The notes: a model not told the origin generated them from the letters alone. DNA of 63,650 nt, filler included, from Octopus bimaculoides (GCF_001194135.2; 6 parts of 5 records of this genome joined end to end with filler, not necessarily neighbours in it); one strand, 5' to 3'; counted from the whole stretch's first letter, positions 1-63,650 are shown. Program-made: numbers and translations.

Positions 1-569
1 CACACAGATACGCACAGCGTAATTTATTATATAAACAATATATGCGTATAAATTACGATTAAACAGGATGAAATATATCACAGGGAATAACATTTTTATG
101 ACCGGCCAGCAGTAAATCTATTCAGCTGAATAGACGTCAGTGATTGGTTGAAATTACAGAAATACGACAACTTTGACATGAAATAACTTGCGATGTACGT
201 TTTCTTGTTAAGAAGACTAAGAGAAAAAGATGTTTTATATGACACATTCTACCAGTGTTCCAAGTTTCAAAGTGTTTCGTTAAGAAAATACTGGTGCCCC
301 CGTTTTGAACAAGATCTGAGGTTGAATTGGATTTGAAGGTCCTACATACACCTGATCTGGGTAGGGTTAAACAACAACAACAACAATTACAAAACAGCGG
401 CAACAACAACAACAATGACGTAAGTATCTTTGTGAAAATAAAATCACATGTTCCAGTCTTAGAAAATAGGAGAAACTCCTGAGACAAATTAGTATTCCAA
501 ACGTTAAAATTCGGTTCCATATTAGATTTTGTCTTTGTCATAGATTCATACATATTTGCTTATTCGTTG

Positions 570-955
570 AATGTATGTGCGTGTGTGTATGTGTGTAAGT
601 GAGTGTGTGTGTTTGTGCGTGTGTGTGTATGTGTGTTTGTGTGTGTGTGCGCGTGTGTTTGTATGTGTGTGTGTATTTGTGTGAGTGTTTGAGTGTTTGT
701 GTGTGAGTGTTTAAGTGTGTGTGTGCTTGCGTATGTGAGTGTGTGTGTTTGAGTGTGTATGTGTGTTTGAGTATGTGTTTGTGTATTTGTGCGTGTGTGT
801 ATGTGTGTGTTTCTCTGTGTGTGTTTGTTTGTGTATGTATGTGTTGTGCGTTTGTCTGTGTGTGTGTGTTTGAGTGTTTCTGTGTATGTATGTGTTGTGC
901 GTTTGTGTGCCTGCGTGCGTGTGTGTGTGTGAGTGTGCGCGTGCGGTGTGTGTGT

Positions 956-987
<32 letters not shown>

Positions 988-990
988 TTG
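570..990. repeat. Degenerate (GT)n microsatellite
   Basis: Long interrupted TG run; source of the spurious His/Thr and Cys/Val ORFs. Confidence 0.95.
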
Positions 991-1194
991 AGAGTGCAGA
1001 AATAGAAAACAAACACTAAATAAACCGTGAACCAAGGGATCGGATGTATATATTAAAGGTATCCCAGATGGCAGCTGCACTTCAGGCGTAATATAATGAT
1101 AAATACGAGTGCGTATAACAAGGAATGGAAACACACAAAGATTAGACGAAAAGAAAGCTTATGAGTTCCTTGCAGACCCAATGCAGTATCAAGC

Positions 1195-1460
1195 GCGCGC
1201 GCAAACACACACGACGTTCATGTATAGCACGCATGGACGCACACAAGCATGCACCCACATGCACACACATATACGCACACGCACGCACGCAATGCACACG
1301 CGCACACTGACGCACACACAGACGCATACACGGACGCACACACAGACGCACGCATGGATGGATGCACGCTAGCATGTACATACACACATACACACAGGCT
1401 TACGCACACATACACACAAACACACACATACACACGTATACATATACACACACTTAATGC

Positions 1461-1509
<49 letters not shown>

Positions 1510-1815
1510 TGTCATGGATGCAAACATGCATGAATGTACACACATATAGATACACACACACACATATATACATAAATTCACATGTACGTGCACACGGACG
1601 TATGCACGCATGGACGCACGCAAGCATAGGTGGCCACACAGGCGCGCACGGACACACACACACACACACACACACACATACTGTTATATGCACACGAACA
1701 TACAAATACGCGCACGCATACATGCTCGCGCGCACATACATAGGTACATACGCGCGCACACAAGGACATATGCGCGCGCGGACGCACGCTAGTATGGGCA
1801 CACACACACTCACAC
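1195..1815. repeat. Degenerate (CA)n/(CG/CA) microsatellite block
   Basis: Interrupted CA runs. Confidence 0.9.
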
Positions 1816-2223
1816 TCAAAGAGTCCTAAATAACTACATTACAACTCAAAATACCACCTCTGTATATTAGCATACAAAAATCAGGATGTGATGCGGAATT
1901 ACGCCACATGATATTTAAAAAGAATAAACACGAACCTATACAAAGAAACTAAAACGCACACATACACACACACACACGCATACATACGCATACACACGCA
2001 TAGACAAGCACACACACGCATACACACGCATACACACGCACACACTTGAGATTACTGTAATAGTGTAATCATATTATTCTGTTACAGCACAGTCAAGACA
2101 GCGTTTACAGAACTAAAGTGCATAATTTAAGCAACTACCATTCATACCCAACAAATCTCCATTTGTACGTCTATGACTGCATATAACAATAGTCGGTAAT
2201 ATAATTCGTTTTTCTTTTGTCAA

Positions 2224-2416
2224 CTCTTTTACTCTTTTACTTGTTTCAGTTATTTGACTGCGGCCATGCTGGAGCATCACCTTTAGTCGAGCAAATCGAC
2301 CCCAAGACTTATTCTTTGTAAGCCTAGTTAGTACTTATTCTATCGGTCTCTTTTGCCGAACCGCTATGTTACGGGGACGTAACCACGCCAGCATCGGTTG
2401 CCAAGCGATGTTGGGG
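2224..2416 (-). mobile_element. tRNA-derived SINE family C, 3' half
   Basis: Reverse complement ends ...gctccagcatggccgcagtcaaataactgaaacaagtaaaagag, the same tail as the full copy at 50591-51015 and the fragment at ~10790-10856. Confidence 0.85.
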
Positions 2417-3885
2417 AGATATAATAGACACACTAACATATAAGCAACTACCAATTTGTTGTTGCAGAAAGCTCCAACCAACACAATTTCTGCTACTGAA
2501 CGTTTTCAATTTTCCAAATACTAAGACACGTCTTTATAATATTAGAGCTCTACTACTGTATCGTCAAAGTATTGAGAAAGACCTCTGTGCATTCAGTTTA
2601 TTTGCTAGAAATAGTAATTAAATTTTCCACAAATTCTTCCCTCTTGTGTCTTAAAATGAATGAATATATGTGCGAGCTCACTTCTAGATATATTTACATA
2701 TGAAAAGAAAGGTCACAGGAAAAATTCTGGCCGGGCGATAATGGTACAACAGTTAAACATTAAGAAACATGAAGCGATGGCTCTGCATGAAACCAGAAAT
2801 AAAATACTTTGAAATGTGCGTACACCCCAAAATATACTCACACACACATAAACAGACAATATGAAGCATCAAAAACTCAAGTAAATCTCAAACCATAACA
2901 GAGCTTAGTAAGAGAAACAGGAAGTCATATCATTACTCCATCCCAATCATAATAACAGTTTTGCACTAGCTTTAGATAATACACAAGTATCTTACATAAA
3001 ATGCACAGCAACAATCGAGGTAATCAATATACACGAATTACACCTTACCTGATCACCTTTCACCAAAACTATGATATCGAACCCTTTCGTCCATTAAACA
3101 TCAGAAAAGCAACGGAAATTTTTTAAAAAAATCTCTCAAAAAGAGTGAAATTACACGCAGTATTCTAAGCTATCTACATCGACTCCATTTCCCGTTATCC
3201 ACTTATACGCAAAATACTCAACATCTTCTTAAGAAGCAACACAAAACGATCGCTCCCAAATTAAATTTCAGGTCACCCACACATTTACAATCTGCAATTT
3301 ACCGAATAAAATGCTTCAAAGTTTACTTTTTCATCCATTCTTTTTTTTTTAAACCTGCATTTACACGACCTTCCTGCAGCTCCTCATAACATGCGAAAAG
3401 TATTATACATCAGAGAGTTTTACACAAACATCATCTCACAGTCGTCCAGGCATTGCTACCTTTCTACTCGAACTCTACATGAAGCAACTAGGATCTCGCT
3501 CCAGAACAGCAGACCCAAAGTAGCACCTACAAAAACCACTACCGCCCTTTTTACTAGAAACATCAGATAACATCAAATAAAAGTAGCCATATAACTCAAC
3601 AATATAAATATGTCACATAAATAGAAGACAAGATACTCGGAGTTACAAACGCTCCTTATCATTCACAGCTCAGACACAATATATAGTAAGGTAAAATGAT
3701 GAACGGACATTCACAGAACATTTACAGTTATCATTTTGGCCAAAAGGTTAAGAAAACATGGATCATTCCATTACTGCTTGGAATTCAAATCTATCTCAAA
3801 GAAAGCATTAGAAAAATCATTACCACTGTATTATAAGAGTCTACATATAAAGGATACGCGCGCACACACACATTCATTCACACTC

Positions 3886-4116
<231 letters not shown>

Positions 4117-5506
4117 TCCCATGTAAAAAAAATCCAAAAATATCAAATAGAAAAGATTACCTGGATATTCGATGCGTACAGTTTATCATTGCAGCAAACT
4201 CAAACCTTCACTGTCTTTGATACTACGAATTATCAGATATAAACTACTATAATCCCAATCAGCACAGGTACACACAAAAATAGTAGCAGAATCAATAATG
4301 TAATTAACCCAGGCACTCTATTAGGATATACAACACCAATGATAAATGCAGAAAAGTAGAAACCGTTGCGTTCGGATTGAAATCACCTTGTCCACTCTTT
4401 TCCTTCTCGTCGTTCGGCCAACTACTTACGAGCGTAGGTCGGCTCGATGAGCATTGACACAGGTGCTACACAACAACAACTGCAACATCATTCTAAATTG
4501 AACAGTGATGAAGAACGATAGCAATTGTCATCCTCTGATGAAATTCACCTTGTCTGCTTCGGTTGTTGTTGACATCAAAACGAACTGGAATGTATGGACT
4601 TACGAAAGAAGTGTTACACACTGTAATAGATATGTTACATCACTACAAGTCGGTGTGCGCAAGCAGATTTATGAATCGCACATGGCCATCTTAGAAAATA
4701 TATGCAGTCGGTTTGGTTGATTAGGGTTGAATGGAGCGACCCAACAGCAATATTAACCCGATAGAAACGCCATATTTACGAAGTAATGTACGGTAGCTAT
4801 CCTCCAAATACTATTTTTATGTCTCTGCGCTTATCCATAAAAGCCAAATCAAATTGGATGACAGAACTTTCTCAGTTATTCTACTCATAGTCTTCTCGAG
4901 ACACTAACAACAGACAGCTAGATAAGACCAATTCCATAATGAGTGCCGATACAAATGCTTAGATGTCAAAAGCAAGTAGATCTGTGATATATACCATGGT
5001 AATGTGACCCTTGTTGATAAGTTTTTGTGCGTTTAAATCAGTTTATTGTACCGCCTGTGTGTTATTAGCTATTCCTTCTCTTGTCGCTGGCTGTTGCTTT
5101 CTCTACTCATTATTCTGAATTTGATTCAAGAAGCCAGTCATGGCAATTTTCCAATGTTTTATTCAAAGTACTGTCACATAGACCTGTTCTGAGGAATTTT
5201 ATAACTAGCACTTGTGTTGGTTGTGAATACATTATTGCATGACGACGAAGCCATTAATGCTTGGAAACAGTAGTTTCTTCTCTCTATTATTTCCAGTCTT
5301 ATGAGCGTGATTGCATGTTCAAATATGCCTCATATGTTCTTTAACACATTTACTTGTAAGTTGATAATTACTTGCATGCCTAAGTTTAATCAAATTTTCA
5401 TTAGTTAACTCTGATTAGTTTTTATTTCCGGACAGAACTAATCTTACTGATAGTTCAGTTTGAGTAATAAAAATCTTTTGAGAATAATATAGATTTCAGC
5501 GTCAAA

Positions 5507-5569
<63 letters not shown>

Positions 5570-6800
5570 CACGTCATATGTACCATTTAATTAAATAAAA
5601 TGTAAGAGATCATATTTAAATGAATATTAGCGAAAATTTCTGACAACTTGTTCCCACCGCCAAAGAACAAACAAAACAAAGCCCCCCCCCCCGCGAAAAA
5701 AAAAACGCAAAAAAAACAAAATGCAAGTGTAAGATCTTATTAGCTATAGAGTAGTAGTTTAATTTGAAGTTCATATATAGCATAGTGGCGTCTGGAATTA
5801 ACCGCAGGGATTTAACTCTCTTCAAAATATATTTAATTTAAAAGACACCTATATTTGGAATTCAGGAATCATATATCAGTTTTTAAATATATATGAAATA
5901 TAATTTTAAAAAGAAGTCACCAAGGGTGCATAAAAATGTGAGACCAAAATGATAAAAGAAAGACGTTTTGTGTTTGTCAAAAATGTTTACTGCGAATGCA
6001 CTTAATTCATTTGCTATTTCACTTAGTCATGTAGACAGAAATCTTTGCGATTAGTTACCACGCTTTATGAAAATAGCACAATCTAATACTATATAATTGA
6101 GTTGCTACTATATTGTGCCAGTTGCTGCAAACCCATCCACCATGACTTACATCTTGCCGATTACAGAGTAGTGATATTCAATCTTTTTTGATTTCGTGGA
6201 GCACTGGAGATAAAACAATTACAAAGATAATTACCGGCAAACTGGAGATTACAAAATTACTGGCGCACTTCGCATTGAAAGTTAAACAATTTAAATTGAA
6301 ATATTAGAAGAAAATACAGAAAACTACTGCTTGCTTTGTTTTTATAATCATACCTATGAATAACACACTTTTCAAGATGCTTAAGCATTAATATAGATTT
6401 TCATTAGCTTTAAATGACATCTTTGAAAATCCATAGCACACCGTTTTTGAACCACATTTGTAGCGTTAGATAATTCTAATGAGTTGCCACTTGAAGATTA
6501 TAGAGCTGCAGATGTTTATTTTACGCTCTACCCGTTGTGAATTATAAATTCTGAAGTGATGATAGGTCAGCCATGATAATATAGGCATAGGATCATAGTA
6601 CATTCCAGATATCATTGTCCTGTTTTTTATTCCGTCAGTAGAACTATGCTTTCTGATATCTACTTTTTTAAACAACCAAATAAGTAATATAATAGAATGG
6701 GAACAAACGCACCTAACTTTTAGTAGCAACACCAAATAACAATGCTTTTGGAACAATAGGTTTTAATTGTACAGGTAAGATGAGCGGTCTATTAGAAATA

Positions 6801-7122
6801 TAGAGGAGCCTCCGTCTGCGAACACCTCTAGCCACGAACAAATCGGTTTACGAACAATTTTTTGAACATAAAGCGTCTCGGGTGACGAATAGTATCTCGA
6901 GTAACGAACGCGGAAGCAGCAACAACGGCTGGCGGTAAGCTGGAGAATCAGCGGGAGAGCGTCAGTTGCTGTCTAGATTTCGCTCAGTGCACATCCATGC
7001 TCGAATTCGCTGTGCCCTCTCTTGAATTGTCAATGGGAAAAAATAGTTCCTGTTTACAAACATTTTGGATGATAAACGACTTCCAGGAACGAATTAAATT
7101 CGTAAACCGAGGTTTCAATGTG
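6801..7122. mobile_element. pogo/Tigger-like non-autonomous DNA transposon (MITE), degenerate
   Basis: Right end ttcgtaaaccgaggtttcaatg is an imperfect inverted match to the left end gaggagcctccgtctgcgaa; internal gtttacgaac subterminal motifs. Confidence 0.5.
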
Positions 7123-8028
7123 TTATCATAATTTGTGAAAACCTCTAATCATTGCATTGTGCTTTATATGTAATAGTTGGAATTTCACGGATTATGGTAA
7201 TTGAGTATTTATGGCAAACACTATACAGCGTTGGGCAATTTCCTGTTGTTTATCAATGTTTCTAAAAGATTGTGTTCAAAATATATTATAGTTTTGTTTC
7301 TGTAATCAAGGATGCTTGAGTTTATCCTTTGATTAAGTTTAGGTTCAATCCTACACCCCGATTCAAATATTCTACATAACTACAGCCGGTAAGAAGTAGT
7401 CAGTACAGTCGCAGTCCTCGTTTTATTCAACGTGTTAATATGAACTTATAACTAGGCAGAATAGGAATGATACACTCATAGTATTTCAGATTTAAGCAAA
7501 GTAGTGTGTATGATATCGTGTTGAGGAGTTGATTTAGTTTGTTGTAAGATCGTATCGCGATGTTAATATTTCTGGCTTTAGGTCTTAAAGTCAACATCGG
7601 ATGTTCCTTTCACTCCTTGGCGTATTAGTTTCATGCATATAGTCATACAATGCAGGAAAATAATTAGTGTTGCCTTATTGTAAGTTGATATAAGCAGAGG
7701 TAAAAATAATGAAAGATCTGTGTAATATTGCAAACTGTAAATGTTCAACGAAACATAATAAGCTCAGCAGGGAAACAAATAATTGCTTTATATATTTGTA
7801 CCTATATGCCTTTTGTATTCTATATGTGATTATGAATTATAATACGCTTCTCTACTTCTAGCGTGATTACTATGACTTGATTATGGAAGTCTTGTCTGTG
7901 GTTGCTGTGCAAGCCTGATAACTGTAATACTTCATCTGCGATATGCAGCTGTCACTAGAAATATAATTGTAAAATAAAGCAGCAGAAAAAAATGCAAGTC
8001 TGATGCTTTTTCTCATACATTTCTTTAG

Positions 8029-8083
8029 AAATAATCAACTACCATATTGCCAAAGGCGACAGGCAAACTGGAAGTTCTCTAAA
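8029..8083 (+). CDS. Speculative internal exon (EIINYHIAKGDRQTGSSL-K) of the + strand gene
   Basis: Pyrimidine tract ttttctcatacatttctttag, donor gtcagt, phase 1->2; joins in frame to 10651. Confidence 0.3.
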
Positions 8084-8649
8084 GTCAGTATAGTGGAAGA
8101 AGATGTTCATATAATAATTGGCTACGGATCACTAAATCCCAATCATATAAATATAAAAATGAGAAAGGAGAAAAAAGACAAACAAATTAAAACTAAACTA
8201 CATAGGCTTTTCTAATCTCAAATAAGTTTCCCCCACACCCACCCACACACACACACACACACATTTATTCATCTACATGTAGTATGCTTGTGTGCGTGTG
8301 TGTTTGTGTGTGTGCGTATTTGTGTGTGGTGTGTATGCGGGTACATGTTTACAGGTAGTTGTAGTAGAATATTCAGATTAATGATTATGATGATGATGAT
8401 GATGTATAGGACTCAGGTCAGCCCCGATCGAGCATATTTATGATCAGAGACATTCCAACTATAACTATTCCATCTTTTTGTTCTCCAAACATCGTGCGTC
8501 TAGGACTACACTAACTAAAGTGGCTTCCTTTGTGTAGAACGATGGAATGTGATTTCAGAGATATCTGGCTATCATTTTAACAGGTCGGGTGACCATGTAA
8601 AGGCTATCTGTTGCTAGATTTCTATTGATAGACCGACACGCAATCTACT

Positions 8650-8895
8650 CAGCTAGTAGTGGTTAGGATGTTGAACTCACGATCGTAAGATGGTGATTTC
8701 AATTCCAGGACCGAGTGATGTGTTGTGTTCTTGAACAAAACACTTCATTTCACGTTGTTCCAGTATACTCAGTCGGCAAAAATGAGTAATCTTGCGACAG
8801 ACCGGCGTTCCGTCCAGGTAATGAATATATACGCCATGAAATCGGGAAACCGGCCCTTTTGAGTCGGTATGATTCGAGAAGGTAACTTTACCTCT
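8650..8895 (+). mobile_element. tRNA-derived CORE-like SINE family A (tail variant 1)
   Basis: Head tagtggttagg...ctcacgatcgtaag, CORE-like tgtgttcttgaacaaaacacttcatttcacgttg; tail shared with 17630-17785. Confidence 0.8.
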
Positions 8896-9823
8896 TTTTA
8901 AAAAAATTCCCTCAATAATTGTTTGCTATATAGATGTTGTATTTAAATTTGGGCTGAAATACTTAATGTAACAAGCCAAAACAAATTGTTGATTAAATGA
9001 AATGGTCAGAAAAATTCATTTGCATTAATGATAATTATTATAAAAGCAAGGGAGATAACTTCGAAATTTAAATTGATTAAAAATCATGACAAATTATTTT
9101 GCTAAATAAACAAGACCAAACACCTTATGATTATGAAAGAATAACATATTCTGAAGTAAATCATTTCTTTGAAAATCAAACTTGACGACACAATTGTAGG
9201 CATAGTGAACATAGAGCCCTTGGCATAATGAGAGAAGCAGCAAATGTAGGAGATAACACTATCGTTTCTCCAAACACTTTCTTTATTCCTATCTTGATAT
9301 GAAATTTATCAGATAGAATAGCATATACTGTTTCTGTTTATTATATTTATTGCTTGCTTTATCATAAACATTAAATGATAATGGTTAAGACAAACGTGAG
9401 TATAAGCTAAGCTATACGTATGTATGCAAGACAGTATATGTTTGTATATGTGTGTTTGTATATATGTGTGTTTGTATGTATGAAAGTGAAATTACATGTA
9501 TGCATGAATTTATGAAAGGGCTTCATGGAATCCCTCAGTATGCTAGAAACAGTAGCAAAATCTGCCACAGAACACATTGAACAGTGTAAATTTAGATACA
9601 CTGGCGTCGTAACTGGAATGCCGTTTATTATGGGACTGTTTAGTCAGTGATATATAATATTCATTATCGACAACGACCATGGCAACAACAACAACAATAT
9701 AAATATATATATACATGTGTATNNNNNNNNNNNNNNNNNNNNNNNNNNNNNNNNNNNNNNNNNNNNTTAATTAATTAANNNNNNNNNNNNNNNNNNNNNN
9801 NNNNNNNNNNNNNNNNNNNNNNA

Positions 9824-10388
9824 TATACAAATATTCTATAATTATAGACATAATTATAATCAGGGGTCAGCTAATTGCTTCACCATGCACCGAATTTAGA
9901 AATAGGAGTTAAAATACCTTTTCCGCTACCATAAATATCTCCCAGACAGTAACAGACTTTTTACGTAGGCAAAAAGAAAAAATAACGAATCCACACGACT
10001 CAGATTAGCTACATACGCGTTTCGGGATTAAAGTAAAGATATATTTACTGACTTATTTCCCATCACTTATGCGATGACGCTTGATCGCGTACATATTTAA
10101 TTCTAACACTCACAAATTTATATTTGAAATGCTGCACTGAAGATGGGAAATAAGTAAGTAAATATAACTTTACTTTAATGCCGAAACGCGTATGTAGCTA
10201 ATCTGAGTGGTGTGGATTCGTTATTTTTTTTTTCTTTTTGCCTACGTAAAACAAATGTGTTATTGTTTGGGATATATTTATGGTAGCGGAAAAGGAATTT
10301 TAGCTCCTATTTCTGAATTCGGTGCTTGGCGAAGCAATTAGCTGACCTCTTATTATAATTATGTCTATAATTATAGAATATTTGTATA
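9824..10388. repeat. Fold-back inverted repeat (~240-bp arms, 77-bp spacer) of a hammerhead-bearing repeat
   Basis: 9824-10064 is the reverse complement of 10142-10388 with scattered mismatches; left arm runs into a gap. Confidence 0.95.
10131..10198 (+). ncRNA. Minimal type-I hammerhead ribozyme motif (Penelope-like)
   Basis: GCUGCA-CUGAAGA-U-GG...CC-GAAA-CGCGUA-UGUAGC; stem I GCUGCA/UGUAGC 6 bp, palindromic helix III ACGCGU, predicted cleavage after GUA at 10192. Confidence 0.75.
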
Positions 10389-10650
10389 ATTATACCTAAA
10401 AAGGCTATTTTAACGTACCGAACTATTTGGGAAAATTATTAATTATTAATTAATTAATTGATTGATTAATTAATTAATTAATTAATTAATTAATTTTACC
10501 CTTTTATTATCATTGATATATATATATATTATCCGAAGTGTACAGTATTATATATTACGATACTACAGCTAATTTTAACAACCGGTTTCATGCCAGGGAT
10601 TCAACGGAGTGTTAAGTAACAATCTGGTTATGTAACCCTGCGCTCATCAG

Positions 10651-10712
10651 AGATAGCCGATCTGAAATTAAATATGGCCGTAATGGATATATAATAGTGT
10701 ACACTTTGGATG
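10651..10712 (+). CDS. Speculative internal exon (DSRSEIKYGRNGYIIVYTLD) of the + strand gene
   Basis: Good donor G|gtaagc but weak acceptor (catcag); phase 2->1 fits its neighbours. Confidence 0.3.
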
Positions 10713-11324
10713 GTAAGCCCACTCTGTTGACAGATATACGAGTGCGGGGTTTAAAAAAAGGCAAAACTAAGCAATGGAGTCGATTCGTTCGACTAAAATT
10801 CTTCAAGGTAGTGCCTCAGCATGGCCACAGTCAAATGACTGAAACAAGTAAAAGATATTTACTTACACTTCCTTCAAAATTGGACCATGTCAAGTCTAAC
10901 AATCCCATCCCCTAAGAGAATGTGTCCAATACTTTATATGACATATTTTGTCGTGTCATACCCCATTCAGTTTTGGGTTTGTTTTTGACCGAAATTTATC
11001 CCAGTATAGGTTATTAGTCTGTTATTCCTTAAAGATTAAGAAACTTTTTTCTCTTTTGATTTGTTTTGGGGTTATATTTGATAGAACGGGGCCTGTATAT
11101 GCATACAAAGTATCCTAAAACATATATACACATTGAATGATTATGAAGTCAGTATTTATTAAAATACATTTCATTTCAAAATTTGACAGTAACTTCAGAC
11201 GGAATTAATTTTTTCATGAACACTTGTTTCCAAACTGTCCGTTTTGGTCCAAGCACGACTCGTAACGCAGCAAAGCAATGAAATCACAAGCACCCAGAAA
11301 CATTTCATTCGGTATTTGTACGCA

Positions 11325-11402
11325 TTCTTGTTTTGCCTTCTACTCTTTCGTCGACGATAAAATAAGTATCAGTTGAGCACTGGGGTTGATATAATCGACT
11401 TA
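11325..11402 (+). mobile_element. MetaSINE-like SINE (family B) fragment
   Basis: gccttctactctttcgtcgacgataaaataagtatcagttgagcactgggg matches the core at 34450-34530. Confidence 0.7.
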
Positions 11403-11842
11403 ACTACTCTTAAGTAAGAGTACCCAAAGAAGATCTGAATCCTCAGCCAAGCCATGCCAAGCCAGTGTGCCAGAGTAGGCCCAGGAATCCAGTATGACCT
11501 GCAGCTCAAATTCACGGCCTACACATCGAACCGTGGTTGGTAGAGAGAAAACATGCCGAAGCCTTCGTCCTGTAACAGACTGAATATGGGTAATCCAACC
11601 CAATCAAGCCTAATCCAAAAGCCATTACCATTACACTCCTAATCTTTATCATTAGCAATACCATCATGACCACCAACACCACAACCATCCACCCCCACCA
11701 ACGTCGCCACCGCCGAAACTACCAGCAACGAAAATAATAGAAGAAATTCCACCTAGTCATGTGACCAGCTGGGATTTCCCCCCTCTCGTGTTATTACATC
11801 CTATCGTCTTATGAAACGATAGGGTACAATAGATATTGTACA

Positions 11843-12123
11843 TTATTTACATTATTTACATTTGACGGATATTTGTCCTCATCTTGTTTGTTGTTAACAC
11901 AACGTTTCGGCTGATATACCCTCCAGCCTTCGTCAGGTGTCTTGGGGAAATTTCGAACCTGGGTTCTCATTCCTAACGATGTTACTATTATTATATTATT
12001 ATTATTATTACTATTATTAATCAGGTCGCTGCCGTGAATCGAACTCGGAATCTTGGGGTTAGTAGCCCGCGCTCTTAACCANNNNNNNNNNNNNNNNNNN
12101 NNNNNCCACTACACCATATGCCC
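11843..12123 (-). mobile_element. tRNA-headed SINE-like element with hammerhead-containing tail, apparently full-length copy
   Basis: Minus strand: GGGCATATGGTGTAGTGG (A box)...GAGTTCGATTC (B box), (AAT)n spacer, hammerhead, (TGTAAATAA)n end; 24 Ns interrupt the head. Confidence 0.8.
11896..11941 (-). ncRNA. Minimal type-I hammerhead ribozyme motif
   Basis: GACAC-CUGACGA-A-GGCUG(10 nt)CAGCC-GAAA-CGUU-GUGUU; helix III palindrome AACGUU. Confidence 0.8.
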
Positions 12124-12375
12124 GTAGTGGTTAAGAGCGCGGGCTACTAACCTCAAGGTTCCGAGTTCGATTCACGGCAGCGACCTGATTAATAATAGTA
12201 ATAATAATAATGATAATATAATAATAATAATAGTAACATCGATAGGAATGAGAACCCAGGTTCGAAATTTCCCCAAGACATCTGATGAAGGCTGGAGGGT
12301 ATATCAGCCGAAACGTTGTGTTAACAACAAACAAGATGAGGACAAATATCCGTCAAATGTAAATAATGTAAATAA
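12124..12375 (+). mobile_element. Second, 5'-truncated, inverted copy of the tRNA-head/hammerhead SINE
   Basis: Starts gtagtggttaagagcgcg directly head-to-head with the first copy; a few substitutions between arms. Confidence 0.8.
12277..12322 (+). ncRNA. Minimal type-I hammerhead ribozyme motif
   Basis: GACAU-CUGAUGA-A-GGCUG...CAGCC-GAAA-CGUU-GUGUU; predicted cleavage after 12317. Confidence 0.8.
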
Positions 12376-12613
12376 CATAAGTAATTCCTCATCTCTTAAA
12401 TATAGAACTGAATAGATACTGTAGACCTACATAACACGTTAAAATAGCGCGAAGGTACGAACGGAACGATTTTCTATGATAGGTTTGTCCACCCAGTGTT
12501 AGCCTGGGGCTAAAAGCAGCAACATGAACAACAAAAGTCACTATCACCCTCACCCTCTTCATTGTCATTCCCGTCGTTCTCGCCGTCGTCGTTATTACCA
12601 ATTAACTTCAATG

Positions 12614-12658
<45 letters not shown>

Positions 12659-12705
12659 CCACTACAATCAATATTAACGTAATGTTTGTTCTTCTCTTCT
12701 TTCAG

Positions 12706-12777
12706 AGGATGGAGAGGAAGTAGATGCCATGAGCGATGTATATGACACAACTAACGATAAATCACTAGCAGAACGAG
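12706..12777 (+). CDS. Internal exon of an unidentified gene (E-DGEEVDAMSDVYDTTNDKSLAER)
   Basis: Acceptor ttcttctcttctttcag, donor G|gtacag, 72 nt, phase 1-1, open frame. Confidence 0.6.
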
Positions 12778-12805
12778 GTACAGTCTACACTACTACTTTA
12801 ATTTC

Positions 12806-13090
<285 letters not shown>

Positions 13091-13928
13091 ACATATCTGG
13101 GTACATGACGTTGCAAAAGGACATGGACAAAATGATAAACAAGGTACAACNNNNNNNNNNNNNNNNNNNNNNNNNNNNNNNNNNNNNNNNNNNNNNNNNN
13201 NNNNNNNNNNNNNNNNNNNNNNNNNNNNNNNNNNNNNNNNNNNNNNNNNNNNNNNNNNNNNNNNNNNNNNNNNNNNNNNNNNNNNNNNNNNNNNNNNNNN
13301 NNNNNNNNNNNNNNNNNNNNNNNNNNNNNNNNNNNNNNNNNNNNNNNNNNNNCAAATAACGGTCTTAGGTATACAATGAACAAAATAAACAAAACAAATG
13401 AATTCAATATAGATTCATCCTATTTTTTTAAAAAATCAAAGAAAACCTTAAATTGAAAAGTGGGTTCAAAATACATATTGTGAATAATTATATTCGAATT
13501 AGCGCTCAATTAACACATTAAAATTAAAATAAAATTTACGCTGCATTAAAATAAAAAATAAAAATTTTACAACAGTATATACGCATACTAGACTATCTAC
13601 AACATACATATATACATCAAAAGACACAGATGCATACGTACAGACAATATACGTATATAGGCGTATATTTGTAAGACATAAATACATGTACGAATACACA
13701 TGTATACATATACACATATGCACGCAATCATGCTCGCATACGAAAATTATTCAGCGTTGGAACAGGCAAGTGTATCTCAAACATATGAATCGGGCAAGTA
13801 AGGGTTGAGAAGAGTAACGTATAGATAAAGGACGTTACTAATGTAGAAAGGGAGAAAGTGTGGTTTTCGTGAGGAAAGAAAGGAAGAAAGAAAGAAAGAA
13901 GGAAAGAAAGAAGGGAAGAAAGAAATAG

Positions 13929-13963
<35 letters not shown>

Positions 13964-15090
13964 CGGAAGTGGAGTGTATATAACAAACGCACACAAAATT
14001 GGATTACGTATATATGTGTATACAAAAATGTATATTAGCATCACGTATACAGATATATAGGGATATGTACGCGAAAACACACAACTATAATTGTATACAT
14101 GCGTACGCACACATTCAAGCATGTATGTGTATACCCATGAGCGCACATTCTCATATGTAACATAGACGTACACACACGAATATATGTATGTATGTGTAAA
14201 TATAAGCATACACTCTTACCCACGCATATACAAAGACGCACACACACGAAACCATGTATGTATGTGCACAAGTATAAACATAGGCTCTATACATAAGCAT
14301 AGGCGCACACATACGAATACATATGCATTGCTACAATACAGACATCCACATAAAAAACTTTTAGGTCTTAACGTATATATGCAGACAACTTTTTTAAGAA
14401 ATTGCTGAGTGTATAATAGCGAAAATTGGGCAAAATACATACATGATAGAATCCCATATATCGAACCATCCATAAAAACGGTTAAATTTGTTTACAAAAT
14501 ATTTTTAAATAAATACAAATAAAATAAAATAAAATAAAGACAAAAAAACTATGCATATAACAGTCGAAGGCTTTCTTAAAAAAGGTAGGGATCTATACAA
14601 TATTCTTGCAATGCGAAGTAAATCATGTATAATTAGGTACAAATCCAATAGTGAGATTGCAAACTGGTTTCAAGGAGTCAAAAATTATCAAAAATATACT
14701 ACCCATATGGTATGTTATTATCCGACATTTTAAATTTAGACGCATGTATACTTGAATTTAAAAGTTCGCGTCTTTGGTTCAAAGTTTTCTTGTCTTTGAA
14801 TAAGATATGGAATTTCTCTTATAAACACAAATCACATTTAATTGGTCTTTTGTGGACACCGTGCCTGTAAGGCGATGCTCTACCTAAAATCCTCCATATC
14901 ACGTTGAAAGGTCGGGTTTCGCTTTCTTTTAATTGCCAGACTATTTTGCCAGGCCGAGATTACGACTGCGCTTCTACAAGTAATATAGATACTTCAACTC
15001 TGCCTATCCAGGTATTGTGTACTTCTGGAATAGATGGCATCACGGCTCCACAACTGGGAATATACTACCTACTTACATTGGTATATATAT

Positions 15091-15222
15091 AAGAGTGAGA
15101 GAAAGTTGTGGTGAAAGAGTACAGCAGGGTTCGCCACCATCCCCTGCCGGAGCCTCGTGGGGCTTTTAGGTGTTTTCGCTCAATAAACACTCACAACGCC
15201 CGGTCTGGGAATCGAAACCACG
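15091..15222 (-). mobile_element. tRNA-derived SINE (family A2) internal fragment
   Basis: Near-identical to 47342-47470. Confidence 0.85.
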
Positions 15223-15850
15223 TAAAATATCATAAAAAATATTAGAATTAAGAATCAGATGTCGAAATATTATCGAGTGGCAATCNNNNNNNNNNNNNNN
15301 NNNNNNNNNNNNNNNNNNNNNNNNNNNNNNNNNNNNNNNNNNNNNNNNNNNNNNNNNNNNNNNNNNNNNNNNNNNNNNNNNNNNNNNNNNNNNNNNNNNN
15401 NNNNNNNNNNNNNNNNNNNNNNNNNNNNNNNNNNNNNNNNNNNNNNNNNNNNNNNNNNNNNNNNNNNNNNNNNNNNNNNNNNNNNNNNNNNNNNNNNNNN
15501 NNNNNNNNNNNNNNNNNNNNNNNNNNNNNNNNNNNNNNNNNNNNNNNNNNNNNNNNNNNNNNNNNNNNNNNNNNNNNNNNNNNNNNNNNNNNNNNNNNNN
15601 NNNNNNNNNNNNNNNNNNNNNNNNNNNNNNNNNNNNNNNNNNNNNNNNNNNNNNNNNNNNNNNNNNNNNNNNNNNNNNNNNNNNNNNNNNNNNNNNNNNN
15701 NNNNNNNNNNNNNNNNNNNNNNNNNNNNNNNNNNNNNNNNNNNNNNNNNNNNNNNNNNNNNNNNNNNNNNNNNNNNNNNNNNNNNNNNNNNNNNNNNNNN
15801 NNNNNNNNNNNNNNNNNNNNNNNNNNNNNNNNNNNNNNNNNNNNNNNNNN

Positions 15851-15912
15851 AGGCTGTTCCGTTGGTCGGATCAACTGGAACCCTCGACGTCGTAAGCGAC
15901 GGAGTGCCAACA
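15851..15912 (+). mobile_element. SINE 3' tail (shared A/A2 tail)
   Basis: ctgttccgttggtcggatcaactggaaccctcgacgtcgtaagcgacggagtgccaac matches 18160-18217 and 18512-18569. Confidence 0.85.
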
Positions 15913-16001
15913 GTATACATGGAATTCTATGCATACGCGCATGCACTTAAATGCTCCACCACACACACACACACACACACGCACACACACACGCGCACAC
16001 G

Positions 16002-16042
<41 letters not shown>

Positions 16043-16102
16043 TCACACACACATAAATACCTAAATTTGTGGTCATGAATTCCTTTTCTTTTTACATTCC
16101 AG

Positions 16103-16147
16103 TTGCTGAAGCCATTTCTGTTTTCTCTGACGAATCCCTTGCGCCTG
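16103..16147 (+). CDS. Internal exon of the same unidentified gene (V-AEAISVFSDESLAP)
   Basis: Acceptor tccttttctttttacattccag, donor G|gtaagt, 45 nt, phase 1-1. Confidence 0.65.
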
Positions 16148-17892
16148 GTAAGTCTCTTAATAAAGCTATGCCATAAGATACGCAGATATACACACATATA
16201 TCCGTGTAGAAATACACGTATGGTACATACATATACATACGCATGCATGTATGTGCATGTGTTTAGTGGATAAATAAAATAACAGTCCACAGAAATCTTG
16301 CCTGGTGGTTGATCGCGCCTGTTGTTCCACCTGGTAAAATTCGAGCTGACTGTCATCTCTTCATAGCATAAACGTATCTATTAAAGCTACCACTTGGCAT
16401 ATGGAATTCTATATCAGCTAATGTTTGCAGTATATATATATAATATATCTACTAATATATGTTCTATGATTTATAAAATATTTATATAGTATAGGTTAAA
16501 GTTAACTGGTATATGGTGAATATCAATTAGAAAAAAAGGGTAAATTTGTAATAAGCTTATATGCAATCAAATAATACATGATAAAACTGAAGTTAAAAAG
16601 AGCTACTTATTCACATACAGGCGTAAGCAAAGTTTTTTTGCAAACATATAAGAAAATAGGGGTTTGTGAACGCGAAGATAATTTAGAAGAGGTGCGGGAG
16701 TTTTTGTACAAGAGAACAGGAAAATAAATCGCCCATTTCAAAAATAACGGATTGAAAATATATTTGCAACGAAAAAACTTGTTAAGAAATTCTGTTCCGT
16801 AGGTAAGGCATGTGTTGTAGAATCTTCAAGTTAAATTTGAAAACTGTGTTAAAAGTCTTGAAAAATCATATATATGACAAACGGAAGATTTTCTATTGGC
16901 ATTGAAAGAATTGTCGATCAGTCCAATAAAGGACAGAGGTTGGAAATGAATTTAATTATGACACAAAAGACAGTTCATTTTCTTGGAAAGTTCCTTAGAG
17001 GGGAAATTTACTGGTGTTTATACGCTTACAGATAGAAGAGAATTGATGATCATGTTAAGCTTTCAATTTTTAGATGCTGAACGCACTTATAGCTTGAGCA
17101 AAATTGTAGGTATTAGAATAAAAGCATCTATATAATTTTGTTTAAGTAGTTTATCACTCTTTTGATGAAGGACATTTTGAAGAAACGCTTGGCTATAGGA
17201 GTAAATTCATTCAATTTGAAGAGCATACTAAAATAGCCGATGTATTTATGTCCACATTCAATGGATGGCATGTGTATATCTCCAGTACTTTCTTTTCCTC
17301 AGTAAAGAAACTAAAAGTTTAGAATTTAGGGAAAAAATATAGAAAAACGATTCGCTATTTAAATCATTGTTGTGTATCGTGAAATTATAAATCATTGTTT
17401 AGTATCGTAAAATTATAAAGCATTCGTATGGATTTTCGACACATCTTAATCGAATTTCTTTTAATATTCGCAGTGCACCTATATACATCTTACAGAAGGA
17501 TATTTGAAAACATGTCATATGTTTATGTTAATGCATGGTATATGTAAACCATGATATCATTAAATCTTTGCACACATGACAGTTTTACATGTTTATTTTT
17601 ATTTTTAAACCATATTTTGCTTCACAAACCACTTCATTTCACGTTGCACTCCTGTCCACTCAACTGACAAAATGAAGTAATCCTGCGACGGACCAGCGTC
17701 CCGTCCAGGCGGTAATTTGTATACCACGGAAATCAGGAAAGCGGCCTTGTGAATCTATATACCTCAGGAAAAGGAGGTTTATGCCTTTTTTTTTTAAATT
17801 TTGTTTCACATATTCATAATTCATAGATGCATGCNNNNNNNNNNGTTACATGTCTGCAAGCTATAATGTTGGCAGATTATGAATACAAAGTA

Positions 17893-18217
17893 GTGAAGGC
17901 GCGTGGCTTAGTAGTTAGGGCATTCGACTCACGATCGTAAGGCCGTGAGTTCAATTCCCGGCGACGCGTTGTGTCCTTGAGCAAGACACTTTATTTCACC
18001 TTGCTCCAGTCCACTCAGCTGGCAAAAATGAGTAGTACCTGTATTTCAAAGGGCCGGCCTTGTCACACTCTGTGTCCCGCTGAATCTCCCTGAGAACTAC
18101 GTTAGGGGTACACGTGTCTGTGGATTGCTCAGTCACTTGCACGTTAATTTCACGAGCAGTCTGTTCCGTTGATCGTATCAGCTGAGACCCTCGTCGTCGT
18201 AAACGACGGAGTGCTCC
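17893..18217 (+). mobile_element. Full-length tRNA-derived CORE-like SINE (family A, tail variant 2) with target-site duplication
   Basis: A/B-box head, CORE-like tgtgtccttgagcaagacactttatttcac; 16-bp TSD ttatgaatacaaagta at 17877-17892 and 18220-18235. Confidence 0.92.
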
Positions 18218-18285
18218 TTTTATGAATACAAAGTATAAGACTAGAGAAAATATGGTGGAATTTTTTACTAATAACATCTTTACAG

Positions 18286-18320
18286 GTGTTTCAGTAACAG
18301 TCAGAAACAGGATTACATAA
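18286..18320 (+). CDS. Probable terminal coding exon (G-VSVTVRNRIT*)
   Basis: Branch-like actaat plus acatctttacag acceptor; phase 1 joins 16147; TAA at 18318-18320. Confidence 0.55.
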
Positions 18321-18440
18321 GATTAACCTTATGCAATCATGTATCGAACGTCACCTCATCAGAACTTTCCCATAAAGGAATTACTTCAAGCTGTATTCTC
18401 CAATCTTATTCTTATTCTTCAAACTGTATTCTCCAATCTG

Positions 18441-18569
18441 TGGAGGCGCAGTGGCCCAGTGGTTAGGGCAGCGAACTCGCGGTCATAAGATCGCGGTTTC
18501 GNNNNNNNNNNCCGTTGATCGGATCAACTGGAACCCTCAACGTCGCAAGCGACGGAGTGCCAACAACAA
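18441..18569 (+). mobile_element. tRNA-derived SINE family A2 (middle collapsed into a gap)
   Basis: Head ggaggcgcagtggcccagtggttaggg, shared 3' tail, 11-bp TSD attctccaatc (18428-18438 / 18570-18580). Confidence 0.85.
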
Positions 18570-18799
18570 ATTCTCCAATCGTATTCTCGAAAGCGAGAAT
18601 GGCGTGGTTGCTTGTACCACGCGTTTGCTAAATGTTTTAGGTACCTATATAGACGTGAGTAAATATAGACACACTCATTCTTCAACCATTGACTAAGCCA
18701 AACAGCGATGATGTAACCACTGGAATGATGGAGCTGCACCAGTTTTTTCAGCTGAGGAGGCTGCAGTAATATGAAACTAAAAGGCTTGTTCAAGGACAT

Positions 18800-19850
18800 G
18801 ACTCCGACCATAAACTTTACCTAAATGTAAAATTTCATCAAAATCGGATGAATTGTGTAAAACTTACAGCCTATGCATGCAAAAACATCCTATGCATACA
18901 AAAAGCCTATTGATTTCTTTAAATCTTCCGTTCACGCGCAATTATCGATTTTTTTGTCTACTTTTCGTGCTGGTATCAACTTATGAACATGAATTGTAAT
19001 CACGTGTAAAATTTCTACAAAATCGATATGAATGTCTCTAAAGAAATGCTTATTTGCATTTGTGCCCTTTTCAAGCCCTTGTGAATTAAATAAACACCTT
19101 TACCGTCTCCCCCACCACAAAATTTACCTACATCTCAAATTTTATTAAAATCGTATAAAATATATAAAAGTTACGGCCAAAAATAAAATCCCTCTGGGTA
19201 TTTGCACGCAAAAAGCCCATTGGTTTTATAAAACCACTGCTCAGGCGCAATTATCAATTTTTGTCAACGCCATACACTGACATAAACTCACTGCCATGAG
19301 CCTCGCTCACTCAGCTATTTTCATCAAAATCGGACAAAAAATGCANNNNNNNNNNGATATGAATGTCTCTAAAGAAATGCTTATTTGCATTTGTGCCCTT
19401 TTCAAGCCCTTGTGAATTAAATAAACACCTTTACCGTCTCCCCCACCACAAAATTTACCTACATCTCAAATTTTATTAAAATCGTATAAAATATATAAAA
19501 GTTACGGCCAAAAATAAAATCCCTCTGGGTATTTGCACGCAAAAAGCCCATTGGTTTTATAAAACCACTGCTCAGGCGCAATTATCAATTTTTGTCAACG
19601 CCATACACTGACATAAACTCACTGCCATGAGCCTCGCTCACTCAGCTATTTTCATCAAAATCGGACAAAAAATGCAAAAACTGCAGGAAAAATAACATCG
19701 TTATGGGAATTTCCATTCAAACGCCCGATTGAGCTCACAAAAATCGATGCAAACTGAGCATTATCAAGTTATCGAAAAATGTCAGCCTTATTTGAACTTC
19801 AGGGCATATGATCTACCTAAATCATTAAAATCGGTTTGACAGACACCTTT
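18800..19850. repeat. Degenerate tandem array with recurring aaatttcatcaaaatcgg-type motif
   Basis: Motif recurs several times; ~320-bp block duplicated across an 11-N gap. Confidence 0.6.
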
Positions 19851-20049
19851 ACACATTTATGTATATATATGTCTGTGTGTATTTTTCTGTGTGCAATATT
19901 ATATTGTTAACTTATTTCGTTACAAATCGCTGTGTTTCAATTATTCACTATTTTAAAAACAAAACAAAATTAAGATGTGAATTGCTGAGTCTTTTACTTA
20001 CTAGTTTAGGAGGAAGGGATAGCACTGATGGCTTTCGCAGCCCTCACAC

Positions 20050-21010
20050 ACACCCATGTTCGACTGGTAAGATTAATGCTAACAACGTACTTCTTAAAAC
20101 AATAAATGTCTGTAGGGGGGAAATCATGAACAAAGACGGAGTAATAGAAGCGTTAAGGTTCTGGGAAGAAGGAATGAGCTTAGCGAAAAGCGTAGGCCTG
20201 AGATATTGAACTCAACAAAAGTGATGAGAGAAAATAGAGTAGGTTGGAAATATCTGAGCGGAGGCAGTATAAGCCCAGTCAAATCAGAGGAGCAGAAGTC
20301 AATATAGTATCAGTAGAACAGGCAGCGAGAGGGAACTGTGCACATGTAGGCCAGAGATTGTAGTGTGTCTGTGAGTGATTTGGAGCCAGTCAGTCGTTAG
20401 ACAGTCTTTTGGATGCAGTCTGTATTTGTTAGGATCCGAAGTATCTTATTGCACTGGAGAGAAGGGTTTGTTGTTGGGAGTGGTGCTAGCTATGTTAAGG
20501 AACTGCTTTTGCTTGGATAGACGCTCGGTAATAGTGAGACAGACCCCCAAGAAGGTCCTTCTTGAGTGTTATTCATAATTAAATATGATGTGGTGTGATG
20601 TTTTATTTATGAGAGAAGTATCAGTATTTTGTTGCTATTGAAAGCGACAAGATTTGTATATCCTATTGTAAGATATTGTCAAGAATAATGTTTATGCCTT
20701 GTGTTGTCTAAGTTGTGAGTTGATGAAAGACTGGGACAAGTTAGTAAAGAGTAGTGTCAGCTGCGTTTATTATCTGAAGTGACTCAAAGTAAGTCTAGGA
20801 AAAATGAGTCATGGGTATAGCGGGGTCGATAAAATGAGAGACATATGGTGTTCTGTCAACAACAGCGGTGATAGTACAAAGTAAAAGGAAGCTATCCATA
20901 CCAGAGATGAAAGACGGGTGAAGCCTATAGACCGGCAGTATTGACAGAAGATTCGCATGTCAGACATGGTCGAAAATTTTGCCGGTGTCGAAGGTGACAA
21001 CATTGCTTTC
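20050..21010 (-). mobile_element. Decayed CR1/Zenon-like LINE, RT and 3' region
   Basis: Minus-strand remnants QY(C)RSIGFTRLSSLVW (cf. NYRPISLT..SKVME), AADTTLY (cf. YADDTTLY), SLTDTLQSLA...LFY*YY..FCSSDL. Confidence 0.7.
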
Positions 21011-21098
21011 TCTAAGACAACAGCCCACTAGTGAGTGATTAACTGGCTTTATAAAAATCTAATTATTGATCACTAAGAAGGAGAGAGAGAGAGAGAGG

Positions 21099-21177
<79 letters not shown>

Positions 21178-21379
21178 CGGAAGGGAGAGGAAGGGGTGAG
21201 AGAGCGGGAAAGATCCAAGGAGGATGTCACTAATGGTTGTCTCAATTACGTTAGTCATATTAGAAACGAGTACGATAGCAAGTGAGTAGTTGTAAAAATG
21301 AGGTTTTTATGGTTTAGCTTTCTATTCCTAATAGGATCTTTATCTGTAAGTTTCAGATTCCAAGAATTTCGTACAGAAA

Positions 21380-22930
21380 GTGAGATATTAAAAAACAAAC
21401 TGATAAAGTTTTGATAAGGTGTTCTCTTGCGTCCAAAATATTGGAAAATGCAAAGGTTTTCTGAAGGATCAAGGTGAAAGGATCATGAAATAAAGTGGTG
21501 GAGATATGTACGAACGATGGAGTTGCTCGCCATCTTTTACTCTTCAGGGATTATTTCCTCCCCGCCCTTTTTGAGTGAGACGATTCACTCTGCTCGTCAC
21601 ATCTTCCCAATTCTTGTCCACCTGGAGACTGGGATCAAACCAGTACTCGAGCAGTTTAGCCGGTCCGTCCATCCAGTACCTCAAAAGACTGTTGGACAGT
21701 ATGGACTTGCCTTTCTAGGTGCTGAGTGGCAAGCCCAGCAGCTTCACTTGGTTAACTTTTGCTCCTGTCACAGCCTCGCCTTCTCTTAAAACAGTGTTGA
21801 TCATCTCAATGTATTTGGTGCCCGATAGCATTATGGTGAGTATATGCAAGCACGAATATGCAAGAACGTATATACAAACACGAATCTTTCCCAATTCTCG
21901 TGCGTTTTTCGAAACTTCCAGCATCCACAGTATAGTCAGTACGTACAGAAGAGGAGAGAGGAGACACCCTTGACGGACCAAACATATGATACTTAACGAT
22001 TCTGACAGGTAGCCATTTATTCTGACCTCCGAGCAAACTTCGCTGTACATTGCACCAATCCAGCTTCTGAAGACTTTCAGTCGCTTTCAAATTGAGTTGG
22101 GTCTCATCTATGAGATGGAGGTTTTCGTAGATAGACTTGTTTGGGATAGCACATGTCTTCACATCACCAACAAGACAATGAATGACAAACACCAACCTCT
22201 TAGTTAATACCTCGGCCAAAAACTTGAACTCTACATTTAATACAGTTACGGGCTAAAATTATCAAAGTTGTCACCTTTGTTCGGGTCCGTTTTGATCAGC
22301 ATCACTATACTACGACTCACAGGACTAGGAATGCTAAAAAGCTGCAAGCATTTGCTTTGAATCGAGTACCATGAAGACCGTATTGTGGCTTTGCCACTGT
22401 GTTGTGCCTCGGTTCCCCGGGCCCATCAAATGGATTTCGTTCCTTCATGTCTTAGAACACGCTTCTATCTGCATCTTTGTGCTTCGCGTTGAAGAATTGG
22501 ACCAGTCTTGCTGTGAGCTCATCGTAACTACTTTCAACAGTGTACAACTTATGCTATTCCATCTACTAGCCTACAAAATACTCTATCTAGTTACAATCTC
22601 GATGAACGGTTGCTGTTTTCCCAGGTTCACACTAGCGCATTCGGGAAATCGATTCGGTGTGTCAGACAGTTGGAAACGACTGAACAGATTCGCCTATCAG
22701 TTAGCCCTATGTGATCCAGATGTGCATCCAAGATAACGTCCAGTCACCCACTAACTCTAAAGAGCGAGACGTTCCTAGAAAACCCTCCAAAGAAATTCGG
22801 TCGACGCACCACTGTTGAGGAAAAATGACGACTAGTCGAAAGGTGCTAACTTCGCTATTGTTTACGATGCAGGCAGACCTTATCTTGAGGCCTTTTCGAA
22901 ACAGCAATTCCACAATGCTCCAGACCAAGA
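21380..22930 (-). mobile_element. Decayed L1/Tx1-type LINE, RT region
   Basis: GDNFDNF..TVLNVEFKFLAEVLTKRL, TCAIPNKSIYENLHL, INGYLSESL...VRQGCLLSPLLYVL, GAKVN. Confidence 0.85.
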
Positions 22931-23020
22931 AAGAGATGCGATTTCAAAAGCACCGAAAGTAGGTGCTAAGTCGCGTGTATCAGAAGTCCCAGTCATGTCG
23001 ATGGCTATCACACCCAAAGC

Positions 23021-23581
23021 TAGTGATGACACTACTCTTTACTACTTATTAACTTTTCCCATTTTTGCATCATCAACTCGCAATCAAACTTTGAGCTGAT
23101 AGGGAGCAAGAATGATCCTGCTTTTAGGGTGAATTCATGCCATGTGCCTGGATTCACCCTGAACTCACTCATACAACTCACTCTCAGAGTTGCCGTGTTG
23201 GTAGAAAATAAAGAGAAAAAGAAATGGCTCACTTACTCGTCTGATGATCCCCGAGACCGGATGACTCTGTCTCTATGTACTTTGGGGGTTCCTTTGGGAA
23301 GTTCATTAGAAGCCCACTGTTTGCCTTTGTGCTCGTTTTATCCGCATCATTAAGGAAGTTTTCCTTCAATATTTTGTGTGTGAAGTCTAACCTTATTAAT
23401 TGTGTGACGCCTTGAAAGTGACTGACATGAAAACATCTCTCTTTTTCATTGTTTTCCCTTTGTACAATGAATGACATCAGTTTTTCATTCTTGCTCCTAA
23501 TCAGCTCAAAGTTTGATTGCGAGTTGATGATGCAAAACTGGGAAAATTTAATAAGGTGTAAAGATTAGTGTCATCTGCGTT
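23021..23581. repeat. Inverted pair of ~95-bp CR1-like RT fragments around a ~370-bp spacer
   Basis: 23021-23116 is the approximate reverse complement of 23487-23581; both carry the (A)DDTTLY-coding segment. Confidence 0.8.
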
Positions 23582-24646
23582 TGTTATTTGAAGTTATACA
23601 AAGTCATTATGTATAGGACAAAACTGAGTCAGGGGCCACAGCGGAGTTGATAGAATGAGAGACATATGGTGCTCTGTCAACAACAGAGTGTGTTTTGTTG
23701 ATGTTGTATTTGTATGTTTGTATGCTGGTGTCACTTTTGTGTATGTTTTCCTCTTGTTAAGGTAGGAGTGGAGGACGGTCGTGGTAGTGGAGATGTAGAT
23801 GTGTCTATGTTTCGTGTGGGTGCGGTTTTGTTGGTGATCTCGTGATTGTATGGTTCGTTTAAGGAAAGTGTAGTTCTTAAATCTGTTTTCTTCTCTCTTG
23901 GTTACTGTGCCGTCTCCGATGTGGGTGGGGTGGAGGGGTGTTTTCATGTGTGTCCATGTGTATGCAAGGTGGGGGGTCCTCTTTCCTGTTTTTTGTTGGG
24001 GATACAAAGCTCTAAAGTGACCTTCTATGACCCTCAGTTGCAACTGCAGCTTCACTCCATTGGGCTCGTGGATAATGTCTTGGATCTTTTTCATCTCTTT
24101 CGGCTTGATCTTTCCGTTCGTTTCACTTTGAAGAGAATGTTACTGCCTTCCAAAGTAAACCAGGCCTAAATACACAAGATGTTTAACCCAAGTGGAACTC
24201 TCTCTCTATCTTAACACAAAAGATCCATCTCCCTAACTACGTTGAGTAGAGGTAAGTTTCCTGCCATGTATGAAATCCATAGAGTCCTTGAGTGAGAGAT
24301 ACTCGGCCTCCAATTTGCTGAAATACTTTACCCTGGTTACAAGGTCTAAATCTACCCATATTCTTTCCATCCGAGCGCGTGTCGCTGTTTCTTGACGTCG
24401 AGTTTTAGCGGGCGCACAGCGATAAGTACAGTCTTTCGTGTGGTTGCTTCCCAAATCGTGGCTAAGTAACAGCTCGTGCCTACGTTGTGATTTCGATTGC
24501 AGATTAAGCCATCTCATTTCATTCGTTCCTAATGTAGAACCTTTTCCTGTCTATTTATTTGTCTCCCTTCTTAGTCTGCCTCTCAATCTTTCTCTTTTTC
24601 TCTCTCTCTCTCCTTCTTTCTCCTACTCTTTCTCTCCCTCTTTCTC

Positions 24647-24706
<60 letters not shown>

Positions 24707-25112
24707 TTCTGAGAGCTGTACTTACAATGTTCAACTGTACATAATTTGGACTTAGCCCAGTAAAACTATGTGTCTCCCTTGAGCACATTTTCTACGTGTC
24801 GTGTCCTTTCCATCATCCTTAGAATGAAGCAGAAAATATGGGCTCGCAAGACTACCATAAATAGCAGCCAAATCACCCTCTCATATCACAGCTTACTTTT
24901 TTAAATAGTCACTGATAGGGAGGATATACAGAAATACGAGATGTTCAAGGCTGGAACTAGTTTGACTGCGAGTCTGTTCGAGCATCGGTGACATGTGGCT
25001 TAATAACAGCAAACTCAACAGCAATCTGATCGCTTTCACAACCACAATCTATTATCTTACAAAGTGCACACTCAATAATGTGGTACGACACACACACACA
25101 TACACACACACA

Positions 25113-25192
<80 letters not shown>

Positions 25193-25204
25193 CAAAAATA
25201 ATTA

Positions 25205-25982
25205 CCGTATATACTCGTGTAAAAGTCGAATTTTTAGACAATTTTTTAAGGTCAAATTTATGAGGTCGACTATTACATGGGTATTACTTTTGAGGGGCTG
25301 AAATTCAAGCTAGAACCCGAATTACCGTATCAGCAGTAGAAGCCCAACTGATCTCTATGCGAATGAAAACAAAAATACAATAAATTACAGTAGTATTACC
25401 AATTCTATGCATCAAAACACACGTCCTAGTAAACTATAACGGTCGCATGGGAACTACTGATCTAACGATTAACTAAATGTTTTTAGGTTTTCCAAAGTCA
25501 TATCTTTGTACAAATTCAGACAGTGGCGTTTGCCAGTATTCGCCAATAGTGCTGTCTATGAAACACGCTTCTCACCATGTCAACAACGATTGTATGACAC
25601 GTGTGTTTATTGTGCTTGAAATGTATGCAGGCTTGCGGCATATCCTGTGTAAACATTTTAGTAATGGTGATGTAGCATCCATCAACAGATGTGTAGTACT
25701 CGCTATTAAATGGTGTTTTACTATAAGCACCGAACATTCCATTATAGCATCGAGCATTCTCCTTATAGAGCAGGCTACAGTAAGGTAGCCACACAATTTT
25801 GTAACAGTGTTATTTCTACGTACAGGATAGTACGGTACCTTGACCTGCAAATGTTGTCCTGTTGTTCGTGAAATACTTGGGTTGACTTTTATACGGGGGT
25901 CTATGGAAAATTCCCAATTTTGGGGCCAAAAATAATGGGGTCGACTTTTACATGAGATCGACTATTACACGAGTATATACGG
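25205..25982. mobile_element. pogo/Tigger-like non-autonomous DNA transposon
   Basis: TIR (ta)ccgtatatactcgtgtaaaagtcga / tcgactattacacgagtatatacgg(ta), one mismatch; TA duplication. Confidence 0.9.
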
Positions 25983-26343
25983 TAATCGGGACAGAAATGA
26001 CCCACCTACGCTAAAACAATGACGCAGAAACTAACACGTTCATTTATTATTTTGTTCTTTTTCTGTAACTGTTTCAGCAAGAGTAAAGAGAGCTGCAAGA
26101 GGTGAGTTCGTGTCACATTCTCTTTAATGTACTTTCACTTTCTTTTTTATATGCATTTTGTTATTTATTTTGTTTACCATGCGTCTCTGTTATTTTATTG
26201 TTTTCTTTCTCATATGCATTTTGTCTCTTGGTCATTCTTCTCTCTTTCTCTTCTCTCTCTGTCTCTCTCCCTCTATGTATAAGATTTTTAGTTTTATTTT
26301 TATATTCCAGTTGTACAACTATCACACATGCACAACACATACA

Positions 26344-26410
<67 letters not shown>

Positions 26411-27062
26411 NNNNNNNNNNNNNNNNNNNNNNNNNNNNNNNNNNNNNNNNNNNNNNNNNNNNNNNNNNNNNNNNNNNNNNNNNNNNNNNNNNNNNNNNNN
26501 NNNNNNNNNNNNNNNNNNNNNNNNNNNNNNNNNNNNNNNNNNNNNNNNNNNNNNNNNNNNNNNNNNNNNNNNNNNNNNNNNNNNNNNNNNNNNNNNNNNN
26601 NNNNNNNNNNNNNNNNNNNNNNNNNNNNNNNNNNNNNNNNNNNNNNNNNNNNNNNNNNNNNNNNNNNNNNNNNNNNNNNNNNNNNNNNNNNNNNNNNNNN
26701 NNNNNNNNNNNNNNNNNNNNNNNNNNNNNNNNNNNNNNNNNNNNNNNNNNNNNNNNNNNNNNNNNNNNNNNNNNNNNNNNNNNNNNNNNNNNNNNNNNNN
26801 NNNNNNNNNNNNNNNNNNNNNNNNNNNNNNNNNNNNNNNNNNNNNNNNNNNNNNNNNNNNNNNNNNNNNNNNNNNNNNNNNNNNNNNNNNNNNNNNNNNN
26901 NNNNNNNNNNNNNNNNNNNNNNNNNNNNNNNNNNNNNNNNNNNNNNNNNNNNNNNNNNNNNNNNNNNNNNNNNNNNNNNNNNNNNNNNNNNNNNNNNNNN
27001 NNNNNNNNNNNNNNNNNNNNNNNNNNNNNNNNNNNNNNNNNNNNNNNNNNNNNNNNNNNNAT

Positions 27063-27241
27063 ATAAATATATATACGACAGGCTTCTTTCAGTTTCCGTC
27101 TACCAAATCCACTCACAAGGCTTTGGTCGGCCCGAGGCTATAGTAGAAGACACTTGCCCAAGGTGTCATGCAGTGGGAATGAACCCGGAACCATGTGGTT
27201 GGTAAGCAAGCTACTTACCACACAGCCACTCCTGCGCCTAT
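27063..27241 (-). mobile_element. SINE family C, 5' half
   Basis: Minus: taggcgcaggagtggctgtgtggtaagtagcttgcttaccaaccacatggttccgggttc, CORE-like ccttgggcaagtgtcttc. Confidence 0.9.
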
Positions 27242-28051
27242 ATTCCTTAATTTCAATTTCAAATTTCTAATTCAGCTAAAAATTATGAACAAAGGATTAT
27301 CTCCCTTGTAATAACTGTCCACTTGGAGACAACATTCCTTTGAAAACATTGGATTTCGAATATGAAACGCTCCAATTGAACTGTTGACAACTATCAGAAC
27401 GCTAGTTTACAAAGAAATGCCTCTTCTGCTTGGTAGAACAGGGTATTACTATTATAAAGTATCAGCTTGAAACAAATATCTACACCTCAAATAATATTTC
27501 GAAAACGGCTTTTGAATTTTTTATAGTTATAACTAAATTAAAAATATTGACTATTATAAGAGATCTTCATAATGTAAACTACTAGCGACCTATGAAGAAA
27601 TTAAAGCAAGGTATAATCCTCTGTTCTCCTTAGAAGTAAGCACGTGCATTGCCAGAAAATTTCTAAAAGTAGTACATGCACGCTTCTTTAATAATCACTG
27701 ATTTCGATGACTCTTCCACAAAAACACAATTAAACACCACCGATTCGCTGATGCATATTGACTAAAAATCTTAATCCTTCAAATATTTGGCACACTATCG
27801 CAAGATGTAGCTGCGTAAATCTGGCCTCGTTTTGATCAGATGGACGATATCTCACAAATTGTATTATCTATTGTACAGACCCATTCAAGATGCGATGCAA
27901 ACAACATGCGCATACTTTTTAAAACCCAACCATACACACACAAACCACTTTGTCAAGATATATTTGGACTGTGAGGAACGAATGCATAAAATCAGAGACC
28001 ACGAAGAAAATTTTTGAGATATGCGAAAAATGTAACAAACATTACGGATAC

Positions 28052-28082
<31 letters not shown>

Positions 28083-28157
28083 TGTATGTATGCACGTATG
28101 TATGTGTGTGTATGTATATGTATATATATTTTACATGTATATATGTATATACGTATA

Positions 28158-28193
<36 letters not shown>

Positions 28194-28451
28194 TATATAC
28201 ATATTAATAAATACATATACATGTATGTATGTATGTATGTGTGTATGTATGTATGTATGTATGTATGTATGTATGTATGTATGTATGTATAATCAGCTAA
28301 TGAAAATAACTCAAGTATGAATCGTGACGACGTCAGGAATTTAGATCAACTAAATAGATATTAATGTACTGAATGGCCAATGCAAAAGATTTTGTTTCCA
28401 GATTTTTCTCTTAGCGATAACTGTAAATGCATCTCAATGTAGATGTATGTA

Positions 28452-28510
<59 letters not shown>

Positions 28511-28546
28511 TCATATGTATATATACATATATATATTCATATGTAT

Positions 28547-28579
<33 letters not shown>

Positions 28580-29689
28580 CATATATATACATCTATGTAT
28601 TCATGCATGCATGTAAAGCATTCATGTGGTATACAGGCGTACTTTCTTTTTAACTTCCTTACATTTCTTTTCGCTTTTCTGTTTACTCGTTGTCTCTCTT
28701 TTGGGTTTATACTGATGAAGAGTTTACATCCGAAGCATTTGAGACATTTCTGTTTCTTTCAGCGTGAACTTAACATTTATTTTATCTTGTCTTTCGTGTT
28801 GTTATCTGCGCACGCGCGTGTGTGTGTATACACATGTGTGAACGTGTGTGTTCGTGAGAAAAATATACTTTTGTCTCGAAGTAGAGGAAACGCGTTCGAT
28901 TCTAGTTTACCACTGAAAGCACTTTAAATCAATACTTCCTGTTATATGATTGTCCAGCTTTGACAGAATCTGGACTGATACACACTATAAATGACATCTG
29001 ATTTTGGATGGTGGTGTTTATTCTTTGAAGAAGGTAATCTTCTATTGTTGTTGTTGTTATTTTTATTTATCTGTTTACTTGTTTTGTAATTTTTATTTAT
29101 TTGTTTGCTTGTTTTGTTTGTTTGTTTGTTTGTTTGATTTTGTTCTTTGTTTGTATTTTAATTTTTCAAAATTTTAATGCAGAGTTCTTTACGTTCCGCG
29201 TCCAAGTTCCGCCGAGATCAAATTTGCCTTTCATCCTTCGGGAATCGAGAAAATTACGTACGGGTCAGTGTTAGAAATCAGTTTTAATGCAGAAGAATCG
29301 TAACCGACGAACAAACCTGCACTAATCTGGTCTCTACTTGGATTTTAAATCCTTTGTAACAGCACTATATTCCATTCTTACACGAATCCTTTAACTCATG
29401 TTTGCATCAGTTTGTTTTGTTTTCCCTGTAAATAACTTGAAAAAGAAAAAAGAAGTCTGTCTAGAACCTACAGGTTCATCAGACTCAAAGATCACGAACC
29501 CAACACCCTAACTACTAAACAATGTGCCTTGGTTAGTAACAATATAATTTTATTTAAAAGAAAACAAAACAAACAACATATCGATAAGCTTAAAGCTAAC
29601 GGTTGAATATATATTTCATTAACTAACCGAGCTTAAATTTTGATAACCGTTTCCAAGAGATGAATTTCAAATTGAAAATATAAACATTT

Positions 29690-31750
29690 TACAAACGTAT
29701 CCTGTGTCTTCAACAACCAACAATATTGTCTTTAAAAAGGAGGATTCATTGGATAATGTGCTTCTAGTTTCATTGCTGTGGAAGTAATGCCTTTGAGCAA
29801 AGAACTTTTCGATTACGTCTGGCCTACGGTTAAATAGCAGCTACAACCCAAAATTATTGAGAAGAAGCATGACAAAATCTAAATGTCATTTACTCAACAT
29901 ATGAAGAGCCTTTCTTGCTATCTCGTATATTATGCCAACATGCATAGAAACGCTGTCTTATCTGTTGGTCTACAGATAGATGACAACAAAATCTCCACCA
30001 TAACGCTTAAGAAATGGCAAAAGTACTGCAGAAACGATGCTAGTTTGTCTTTAGTGTTTCTGAACGAATTCACTCCCGAGGTTGGAGTTCAGTTCAGTCT
30101 ACTTCATCGATAATTTTCTGGAGCTTGGAGTCATCTGCGACTGTTTTTTTCTTGATTTTATTATTTTTTATTTTGCTGAGCTTGATGACGCTTGAGATAT
30201 CATTTATGTAGGCTATAAAGAGAAGCAGGCCCAAACCAGTCGCCTGTTTAGTGATTTTTGCTGGGTTTGAGTGGATTCCACCGATCGCAACATGCTGTGT
30301 TCTGTTTGCCTGGAAATACGTAATCCAGAGTAGCAGTTTGCTACGGATTCCATTTCTGCGCAATTTTAACTGGAAGATATCGTGGTCAACTCTGCCGAAC
30401 GCTTCGCTGAAATCCAAATATCTGAACCTAATCCCAAAGCTTTGGGGACATCATCGATGTGATGTAAAAGCTTTGTAAGACAGTCCCTACCACATCGAAA
30501 GCCATGCTAGTTGGAATTTAAAAGGTTGTGGCTTTCCAGAAAGCCAGTTATCTTTGATTTTACCAGCCTTTCAAATATTTTGATGATGTGTGAGGTGAGG
30601 GAGATGGGGCGATAGTTAACTGCAAGAAACATGTTACCCTGTTTGAATACCCAGACGATAGATTGGGATAAGAACTGTTTCAGTATATAGCCTGAATTTA
30701 AAGAGTTTCTCCAGAGATTTGTTAGAAGTGTTGCGAGTTGGTGTCTACATTCCTTCGGGGCAGTTGCGGGGAATCTATCAGGGCCTACAGTAGAATAATA
30801 CTTGATTTCATTTATTGCTGCTATGATGTCTGAGATAGTAAAAGTTATGTTCGAGATTATGTTGGGGATTGAGTTCGTTCAGATCCCTTGCGTCAATATC
30901 TATGAAATCACTAAGGACAGACCAGTATTGTTTCTGCAATACTTCTGCTATTTCTCAAGCGTCATGGTGGAGAATGCTGTTATTCTTTACCACAAGGAAA
31001 GTGCAATATGAAAGACGTTACTCGTCATTTCAATATATGGCAAAATTGCTGTGTTGATTGATCTGTGACTACCAGATCCATATTAAATGAAATAGGTCGG
31101 GTTTTTCTTGACTACCACCAAGCTTACTGGACCCTCACAGTACAAGAACTTACTCAGTTTTGAGAAAATCATAAAAATAACTTTGACTAACGTGGATACT
31201 CATTAGCCACCTCGTATTCTACCGTTTTACTTTTATACTTTGTGTATTTTCTTCTTCAAACGGCCACAATCGAGATGTGTTTCGCAACGCCGCACCAGGA
31301 ATCACTGCTTCCAACCAATACCTTTGGTAGACCTTCAGTTCCATGCTGTGTGCCTCTCCAATTACAGTGATATAGTTGAGTAGTCTTATAGTTGTATAGG
31401 GTGCAGAAGTTTTCGAAATATCTGATATGGGTTATTATTCAGCATGATAGCTTCAGCCAGTGAAGTTGTCCTTGCGTTGAGTAATAGTAGTAGTGATGGA
31501 TGTAAGTTGTTCATAAATCTCTTTGGTCTTGTGCAAACGCCAAAAGATGCCCTAAGCCTTCGTGGAAAACACAGTGTACGTGCCATCAATGCAACCTTCA
31601 AAACTCCTTAAAAACCCAGGTTTCTGTTTCATAGAGAAGAGTGTTCTCGACACACGTCCTGAAGAAAGCCAGTCTTAACTTTGAAAATATTGGATTGCCA
31701 GGTGGTTTAAAGCTTGTTACAGACACGCCAAAGTTGTCCTTTGCATATCA
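29690..31750 (-). mobile_element. Decayed CR1-clade LINE (RT plus upstream region)
   Basis: DFSEAFGRVDH..LKLRRNGIRSKLLLWI...RTQHV...GLLLFIAYINDI...ADDSKL; boundaries approximate. Confidence 0.85.
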
Positions 31751-33027
31751 AGAATCTTTGTTACTGTCAGCAGTATAAGAACCATTTAGAGTCACTGAGT
31801 TTATATTTGGTAAGCTTTGATAATTTGATGCTTTCCGTTAATATAACCGTGTTCTTGCATTCAAAGGATATGCCACGCAAACAGTCCCATATCTTTAGCC
31901 AATTCATTGTCATGTCATTGAACACACCCTCCCCCACTTAAGGCTTACTCAGTATCATAGAAGGAAGAATGCAACCTTAAGCTTTACTCCTCGGCAACGA
32001 GACATTATTGATCTCATAACAACTATATTATGCACCGAGCCTTAAAATTTCTAATGCGATGCAAAGAATCATTAGCTCTTATTCAAAAGCGAATATTTTT
32101 AACATTGCTAAAGCTATTTCAACGGAATAATTGGATTGTTTTTGAAGTCAATAATTGCATCACTAAGAAAATCTACATGAAAACACTCAATTCTAATTTC
32201 GAGCAGTGCATGAATGAATCACTTTCTACCACTGGACCTAAACACAAGCCGTATCCAACTCCACTCGAAATTAATTGTTTTAACTCTACCTCTATATTTC
32301 TCGTCACCCACACTGTGGGTATTCTACTTGATCTACAGAATGTTACATGAACTCATTTATTTACAGAACTAGCGTCACATTCAATCCTTTCTTCACCTTG
32401 CAATCCTGAAACACAATTAACCAGCAATTATAAAAACTGCACCACTTTGTATCTGCAGTGATCTGCAATACTGCTCGTAGTAGAAATGCTATGCTATTCT
32501 CTTTGGACACGATGACAAGAGTGAACCAAATAATTTGTAAAGTATCTAAATGTTTAAATACAAACGCATACAATCGCGGCGAAATTATCAGATTTGACAG
32601 GGCCCTGGGCTAAGAAAACATTTAGTTTCGCCTAACTAGTTTCTCAGTTCGAATCTCGCTGTGGCCGACTTTATCTTTCACACCGTGGTGGTGGTAAGGC
32701 GATAAAACTAACATCCAGTATTGTACTGGAAAGGATTCCAGCAACTATGTATAGCCATGCTTTACAAATATTCGTGTTTTCTCTGAATCAATAGATACCA
32801 ATAATAAACGGGATTTAACTTTGAATTTCAGAGCCGTTGTTGATGGACTCAACTGATGAGAGTGAGTATGCTAAATCTCGATTTGCATCAGATAATCAGG
32901 TTTACATTATAATACAGTACTCCTTTAAAACTGAATTAAGATATATTATAGATATTGATTCAACAAGACATGAGGTCTCAAATTTTCAGAGTAAAGGAAA
33001 GGGAAAAGTCATGCCACTCACAAGGGT

Positions 33028-33167
<140 letters not shown>

Positions 33168-33811
33168 NNNNNNNNNNNNNNNNNNNNNNNNNNNNNNNNN
33201 NNNNNNNNNNNNNNNNNNNNNNNNNNNNNNNNNNNNNNNNNNNNNNNNNNNNNNNNNNNNNNNNNNNNNNNNNNNNNNNNNNNNNNNNNNNNNNNNNNNN
33301 NNNNNNNNNNNNNNNNNNNNNNNNNNNNNNNNNNNNNNNNNNNNNNNNNNNNNNNNNNNNNNNNNNNNNNNNNNNNNNNNNNNNNNNNNNNNNNNNNNNN
33401 NNNNNNNNNNNNNNNNNNNNNNNNNNNNNNNNNNNNNNNNNNNNNNNNNNNNNNNNNNNNNNNNNNNNNNNNNNNNNNNNNNNNNNNNNNNNNNNNNNNN
33501 NNNNNNNNNNNNNNNNNNNNNNNNNNNNNNNNNNNNNNNNNNNNNNNNNNNNNNNNNNNNNNNNNNNNNNNNNNNNNNNNNNNNNNNNNNNNNNNNNNNN
33601 NNNNNNNNNNNNNNNNNNNNNNNNNNNNNNNNNNNNNNNNNNNNNNNNNNNNNNNNNNNNNNNNNNNNNNNNNNNNNNNNNNNNNNNNNNNNNNNNNNNN
33701 NNNNNNNNNNNNNNNNNNNNNNNNNNNNNNNNNNNNNNNNNNNNNNNNNNNNNNNNNNNNNNNNNNNNNNNNNNNNNNNNNNNNNNNNNNNNNNNNNNNN
33801 NNNNNNNNNNN

Positions 33812-33925
33812 TAAGGCGGTGAGCTGGCAGAATCATTAGCACACCGGGCGAAATGCTTAGCAGTATTTCATGTCTTCGTGTTCTGAGTTCAAATTCTGTG
33901 AAGGCCGACTTTGCGTTCTTCCATT
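33812..33925 (+). mobile_element. MetaSINE-like SINE (family B), 5' part
   Basis: taaggcggtgagctggcagaatcattagc...gagttcaaattc...gccgactttgc. Confidence 0.8.
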
Positions 33926-34383
33926 TTTAAATTTCCAGGTATCTGAGATAGATAGCAAGCAGCCTGTTTTGCTATCATTCCTTGGGTACCTATGACAACA
34001 GTCATCGGTTTAGTCTTGAGGTTCCACATTTTCTAATTTCTATTTCTATTTTTTTTACATTTGTTCAGTTTTTGGTAGGCCTTGATAGACACATTTATGC
34101 CGATTGAGACAGTTATATCGATGAGGAGGCAAAACATTTGTAATAACTGGGAAAGCTCTATATATTTGTAATGCCTGAGTAATCCAAGAGTAAGGTACAC
34201 CATCGAAGACTTTTCGGTAGTCTATTTATGCTGTGCTTAGTTTTCGTTTCATGATAATTTTCAAGTGTTATGTTGTTGATGAGTTGGTCTTTGCAGTCAA
34301 ATAAACTTTTTTTGACAGCCCTTCTGTTCAACAAGAAATATATTGTTTTCGAAAAAAGTACGTCTGCTATTATGATGATTATT

Positions 34384-34580
34384 AAGGCGACGAGCAGGCT
34401 GAACTGCTAGTATTTCGTCCGTCTTTTCGTTCTGAAGTTCAAATTCCGCCGAGGTCGACTTTACTTTTCATCCTTTCGGGATCGATAAAATAAGTAACAG
34501 TTGATCACTGGGATCGATGTAGTCGACTTACCTTGTCCCATGAAATTGCTGGCCTTGTGTCAGAATTTGAAATCATTATT
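34384..34580 (+). mobile_element. MetaSINE-like SINE (family B)
   Basis: Core gaggtcgactttacttttcatcctttcgggatcgataaaataagtaacag; other copies at ~29180, 37440(-), 49830, 55040(-), 57895(-). Confidence 0.85.
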
Positions 34581-34991
34581 ATTTAATGAAAACTCTCAGA
34601 TTATTTTGCTGTGGGTATGATGGAAAGTGTCAGCTGTCCACAGCCAGCAGACTAAAGTATACTTGTTTACTAGTCATGCTTCAAGAACCCCGTGAAGAAT
34701 TCTTACAGTTCCAAGCAATGCTGATTTGTGTAGGTGTTCTGTCTTTATAATTGTATCAATCTTTTTAAGCCATGTTGGTAGTTGAGTACTGATACTTCTA
34801 AGTGCGCCAATTGCTACTCTCCTCATTGACTACAGCCTTCGTATTTCCTACTTCAAATCGTCATAGTTGTTCAGTTTTTCTTCTTTTTTAGTGGGGTGGA
34901 GTCCTGTTGTCACCGGGGTATGCTATGTCGATTATCATACAAGTTCTTCCTTTTTTTATTCTCTACAATAATGTCTGGTTTCCGATTATTA

Positions 34992-35051
<60 letters not shown>

Positions 35052-35331
35052 GTCAAAACGAAGAGCGCGATTTTAGATGTTTTATTTTTTGAACAACATT
35101 TCTACAGAACGTCTGTCTTTCTCAAGTTCAAACCAAAAGGTGATTGAAAATTCAAAATTTCAGAAACCAAACGTAAACTATGAACGTGAGTAATCAGCGT
35201 CCATACGTTGANNNNNNNNNNNNNNNNNNNNNNNNNNNNNNNNNNNNNNNNNNNNTTAATTAATTAANNNNNNNNNNNNNNNNNNNNNNNNNNNNNNNNN
35301 NNNNNNNNNNNTATATATATATATATATATA

Positions 35332-36222
35332 TTGGGTCGTCCTACAGTTAATGCGGTTTTTTTATACTTCTTTTATTCTTCATAATTAAGATAAACAGAG
35401 TTCTTTTTTAATCTAAAATATACTCTCCTTCATTTTCTACAATGCTCTTCCATCTATCTGCTAGACTTGAAAGGCCCCTCTTCAAAAATTCACTTGTCTG
35501 TGATGAGAAATACTCCTCCAGTACTGTTCTAACCTCATCTGCAGAATTCATATTTTTTCTTCCAAATGATTTTGAAGACAGCAGAATAAATGATAATCAG
35601 GTGGGGCATTGTCCGGTGAATATGGTGTGTGGGGTAACATTTCCCATTCAAACTGCTCCAACCTTCGGAACGTCATCCTCGCTGTATGTGGCTGAGCATT
35701 ATCCTGATGGAAGAAAACCTTTTGTCTTGAAACCAAAGATAATCGTTTTTCTTCTAGTGCTGATATTGATGAATGGTTGAATTACAAAATCCATTCTCTC
35801 TGCTAGTTCCTTAACAGTTACGGTGGGATTTTGTTCCACCAAAGTTTGCAGGACGTCCTCATCAAGCTCTACAGATCTTCCAGGACAAGGCTCGTCTTCT
35901 AGGCTGTAGTTTCCAGCTTGGAATTTCTGGAACCACCGTTGACACTGGCTAACACTTATACTGCATTAATATTCCTCTCACTTTCCGTTGCATTGTTGCC
36001 TTTATTGAAATCATAAAGTAAAATATGCCAAATATGCTCCTTTGTCACTTCCATTATAGCTTTGAAAACTAACTGTTAAAAAACTAACTGTTAACTTCAA
36101 GACTTGCACTCTAAGAATAAGGATAAAATAAAATTACTACCTGCTTTTATAGCAAGTTGATGCAGGTAGTTTATCCCCTCCCCCTCTGACTTTTAGTTCA
36201 TGCACTTGCATAAACCGCATTT
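35332..36222 (-). mobile_element. Internally deleted mariner transposon
   Basis: QDNAQPHTA...WEMLPHTPYSPDNAPPDYHLF and WFQKFQAGNYSLEDEPCPGRS motifs; TIR-like ttgggtcgtcctacagttaatgcggttt; right boundary uncertain. Confidence 0.9.
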
Positions 36223-36435
36223 ATGTGTGTGTGTTTGTATATATATATATGTGTGTATATGTATATATATATATATATATATATAAATANNNNNNNNNNN
36301 NNNNNNNNNNNNNNNNNNNNNNNNNNNNNNNNNNNNNNNNNNNNNNNNNNNNNNNNNNNGGTAAATTGAAATTTAGAGGTAATACTTGACAATTGTAAGC
36401 ACCTGTGTATTCCAGCTAGTGGTTGCGGTGAAAGA

Positions 36436-36749
36436 ATAAATTGTAAATCCAAAAAATAACAACAAAACTACAAAGGATTCCGCGGTACGCGTGTTTCAAG
36501 CTTTATATGTGTATAATATAATATGTGTATAATTTACAGTGTAAAGCTATCCACCTCTTACATCACACCTTTCTTCCTACTTCAACGCCGAGGTGGTATA
36601 ATTTCCTGGGAGAGGAATAATTTTGCGGCTGAGGATAGCTTTACATTGTAAATTATACACATATTATATTATACACATATAAAGCTTGAAACACGTGTAC
36701 CGCGGAATCCTTTGTAGTTTTGTTGTTATTTTTTGGATTTACAATTTAT
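36436..36749. repeat. Fold-back inverted repeat (117-bp arms, 80-bp spacer) of a hammerhead-bearing repeat
   Basis: 36436-36552 is the reverse complement of 36633-36749 with ~2 mismatches; no gap inside. Confidence 0.97.
36621..36707 (+). ncRNA. Minimal type-I hammerhead ribozyme motif
   Basis: UUUUGCGG-CUGAGGA-U-AGCUUUA...UAAAGCU-U-GAAA-CACGUGUA-CCGCGGAA; 8-bp stem I, palindrome ACACGUGU, cleavage after 36699; U.U at base of stem II. Confidence 0.75.
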
Positions 36750-36862
36750 ATATATATATATAGGCTCATAGAGAAAACAATGTATATTGTGTTCTGTGGA
36801 AAAGGGGAATAGAAGAAGGAAGACTAATACTTTAACATCATAACTATCCCTCTTTTTATAAT

Positions 36863-36898
<36 letters not shown>

Positions 36899-37055
36899 CC
36901 CCCACTTTCTAGGCTTCACTCTCGGCTTCAATTCTAGACATACATGTTCTGTATACTCAAGCAACTTTCATTCAATTAACAAACGCATTGACACAAACAT
37001 ACTTGTGCATGTACTCACATGTACTAATCCTGATGTAGATATATATGGAAACACG

Positions 37056-37120
<65 letters not shown>

Positions 37121-38792
37121 CATTTGATAAAACAGTGTCTAAGTTGATGTCCAATGACTTAGTGGTGCAACTGAAAAATGTTATTAAGATAAGCACCAGG
37201 CTAGAAATAAAGTAACAGTTGTATCGATGTCATCACCTACAACTACTTATTGTGATGTATCAGCATAGTTGTGACCCAGAAACTGCAAAAGGTAAAAGAA
37301 TGCAGTAGATCAGCCAAACCCATGCCAGCATGGAAAACGGACATTAAGTGTTGATGGTGATGTTGCTGATGCTGCTGCTGCTGATGATGATAATGATTAT
37401 CATCATCATCACCATCATCATTATCATGAATATATAATTGTTTCAAATTTTGACACGAGCCCTGTAATTTTGAGGAGATGGGGTATTAGTCAATTACATC
37501 AACCCCCAGATTTTTGAGTGGTACTTACTTGATCAACACTGAAAGGACAAAAGACAAAGTTGACTTCAGCAGAATTCAAACACAGAATGTCTGTATATGA
37601 TAAGGAAAGTGTTTATCTTTGGTGCTAGATTGCCAGTTGTACATGTGGCACCAATCTATGATAAAGTATAATGTTGATAACTACCATGTGAGCAGACAAA
37701 TACATATCTACATATTACAACAATATATGATATAGTACAATATTGACAACAACTATATTTGCAGTTGAAATTTGTATGTTAATTATTGTTGTATTTGGAT
37801 GACTCACCTAAATCTTAATTACAATACTGCTATTCTTTGCCCTATTCTAGTACTGAATATATCGTGGTTGTGTGATATGAATGTGTTTAGTGTGTTTTTC
37901 ATGCGGGTGTTGATTTTAGTTTTAGTCTATTGGTTTTCAGTTGAAACAGGTTTTAGTTTCTACGTTTTCTCTTTTTATTTTTAATTTGATCTCAGTATTG
38001 GTATGATGCTTTTTATTTGATTATCTTCTATGAAACTCTTTTATCAGTTTTATAATAAGAATTTACGAGATTTTTCATTACAGATTATATGTCTGTCGAT
38101 GTGAGATGTGCTGTTTATTCCCTGATTGAATTCATAGACAGCTGTGTCTACCAATTTGTTTGTAGATCCATTATTGATTGATAGCCAAGTGAACATCCTA
38201 CCACATTCTGTTATAGATATTTAAGAATGGATATATTGCACTTCATAATGATTCCTACACCTCTGAGCTATCATTCTTACTATGCCTCATTTCTCAAATC
38301 TCTGCTTTAAATACTTTTTTTTATTTTTGTAAGTCCTTCCTTTCTAGAACTGCAACCCCCAGAAACTTTCTTTAAACCCACATTTTCCCTGCAAGCATCA
38401 ACCCACAGAAATTCAGGGTGATCATCTCCAACCACATCGACTTCAGGGAGGACTTTTTAAGGGCAACACACTCAACCATGACTCTTTTTCTTGGACTAAA
38501 TAATAAATAAGACATGATGTCACAAGGCAGTGCCAAAATTCAGTAGGTATTTGAAGAAAAAAAGGGCCACAAAAAAATCAGGCAAGAATTCCTGAAAATG
38601 ATCTTATCACTGCAGAGATATAATACTATTTAATGAATATAGTGGAAAACCAAACACTGAAAGTTTAAAACAACTGATAGACAATAATTGGACTTTAATT
38701 AGAAATAGGTATTTAATACTAGATAAATCCCAGAGTAGTAATTTCAGGTCTCCATCATCATCATCATCATAGGTGCCATTACTACCGTCTAC

Positions 38793-38823
<31 letters not shown>

Positions 38824-38892
38824 AACACACACACACACACATATATATGCGCATGTGTGTGTATGTGTATTTCTATATTAACATATTTTTTC

Positions 38893-39096
38893 TTTTTTAC
38901 TTGTTTCAGTCATTAGACTGCACCCGTGCTGGGACCCTGCCTTGAAGAATTTTAATCGAAACTTATTGACCCCATTACTTATTATTTTTTGCAAGTGTGG
39001 TACTTATTCTCTCAGTTTGTTTTGCCAAAGTGATAGGTTATGGGGATGTAAACACATCAACACTTTGTCAAGTGGTGGTGGGGGACAAACACGGAA

Positions 39097-39100
<4 letters not shown>
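38893..39100 (-). mobile_element. SINE family C, 3' half (diverged)
   Basis: Same tail as 2224-2416, with CpG decay. Confidence 0.8.
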
Positions 39101-39144
<44 letters not shown>

Positions 39145-40159
39145 CATCATCATCATCCTCATCATTACCGTTCAATATCTGCTCTCCATGGGTTGGATGG
39201 TTTGACATGGAGCTGGCTAGCAGGATGCTGTCCAGACTCCAACTGCAAGTTTATGTCATCTAATGACAGGAAAGTTCATGATATATATATATTATAGATA
39301 TATGCATATATATATACATATACATACATATGTATATTTATGTATTTATATGTGTGTGTGTGTATATATATAGATATGTGTGTGTGTGTGTATATATATA
39401 TGCATATATATGGATGTATGTATATGCATAAATATATATATAAATATCATGGAGCCTTTCCATGATATGCATACATACATACACACATACACTCTCATTT
39501 ATATACTAGATATATATATATATATATATATATANNNNNNNNNNNNNNNNNNNNNNNNNNNNNNNNNNNNNNNNNNNNNNNNNNNNNNNNNNNNNNNNNN
39601 NNNNNNNNNNNNNNNNNNNNNNNNNNNNNNNNNNNNNNNNNNNNNNNNNNNNNNNNNNNNNNNNNNNNNNNNNNNNNNNNNNNNNNNNNNNNNNNNNNNN
39701 NNNNNNNNNNNNNNNNNNNNNNNNNNNNNNNNNNNNNNNNNNNNNNNNNNNNNNNNNNNNNNNNNNNNNNNNNNNNNNNNNNNNNNNNNNNNNNNNNNNN
39801 NNNNNNNNNNNNNNNNNNNNNNNNNNNNNNNNNNNNNNNNNNNNNNNNNNNNNNNNNNNNNNNNNNNNNNNNNNNNNNNNNNNNNNNNNNNNNNNNNNNN
39901 NNNNNNNNNNNNNNNNNNNNNNNNNNNNNNNNNNNNNNNNNNNNNNNNNNNNNNNNNNNNNNNNNNNNNNNNNNNNNNNNNNNNNNNNNNNNNNNNNNNN
40001 NNNNNNNNNNNNNNNNNNNNNNNNNNNNNNNNNNNNNNNNNNNNNNNNNNNNNNNNNNNNNNNNNNNNNNNATATATATATATATATAATTATCTAATTT
40101 GGATGAGTGTGAAGTTATATAATCGGTTTGTTGCCTGACACTCCATTGTAATCTTTACA

Positions 40160-41345
40160 TGAAACCGATTGGTAAGACAGATGCAGGAGAAATACTTGGC
40201 CAGAGATAAACCTCTGTACTTGGTTTTTGTTGACGTGGAGACAGCCTTTAACAGGGTCCCACATCCCTTATCAGGTGGTCAATGTGGAAACTAGGGATAG
40301 ATGAATGATTGGTGAGAGTTGTACAAGCCATGTACATGAATGCTGTCAGTAAGATGAGGGCCAACAACAAATATAGTGAAGTATTCACTTGGTGGTTAAA
40401 TCATAAATCCCTTCAGATAGATGGCCCTGCTCGATCTGAAAAATAAATGTGTAGGAAGAAACTCTGTAAGATGTATCTGGTGTAAGCTATGGACACATAA
40501 GAGGTGGGTGCAGCAATATCAAAGTAAGGTTCACAGGGAAGATAGTTTTTGTGTGTGGAAGGTGCACAGGTACAATAAACGCCAAAAATGTGCAGAAAAT
40601 AGATTCCATCACATGCCAGGGGAAAAACTAGAAGCTTCCATTACCTAGGTGACCAAGTCAGTAGCAGGGGTGGATGCTCTGAGAGTATAGCTGTTAGAAT
40701 AAGAATAGGCAGGACAAAGTTCAGAGAGCTCCTACCCCTGCTGGTAACAAAGGGCCTCTTGTTCAGAGTGAAAGGCAGACTGCATGATGTTTGTGTGTAA
40801 ATAGCCATGCTACATGGCAGAGGAATATGAGCTGTGACTGCTGAGGACATGCAACGGCCTGTAAGAAATGAAACTAGTATGCTCTGCCGGATATGCAATG
40901 TCAGTGTGCCTGCACGACAGTGTAAGCATCCTGTGAGAAAAGTTAGACATAAGCAGCATCAGATGTGGTGTGCAAGAGAGACAGCTGCACTGGTATGGTC
41001 ATGTGATGTGTATGGATGAGGACAGCTGTGTCCTCATCGCATAACTAGCCCATTAAAAGCACCCTTCGATTATTGGGCGATATGCTGTGCTTGTGAAGAC
41101 CCCTCAAACCGAGTGAAATCATAGTTGTGGCCAATGCCAGTACCATCTGACTGGCACCCATACCAGTGGCATGCAAAAACACCCACTACACTCTCGGAGT
41201 GGTTGGCATTAGGAAAAGCATCCAGCCATAAAAACCTTGCCAAATCAGATCAGAATCTGGTGTATCTCCCCAGCTTGCTAGTTTTCAGTCAAACCATCCA
41301 ACCCACACCAGAATGGAAAGCAGATGTTAAATGATGATGATGATG
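40160..41345 (+). mobile_element. 5'-truncated, internally deleted RTE-clade LINE
   Basis: LVRQMQEKYLARDKPLYLVFVDVETAFNRVP...; ends ccagaatggaaagcagatgttaaa(tga)n. Confidence 0.9.
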
Positions 41346-42272
41346 ATAATACACATACATACATACATACATACATACCAACAAACAAACCTACATAAAT
41401 GAGCATTCATATATAAATGCATACAAAGTGTGAAGATCAAAATATAAGATATTAAAGTGATGATGGTACACTCAGCCATAAGATGAAAGAATACTTGTGG
41501 AATGTTCCTGTCAAAGTTGTTTAACCCCTTTTATTACCATTATTCTGCTGAAATACTCTTTGTTCCAATTTGTTTTCAAAATAATGAAGAATTTTGTCAA
41601 ATAACTTTGTTCTTATTTATCTGATGTTTTGCACATTAATTAATGTGAAATTTTGATGGAAGGCCTTAATTTACAATCACTTTTAATTTATAATCATTTT
41701 AAAGCAGGAAGTTTGTATCATCGAAGTAGGGGTGGTCTCGAATGGATTGGTATCAAGAGGATTAAACTTTAAGCACCACATACCAGATGTAATTATATAG
41801 GAGTGGGAAATCTAATTGCAGGTTAGGTCAGAGATAAGCTGTTTTATGATTGAGTGGTCAGTGACTAAACTGGCTCTCCACTTGAATAGCTTGCTATTTT
41901 TGTGTGGAAGCTGTTTGGACAGCAAGCAGGGCTAAAAATAAGACCTGTAGAAGGCTGGATGAGATCCTTGAGGGCCAACAGCCATCCAGTTGTATATATA
42001 TCCATATATATATATATAATTCACTTTTGGTGATTAATAGATATATGAGTATTTTATTTCAGATAATACAAAAAAAAAATGACCAAATAAGTATATCTGA
42101 AGGTACACTCATGGTGTCTATTTGCACATCACGAAATAATACCTTAAAGGATATAACCAGTATACCAGCATGGTATAAAATATACTTCCTTAATTATCTC
42201 CTACTTAAGTTAAAATTATCAATTATGAAGGAACTACATGTGTTTCGGTATTGGAAGATTATAATACATTAC

Positions 42273-42308
<36 letters not shown>

Positions 42309-43739
42309 NNNNNNNNNNNNNNNNNNNNNNNNNNNNNNNNNNNNNNNNNNNNNNNNNNNNNNNNNNNNNNNNNNNNNNNNNNNNNNNNNNNNNNNNNNNN
42401 NNNNNNNNNNNNNNNNNNNNNNNNNNNNNNNNNNNNNNNNNNNNNNNNNNNNNNNNNNNNNNNNNNNNNNNNNNNNNNNNNNNGGTGACTTCCAGGGTTA
42501 GGCATGCAATGAATTTCTCCCCCCGCCCCCGGCAATTTTTCAGTAAATAAATTTTCGTATTCCTACAATTTACATATGGGAGATTCTGAATATGCAATCA
42601 CCCCCGTATGACCTAGAATAAGCAGGGAATAAAAAATGGCTCTGTAAAGATGAGCCTGAAATAAGTGTATTGTTTGTATTTCTCTCTCGCTTCGAAACTT
42701 CAGTACTTTCCCATCCTCACTCTCCCTGGATTCTGTTAATATTTTTGCATATTCGGAATCTTTGTTAAAGGTAGGAATCCGAAAACATTTTTCACAAAAT
42801 TCGTTTTTCAAAGGGGTGCGATTCTGCATTAGCCCCTATACCTATTGGTTGAGCTGAATCAAATTGAAATGATTTAATTAGGAGAACACATTTAGTTACA
42901 TTATATGGCCATGCTTTAAGATCGTTACGCCCTGGAAGACAAGTCAGGTGTTTTATCATGCTACTTGTCAATTCTGGGAAAATTATCGATACTCAAGCAG
43001 ATTGTTCTGAGACTTACTGAACTCCGTATTTTAAAAGACTACGTCTCACCCACACACATTGAAAATACACGCATATACATGAATACACACACAATGAAAG
43101 ACAGTGAAAATTCAGCATTATAAAAAGCCCCCCAAAACTGTTGCGGCAGAAGTCAACATCTCTGAGATTGAAACAAGACATTTACGACCGTAAATAGACT
43201 ACACCCAGCAGCACAGAAAGGAAAACCTATGTAGGTTAGGCGTGACGAAGAAGTCCAACCATTTCTCCTGCCAAACAATACTGATGTAAGATGGTCGAAC
43301 CTTACATTATAACAAACACTAACCAAGACATGTAATATATGCCCTTTAATATATTAATTTTTTTTAAGGTTCTAAAATGTTATTTACCTCATTTATAAAT
43401 TAATTCAATTCTTCGATCTTCCTGGGCAAATATATCTATCACATTTTCATAGAAATCTTCTCTTTTCATCAATTGTTGTAANNNNNNNNNNNNNNNNNNN
43501 NNNNNNNNNNNNNNNNNNNNNNNNNTTAATTAATTAANNNNNNNNNNNNNNNNNNNNNNNNNNNNNNNNNNNNNNNNNNNNGTATTGTAAGAAATATCTT
43601 TCTTTATTCAACCTTTAGGTTAAATAACTAATTCCTCACATCAAACTTTAAGGAAAAATTTAAGAACGGATAACGCAATCTCTAAACCAGAAACATAACA
43701 ATATTTATTCATGGAGGAAATAGGCAGCAGTTATTTGTG

Positions 43740-43970
43740 AAGCTCTGGTGCTGACATGTTAGAGAGCTCCGCTGTTGGACGTCTGTCCTCTTCGCCAGCC
43801 GGCGAGAAAAGAGAATGAAAAGAGCGGGAACGTTTAGATGTTGAATTCCACGCATGCGCATGAGACTCTTCCCGTGTTCCTTCCGGAACTATTCCCTGCG
43901 CATGCGTGGATGAAAACGCAGTAATGGCGACTGTATATTTGGCGCCAAATGACGTCACTACAGTATCATC
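43740..43970. promoter_or_regulatory. CpG-rich promoter-like motif cluster
   Basis: Two NRF1-type GCGCATGCG sites (43851, 43897), ETS-type TTCCGGAA (43881), E2F-type palindrome TTTGGCGCCAAA (43938-43949), CRE TGACGTCA (43950), YY1-like AATGGCG (43923), in locally CpG-rich sequence. Confidence 0.7.
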
Positions 43971-45089
43971 ATTTATCATCTCTTCCATGCTGGTGCTAGA
44001 GTTGGATGATTTGACTGGATCCACTGAGCTAGAGGACTGCATAAACCTTTTGTGCCGACATTGATATATTATCTATAACTGGATGCCCTTCCTAATGTTA
44101 CCTTTTCTGATGGAGGGTACTGGTACTTTTTTTCATGGTTTCAACATTGGCAAAGTTACTGAGTAACTTGCAAAACAAAGAAACTCTCTCAACTGAGTAG
44201 GGGTCTCGTAGAGAAAGAGGTGGCTTATGCCACATATTGAGGGGCTAAAGTATAATTGAGGGTCAGGAACAGATGTCTTGCTATAGAGGATTGACATAGC
44301 TACCTACATTAAATAGGGGTAAATGGGTAGAAAAATAAAGATGCTGGTGATAAAGTGTCAGGGTACAAGAAAGTGAGTAGAATATGGGCAGAGGATCAGG
44401 AAGGGTAAGAGGGTAGGTTTGTATGGATTTGAGAGGAGAGTGATAGATAATTAGAGAAGGGGATAGAGGTGAATGTAATGAATGGTGAACAAAGGTGGAA
44501 GCATATGTTTGGCTCAGGAAGAAGAGGTGGTAAGAAGCAGTACAGAAAGTGTGGAAAGTAGTAATATAATAAAACTGTAGAAAGATGAGAAATAAGGAGA
44601 TGATGTGTGGGATGGGAGAGTGGAGGAGAGAGAGAGAGATGTACAGTGACAGAAATGGAAGTTAGAGGTATGTTTGGATGAATATATTGAGTAGTAGACA
44701 AAGGTTGGGGAACATCAGTGGCACATATGAGAAGGTATTAAGAATGACAGCAGATATGAGAGGGTGTTAAGGATGAGGTTATGACAGTCATAGGATGCAG
44801 CTCAAGGGAAAGAGAGAAACAATTGGCAGCACAGAAAGGGGTGCTTAGTGAAAAATAATGTGAGAAGGGATGAAGTTGAAAATGAGGGATTTGTTGTTAA
44901 AAAGGAAGTGGTTCCAGGAAGAGGGGCAATTTGTAGTGCAAAAGGGGATGAAATATATACTGTTCTGTTCTTATACGAGCTGTTGTGTAGTAGCATTGTT
45001 AAATGAGTGGAGCATTGGATGTTTAGAAGAAGAGTCATTGGGAAGACTTAACAGAAACAGATTGGGTGTAGGGATAGGGTTTAGACATG

Positions 45090-45310
45090 CCTTTAGGACC
45101 TCTCTTTTTGTTTGTCATCTCCTCCATGAGGCTCAACATCCTGATGTCAGTCTTCACCACTTTGTCCCAAGTGTTCCTGGGTTCTCTCCTTTTCCACAAA
45201 TTCCATCTACATTTAGCAATCCATATTGGCAGTTCTTTTTGCCACTGTCCTCATCCATACCCATCACTTGACCATACCTGTTCAATCTCCTCTCTTGCAT
45301 GCTACATCTA
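45090..45310 (-). mobile_element. RTE LINE 3' ORF fragment
   Basis: RCSMQERRLNRYGQVMGMDEDS...GICGKG matches the C-terminus of the 52.6-54.9 kb copy. Confidence 0.8.
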
Positions 45311-45866
45311 ATTCTTTTTATGCTGAATTTTTCTCTCAAAGCACACACAAATTTACAGACAAATATATACTTTTGTAAATAAGCATAAAAAAAAATTTGT
45401 AAGTATATCTGACATGCTATGTTTTTAATTTTCACATTTTTTAAAAGAATATTGTTTACATTTGTCAGCCAAAACAAATATACTTTTGACTGAATGTTAC
45501 AAAATAACTTTCCCACTCTATAAAAAACACATGTAAAACAAGAACTCAAAATTTTGTTCTTGACACAAGGGAAAGGTATAATGTTATATAGTAAACTCTA
45601 GACTGAATATGTTAACAGGTTTTGAATTCAAGATGGCTACCATTTCACTTGGTTTATGCTTATTGTTGTCACATAAAATGCATATGTGTGGTATAATCTC
45701 TATTTCCCTCTTTTGTTGATTCTGAAATTTAGTTGAAGATTATTGATTTTTCTGACTGAAAATTAGTGTATATAAAGAAAAGCTGAAGATGACTTCTTTT
45801 TTTTAATAAATCTATTGTATGTGTATAGATAGATAGACAGACAGATAGATAGATAGATAGATAGAT

Positions 45867-45964
<98 letters not shown>

Positions 45965-46720
45965 GGGGGAGTAGGAATGATCATCATCATCATTAATGGC
46001 ATTGTTATTATTCATTCACCAAACAATAGGAGGCTCACCTTTGGCCTGACCTTTTTTGTGTATCATCGCTTTTTGCAGCACCTGTGCATGTGTATGTGTG
46101 TGTGTGCGTGTGTGTGCGCGTTTATTTTGTGTGGGTGATAGGTCATTAACCCATGGCATGATGGCTTTGTATTCCTTCTTCTGAAGAAAGGCATAATATA
46201 GATATAAGGAAAGCACGTGAACACTGTTAAGCAAGGAAAATCTGTCTTTAGTTTCTTACGGTGCTTATACTGTTGCTTACAGCTGTGAACTATAAAGCTT
46301 TGCAATATTAAATTCCATTTAGAAGGATTCCAAAGAGTTTGTTATTTTGACTATGGAAATATTGCAACACCATGGACAAAGTATAAACTGTCGATTGTTC
46401 AGCTGAATGCTCATAACCTGTTGACCAAATCACCTGTGGTTTTCATATATAATGATATGCAAAGAGAAGAAAACAAAACCAATAGGAGAGAAAAAAATAA
46501 GGAACAAAATTACATATTCAGGGCTTAAGATTACAATTTTCTTATTTATTGGGCATAGTTAGGAGGTGATGAATTTCACTCCATAAACACATGGTTTTGG
46601 CTTCTAACCCACTGTGTGGCACCATAGGCAAGTGTTATTTAATATAGATTCATGCTGATTAATGCCTTGTGAATGAAACAGGAAAGAAATTGTGTATGTG
46701 TATACATAGACATATGCATA

Positions 46721-46762
<42 letters not shown>

Positions 46763-47200
46763 NNNNNNNNNNNNNNNNNNNNNNNNNNNNNNNNNNNNNN
46801 NNNNNNNNNNNNNNNNNNNNNNNNNNNNNNNNNNNNNNNNNNNNNNNNNNNNNNNNNNNNNNNNNNNNNNNNNNNNNNNNNNNNNNNNNNNNNNNNNNNN
46901 NNNNNNNNNNNNNNNNNNNNNNNNNNNNNNNNNNNNNNNNNNNNNNNNNNNNNNNNNNNNNNNNNNNNNNNNNNNNNNNNNNNNNNNNNNNNNNNNNNNN
47001 NNNNNNNNNNNNNNNNNNNNNNNNNNNNNNNNNNNNNNNNNNNNNNNNNNNNNNNNNNNNNNNNNNNNNNNNNNNNNNNNNNNNNNNNNNNNNNNNNNNN
47101 NNNNNNNNNNNNNNNNNNNNNNNNNNNNNNNNNNNNNNNNNNNNNNNNNNNNNNNNNNNNNNNNNNNNNNNNNNNNNNNNNNNNNNNNNNNNNNNNNNNN

Positions 47201-47505
47201 CCTGCTCGTGAAATTAACGTGCAAGTGGCTGAGCACTCCACAGACACGTGTGCCCTTAACGTAGTTCTCGGGGATATTCAGCGTGACACAGTGTGACAAG
47301 GCTGACCCTTTGAATTACAGGCACAGCAGAAACAGGAAGGAAGAGTGAGAGAAAGTTGTGGTGAAAGAGTACAGCAGGGTTCACCACCATCCCCTGCTGG
47401 AGCCTCGTGGAGCTTTAGGTGTTTTTGCTCAATAAACACTCACAACGCCCGGTCTGGGAATCGAAACCGCGAGTCTGCTGCCCTAACCACTGGGCCATTG
47501 CGCCT
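47201..47505 (-). mobile_element. tRNA-derived SINE family A2, near full length
   Basis: Head aggcgcaatggcccagtggttagggcagc; 3' half matches the family A tail at 18040-18160. Confidence 0.9.
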
Positions 47506-47983
47506 TCACTACATACTTTACTGTGGATTATACTCAAAAGTTTTAGCTGATATTGCATTTGTGCATAAAATATGTTTACTAGATAAATAAGACTGACATA
47601 AATGTTTGTCATTAAGGTTAAATTAGGGACCAATTGGATAATACCATTTCAAGTATTCCTGTACTTTCATCAGAAATATACTACCCTACAGTTTGTTGTT
47701 ACACTGTCAGTCAAATGGGAGTATGCAAAGCTTAATAAGTTCGAAAGCTTATAGCTTAGATGTCAGTGGTTAGTGTACTAATCTCATGACTATTCTGTTT
47801 CAGATGAAGTTAACTGGTTAATCAGTCTTTAGTACTATATTTGGTCAAGATAGTTTGTACCTCTTACACACAACATCTCACTGTTATGATGGAGGGAAAA
47901 AATCTATTCTTTTTTCATTCTGAAACAATAAGTACAGTTTGCACTTTTCACAAGGTCTTTATATTTTGATAGAAACAAAAGTA

Positions 47984-48858
47984 CGAGGTGATATCAAAAA
48001 GTTCCCAGACTAGTTCCGTAGCACACCAACAGATGACAGCACATGGTTGTGTGTGCAGTGAGAGCTAGAAGTAACCTTCATGAAGCAGTGTGCCAAATGA
48101 TATTGATGTGTTTACTTCACAAATTGTGAAATTTGTGTTTTTGTGATCATGTTTATGCTGTAGTCTGCAATTTTGTCATGGAGAGGAACAAAAAACCAAC
48201 ATGAAATTTTGTGTTAAACTTGGGAAGTCTGCTACGGAGACATTGAGCATACTTTGGCAAGCTTACGGCAATGCGGCAATGGGGTTGTATGCAATGTTTT
48301 GTGTGGTACAGGTGCTTCAAAAGATGAAGAATGTTCCTGGAAGATGATGAGTGATCTGGTAGACCTGTCATGAGTGTCAACCCTGAAAATGTGGTATTGT
48401 GCATCAAGAATTCGTCCCCCAGGGCCAGATCATCAATTGAGGGCAAAAGTGACCGGATCTGTGGAGCACAAAGAATTGGATTCTTCACAACAACAAGGCA
48501 CCTATCATCAAGTTCTCCCCACTCATGAGTTTGTCACCAAAAACAACATGGTATTGCCTCCACACCTGCTCTATATACCAGATTTAGCACCTGTAGACTT
48601 TCATCTCTTCCCCAAGATGAAAATGCAGCTCAAAGGTTGCCATTTTAACACTGTTGAGATCCAGACTGAGTCATAGAAGGTCCTTGACTCGCTTACAGAA
48701 AACAACTTTCAGGCTGGATTCCAAAAGTGGCAGGAACATTGTGACTGGTGTATTGTTGCACAAGGTGACTATTTCAAAGGAGATGATGTTAAAACTCAAG
48801 TAAATAAGTTATTTCTTATTAAACATAACTAATCTGGGAACCTTTTGATACCACCTTG
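47984..48858 (+). mobile_element. Internally deleted mariner transposon with both TIRs
   Basis: TIRs (ta)cgaggtgatatcaaaaagttcccagactagtt / aactaatctgggaaccttttgataccaccttg(ta); KFCVKLGKSATET and LYIPDLAPVDFHLFPKMK motifs. Confidence 0.93.
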
Positions 48859-49412
48859 TACAATATTCTTGGTTTTCATATCAATCATAAATACACTTTG
48901 CACTTCTCACTTTCAATATTTTCATTTTGTTGTCCAAATCTCCACTCTATATGGATTTGATAGATACTTGTTATATCATTGAAACATGTTGGGTCTGCAC
49001 CTCGGTGACTCCTGTGATGGAATTGAATAAGCACTAGGAAAGAAGAAGAATATGTAGTATCAAATACTATTATCAAATTTGAGAGTTTATATCACTTGGG
49101 ACCATTGGAATACTTGAGGGTCACCTATAGAATTGAGTGTTGCCAATTTTGTCTGTTTGAAACCTAAACATTAGCAGGAAAGAAAAGGACTAAAACAAAA
49201 GAACTGATCTACTAAGGCCACATGATCTGCTAGAAATAGCAGCCAAATCTTGCTCAAATCACAAGCTAATACCTTTAATGATGGAAATATGCAGGGTCTC
49301 CAAGTTTTTAGGTAGAATAGGGATACTTTTGGACGCCACCTGAGGATGAAAGGAACTTCCTCTTTCCATCAGAGGTTCACAGGGTGCCTTCTTGTATATT
49401 TCAAACTCTTCT

Positions 49413-49524
49413 TTAGCTGTCTGGGTTCTGGATTCTGAGTTCCAGGTCAGTATACTGGTTGAATCCCTTTTTCATAGACCCTTGAAGGATATATTGGATA
49501 ATGTAGTCCCAGATACACTGCAAC
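49413..49524 (-). CDS. Probable terminal exon of an unidentified gene (R-LQCIWDYIIQYILQGSMKKGFNQYTDLELRIQNPDS*)
   Basis: Acceptor atattaatttcag, phase 2, open frame to TAA at 49415-49413. Confidence 0.6.
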
Positions 49525-50252
49525 CTGAAATTAATATATAGGAGGATGAAGCAGTGATGTAGCAAAGTGTGGTATAGAGGTGGGGGTGAGGGCGGCTGTC
49601 ATCGTCATCATTGTCATCTATGTCTATGACATTGTCATCAATGTCATAATCAGCATCATCATCATCATTACTATCATCACTGTAGCCATCAGAGCCAACA
49701 GCATTATCAACAATAAATTGATTTTTAAAAAATTACATTTCAGTTACTTTTCATTATTAAAATTGTTTTTTTTTAAAAAACTTTTATCAGTCTTTCATTG
49801 GCAGATCTGGTAGAGCATCTGGTTCCCATTATGTTCAAGAGTTCAAATCACTCAGGATTTGACATAGCTTTTCATCCTCCTGGAGTCTATAAAACAAAGT
49901 GCCACCTTCCTTCCTTCCTTCCTTCCTTTTACTTCCAGACTTTGGCATTTTGTTTCCTTTCTTTCTTTCTTTCTTCCTTCCTTCATCACCTTACATCACA
50001 TTCTTTTGCTCCCCACCCCCACCACTCTGCTTATTTCTTCTTTCATGTAAGAGTTAAAGTAAGATTAGTCAACTAGAAGAAAGTGGTGATTTAGAGTTGT
50101 CACATTTATGTGTGTATGTTTGTGTGTGTGTGTGTGTGTGGGGTAATAGAGCAGGAGGGAGCTTGTAAAGAGGAGTGTCCTTCTGGGTCTAAATATGATG
50201 TAGCTCAATAAAGAATCTAAAACACAACTTGAATATGTTCTTGTTGTTCGTA

Positions 50253-50317
<65 letters not shown>

Positions 50318-50590
50318 TGCCACTAGTGCTACTGCTACTACTGTTGTTACTGTTACTACTAACCACAAGTCTATTTTTTATAATTTGCTTTCACTGCAAT
50401 GCCAAATGAGTCTGTATGGTTTTTAATCATTCCCAAGGCAGGGTTAAAATAGAAGACACTTTTCCAACCATGTGGTTGCATAGTGGGCTTCTTAACCACA
50501 CACTCATGCCTATTTTTTCTACATTTCTTCTAACCAACTGTCTTAAAACTGGCTGAAAAATGCAGTCAAAAAAATTATAATTTCTCAACA

Positions 50591-51015
50591 GTAGGTGTAG
50601 GTGTGGCTTTGTGGTAAGAAGCTTGCTTACCAACCACATGGTTCTGGGTTGAGTCCCACTGTGTGGCACCTTGTGCAAGTGTCATTTGCTATAGCCTCAG
50701 GTCAACCAAAAGCCTTGTGAGTGGAGTTGGTTGGTGGAAACTAAAAAAAGCTTGTTGTGTGTGTGTGTGTGCATGTCTTTGTTTCTGTGTTTGTTCCCCA
50801 CTACTGTTTGACAACTGGTGTTGGTGTGTTTATGTCTTTATAACTTAGCAGTTCAGGAAAAGAGACTTATAGAATAAGTACTAGGCTAAAAAAAAAAAAA
50901 ATAAGTACTGGGATTGATTCATTTAACAAAAAATTCTTCCAGGCAGTGCCCCAGCATGGCTGCAGTCTAATGACTGAAAACAAGTAAAAGAAAATAAAAG
51001 ATAAAAGATAAAAAG
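50591..51015 (+). mobile_element. Full-length SINE family C (CpG-decayed)
   Basis: Joins the 5' half seen at 27063-27241 and the 3' half seen at 2224-2416 through an internal (GT)n. Confidence 0.9.
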
Positions 51016-51459
51016 AAATTCTCAGTTTTATGATTAGACATAAACCAAGTAAATCTGTTACCTGGCAAATTGCGAGACGTTTCACATTAAACAATGTGAC
51101 AGTTAATAACATCACATAACACTATCATCACTTCAAACCACCGACTCAACCTTATCATCTATCCTTCTCTCTTCTGAGAATAACATCAATTGCTCTCTGT
51201 ACTTTGAGTGTTCATCTTTGTAATGTATTCTGACATTTTGTGTCACTTGTTAAAAAATTTGTGGTTCCCCTAAAATTTTAGCACTCTAGGTGATTACTTA
51301 TTTTACCTAGTATATAGCTCTGACAATAATTTCGTGTAATACATTTTATTTGGTTAGGATAATATGTATGTGTGCATGTTTATATATGTGTATGTATATC
51401 ATAATAGATCGCTAACCACTACACACATTTTTTTTCTCTGCTTGTTTCTTTCCGTGTTT

Positions 51460-51495
51460 CTTTCTGTAGAAGAGCGTAGGCTCGAAACGTTAAAG
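51460..51495 (+). ncRNA. Hammerhead-like motif with variant core (CUGUAGA)
   Basis: CUUU-CUGUAGA-A-GAGC(GUAG)GCUC-GAAA-CGUU-AAAG; all helices intact, conserved A6 replaced by U. Confidence 0.55.
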
Positions 51496-51583
51496 GCTTT
51501 TTCAATTCCTGAGTGTTATACTAATATATCTGTTTGTTTTCTACACCACCTGTCTTCGTCTTTTGTTTTTTTTTGTGAATTCT

Positions 51584-51620
<37 letters not shown>

Positions 51621-51682
51621 GGAGAAATTATACAAAATGTATAAGTGGATGATGAGTAATGCACCAGCACAGTTTCGATTAC

Positions 51683-51802
51683 CTGTTATTATCTGTAGAT
51701 TGCAGGAACTTCATAGTGGTGGTTGAGGTAACAGTATTAATAAAATAGATGGGAAAAAAGATTTTATCTAATACAACACATGTTTCGACCTGTTCTGGGT
51801 CT
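51683..51802 (-). CDS. Internal exon (DPEQVETCVVLDKIFFPIYFINTVTSTTTMKFLQSTDNN-R)
   Basis: Long T-rich acceptor ending gaag, donor AG|gtaatc, 120 nt, phase 2-2, joins 49524 in frame. Confidence 0.55.
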
Positions 51803-51872
51803 CTTCGGGTACATAAATAAATGAAAAATAAAAAGTCTCACTTGAGATTCGGTTTTACGTATAACTAAATGT

Positions 51873-51904
<32 letters not shown>

Positions 51905-52095
51905 GGTATGGGTTAGATGATTTGACTGAAACTGGTAAGCCAGAGAGCTGCATCAAGTTCCAATCTGATTCAGATCCAATGCCAAATCAGATTGGAATCT
52001 GGTGCAGCTTCATGGCTTAACAGTTTTAGTCAAACTGTCTAACCTATGCCAGCATGGAAAGCAGACATTAAATGATGGTGATGATGATGTTGTGA

Positions 52096-52142
<47 letters not shown>

Positions 52143-52149
52143 CATCATG

Positions 52150-52430
52150 ACTCTCCTGTCTTTCAACAACCTATGGTGGTTCTGTACTTTCTTGCTGAAT
52201 AATGACACGGATGGTTTGTTTATAGTGAGCAAAATGTTTGTGTTCACATAAGCTCTCTCCCTCCATCAAATCGACATTCCCCATACTGGTGCCTGATGTG
52301 CCACATGTCAGATGATGAAGTAATTGCAGTGCAATGTGAAATGTGTTTTGCTCAAGAACACAATGCAATGTCCAGTCTGGGAACCGAAACCAAGACATCG
52401 CAATTGTGCAACACCCTAACCACTATATTT
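52150..52430 (-). mobile_element. SINE family A head/CORE with a further tail variant
   Basis: Minus: tagtggttagggtgttgcacaattgcg...gtgttcttgagcaaaacacatttcacattgc then unrelated tail. Confidence 0.7.
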
Positions 52431-52639
52431 GCAAACACACATACATGCACATGCATGCATGCACACACACACGCATGCACGCATGCACACACACACAATT
52501 ATGTGATTTGACTGCAACATCAGAGTGTTTAGCTCTTATTGCTAGCGATGCAGGTGTTTCTAACAACCTTAGTCATATTTAATGAGATTTATAGTTTTCT
52601 TTTTTGGTAAAGCATTGCCCACTGCTGCTTATATTATAT

Positions 52640-54900
52640 ATCATCATCATCATCATCATCATCTTTTAATGTCTGCTTTCCATGCTGTCATGGGTTGGAT
52701 GGTTTGACTGAGGACTGGGAAGCGAGGAGGCTGCACTAATCTGTTCTGGCAAGGTTTCTGTAGGTGGATGCCCTTCCTAACACCAGCTGGCATTGGCCAC
52801 GCTTGAATGGTGCTTTTTATGTGCCCCTGGCATGGGTGCCAGTCAGGTGGCACTGGCATCAACCATGACAATGATTTCACTTGACTCAGTAGGTCTTCTC
52901 AAGCACAGCATATTGCCTGATGATTGCAGGGTACTTATAAATGGGCCAGTTATGCAACACTGGCACCGGCCACAGATACATTCTCATTTGGCTAGCTGGG
53001 TTTTCTCAAGCACAGCATGTCTCCAAAGGTCTCACTCACTTGTCATTGCCTCTCTGAGGCCCAACGTTTGGAAGTCGTGCTTCATCACCTCATCCCAGGT
53101 CTTCCTGGGTCCACCTCTTCCACAGGTTCCCTCCACCGTTAGGGTGTGACATTTCTTCACACAGCTGTCCTCATCCATACACAACACATGATCATACCAG
53201 TGCAGTTGTCTGTCTTGCACACCACATCTGATGCTTCTTATATCCAACTTTTCTCTCAGGGCGCTTACACTCTGTTGTGTATGCACACTGACATTACAGA
53301 TCCAGTGGAACACACTAGCTTCATTTCTTTCAAGCCTATGCATTTCCTTAGCAGTCACAGCCCATGTTTCACTGCTGGGTAATATGGCTATTTGCATGCA
53401 TGCATCATACAGTCTACGTTTCATTCTGAGTGAGAGGCCCTTTGTTACTAGCAAAGGTTGGAACTCTCTGAACTTTGCCCAGGCTAACATTATTCTAGCA
53501 GCTACACTCTCAGAGCATCCACCCTCGCTACTGACTTGGTCACCTAGGTAACAGAAGCTATCAACTACTTCTAGTTTTTCCCCTGAGCATGTGATGGAAT
53601 CTGTTTTTTGTACATTTTTGGTGTTTATTGCTCCTGTGCATCTGCCACACACAAAATCTACCTTTCCAGTTAACCTTCCTTTGATATTGCTGCAACTCTT
53701 ATGTGTCCATAGCTTACACCGGGTACATCTTACGGAGTATCTACCTATGCCTTTTCTGCAGGTTGAGTAGGGCTATCTACTTGAAGGGATTTGTGATTTG
53801 TCTGCCTTCCTACTTACTAAGACTTTGGTTATTGCTAGATTGACTCTAAGGTCCTTTGATTCTAGACCTTGCTTACACACCTGGAACTTCTCCTCTAGTT
53901 CTGGTAGTGACTCAGCTATTAGAGCAAGGTCATCAGCATAGAGGAACTCCCTGGGGCAGCCTGTCTTAAATTTCTCTGTTATTGCCTGGAGGACTATGAT
54001 GAGCAAGAGGAGGCTGAAGACTGATCCTTGGTGAACCCCTACTTCTACCCCAAACTCTTCACTATACTTGTTGCCAACCCTCACCTTACTGACGACATCC
54101 CTGTACATGGGTTGTACAGCTCTCACCAACCATTCTTCTATCCCTAGTTTCTGCATTGACCACCAGCTAAGGGGTTGGGGGACCCTGTCAAAGGCGTTCT
54201 CCATGTCAATGAAAGCAAAGTACAGAGGTTTATCTTTGGCTAGGAATTTCTCCTGCAGCTGTCTTACCAGAGATATAGCATCAGTGGTGCTTTTCCCTGG
54301 CACAAACCCAAACTACATCTTGTCTAAACTAACTCTCTCCCTAATTAGTTGGACTATGACCCTCTCCATGACTTTCATCACCTGGTCCAACAATTTGACA
54401 CCTCTGTAATTATTCCTATCTAATGTGTCACCTTTACCTTTGTAACAGTTGACTATGGTGCTGCTACACCAGCCATTGGGTATGACTCCGTCATGTATCA
54501 CCTGATTGACTATACGGGTGACTAGACTATAGCTGACACCACCAGATATTTTAAGCATCTCTGTGGTGATTCCTGATGGGCTGGGGGCTTACCTTGTCTT
54601 CATATCCTTAATTGCTTTATCTACCAAGGTACTGTCAATTTGGATAGCTGGTTACTCTGTTGGGTCGACATTTGACAGACTCTCTATCTCCCATTCATTC
54701 TCTTCATTTAGCAAGATGTACACTATAAAAGATGTACCTTCATAGTGGCATCTCCAAGTCTCTCTTTGCAGCATCATTGAACACAAATGAGCCATCATCC
54801 ATGCGGACACATCTAGAGGGAGAAGGGATGGGGAAGCATTCCATACAGTAAGCCGTAATAGGTGCTCAGGAGAAAGACATCTGGTAGAGGTCAGAGGATA
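52640..54900 (-). mobile_element. 5'-truncated RTE-clade LINE (RT, Cys-rich insert, 3' UTR, (GAT)n tail)
   Basis: NYRGVKLL, GKSTTDAI, FIDMENAFDRVP, GVHQGSVFS, LYADDL motifs; frameshifted. Confidence 0.95.
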
Positions 54901-55731
54901 AAGACTTCTGGTATAGGTAGTGGTGGTGGTGGGATGAGGGTGCATCACAAATGGCAAAGCACTATATATATATTTATCAAAATTACATAAAAATATCCTG
55001 AAATATCAAAGAGTAAATTTGTTCAATAAATTCACCATTGGCTTTAACCCTGGCCTCCAGATGACTTATTTTGTTGACCCTGAAAGGATGAAAGGTAAAG
55101 TTGACCTTAGTGGAATTTGAACTCAGAATGAAAAGACATATGAAATGCTGCTAAGCATCTTGCTTGGTTGCTAATGATCCTGCTACCTTGCCACCTTCAA
55201 GGGTTCCTTCATATTGATTGATCTACAAATGTATTGCATGTAAGAGGGAGGACATATAAACAAGAAGAGGTAGGGTGAAGGGAGAACAATGAAACGTTGG
55301 ATCACATGACTTCTCACTATAATCACCTCCACCACCATCAACACTACCATTATTTTTCTGTTGCTACTAATATCAATCATGATGATCATCGTCATTATTA
55401 GCACTATCATTACTCATCATCATCATCATCACCACTACCACCATTACCACTGCTATTGCCATCATTGTTGCTGTTGTAGCCATCACCACCACCACCACTT
55501 TCATCATCATCACCACCATTTGCATTTGTCTTCCCTATCACAAAGCTAAAGAATGCTTATATTGCAAATTGAGAATTATTGTAGCAGCAGCTTATACTTT
55601 CCAATAGAATTCACTCTCCTTTGATAAATATTGTTTAACTTTTAAACTTATTTTCTGCCTATTAATGTTTTTCTCTTTTGCATTCTTAGCAATACAGCTT
55701 ACTATTAATATAGATAAAAAATACTCTCATG

Positions 55732-55762
<31 letters not shown>

Positions 55763-55867
55763 AAACATGCACATGGATTAATAAACTGCATACATACATT
55801 CATATATGTATGCATGCTTTGTTATCATTCTACAGCTGCTTTCCATGGTCACATATGCATGCTATAC

Positions 55868-55929
<62 letters not shown>

Positions 55930-56029
55930 NNNNNNNNNNNNNNNNNNNNNNNNNNNNNNNNNNNNNNNNNNNNTTAATTAATTAANNNNNNNNNNNNNNN
56001 NNNNNNNNNNNNNNNNNNNNNNNNNNNNN

Positions 56030-56072
<43 letters not shown>

Positions 56073-56224
56073 AACACACACAGATATATATATATATATA
56101 TATATGTATGTATATATACATACACACACACGTGTATATATGTCTACATATGCACACACACAAATACATACATACATAGCTACATACATTCATACATACG
56201 TACATACATATATATGTGTATGTA

Positions 56225-56258
<34 letters not shown>

Positions 56259-56338
56259 CATATATATATACAGAGAGACTTATATATTTATCTAAGAGAT
56301 GAATTACGTCTAAAATTAGATGGTTCTCCTTCATTCAC

Positions 56339-56397
56339 CTTCGGTGTACGAAGCTTTGACCAAGGGGAAAGAAGGTGTTGATGTCATCAGACGTCAT
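56339..56397 (-). CDS. Speculative upstream exon (MTSDDINTFFPLGQSFVHR-R)
   Basis: Donor AG|gtgaat in phase 2 joins 51802; no convincing acceptor (possible 15-nt microexon after caaag). Confidence 0.3.
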
Positions 56398-56454
56398 ATA
56401 TATGTGTGTGTGTGTGTTTGTATGTAATATATACATATATATATATATGTATGC

Positions 56455-56494
<40 letters not shown>

Positions 56495-56654
56495 ATGTAC
56501 GTATATGTACAAATATATATATGTATATACATGCACGTATATTTATCTACCTATTTATCTATCTAGCTATATGTATATAGCTAGATAGATAAATACTTAT
56601 GGATATATGTATATATATGNNNNNNNNNNNNNNNNNNNNNNNNNNNNNNNNNNN

Positions 56655-56690
<36 letters not shown>

Positions 56691-56872
56691 CATATGTATA
56701 TATGTATATATATGTGTATATATATATATATATATGCATATACATATATATACATACATATATACATATATATACATATATATATATGTATATATATGTA
56801 TATATATGCATATGTATATATATATATATTTATGTATATATATATATATACATACACACACATACACACACG

Positions 56873-56932
<60 letters not shown>

Positions 56933-57092
56933 GTGGGACTCCCTCCAATATAATGATACTTGTAGCAGATTCCCACCGTTACGTGTAGGAGTAACACAAG
57001 TATGGCTGTTTGCTTTGGAGTTAAGTTAATCATCAAATTGCTTATTAAATGCACCGATACCTCTTTCAAGGGTAATAATAATAATAACAACA

Positions 57093-57158
<66 letters not shown>

Positions 57159-57528
57159 TATACTGGAATATGTGGTGTAAGTGTGCTTGCGTGCGTCGTG
57201 CGGTTTTTGTTATTTTCTTATATACGTATATTCGGAAGTGTGAAGATTTTGATAAATATCTTATATATTTTGCGGTAAAACGCCCTGTGCAGCGGCGATT
57301 CCCCTCCTGTTATTGCTCGGTGAGCTTTACGCACGAAGGGGTTAAATACACACACACACATATACATATATATATTCGTTTTGCAAGATTCTTGATGTAA
57401 ATTGGTGTGTTGAAACAGATATTGTTATATTTAGGGATGGCCATGCTGCCAATTCAGCCAATAAAAACACACACACTATATATTTGGTGTTCACTTGCTT
57501 CAGCTTTATTTTATATTAATTGTATTTC

Positions 57529-57573
57529 GGCCAGAGTTCTTTCGTCACACATCTGTGACCTCATCAGTGGTCC
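57529..57573 (-). ncRNA. Minimal type-I hammerhead ribozyme motif (partly decayed)
   Basis: GGACCA-CUGAUGA-G-GUCAC(AGAUGU)GUGAC-GAAA-GAACUC-UGGCC; stem I 3 bp plus mismatch. Confidence 0.6.
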
Positions 57574-57894
57574 TTTGCTTTCTTCTTTCTTTTTTGTGTG
57601 TCTTTCTTTACTAATGATCAGCCATTTTGTACAGAATCGTCTTTCACGTTGCTGAAACTCTCATATCTTGTGATGTCACAAATATTGGCATCAGTGCTTG
57701 ACATTTATATTCTTTTCATTAAATTTACGACCGTGTTCCAGTACCTTATTTTTACATTTTCGTATGAACTTCTTGATGTTCGTCTGCCACATTAAAATCC
57801 CTAGATCCATATTTGACACTGCCCGACCTTCACAGACACATCTTCAGGATAGGAAATAGATTTGCTTTCTATGTTACTATATTCTTTCTACCAT

Positions 57895-58062
57895 AGGCAC
57901 AAATTTGGTGGGAGGGGGCTAGTCGATTTCATTAACCCCTGTGCTTGACTAGGTCTTAATTTATCGATCTCGAAAGGATGAACGGCAAGGTTGGAAATTG
58001 AACTTAGAACGTACAGCATTTTTGCTCGGTGTGCTAACCATTCTGCCAGCTCGTCACCTTGT
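57895..58062 (-). mobile_element. MetaSINE-like SINE (family B), diverged
   Basis: Minus: aaggtgacgagctggcagaatggttagcac...ttcatcctttcgagatcgataaattaag. Confidence 0.75.
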
Positions 58063-58316
58063 GTTACTTCTTAAACCGTTGTCAGAAATTTGTAGAGTTT
58101 GCCACCACATATCGGTTTCCACGTTAGCAGTCAAGTTTTATTTTGTTGTTTTTTAGTCGAATTTATGTAGGATTTATAGCCTAAATACTTTTTTCTGCTA
58201 AGCTTCCATGCGAGGTCTGATCAATTAGTATCCGGACTGTTGACATTGTAACGACGCTAAAGCACGCAGAGTGACCTTGAACTCTGCTGTGCATGCGCAA
58301 TATAGACATACATGCT

Positions 58317-58654
58317 GAGACCCCCTTCGGTCATGACTGACCATGGGATTGCACCTAGAAAGTTACCCTCCCAGGTACAAGTCTGGGCAAGGTTGTTTAT
58401 GGAAGACCAGCAGTCGCCCATGCATACCAGCCTCCCCTCTCCACGCCACCAGTGTTATTCAAGGGAAAGGCAAAGGGGCCAATACAGCTTGGCACCTCTG
58501 ACGTCGCAACTCATTTCTACAGCTGAGTGAACTGGAGCAACGGGAAATAAAGTGTCTTGCTCAAGAACACAACACGCAGCCCGGTCCGGGATTCGAACTC
58601 ACAACCTCACGATCGTAAGCTTGATGTTCTAACGACTGAGCCATGCGCCTTCAC
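58317..58654 (-). mobile_element. Full-length SINE family A with tail variant 3
   Basis: Head gtgaaggcgcatggctcagtcgttag, CORE-like gtgttcttgagcaagacactttatt, different 3' half ending catgaccgaagggggtctc. Confidence 0.88.
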
Positions 58655-59698
58655 ATACATACATACATACAAACTTGCATACACACACACACACATACAC
58701 ACGCACGCACACACAGACACACATACATATATATATGAAGAGTCATAAAAAAAGGGTTAAACCATTAGGTTTGCGCTTTTGGCCAGAAATCGATCCGATT
58801 AGATCACCTTCGAACATGTGAATACGATTTGAATGTGAGAAATAGTTCGATCTGGTTAGATCACGCTGGAACATGTGAATGCAGTTCAATAAGAAATATT
58901 TTTTTCCTTTCGTTTCACTGTTGTCCTTACTATTAGCTCAGATTGAATTTGAACCAACGTCGTCATAGACAAGAAAGACTCTGTGTACCTACAATTCTAA
59001 GTTTTCCGAGCAACTTTACTTAGAATGCAGTATGGGCCTGTTCTATACCGTGTTACTCTATCTCCTCTCTTTCTCTCTATATATGTATCTATCTATCTAT
59101 CTTTCTCACTCACTCCTTCGCTCTCTCTCTCTCCTCTTCTCTCTCTCTTCTTCTCTCTCTCCTCTTCCCTCTCTCCTCTTCTCTCTCTCCTCTTTTCTCT
59201 CTTCCTCTCTCTTCTTCTCTGTCTTTCGAGGGGTAGTTTTGGACTTCTTCCGAAACAGATTGTGTCCTTCTCTCAGACGTTCACTCCCGATTCGCCAGCT
59301 ATTGCCTTCTATTCATTTTCAGCACATGGTTGATGTATAGTATTTGATGGCATCAAAGACGCACAGACATACTAGACTCATCTCAATTTCAGCAGCGCAA
59401 GAAAAAGAGAAGTTTTCGGTGCATTAAAACTTATGGGGGGCCCAAAGTCGCATATAGGACCCGGTGTGATTTTCGGGACATTTTTTTTCTTTTAAAAAAA
59501 AAAACATGTCTTATATATCGTGAAATATGGTATTTGGTTTTGCTACTGTTTTTCGGTTTTTACAGTCTGAATAACACAATACACGTCCCCCACAGAATGA
59601 CTTTCGGGTCTGCTCTTATTAAATCCAGCTGTTTGTTAACATGGTAGAGATTTCTCGGTGTATATCTTTAGATCGTCCACCGAGAAATAATGGCTTAC

Positions 59699-59736
59699 TG
59701 TGGTATTAGTTGCTGCTCTATACTGGAGCATGTCAA
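59699..59736 (-). CDS. Speculative small exon
   Basis: Acceptor tttctttaacaaataacag, donor gtaagc; open in two frames (LTCSIEQQLIP or DMLQYRAATNTT). Confidence 0.3.
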
Positions 59737-59954
59737 CTGTTATTTGTTAAAGAAACCACAATCGTTTTAGGGCTAAAATAAACAGAACAAACGAAGACTG
59801 TCGCCTTGAAATGTTCTTTGCCATTGTATGTACGTGTATATGTTTCATTGAGATTTATTCGTTCCTCTTTCGTTCGAAGAATTCAAACAGATCACAAACA
59901 AAATGACAAAGTTCTTTTGTTTAACTCAGGACATCTCTGGCAGTTTGTGGTTAC

Positions 59955-59995
59955 CTCCATTGGTCGATATATGCATGTGGATATCTTAACCGTAT
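59955..59995 (-). CDS. Speculative small exon (D-TVKISTCIYRPME)
   Basis: Acceptor ccatattcatacag, donor GAG|gtaacc, phase 1->0. Confidence 0.25.
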
Positions 59996-60134
59996 CTGTA
60001 TGAATATGGATAAGCTTGCACTTATGTGTGTGCGTGTAAATATATTCTATATGTATATGTGATTGTGTGAATTTGTTCACTGAGGAAACACAAATGAGAA
60101 TCCCTGAAATATTTCACAAAATTTTTTATTTATT

Positions 60135-60275
60135 CTATTTACATTTGACGGATATTTGTCCTCATCATGTTTGTTGTTAACACAAGGTTTCGGCTGATAT
60201 ATCCTCCAGCCTTCATCAGGTGACTTGGGGAAATTTCAAACCTGGGTTCTCATTCCTAAGGTATTTTTCGATGTT
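60135..60275 (-). mobile_element. Third, headless copy of the hammerhead-tailed SINE
   Basis: Matches 11855-11985; hammerhead at 60179-60224 with helix III mutated to AACCUU. Confidence 0.85.
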
Positions 60276-60281
60276 ATTTTC

Positions 60282-60336
<55 letters not shown>

Positions 60337-60565
60337 GTGATATACGAGGCAAGAACAACTAATTCTATGATAATGAGTAATGATATAATATTCACGTCAA
60401 AAGGAAGGGAAAAAAACCATATTCTTGAAAATATATGTATATGAATTGCGAAAACTCTTGTAATTTCTTGTGTTAGAGACAGGTCGTCTGCACACGTCGC
60501 GTGCAGACGTCTGCATATGTGCTGTAGTGTACGCGTGTTTGTGTCTGTGTGAACCTTTATCTGTA

Positions 60566-60599
<34 letters not shown>

Positions 60600-60846
60600 G
60601 GAAAGAGTTTATATACGTGAGAACAGGTTTGCACGCGTGCAGACAGATCACTTATATAATTGGTAAATATGTATATATATCAAGATTTATGTGTGTATAG
60701 ATGCGATATATATATATATATCTACAAATATGTAAAGCACACACGTATATCTATCTATCTATCTATTTATCTATCTATCTATCCATATATATATATATAT
60801 ATAGATATATATATATATAGATATATATGCAGGAAGCAAAAGTGCA

Positions 60847-60878
<32 letters not shown>

Positions 60879-60949
60879 TTGTGTGGCAGAACGAGAGATA
60901 AGATATCTGAAATTGAAAATGGTTATCTTGAAAAAGTTTGGCACTTCAC

Positions 60950-61021
60950 CATAATGCGTTCTGGGAATATCTATCGTCAGTATATCTAGATGTGCAGTCA
61001 GTTCTCCTCCTTCCAAGATAC
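60950..61021 (-). CDS. Candidate exon (G-ILEGGELTAHLDILTIDIPRTHY)
   Basis: Acceptor tcgtttaatcag, donor G|gtgaag, 72 nt, phase 1-1, protein-like composition. Confidence 0.4.
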
Positions 61022-61246
61022 CTGATTAAACGAACCCAATGAAGTCTTTTATGACATGTTTCCTCCAGCACAGGGATACCATTTTTTACCTAGGAACCCT
61101 TCTGATTACTGCTTTATTCTGGTGGAGCCATATACACATTTGATGTTTAAAGAAACTAGTTTTATAGGAATTTCTTCCAAAATTCTTATTTTGTTTTCCA
61201 CACATTAACTCGTTAGGATGAAGGATGTAAAAACGTTAGAGTAAGA

Positions 61247-61367
61247 AAAAGGACAATAATAACAATATACAAAATACATGTGACATATTATGTCAATGCC
61301 ATTTTTGTAACTACTGATATGACATAATATGTCACGTGTGTTTGCATATTGTTATTATTGTCCTTTT
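61247..61367. repeat. Short fold-back (48-bp arms, ~24-nt loop)
   Basis: aaaaggacaataataacaatat...tgtca / tgaca...atattgttattattgtcctttt. Confidence 0.9.
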
Positions 61368-62595
61368 AGTAAACAAATAAACAAGTAAATTGGCATAATA
61401 CAATGTCTGCAAGTTGATGAATACCACTTATTAATCCCCTCCGTTTTCTTATTGCTATATATATATANNNNNNNNNNNNNNNNNNNNNNNNNNNNNNNNN
61501 NNNNNNNNNNNTTAATTAATTAANNNNNNNNNNNNNNNNNNNNNNNNNNNNNNNNNNNNNNNNNNNNTGGGTACAGGATGTCACAAAATGTAAACAACAT
61601 GAAATACGAGGACAAATTTGGGTATGCAAACGAGAGAAACAAATGGAAAACAAAAGAAGTAACATAAAGAACGACCCTTCATCAGTTGTTGGTTGTCTAT
61701 CGACTCCTCATTTCGAGCTTTGAACGACAATATGAGACTTCGAAAAGCAATTGCTTTCGCGAACCAAACTAAAATTTGGGATTTGCGGAGGGTCAAAGTT
61801 GATGACAAAAACAGGACAGTGGAGACATACAACAAACGAAAACAAACACGGAGGGCTGTTGGGTCAGACAAGGTAGAGAAGCGAACGCTAGAGGAATGTT
61901 GTCTTTGACAAGAGAAAAGATAGAAGAGGAGACAGATAAGAATGCATGTGGTCTGCACGACAGACTGAAGGAAAAAGAAAGATGATCACGTGAGGAAAAG
62001 AAAGATGGACGATGGTCATGTGTGAGCAACGAGAGAGTGTAAAGGAGAAAGAGTGAGAGAAAGCGGGACAGACAAATAGAAAACGGTGAAGGGGAGAAAA
62101 ATAATTAGAGAAAGGATGAGAGAGAAAACGAATATATATACTGAAAAGCAATGGCTTCTGTAGAACCATTGATCAGATAGAGCAGAAGAAAAATGATTTC
62201 ATCCGATCCTATGCCCTTATCAGACCATACATTGACATTCTTGATGTCATCATGGAAAACTGCTGTGGCAAGGCTGATCAGGATAGGGAAATCGAAGCAA
62301 AAACTAGAAGTCTCTTTGATCCAGTGATTCTCCAAAAGAATGAATCCCCCAACTCTGTGAACAACCAGGCTGATAAGCATAGAGAAGCCAAGGAAGCAAC
62401 AACCAGAAGTCCCTCTGTGTCAGTGGTTCTACAGCGGAATGGAGCCCTTACCCCATTGGAGAACCAGTGGAATGCAAGTGCTACCACAAGAAAAGGAAGG
62501 AAAGAAAACGAGCACAAGCATAAAGAAACAGTTCAGCAATCATAGGATGCATTTGATCAGATAAAAATGCTTAAATAGTCTTGACTATTTCCCTT

Positions 62596-62974
62596 CTACC
62601 ATGAAGAGAAACCATTGAGCCGGCGGATTACCAAGATATAGCCCCACCCCCAGATTATCACAGATCCTCCTTCATGTTCAACAGTTGGAAGAAGGCAGTC
62701 TAGGTCAAATGCTTCTTTTGGCTGTCTCCACAGGTATACTCGTCCGGTGGTCGGAAATAAGGTAAAGGATGACTCGTCCGAGAAAATAACATTCTTCCAC
62801 TGCTCTAGGGACCAATTCTGTAGGTTTTTGCTCCACTCTAAATGCTTTACAACGTTTGTTTTTGAAAGTATTGGTTTTCTGATTGCAGCCCTCCCGTAAA
62901 ATCTGGCTTTGTGCAGCTCCCGGCGAGCAGTTTTTGTGGAAACTAGATTCTTGAGGTGATCATTAAACTCTGCA
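62596..62974 (-). mobile_element. Tc1-family transposase fragment
   Basis: VSTKTARRELHK...GRAAIRKP...WKNVIFSDESSF...LLPTVEHEGGSVIIWG. Confidence 0.92.
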
Positions 62975-63650
62975 GAGAGAGAACACGCACACAGTTCTAT
63001 CAATTATATTTGGAGGCATATTTCAAATGTCTTCGTTTTGGCGAGCCGAACCTGGAAATGACTCTGCAGAAAATAATTAGATTAATATCAATTTAAACCA
63101 GTGGCCTAGCATACTGAAAAAAATCTGAAGATTCAGAAAATTATATTACATATAAGAGGAATGATCACTAGGTGGACTCCTAATATGCTAAATGTAGACC
63201 CCATATGTTCTGCAGAGTCATTTCCGGGTTCGGCCCGCCAAAATGAAGACATTTGAAATATGCCCCCAAATATAATTCATAGAACTGTATGCATGTTCTC
63301 TCTCAGGAGGACGTCTCGTGCATAGTTCTGTAAATTATATTTTCTATGACGGTCACACTGAAGATTTGCAGACATTTACGTAATGTAAATGGTAACAATG
63401 AAATCTGGTATGTGACTAATCATTATATTTTGTATCTTTTCATTTGTCTTGCTCGCTTTACGTTCTGGCGTTTGCCGAATTTTCTTGAGAACAATTTTTC
63501 TTAGTGGTTAAACCAGATGGGGTCTACATTTAGCATATTAGGAGTCGACCTAGTGGTCATTCCTCTTATATATATGTAATATAATTTTCTGAATCTTCAG
63601 ATTTTTTCAATATGCTAGGCCACTGGTTTAAATTGATATTAATCTAATTA
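62975..63650. repeat. Interleaved inverted repeats A-B-A'-(hammerhead)-B'
   Basis: A 62975-63071 / A' 63208-63304; B 63074-63204 / B' 63517-63650 (runs to the window end). Confidence 0.95.
63351..63417 (+). ncRNA. Type-I hammerhead ribozyme motif
   Basis: GGUCACA-CUGAAGA-U-UUG..CAUUUAC/GUAAAUG..CAA-U-GAAA-UCUGGUA-UGUGACU; 7-bp stem I, cleavage after GUA at 63410; helix III imperfect. Confidence 0.7.

What the first reader, a model, noticed from the sequence alone, without database searches (positions are those of the whole stretch)
10131..63417. Eight hammerhead motifs from about six unrelated families in 63 kb
Motifs at 10131(+), 11896(-), 12277(+), 36621(+), 51460(+), 57529(-), 60179(-) and 63351(+) share an extra or unpaired nucleotide after the core and a very short, usually palindromic helix III, but have unrelated stems and flanks. 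No intact Penelope ORF is present. If this density is typical, the genome hosts a very large and diverse population of non-autonomous ribozyme retroelements that standard annotation would file as unknown repeats.
Basis: partly seen in the sequence, partly recalled or inferred. Interest (0 to 1): 0.78.

Follow-up and report, generated by a model that had tools for sequence, protein, structure and literature searches.

The report
Octopus Penelope-type hammerheads, one tRNA-headed family
This stretch of likely octopus DNA holds nine hammerhead-ribozyme motifs of the minimal kind already known from Penelope-like jumping genes, likely decayed leftovers of such elements; the most abundant family likely begins with a tRNA-type promoter, which would make it a short mobile element copied by Penelope rather than the usual LINE machinery.

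Summary
All eight motifs are present, and a ninth was missed (core 51808, minus). A strict descriptor finds 4-7 motifs against 0.01-0.38 in shuffles. The eight are seven loci in six families; 11896 and 12277 are two arms of one insertion. The shared traits (extra base after A9, palindromic mini helix III, solo copies, opposite-strand pairs, many families) are the published description of Penelope-like element (PLE) minimal hammerheads. A similar density is reported for Schistosoma. So the finding as posed is largely known biology in a new host, probably Octopus. One family adds something. It is very high-copy (roughly 10^4 to 2x10^5). It has two 3' ends 35-41 bases apart, AT-rich flanks, no poly(A) and inverted partner copies, which is the PLE insertion signature. 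At this locus it begins with a tRNA-like head whose A and B boxes sit at tRNA positions. Reads suggest the same head at one more locus. It is likely a SINE copied by PLE machinery, but head linkage was not measured genome-wide. Its RNA shows no ends at the cleavage site and looks A-to-I edited.

The parts
9824..10064 (-). Inverted, 5'-truncated partner arm of family 1; stops inside the hammerhead core (at G8)
   Evidence: self-BLAST palindrome 9824-10388; arm alignment
10066..10405 (+). Family 1 direct copy (ends approximate); multi-copy, depth rising to the 3' end
   Evidence: summed DNA contig depth about 175x unique at the motif and about 1,460x near the 3' end
10131..10198 (+). Hammerhead, family 1: extra U, long helix II with one mismatch in this copy, helix III palindrome, predicted cut after 10192
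   Evidence: level C; the partner arm keeps the intact helix II pair
11843..12123 (-). Left arm of the tRNA-headed family: full head (split by a 24-N gap), (TAA)n, hammerhead, 3' end without tail
   Evidence: a DNA contig joins unique flank to the arm end (table 8)
12106..12116 (-). Pol III A box of the left arm, starting at head position 8
   Evidence: regex match to a recalled A-box consensus
11896..11941 (-). Minimal hammerhead, tRNA-headed family (extra A, 6-bp helix II, palindromic helix III; predicted cut 11901/11900)
   Evidence: level B; fold z -2.6
12124..12189 (+). tRNA-like head of the right arm (first 11 or so bases missing), B box at 12165-12173
   Evidence: not recognised by ARAGORN or the Rfam tRNA model
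12190..12236 (+). (TAA)n spacer between head and body
   Evidence: Tandem Repeats Finder
12277..12322 (+). Minimal hammerhead, right arm; predicted cut after 12317
   Evidence: level B; family variation
12323..12375 (+). 3' body up to the first family terminus (12369-12375)
   Evidence: loose ends in RNA reads and DNA contigs (table 7)
12376..12410 (+). Optional 35-41 base tail; second family terminus; present on this arm only
   Evidence: tail depth 17-22% of body depth in DNA
36436..36552 (-). Inverted partner arm of family 3; stops at N7 of the core
36620..36708 (+). Hammerhead, family 3: U.U at 10.1/11.1, long helix II, 8-base palindromic helix III; element ends at 36749 in (TA)n
   Evidence: level B
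51459..51496 (+). Hammerhead, family 4, with A6U core change; element about 51395-51586 ends in (TA)16
   Evidence: level D
51771..51812 (-). Ninth hammerhead (family 7, U4C, no extra base); element 51619-51877 lies between two (TA)n tracts
   Evidence: Rfam RF00163 E 5e-4; level D
57529..57573 (-). Weakest motif, family 5: 6-bp helix II, 3-bp helix I with a bulge, imperfect helix III
   Evidence: level C only
60126..60336 (-). Third copy of the tRNA-headed family, without head and without tail; (TAA)n at its 5' side; motif 60179-60224 with G16.2C
62975..63207 (-). Inverted partner copy of the family 6 unit; abuts a Tc1 transposase remnant
63208..63650 (+). Family 6 unit of about 445 bp, no ORF, with hammerhead 63351-63417; likely runs on past the window as a partial tandem
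   Evidence: (z -3.0)

Best explanation
The window holds nine minimal type I hammerhead motifs in seven unrelated repeat families that are likely 3' ends left by Penelope-like element (PLE) reverse transcription, and the most abundant family is likely a tRNA-headed SINE that borrows a PLE enzyme. Shown: the motifs, inverted partner arms at 4 of 8 loci, and for the 11936/12282/60219 family two 3' termini 35-41 bases apart with AT-rich flanks, no poly(A), very high depth, and at this locus a head with A and B boxes followed by (TAA)n. Inferred mechanism: Pol III transcribes head, spacer, hammerhead and tail (no T4 stop inside). A PLE RT/GIY-YIG protein binds the 3' part, cuts AT-rich DNA on both strands and starts cDNA at either of two internal sites, giving copies with or without the tail. 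Two cDNAs started from the two ends of one break join head to head and give the palindromic insertions. The hammerhead is predicted to cut only as a dimer or with protein help, so solo transcripts stay whole and keep their promoter. It is likely retained as part of the signal that the PLE protein reads, more than as a working catalyst. Most genomic copies are decaying, and their RNA is likely edited by ADAR.
For: Enrichment over shuffles. Every named trait matches the published PLE min-HHR. Inverted arms at 10137, 12282, 36629 and 63358 match the inverted 5'-truncated copy described for PLEs. Loose ends at 12369/12370/12375 (890, 339, 730 reads in X22) and at 12410 (625 reads; 92 and 106 contigs in two DNA runs), flanks AT-rich at 0.41-0.47 agreement in most rows. 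These termini lie 52-58 and 93 bases past the predicted cut; in the anole PLE, cDNA starts 111-118 bases into the ORF and the hammerhead cuts at 26, i.e. 85-92 past. DNA variants of 4% or more inside the motif fall at N7, loop II and CpGs (20 of 24 such changes in X1 were shown). Head: A box at position 8 and GTTC at position 53 if the 24-N gap is a 3-base overlap. The head occurs nowhere else in the window. In X24, 72 reads (agreement 0.94) show a variant head, inverted, abutting a body truncated at 12324; it differs at 3 of 30 letters from this locus, so it is a second locus. No pile-up of read ends at the cut site in three RNA runs.
Against: No autonomous partner was found: no PLE ORF in the window, and three frame searches plus one deep search gave only octopus gene models that carry the repeat, or nothing. 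Head linkage rests on 2 loci: both read layings skipped the head and spacer as repeat, and the third copy (60219) has no head. ARAGORN and Rfam do not recognise the head. Absence of T4 is weak, since 80% of shuffles of the element also lack it. The tail and copy number were tested for one family and partly for a second; five families rest on single copies. A (TA)3+ run follows 5 of 9 cores within 260 bases against 27% of random places, which is only suggestive. Standard RNA-seq is a poor detector of ribozyme ends.
Confidence: 0.62

Rival explanations
1. All families are ordinary 5'-truncated ends of autonomous PLEs. The tRNA head is a local chimera: a PLE end landed in the (TAA)n tail of an unrelated SINE and the joined RNA was copied once or a few times.
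For: The anole PLE endonuclease prefers ATT, so (TAA)n could be a target rather than a spacer. The 60219 copy has (TAA)n but no head. An earlier scan note from another genome judged a similar SINE-PLE inverted pair a one-off (unchecked).
Against: Both arms carry head, spacer and body, so one RNA held all three. A second, diverged head adjoins a truncated body at another locus. The head has no stand-alone copy in the window. No read consensus or protein hit shows coding sequence upstream of the body.
Confidence: 0.27
2. These are active retrozyme-type elements: the hammerheads cut multimeric transcripts into circular RNAs that are reverse-transcribed by rolling circle.
For: The family 6 unit is about 445 bp, without ORF and probably a partial tandem, the size range of non-LTR retrozymes. 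Family 2 keeps the core across copies.
Against: No same-strand tandem pair of motifs lies in the window. RNA depth relative to DNA depth is no higher than for neighbouring SINEs (5.0e-4 vs 6.3e-4 and 1.8e-3). No read ends pile up at the cut site, and about 4,000 reads span it in X22. Published retrozymes carry canonical motifs and no promoter.
Confidence: 0.07
3. The tRNA-headed family is a normal LINE-mobilised SINE that once captured a hammerhead.
For: RTE-like and other LINE remnants are in the window, and SINEs dominate octopus repeats.
Against: Two fixed 3' termini 35-41 bases apart, no poly(A) or simple-repeat tail, and palindromic double insertions are described for PLEs.
Confidence: 0.03
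4. The motifs are chance matches, or the palindromes are assembly artefacts beside gaps.
For: Most motifs fold no better than shuffles (7 of 9). The 11843-12375 palindrome is centred on an N gap. 57567 passes only the relaxed level.
Against: Counts exceed all 200 shuffles at three levels. Paired arms differ at several positions and only one has the tail. Independent contigs join both outer arm ends to unique flank (record 8, record 8).
Confidence: 0.01

Closest known systems
Minimal hammerheads in PLE pseudo-LTRs (Cervera and de la Pena 2014, PMC4209133; Lunse et al. 2017 seen only as a cited title)
   Same: Type I, extra base between 9 and 10.1, short helix I, long helix II, palindromic mini helix III, mostly solo, opposite-strand pairs, many families per genome.
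   Different: Host not found in print in my searches. One family may reach 10^4 to 2x10^5 copies against 2,000-9,000 motifs per genome reported there. Two motifs have U.U in place of G10.1-C11.1.
PLE insertion structure: anole Poseidon PAc (PMC11167929) and general PLE anatomy (PMC8557442)
   Same: Optional 30-40 base tail from two RT start sites, AT-rich or (TA)n targets, inverted 5'-truncated partner copy, no RNA-seq read ends at the hammerhead cut.
   Different: No ORF here; one family has a tRNA-like Pol III head in place of a pseudo-LTR promoter.
Sm-alpha / Sj-alpha SINE-like elements of Schistosoma (as described in PMC2770079 and PMC6765202)
   Same: tRNA-derived Pol III promoter followed by a hammerhead; tens of thousands of copies; similar density per base.
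   Different: Those are reported as cleaving in vitro and often tandem, and the passages I read name no mobilising enzyme. Here the motif is the minimal PLE type, copies are solo or inverted, and the 3' end shows the PLE tail.
Non-LTR retrozymes (PMC7229834; bioRxiv 10.64898/2026.07.22.740005)
   Same: Short non-coding hammerhead units thought to be mobilised by PLEs; family 6 (about 445 bp) resembles them.
   Different: Retrozymes are tandem, have canonical motifs, make circular RNA and seem to lack promoters; none of that is shown here.
Octopus tRNA-derived SINEs (Ohshima and Okada 1994, seen only as a cited title; tRNA-Core and tRNA-Deu in PMC8967140)
   Same: tRNA-type head, very high copy number, same genus.
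   Different: I could not compare sequences. This family may already have a SINE name without its hammerhead and PLE tail having been noted.

Membership tests
PLE minimal hammerhead (min-HHR) | CUGANGA and GAAA core with UH triplet, type I topology | tested here: met
   7 of 9 have the exact core; 2 have one change (A6U, U4C)
PLE minimal hammerhead (min-HHR) | Extra nucleotide between 9 and 10.1 | tested here: met
   6 of 9; two have a U.U pair instead, one has none
PLE minimal hammerhead (min-HHR) | G10.1-C11.1 pair | tested here: met
   7 of 9; not met in 36629 and 63358
PLE minimal hammerhead (min-HHR) | Very short palindromic helix III | tested here: met
   6 of 9 fully self-complementary, 3 imperfect (rows)
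PLE minimal hammerhead (min-HHR) | Weak cleavage, as dimer or with protein | not testable with these tools
   No read ends at the cut site is consistent but not a test
PLE-made insertion | Optional 30-40 base tail at one end (two RT start sites) | tested here: met
   Family 2: termini 12369-12375 and 12410; tail on one arm only. Not tested for the other families
PLE-made insertion | Inverted 5'-truncated partner copy | tested here: met
   4 of 8 loci
PLE-made insertion | AT-rich or (TA)n targets, no poly(A) | tested here: met
   AT-rich loose-end consensus for family 2; (TA)3+ within 260 bases in 5 of 9 vs 27% expected, suggestive only
Autonomous PLE | RT plus GIY-YIG ORF between pseudo-LTRs | tested here: not met
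   No such domain in 263 frames; no partner found
tRNA-derived SINE | Head with A and B boxes at tRNA spacing | tested here: met
   A box at head position 8, GTTC at 53 if the gap is a 3-base overlap; consensus recalled; ARAGORN and Rfam negative
tRNA-derived SINE | Head is a constant part of the family | tested here: inconclusive
   2 loci with head (window; X24 reads), 1 without (60219); head skipped in both read layings
tRNA-derived SINE | Short, non-coding, high copy | tested here: met
   About 290 bases; depth of the same order as the neighbouring SINE
tRNA-derived SINE | Pol III transcription | not testable with these tools
   No T4 inside the element, but 80% of its shuffles also lack T4
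tRNA-derived SINE | LINE-derived 3' end or poly(A)/simple-repeat tail | tested here: not met
   PLE-type double terminus instead; no LINE library was available for direct comparison
Non-LTR retrozyme | Tandem units each with a hammerhead | tested here: not met
   No same-strand tandem motif pair in the window; family 6 is cut by the window end and may be a partial tandem
Non-LTR retrozyme | Abundant circular RNA | not testable with these tools
   RNA-to-DNA depth of family 2 is not above neighbouring SINEs

The most novel reading that the evidence does not exclude
One of the most abundant repeats of Octopus genomes is a tRNA-headed, Pol III SINE whose 3' end is a Penelope pseudo-LTR piece with a minimal hammerhead, mobilised to about 10^5 copies by a PLE RT/GIY-YIG protein: a SINE class that parasitises PLEs instead of LINEs, and a natural map of the minimal RNA signal that a PLE enzyme needs.
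Probability: 0.55. Interest if true: 0.68.

Novelty: new variant of a known kind. Interest (0 to 1): 0.48.

Why it matters
SINEs are defined by borrowing LINE enzymes. A tRNA-headed element with the Penelope tail signature would show that PLE enzymes also copy Pol III RNAs in trans, at scale. Retrozyme papers have proposed such trans-mobilisation from shared motifs and phylogeny, not from insertion signatures. The family's last 170 bases would delimit what a PLE protein recognises, and would test whether the hammerhead is kept as a binding fold rather than a catalyst, which is an open question in the PLE literature. For cephalopod genomics, part of the large unclassified SINE load may be PLE-driven, and its palindromic insertions are ready substrates for the heavy A-to-I editing of these animals. 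The count and diversity of motifs alone would be a new host record, not new biology.

Tried and rejected
No genome is held for this window, so no genome-wide scan was possible. A 17-letter pattern scan of metagenome contigs gave 118 loci, all short chance matches by BLAST (best listed alignment 28 bases). Rfam finds only one of nine motifs, below its cut-off; its many miRNA hits are microsatellites. ARAGORN and two local Rfam scans did not recognise the head. Pfam on 263 frames: no GIY-YIG. The 54-codon open frame through family 2 was tested as a possible PLE N-terminus; it hit only an O. sinensis gene model that begins in the repeat. A 50-residue frame upstream of 57567 that looked like a PLE end found 0 relatives in 1.84 billion proteins. 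A frame over family 4 found nothing, so whether A6U is family-wide is open. RNAcofold of two copies of the 11936 motif gave a dimer paired through helix II, not helix III, so it does not support the active dimer. The idea that partner arms stop at the edge of helix II holds at 2 loci and 1 RNA joint, but other joints of family 2 lie elsewhere (12297/12340, 12326/12365); not adopted. Lunse et al. 2017 is not held.


Full report
Setting. The window is microsatellite-rich eukaryotic DNA with 3,810 N. No genome is held. A frame over the main hammerhead family hits gene models named Octopus bimaculoides (82% over 29% of 95 aa) and O. sinensis (89% over 67% of 54 aa), so the host is probably an Octopus. 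DNA runs of three coded organisms hold the repeat. Pfam on 263 of 371 frames found an RT at 53776-54312, a weak RT at 21718-22086 and Tc1/mariner pieces, but no GIY-YIG.

Observation. All eight motifs are present and a ninth lies at 51771-51812 minus. A descriptor that allows one extra base or a 10.1/11.1 mismatch finds 4, 7 and 7 motifs at levels B, C and D against shuffle means of 0.01, 0.14 and 0.38; none of 200 shuffles reached those counts. The loosest level gave 13 against 3.8, reached by 5 of 200. One level D hit (49790, AT-rich) and three more at level E are probably chance. Keeping the 40 cores and shuffling only their flanks gave mean 0.34, max 3, against 7. The descriptor was tuned after I saw the motifs. 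Pairwise alignment groups 11936, 12282 and 60219 (scores 221-289); three other pairs exceed their shuffle maximum only slightly (43 vs 27, 31 vs 28, 27 vs 24), so there are seven families at eight loci. Several copies carry damage that should abolish or weaken cleavage.

Anatomy. Four loci have an inverted partner arm placed head to head: 9824-10388, 11843-12375, 36436-36749 and 62975-63650. Craig et al. describe exactly this for PLEs, with a 30-40 bp tail often at one end only (PMC8557442, passages). The 51464 and 51808 elements end in the same (TA)16 from opposite sides. The 63358 motif sits in a unit of about 445 bp without ORF whose inverted copy shows how the unit closes, so a partial tandem probably continues past the window.

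The abundant family. Laying reads and contigs at 85% likeness gave summed DNA depth of 7.4 million at the core and 10.8 million at peak against 41-55 in most unique bins of run X1, and 2.0 million against about 10 in X14. The tool warns that this is not a copy number, and overlapping short contigs can inflate it up to about 30-fold, so I give 10^4 to 2x10^5. Two loci in 59.8 kb give 4,000-121,000 per Gb, and the neighbouring SINE with 4 copies in the window has 13.6 million. Family 1 is far rarer, about 175 times unique at the motif and 1,460 times near its 3' end, the gradient expected from 5' truncation.

The PLE signature. Family copies end at 12369-12375 or at 12410, in RNA reads and in DNA contigs of two organisms, and run on into AT-rich sequence without poly(A) (table 7). 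The longer end has 17-22% of the depth. In the window only the right arm has this tail. Frangieh et al. showed that the PLE tail is the stretch between two internal RT start sites, that the endonuclease cuts both strands at AT-rich DNA, that the hammerhead needs the protein to cut and is not needed for insertion, and that RNA-seq shows no ends at its cut (PMC11167929, parts 1-2 of 4). The distal terminus here lies 93 bases past the predicted cut, against 85-92 there.

Conservation of the motif. Of 24 changes at 4% or more in X1, 20 were shown. Inside the motif they are N7 (11.5% A, 10.6% C; 43% C in X14), loop II (12298, 9.6%), four CpG positions, and the window's private T at 12281. Variation at the free position with a fixed core suggests selection among source copies, but four unseen rows and a young family limit the inference.

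The head. Both arms begin with the same 65-80 base head followed by (TAA)n. The left arm's first bases lie across the 24-N gap, whose two sides repeat the same three bases. If the gap is that overlap, an A box starts at position 8 and GTTC at position 53, the tRNA positions (consensus recalled). ARAGORN and Rfam do not call it. The head occurs nowhere else in the window. In run X24, 72 reads show a head variant, 27 of 30 letters alike, inverted and directly abutting a body cut at 12324, which is the structure expected at a second palindromic insertion. Against: the 60219 copy has (TAA)n but no head, and both layings skipped head and spacer as repeat, so the share of headed copies is unknown. 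A local chimera remains possible; an earlier scan note reports such a one-off in another genome (unchecked).

RNA. The library is unstranded. Family RNA relative to DNA depth (5.0e-4) is no higher than for two neighbouring SINEs (6.3e-4, 1.8e-3), which fits passive read-through. No ends pile up at the cut site in X22, X23 or X24. Of 31 variant rows compared (40 of 73 shown; I dropped the window's private allele and 8 rows in tail and flank), 13 of 17 A>G or T>C rows are at least 8-fold higher in RNA than in DNA, against 0 of 14 others (Mann-Whitney p 2e-4). This points to A-to-I editing, including the extra A (9-11%) and a helix II A (11-13%). RNA and DNA come from different animals, contigs drop rare variants and a few loci dominate the reads, so it is not proven. 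Editing of repeats is known in squid (PMC9068888, passages).

Comparison with what is known. Cervera and de la Pena list the extra base, G10.1-C11.1, palindromic helix III, solo copies, opposite-strand pairs 100-700 bp apart and high family diversity, with 2,000-9,000 motifs per genome (PMC4209133, parts 1-2 of 4). S. mansoni has about 38,500 hammerheads (PMC2770079, passages); with a genome near 0.37 Gb (recalled) that is about 100,000 per Gb, within the 58,000-263,000 implied here. Acropora has more than 6,000 in 16 families and axolotl up to 120,000 retrozymes (PMC7229834, passages). Sm-alpha joins a Pol III promoter to a hammerhead (PMC6765202, passages). Retrozymes are argued to be non-autonomous PLE derivatives (bioRxiv 10.64898/2026.07.22.740005, parts 1-2 of 5) and seem to lack promoters (PMC7761336, passages). 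Short non-autonomous Penelope elements are reported in butterflies (PMC6685494, passages). For cephalopods I found 235 Rfam hammerheads in giant squid (PMC6962438, passages), no use of the word hammerhead in PMC8967140 (passages), and none in the two of three parts read of the O. vulgaris annotation (PMC13282606). PMC10886601 had the terms only in its reference list. Searches found no paper on octopus PLE hammerheads or on a tRNA-headed SINE with a PLE tail. The library lacks most subscription papers, and Repbase, Dfam, Lunse 2017 and Ohshima and Okada 1994 could not be seen.

Verdict. Its proposed novelty, many solo minimal hammerheads from many families, is known biology (PLE origin about 0.9). 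What is worth following is the tRNA-headed family: probably a SINE moved by PLE machinery (about 0.55-0.65), cheap to settle with one genome-wide count. Interest 0.48.

Noticed in passing
window 12245-12375 (family 2), runs X22 and X24: A>G and T>C changes at 20-21 and 13-14 places in RNA against 2-3 and 2 in DNA contigs: likely A-to-I editing of the repeat.
   Followed up: partly
window 12314-12316 and 11902-11904: A 3-base deletion in helix III, next to the predicted cut, is in about 9% of RNA reads but 0.1-0.3% of DNA depth; probably one highly expressed copy.
   Followed up: no
window 12290/12345 and 12326/12365: Opposite-strand joints seen in RNA only (134-146 and 23-59 reads); probably expressed palindromic insertions at other loci.
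   Followed up: no
window 10064 and 36552: Both inverted partner arms stop at G8 or N7 of the core, the 5' edge of helix II; one RNA joint stops at G10.1, others do not.
   Followed up: partly
window 37737-37790 plus: Possible U3-A8 core variant (core at 37743) with 4-bp helices; 0.12 expected per shuffled window, so perhaps chance.
   Followed up: partly
window 62599-63003 minus: Tc1 transposase remnant (Pfam HTH_Tnp_Tc3_2) interrupted at 62975 by the family 6 insertion.
   Followed up: no
window 53035-54312 minus and 40170-41031 plus: Two decayed copies of a LINE (RT plus PHD-like finger, RTE-like by recall), 82-84% alike.
   Followed up: no
window 8657-8788, 17893-18033, 58509-58654: Another tRNA-headed SINE family in three copies; weak Rfam tRNA hit at 17899-17968 (E 0.25).
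   Followed up: no
window 61247-61367: A 120-base imperfect palindrome with no hammerhead core; unexplained.
   Followed up: no
P0002, P0003: Octopus gene models (a dystrobrevin isoform and an uncharacterised protein) begin in the family 2 repeat: exonisation or annotation error.
   Followed up: no
window 19025-19676: Two 100% identical 321-base copies around a 10-N gap; likely an assembly duplication.
   Followed up: no
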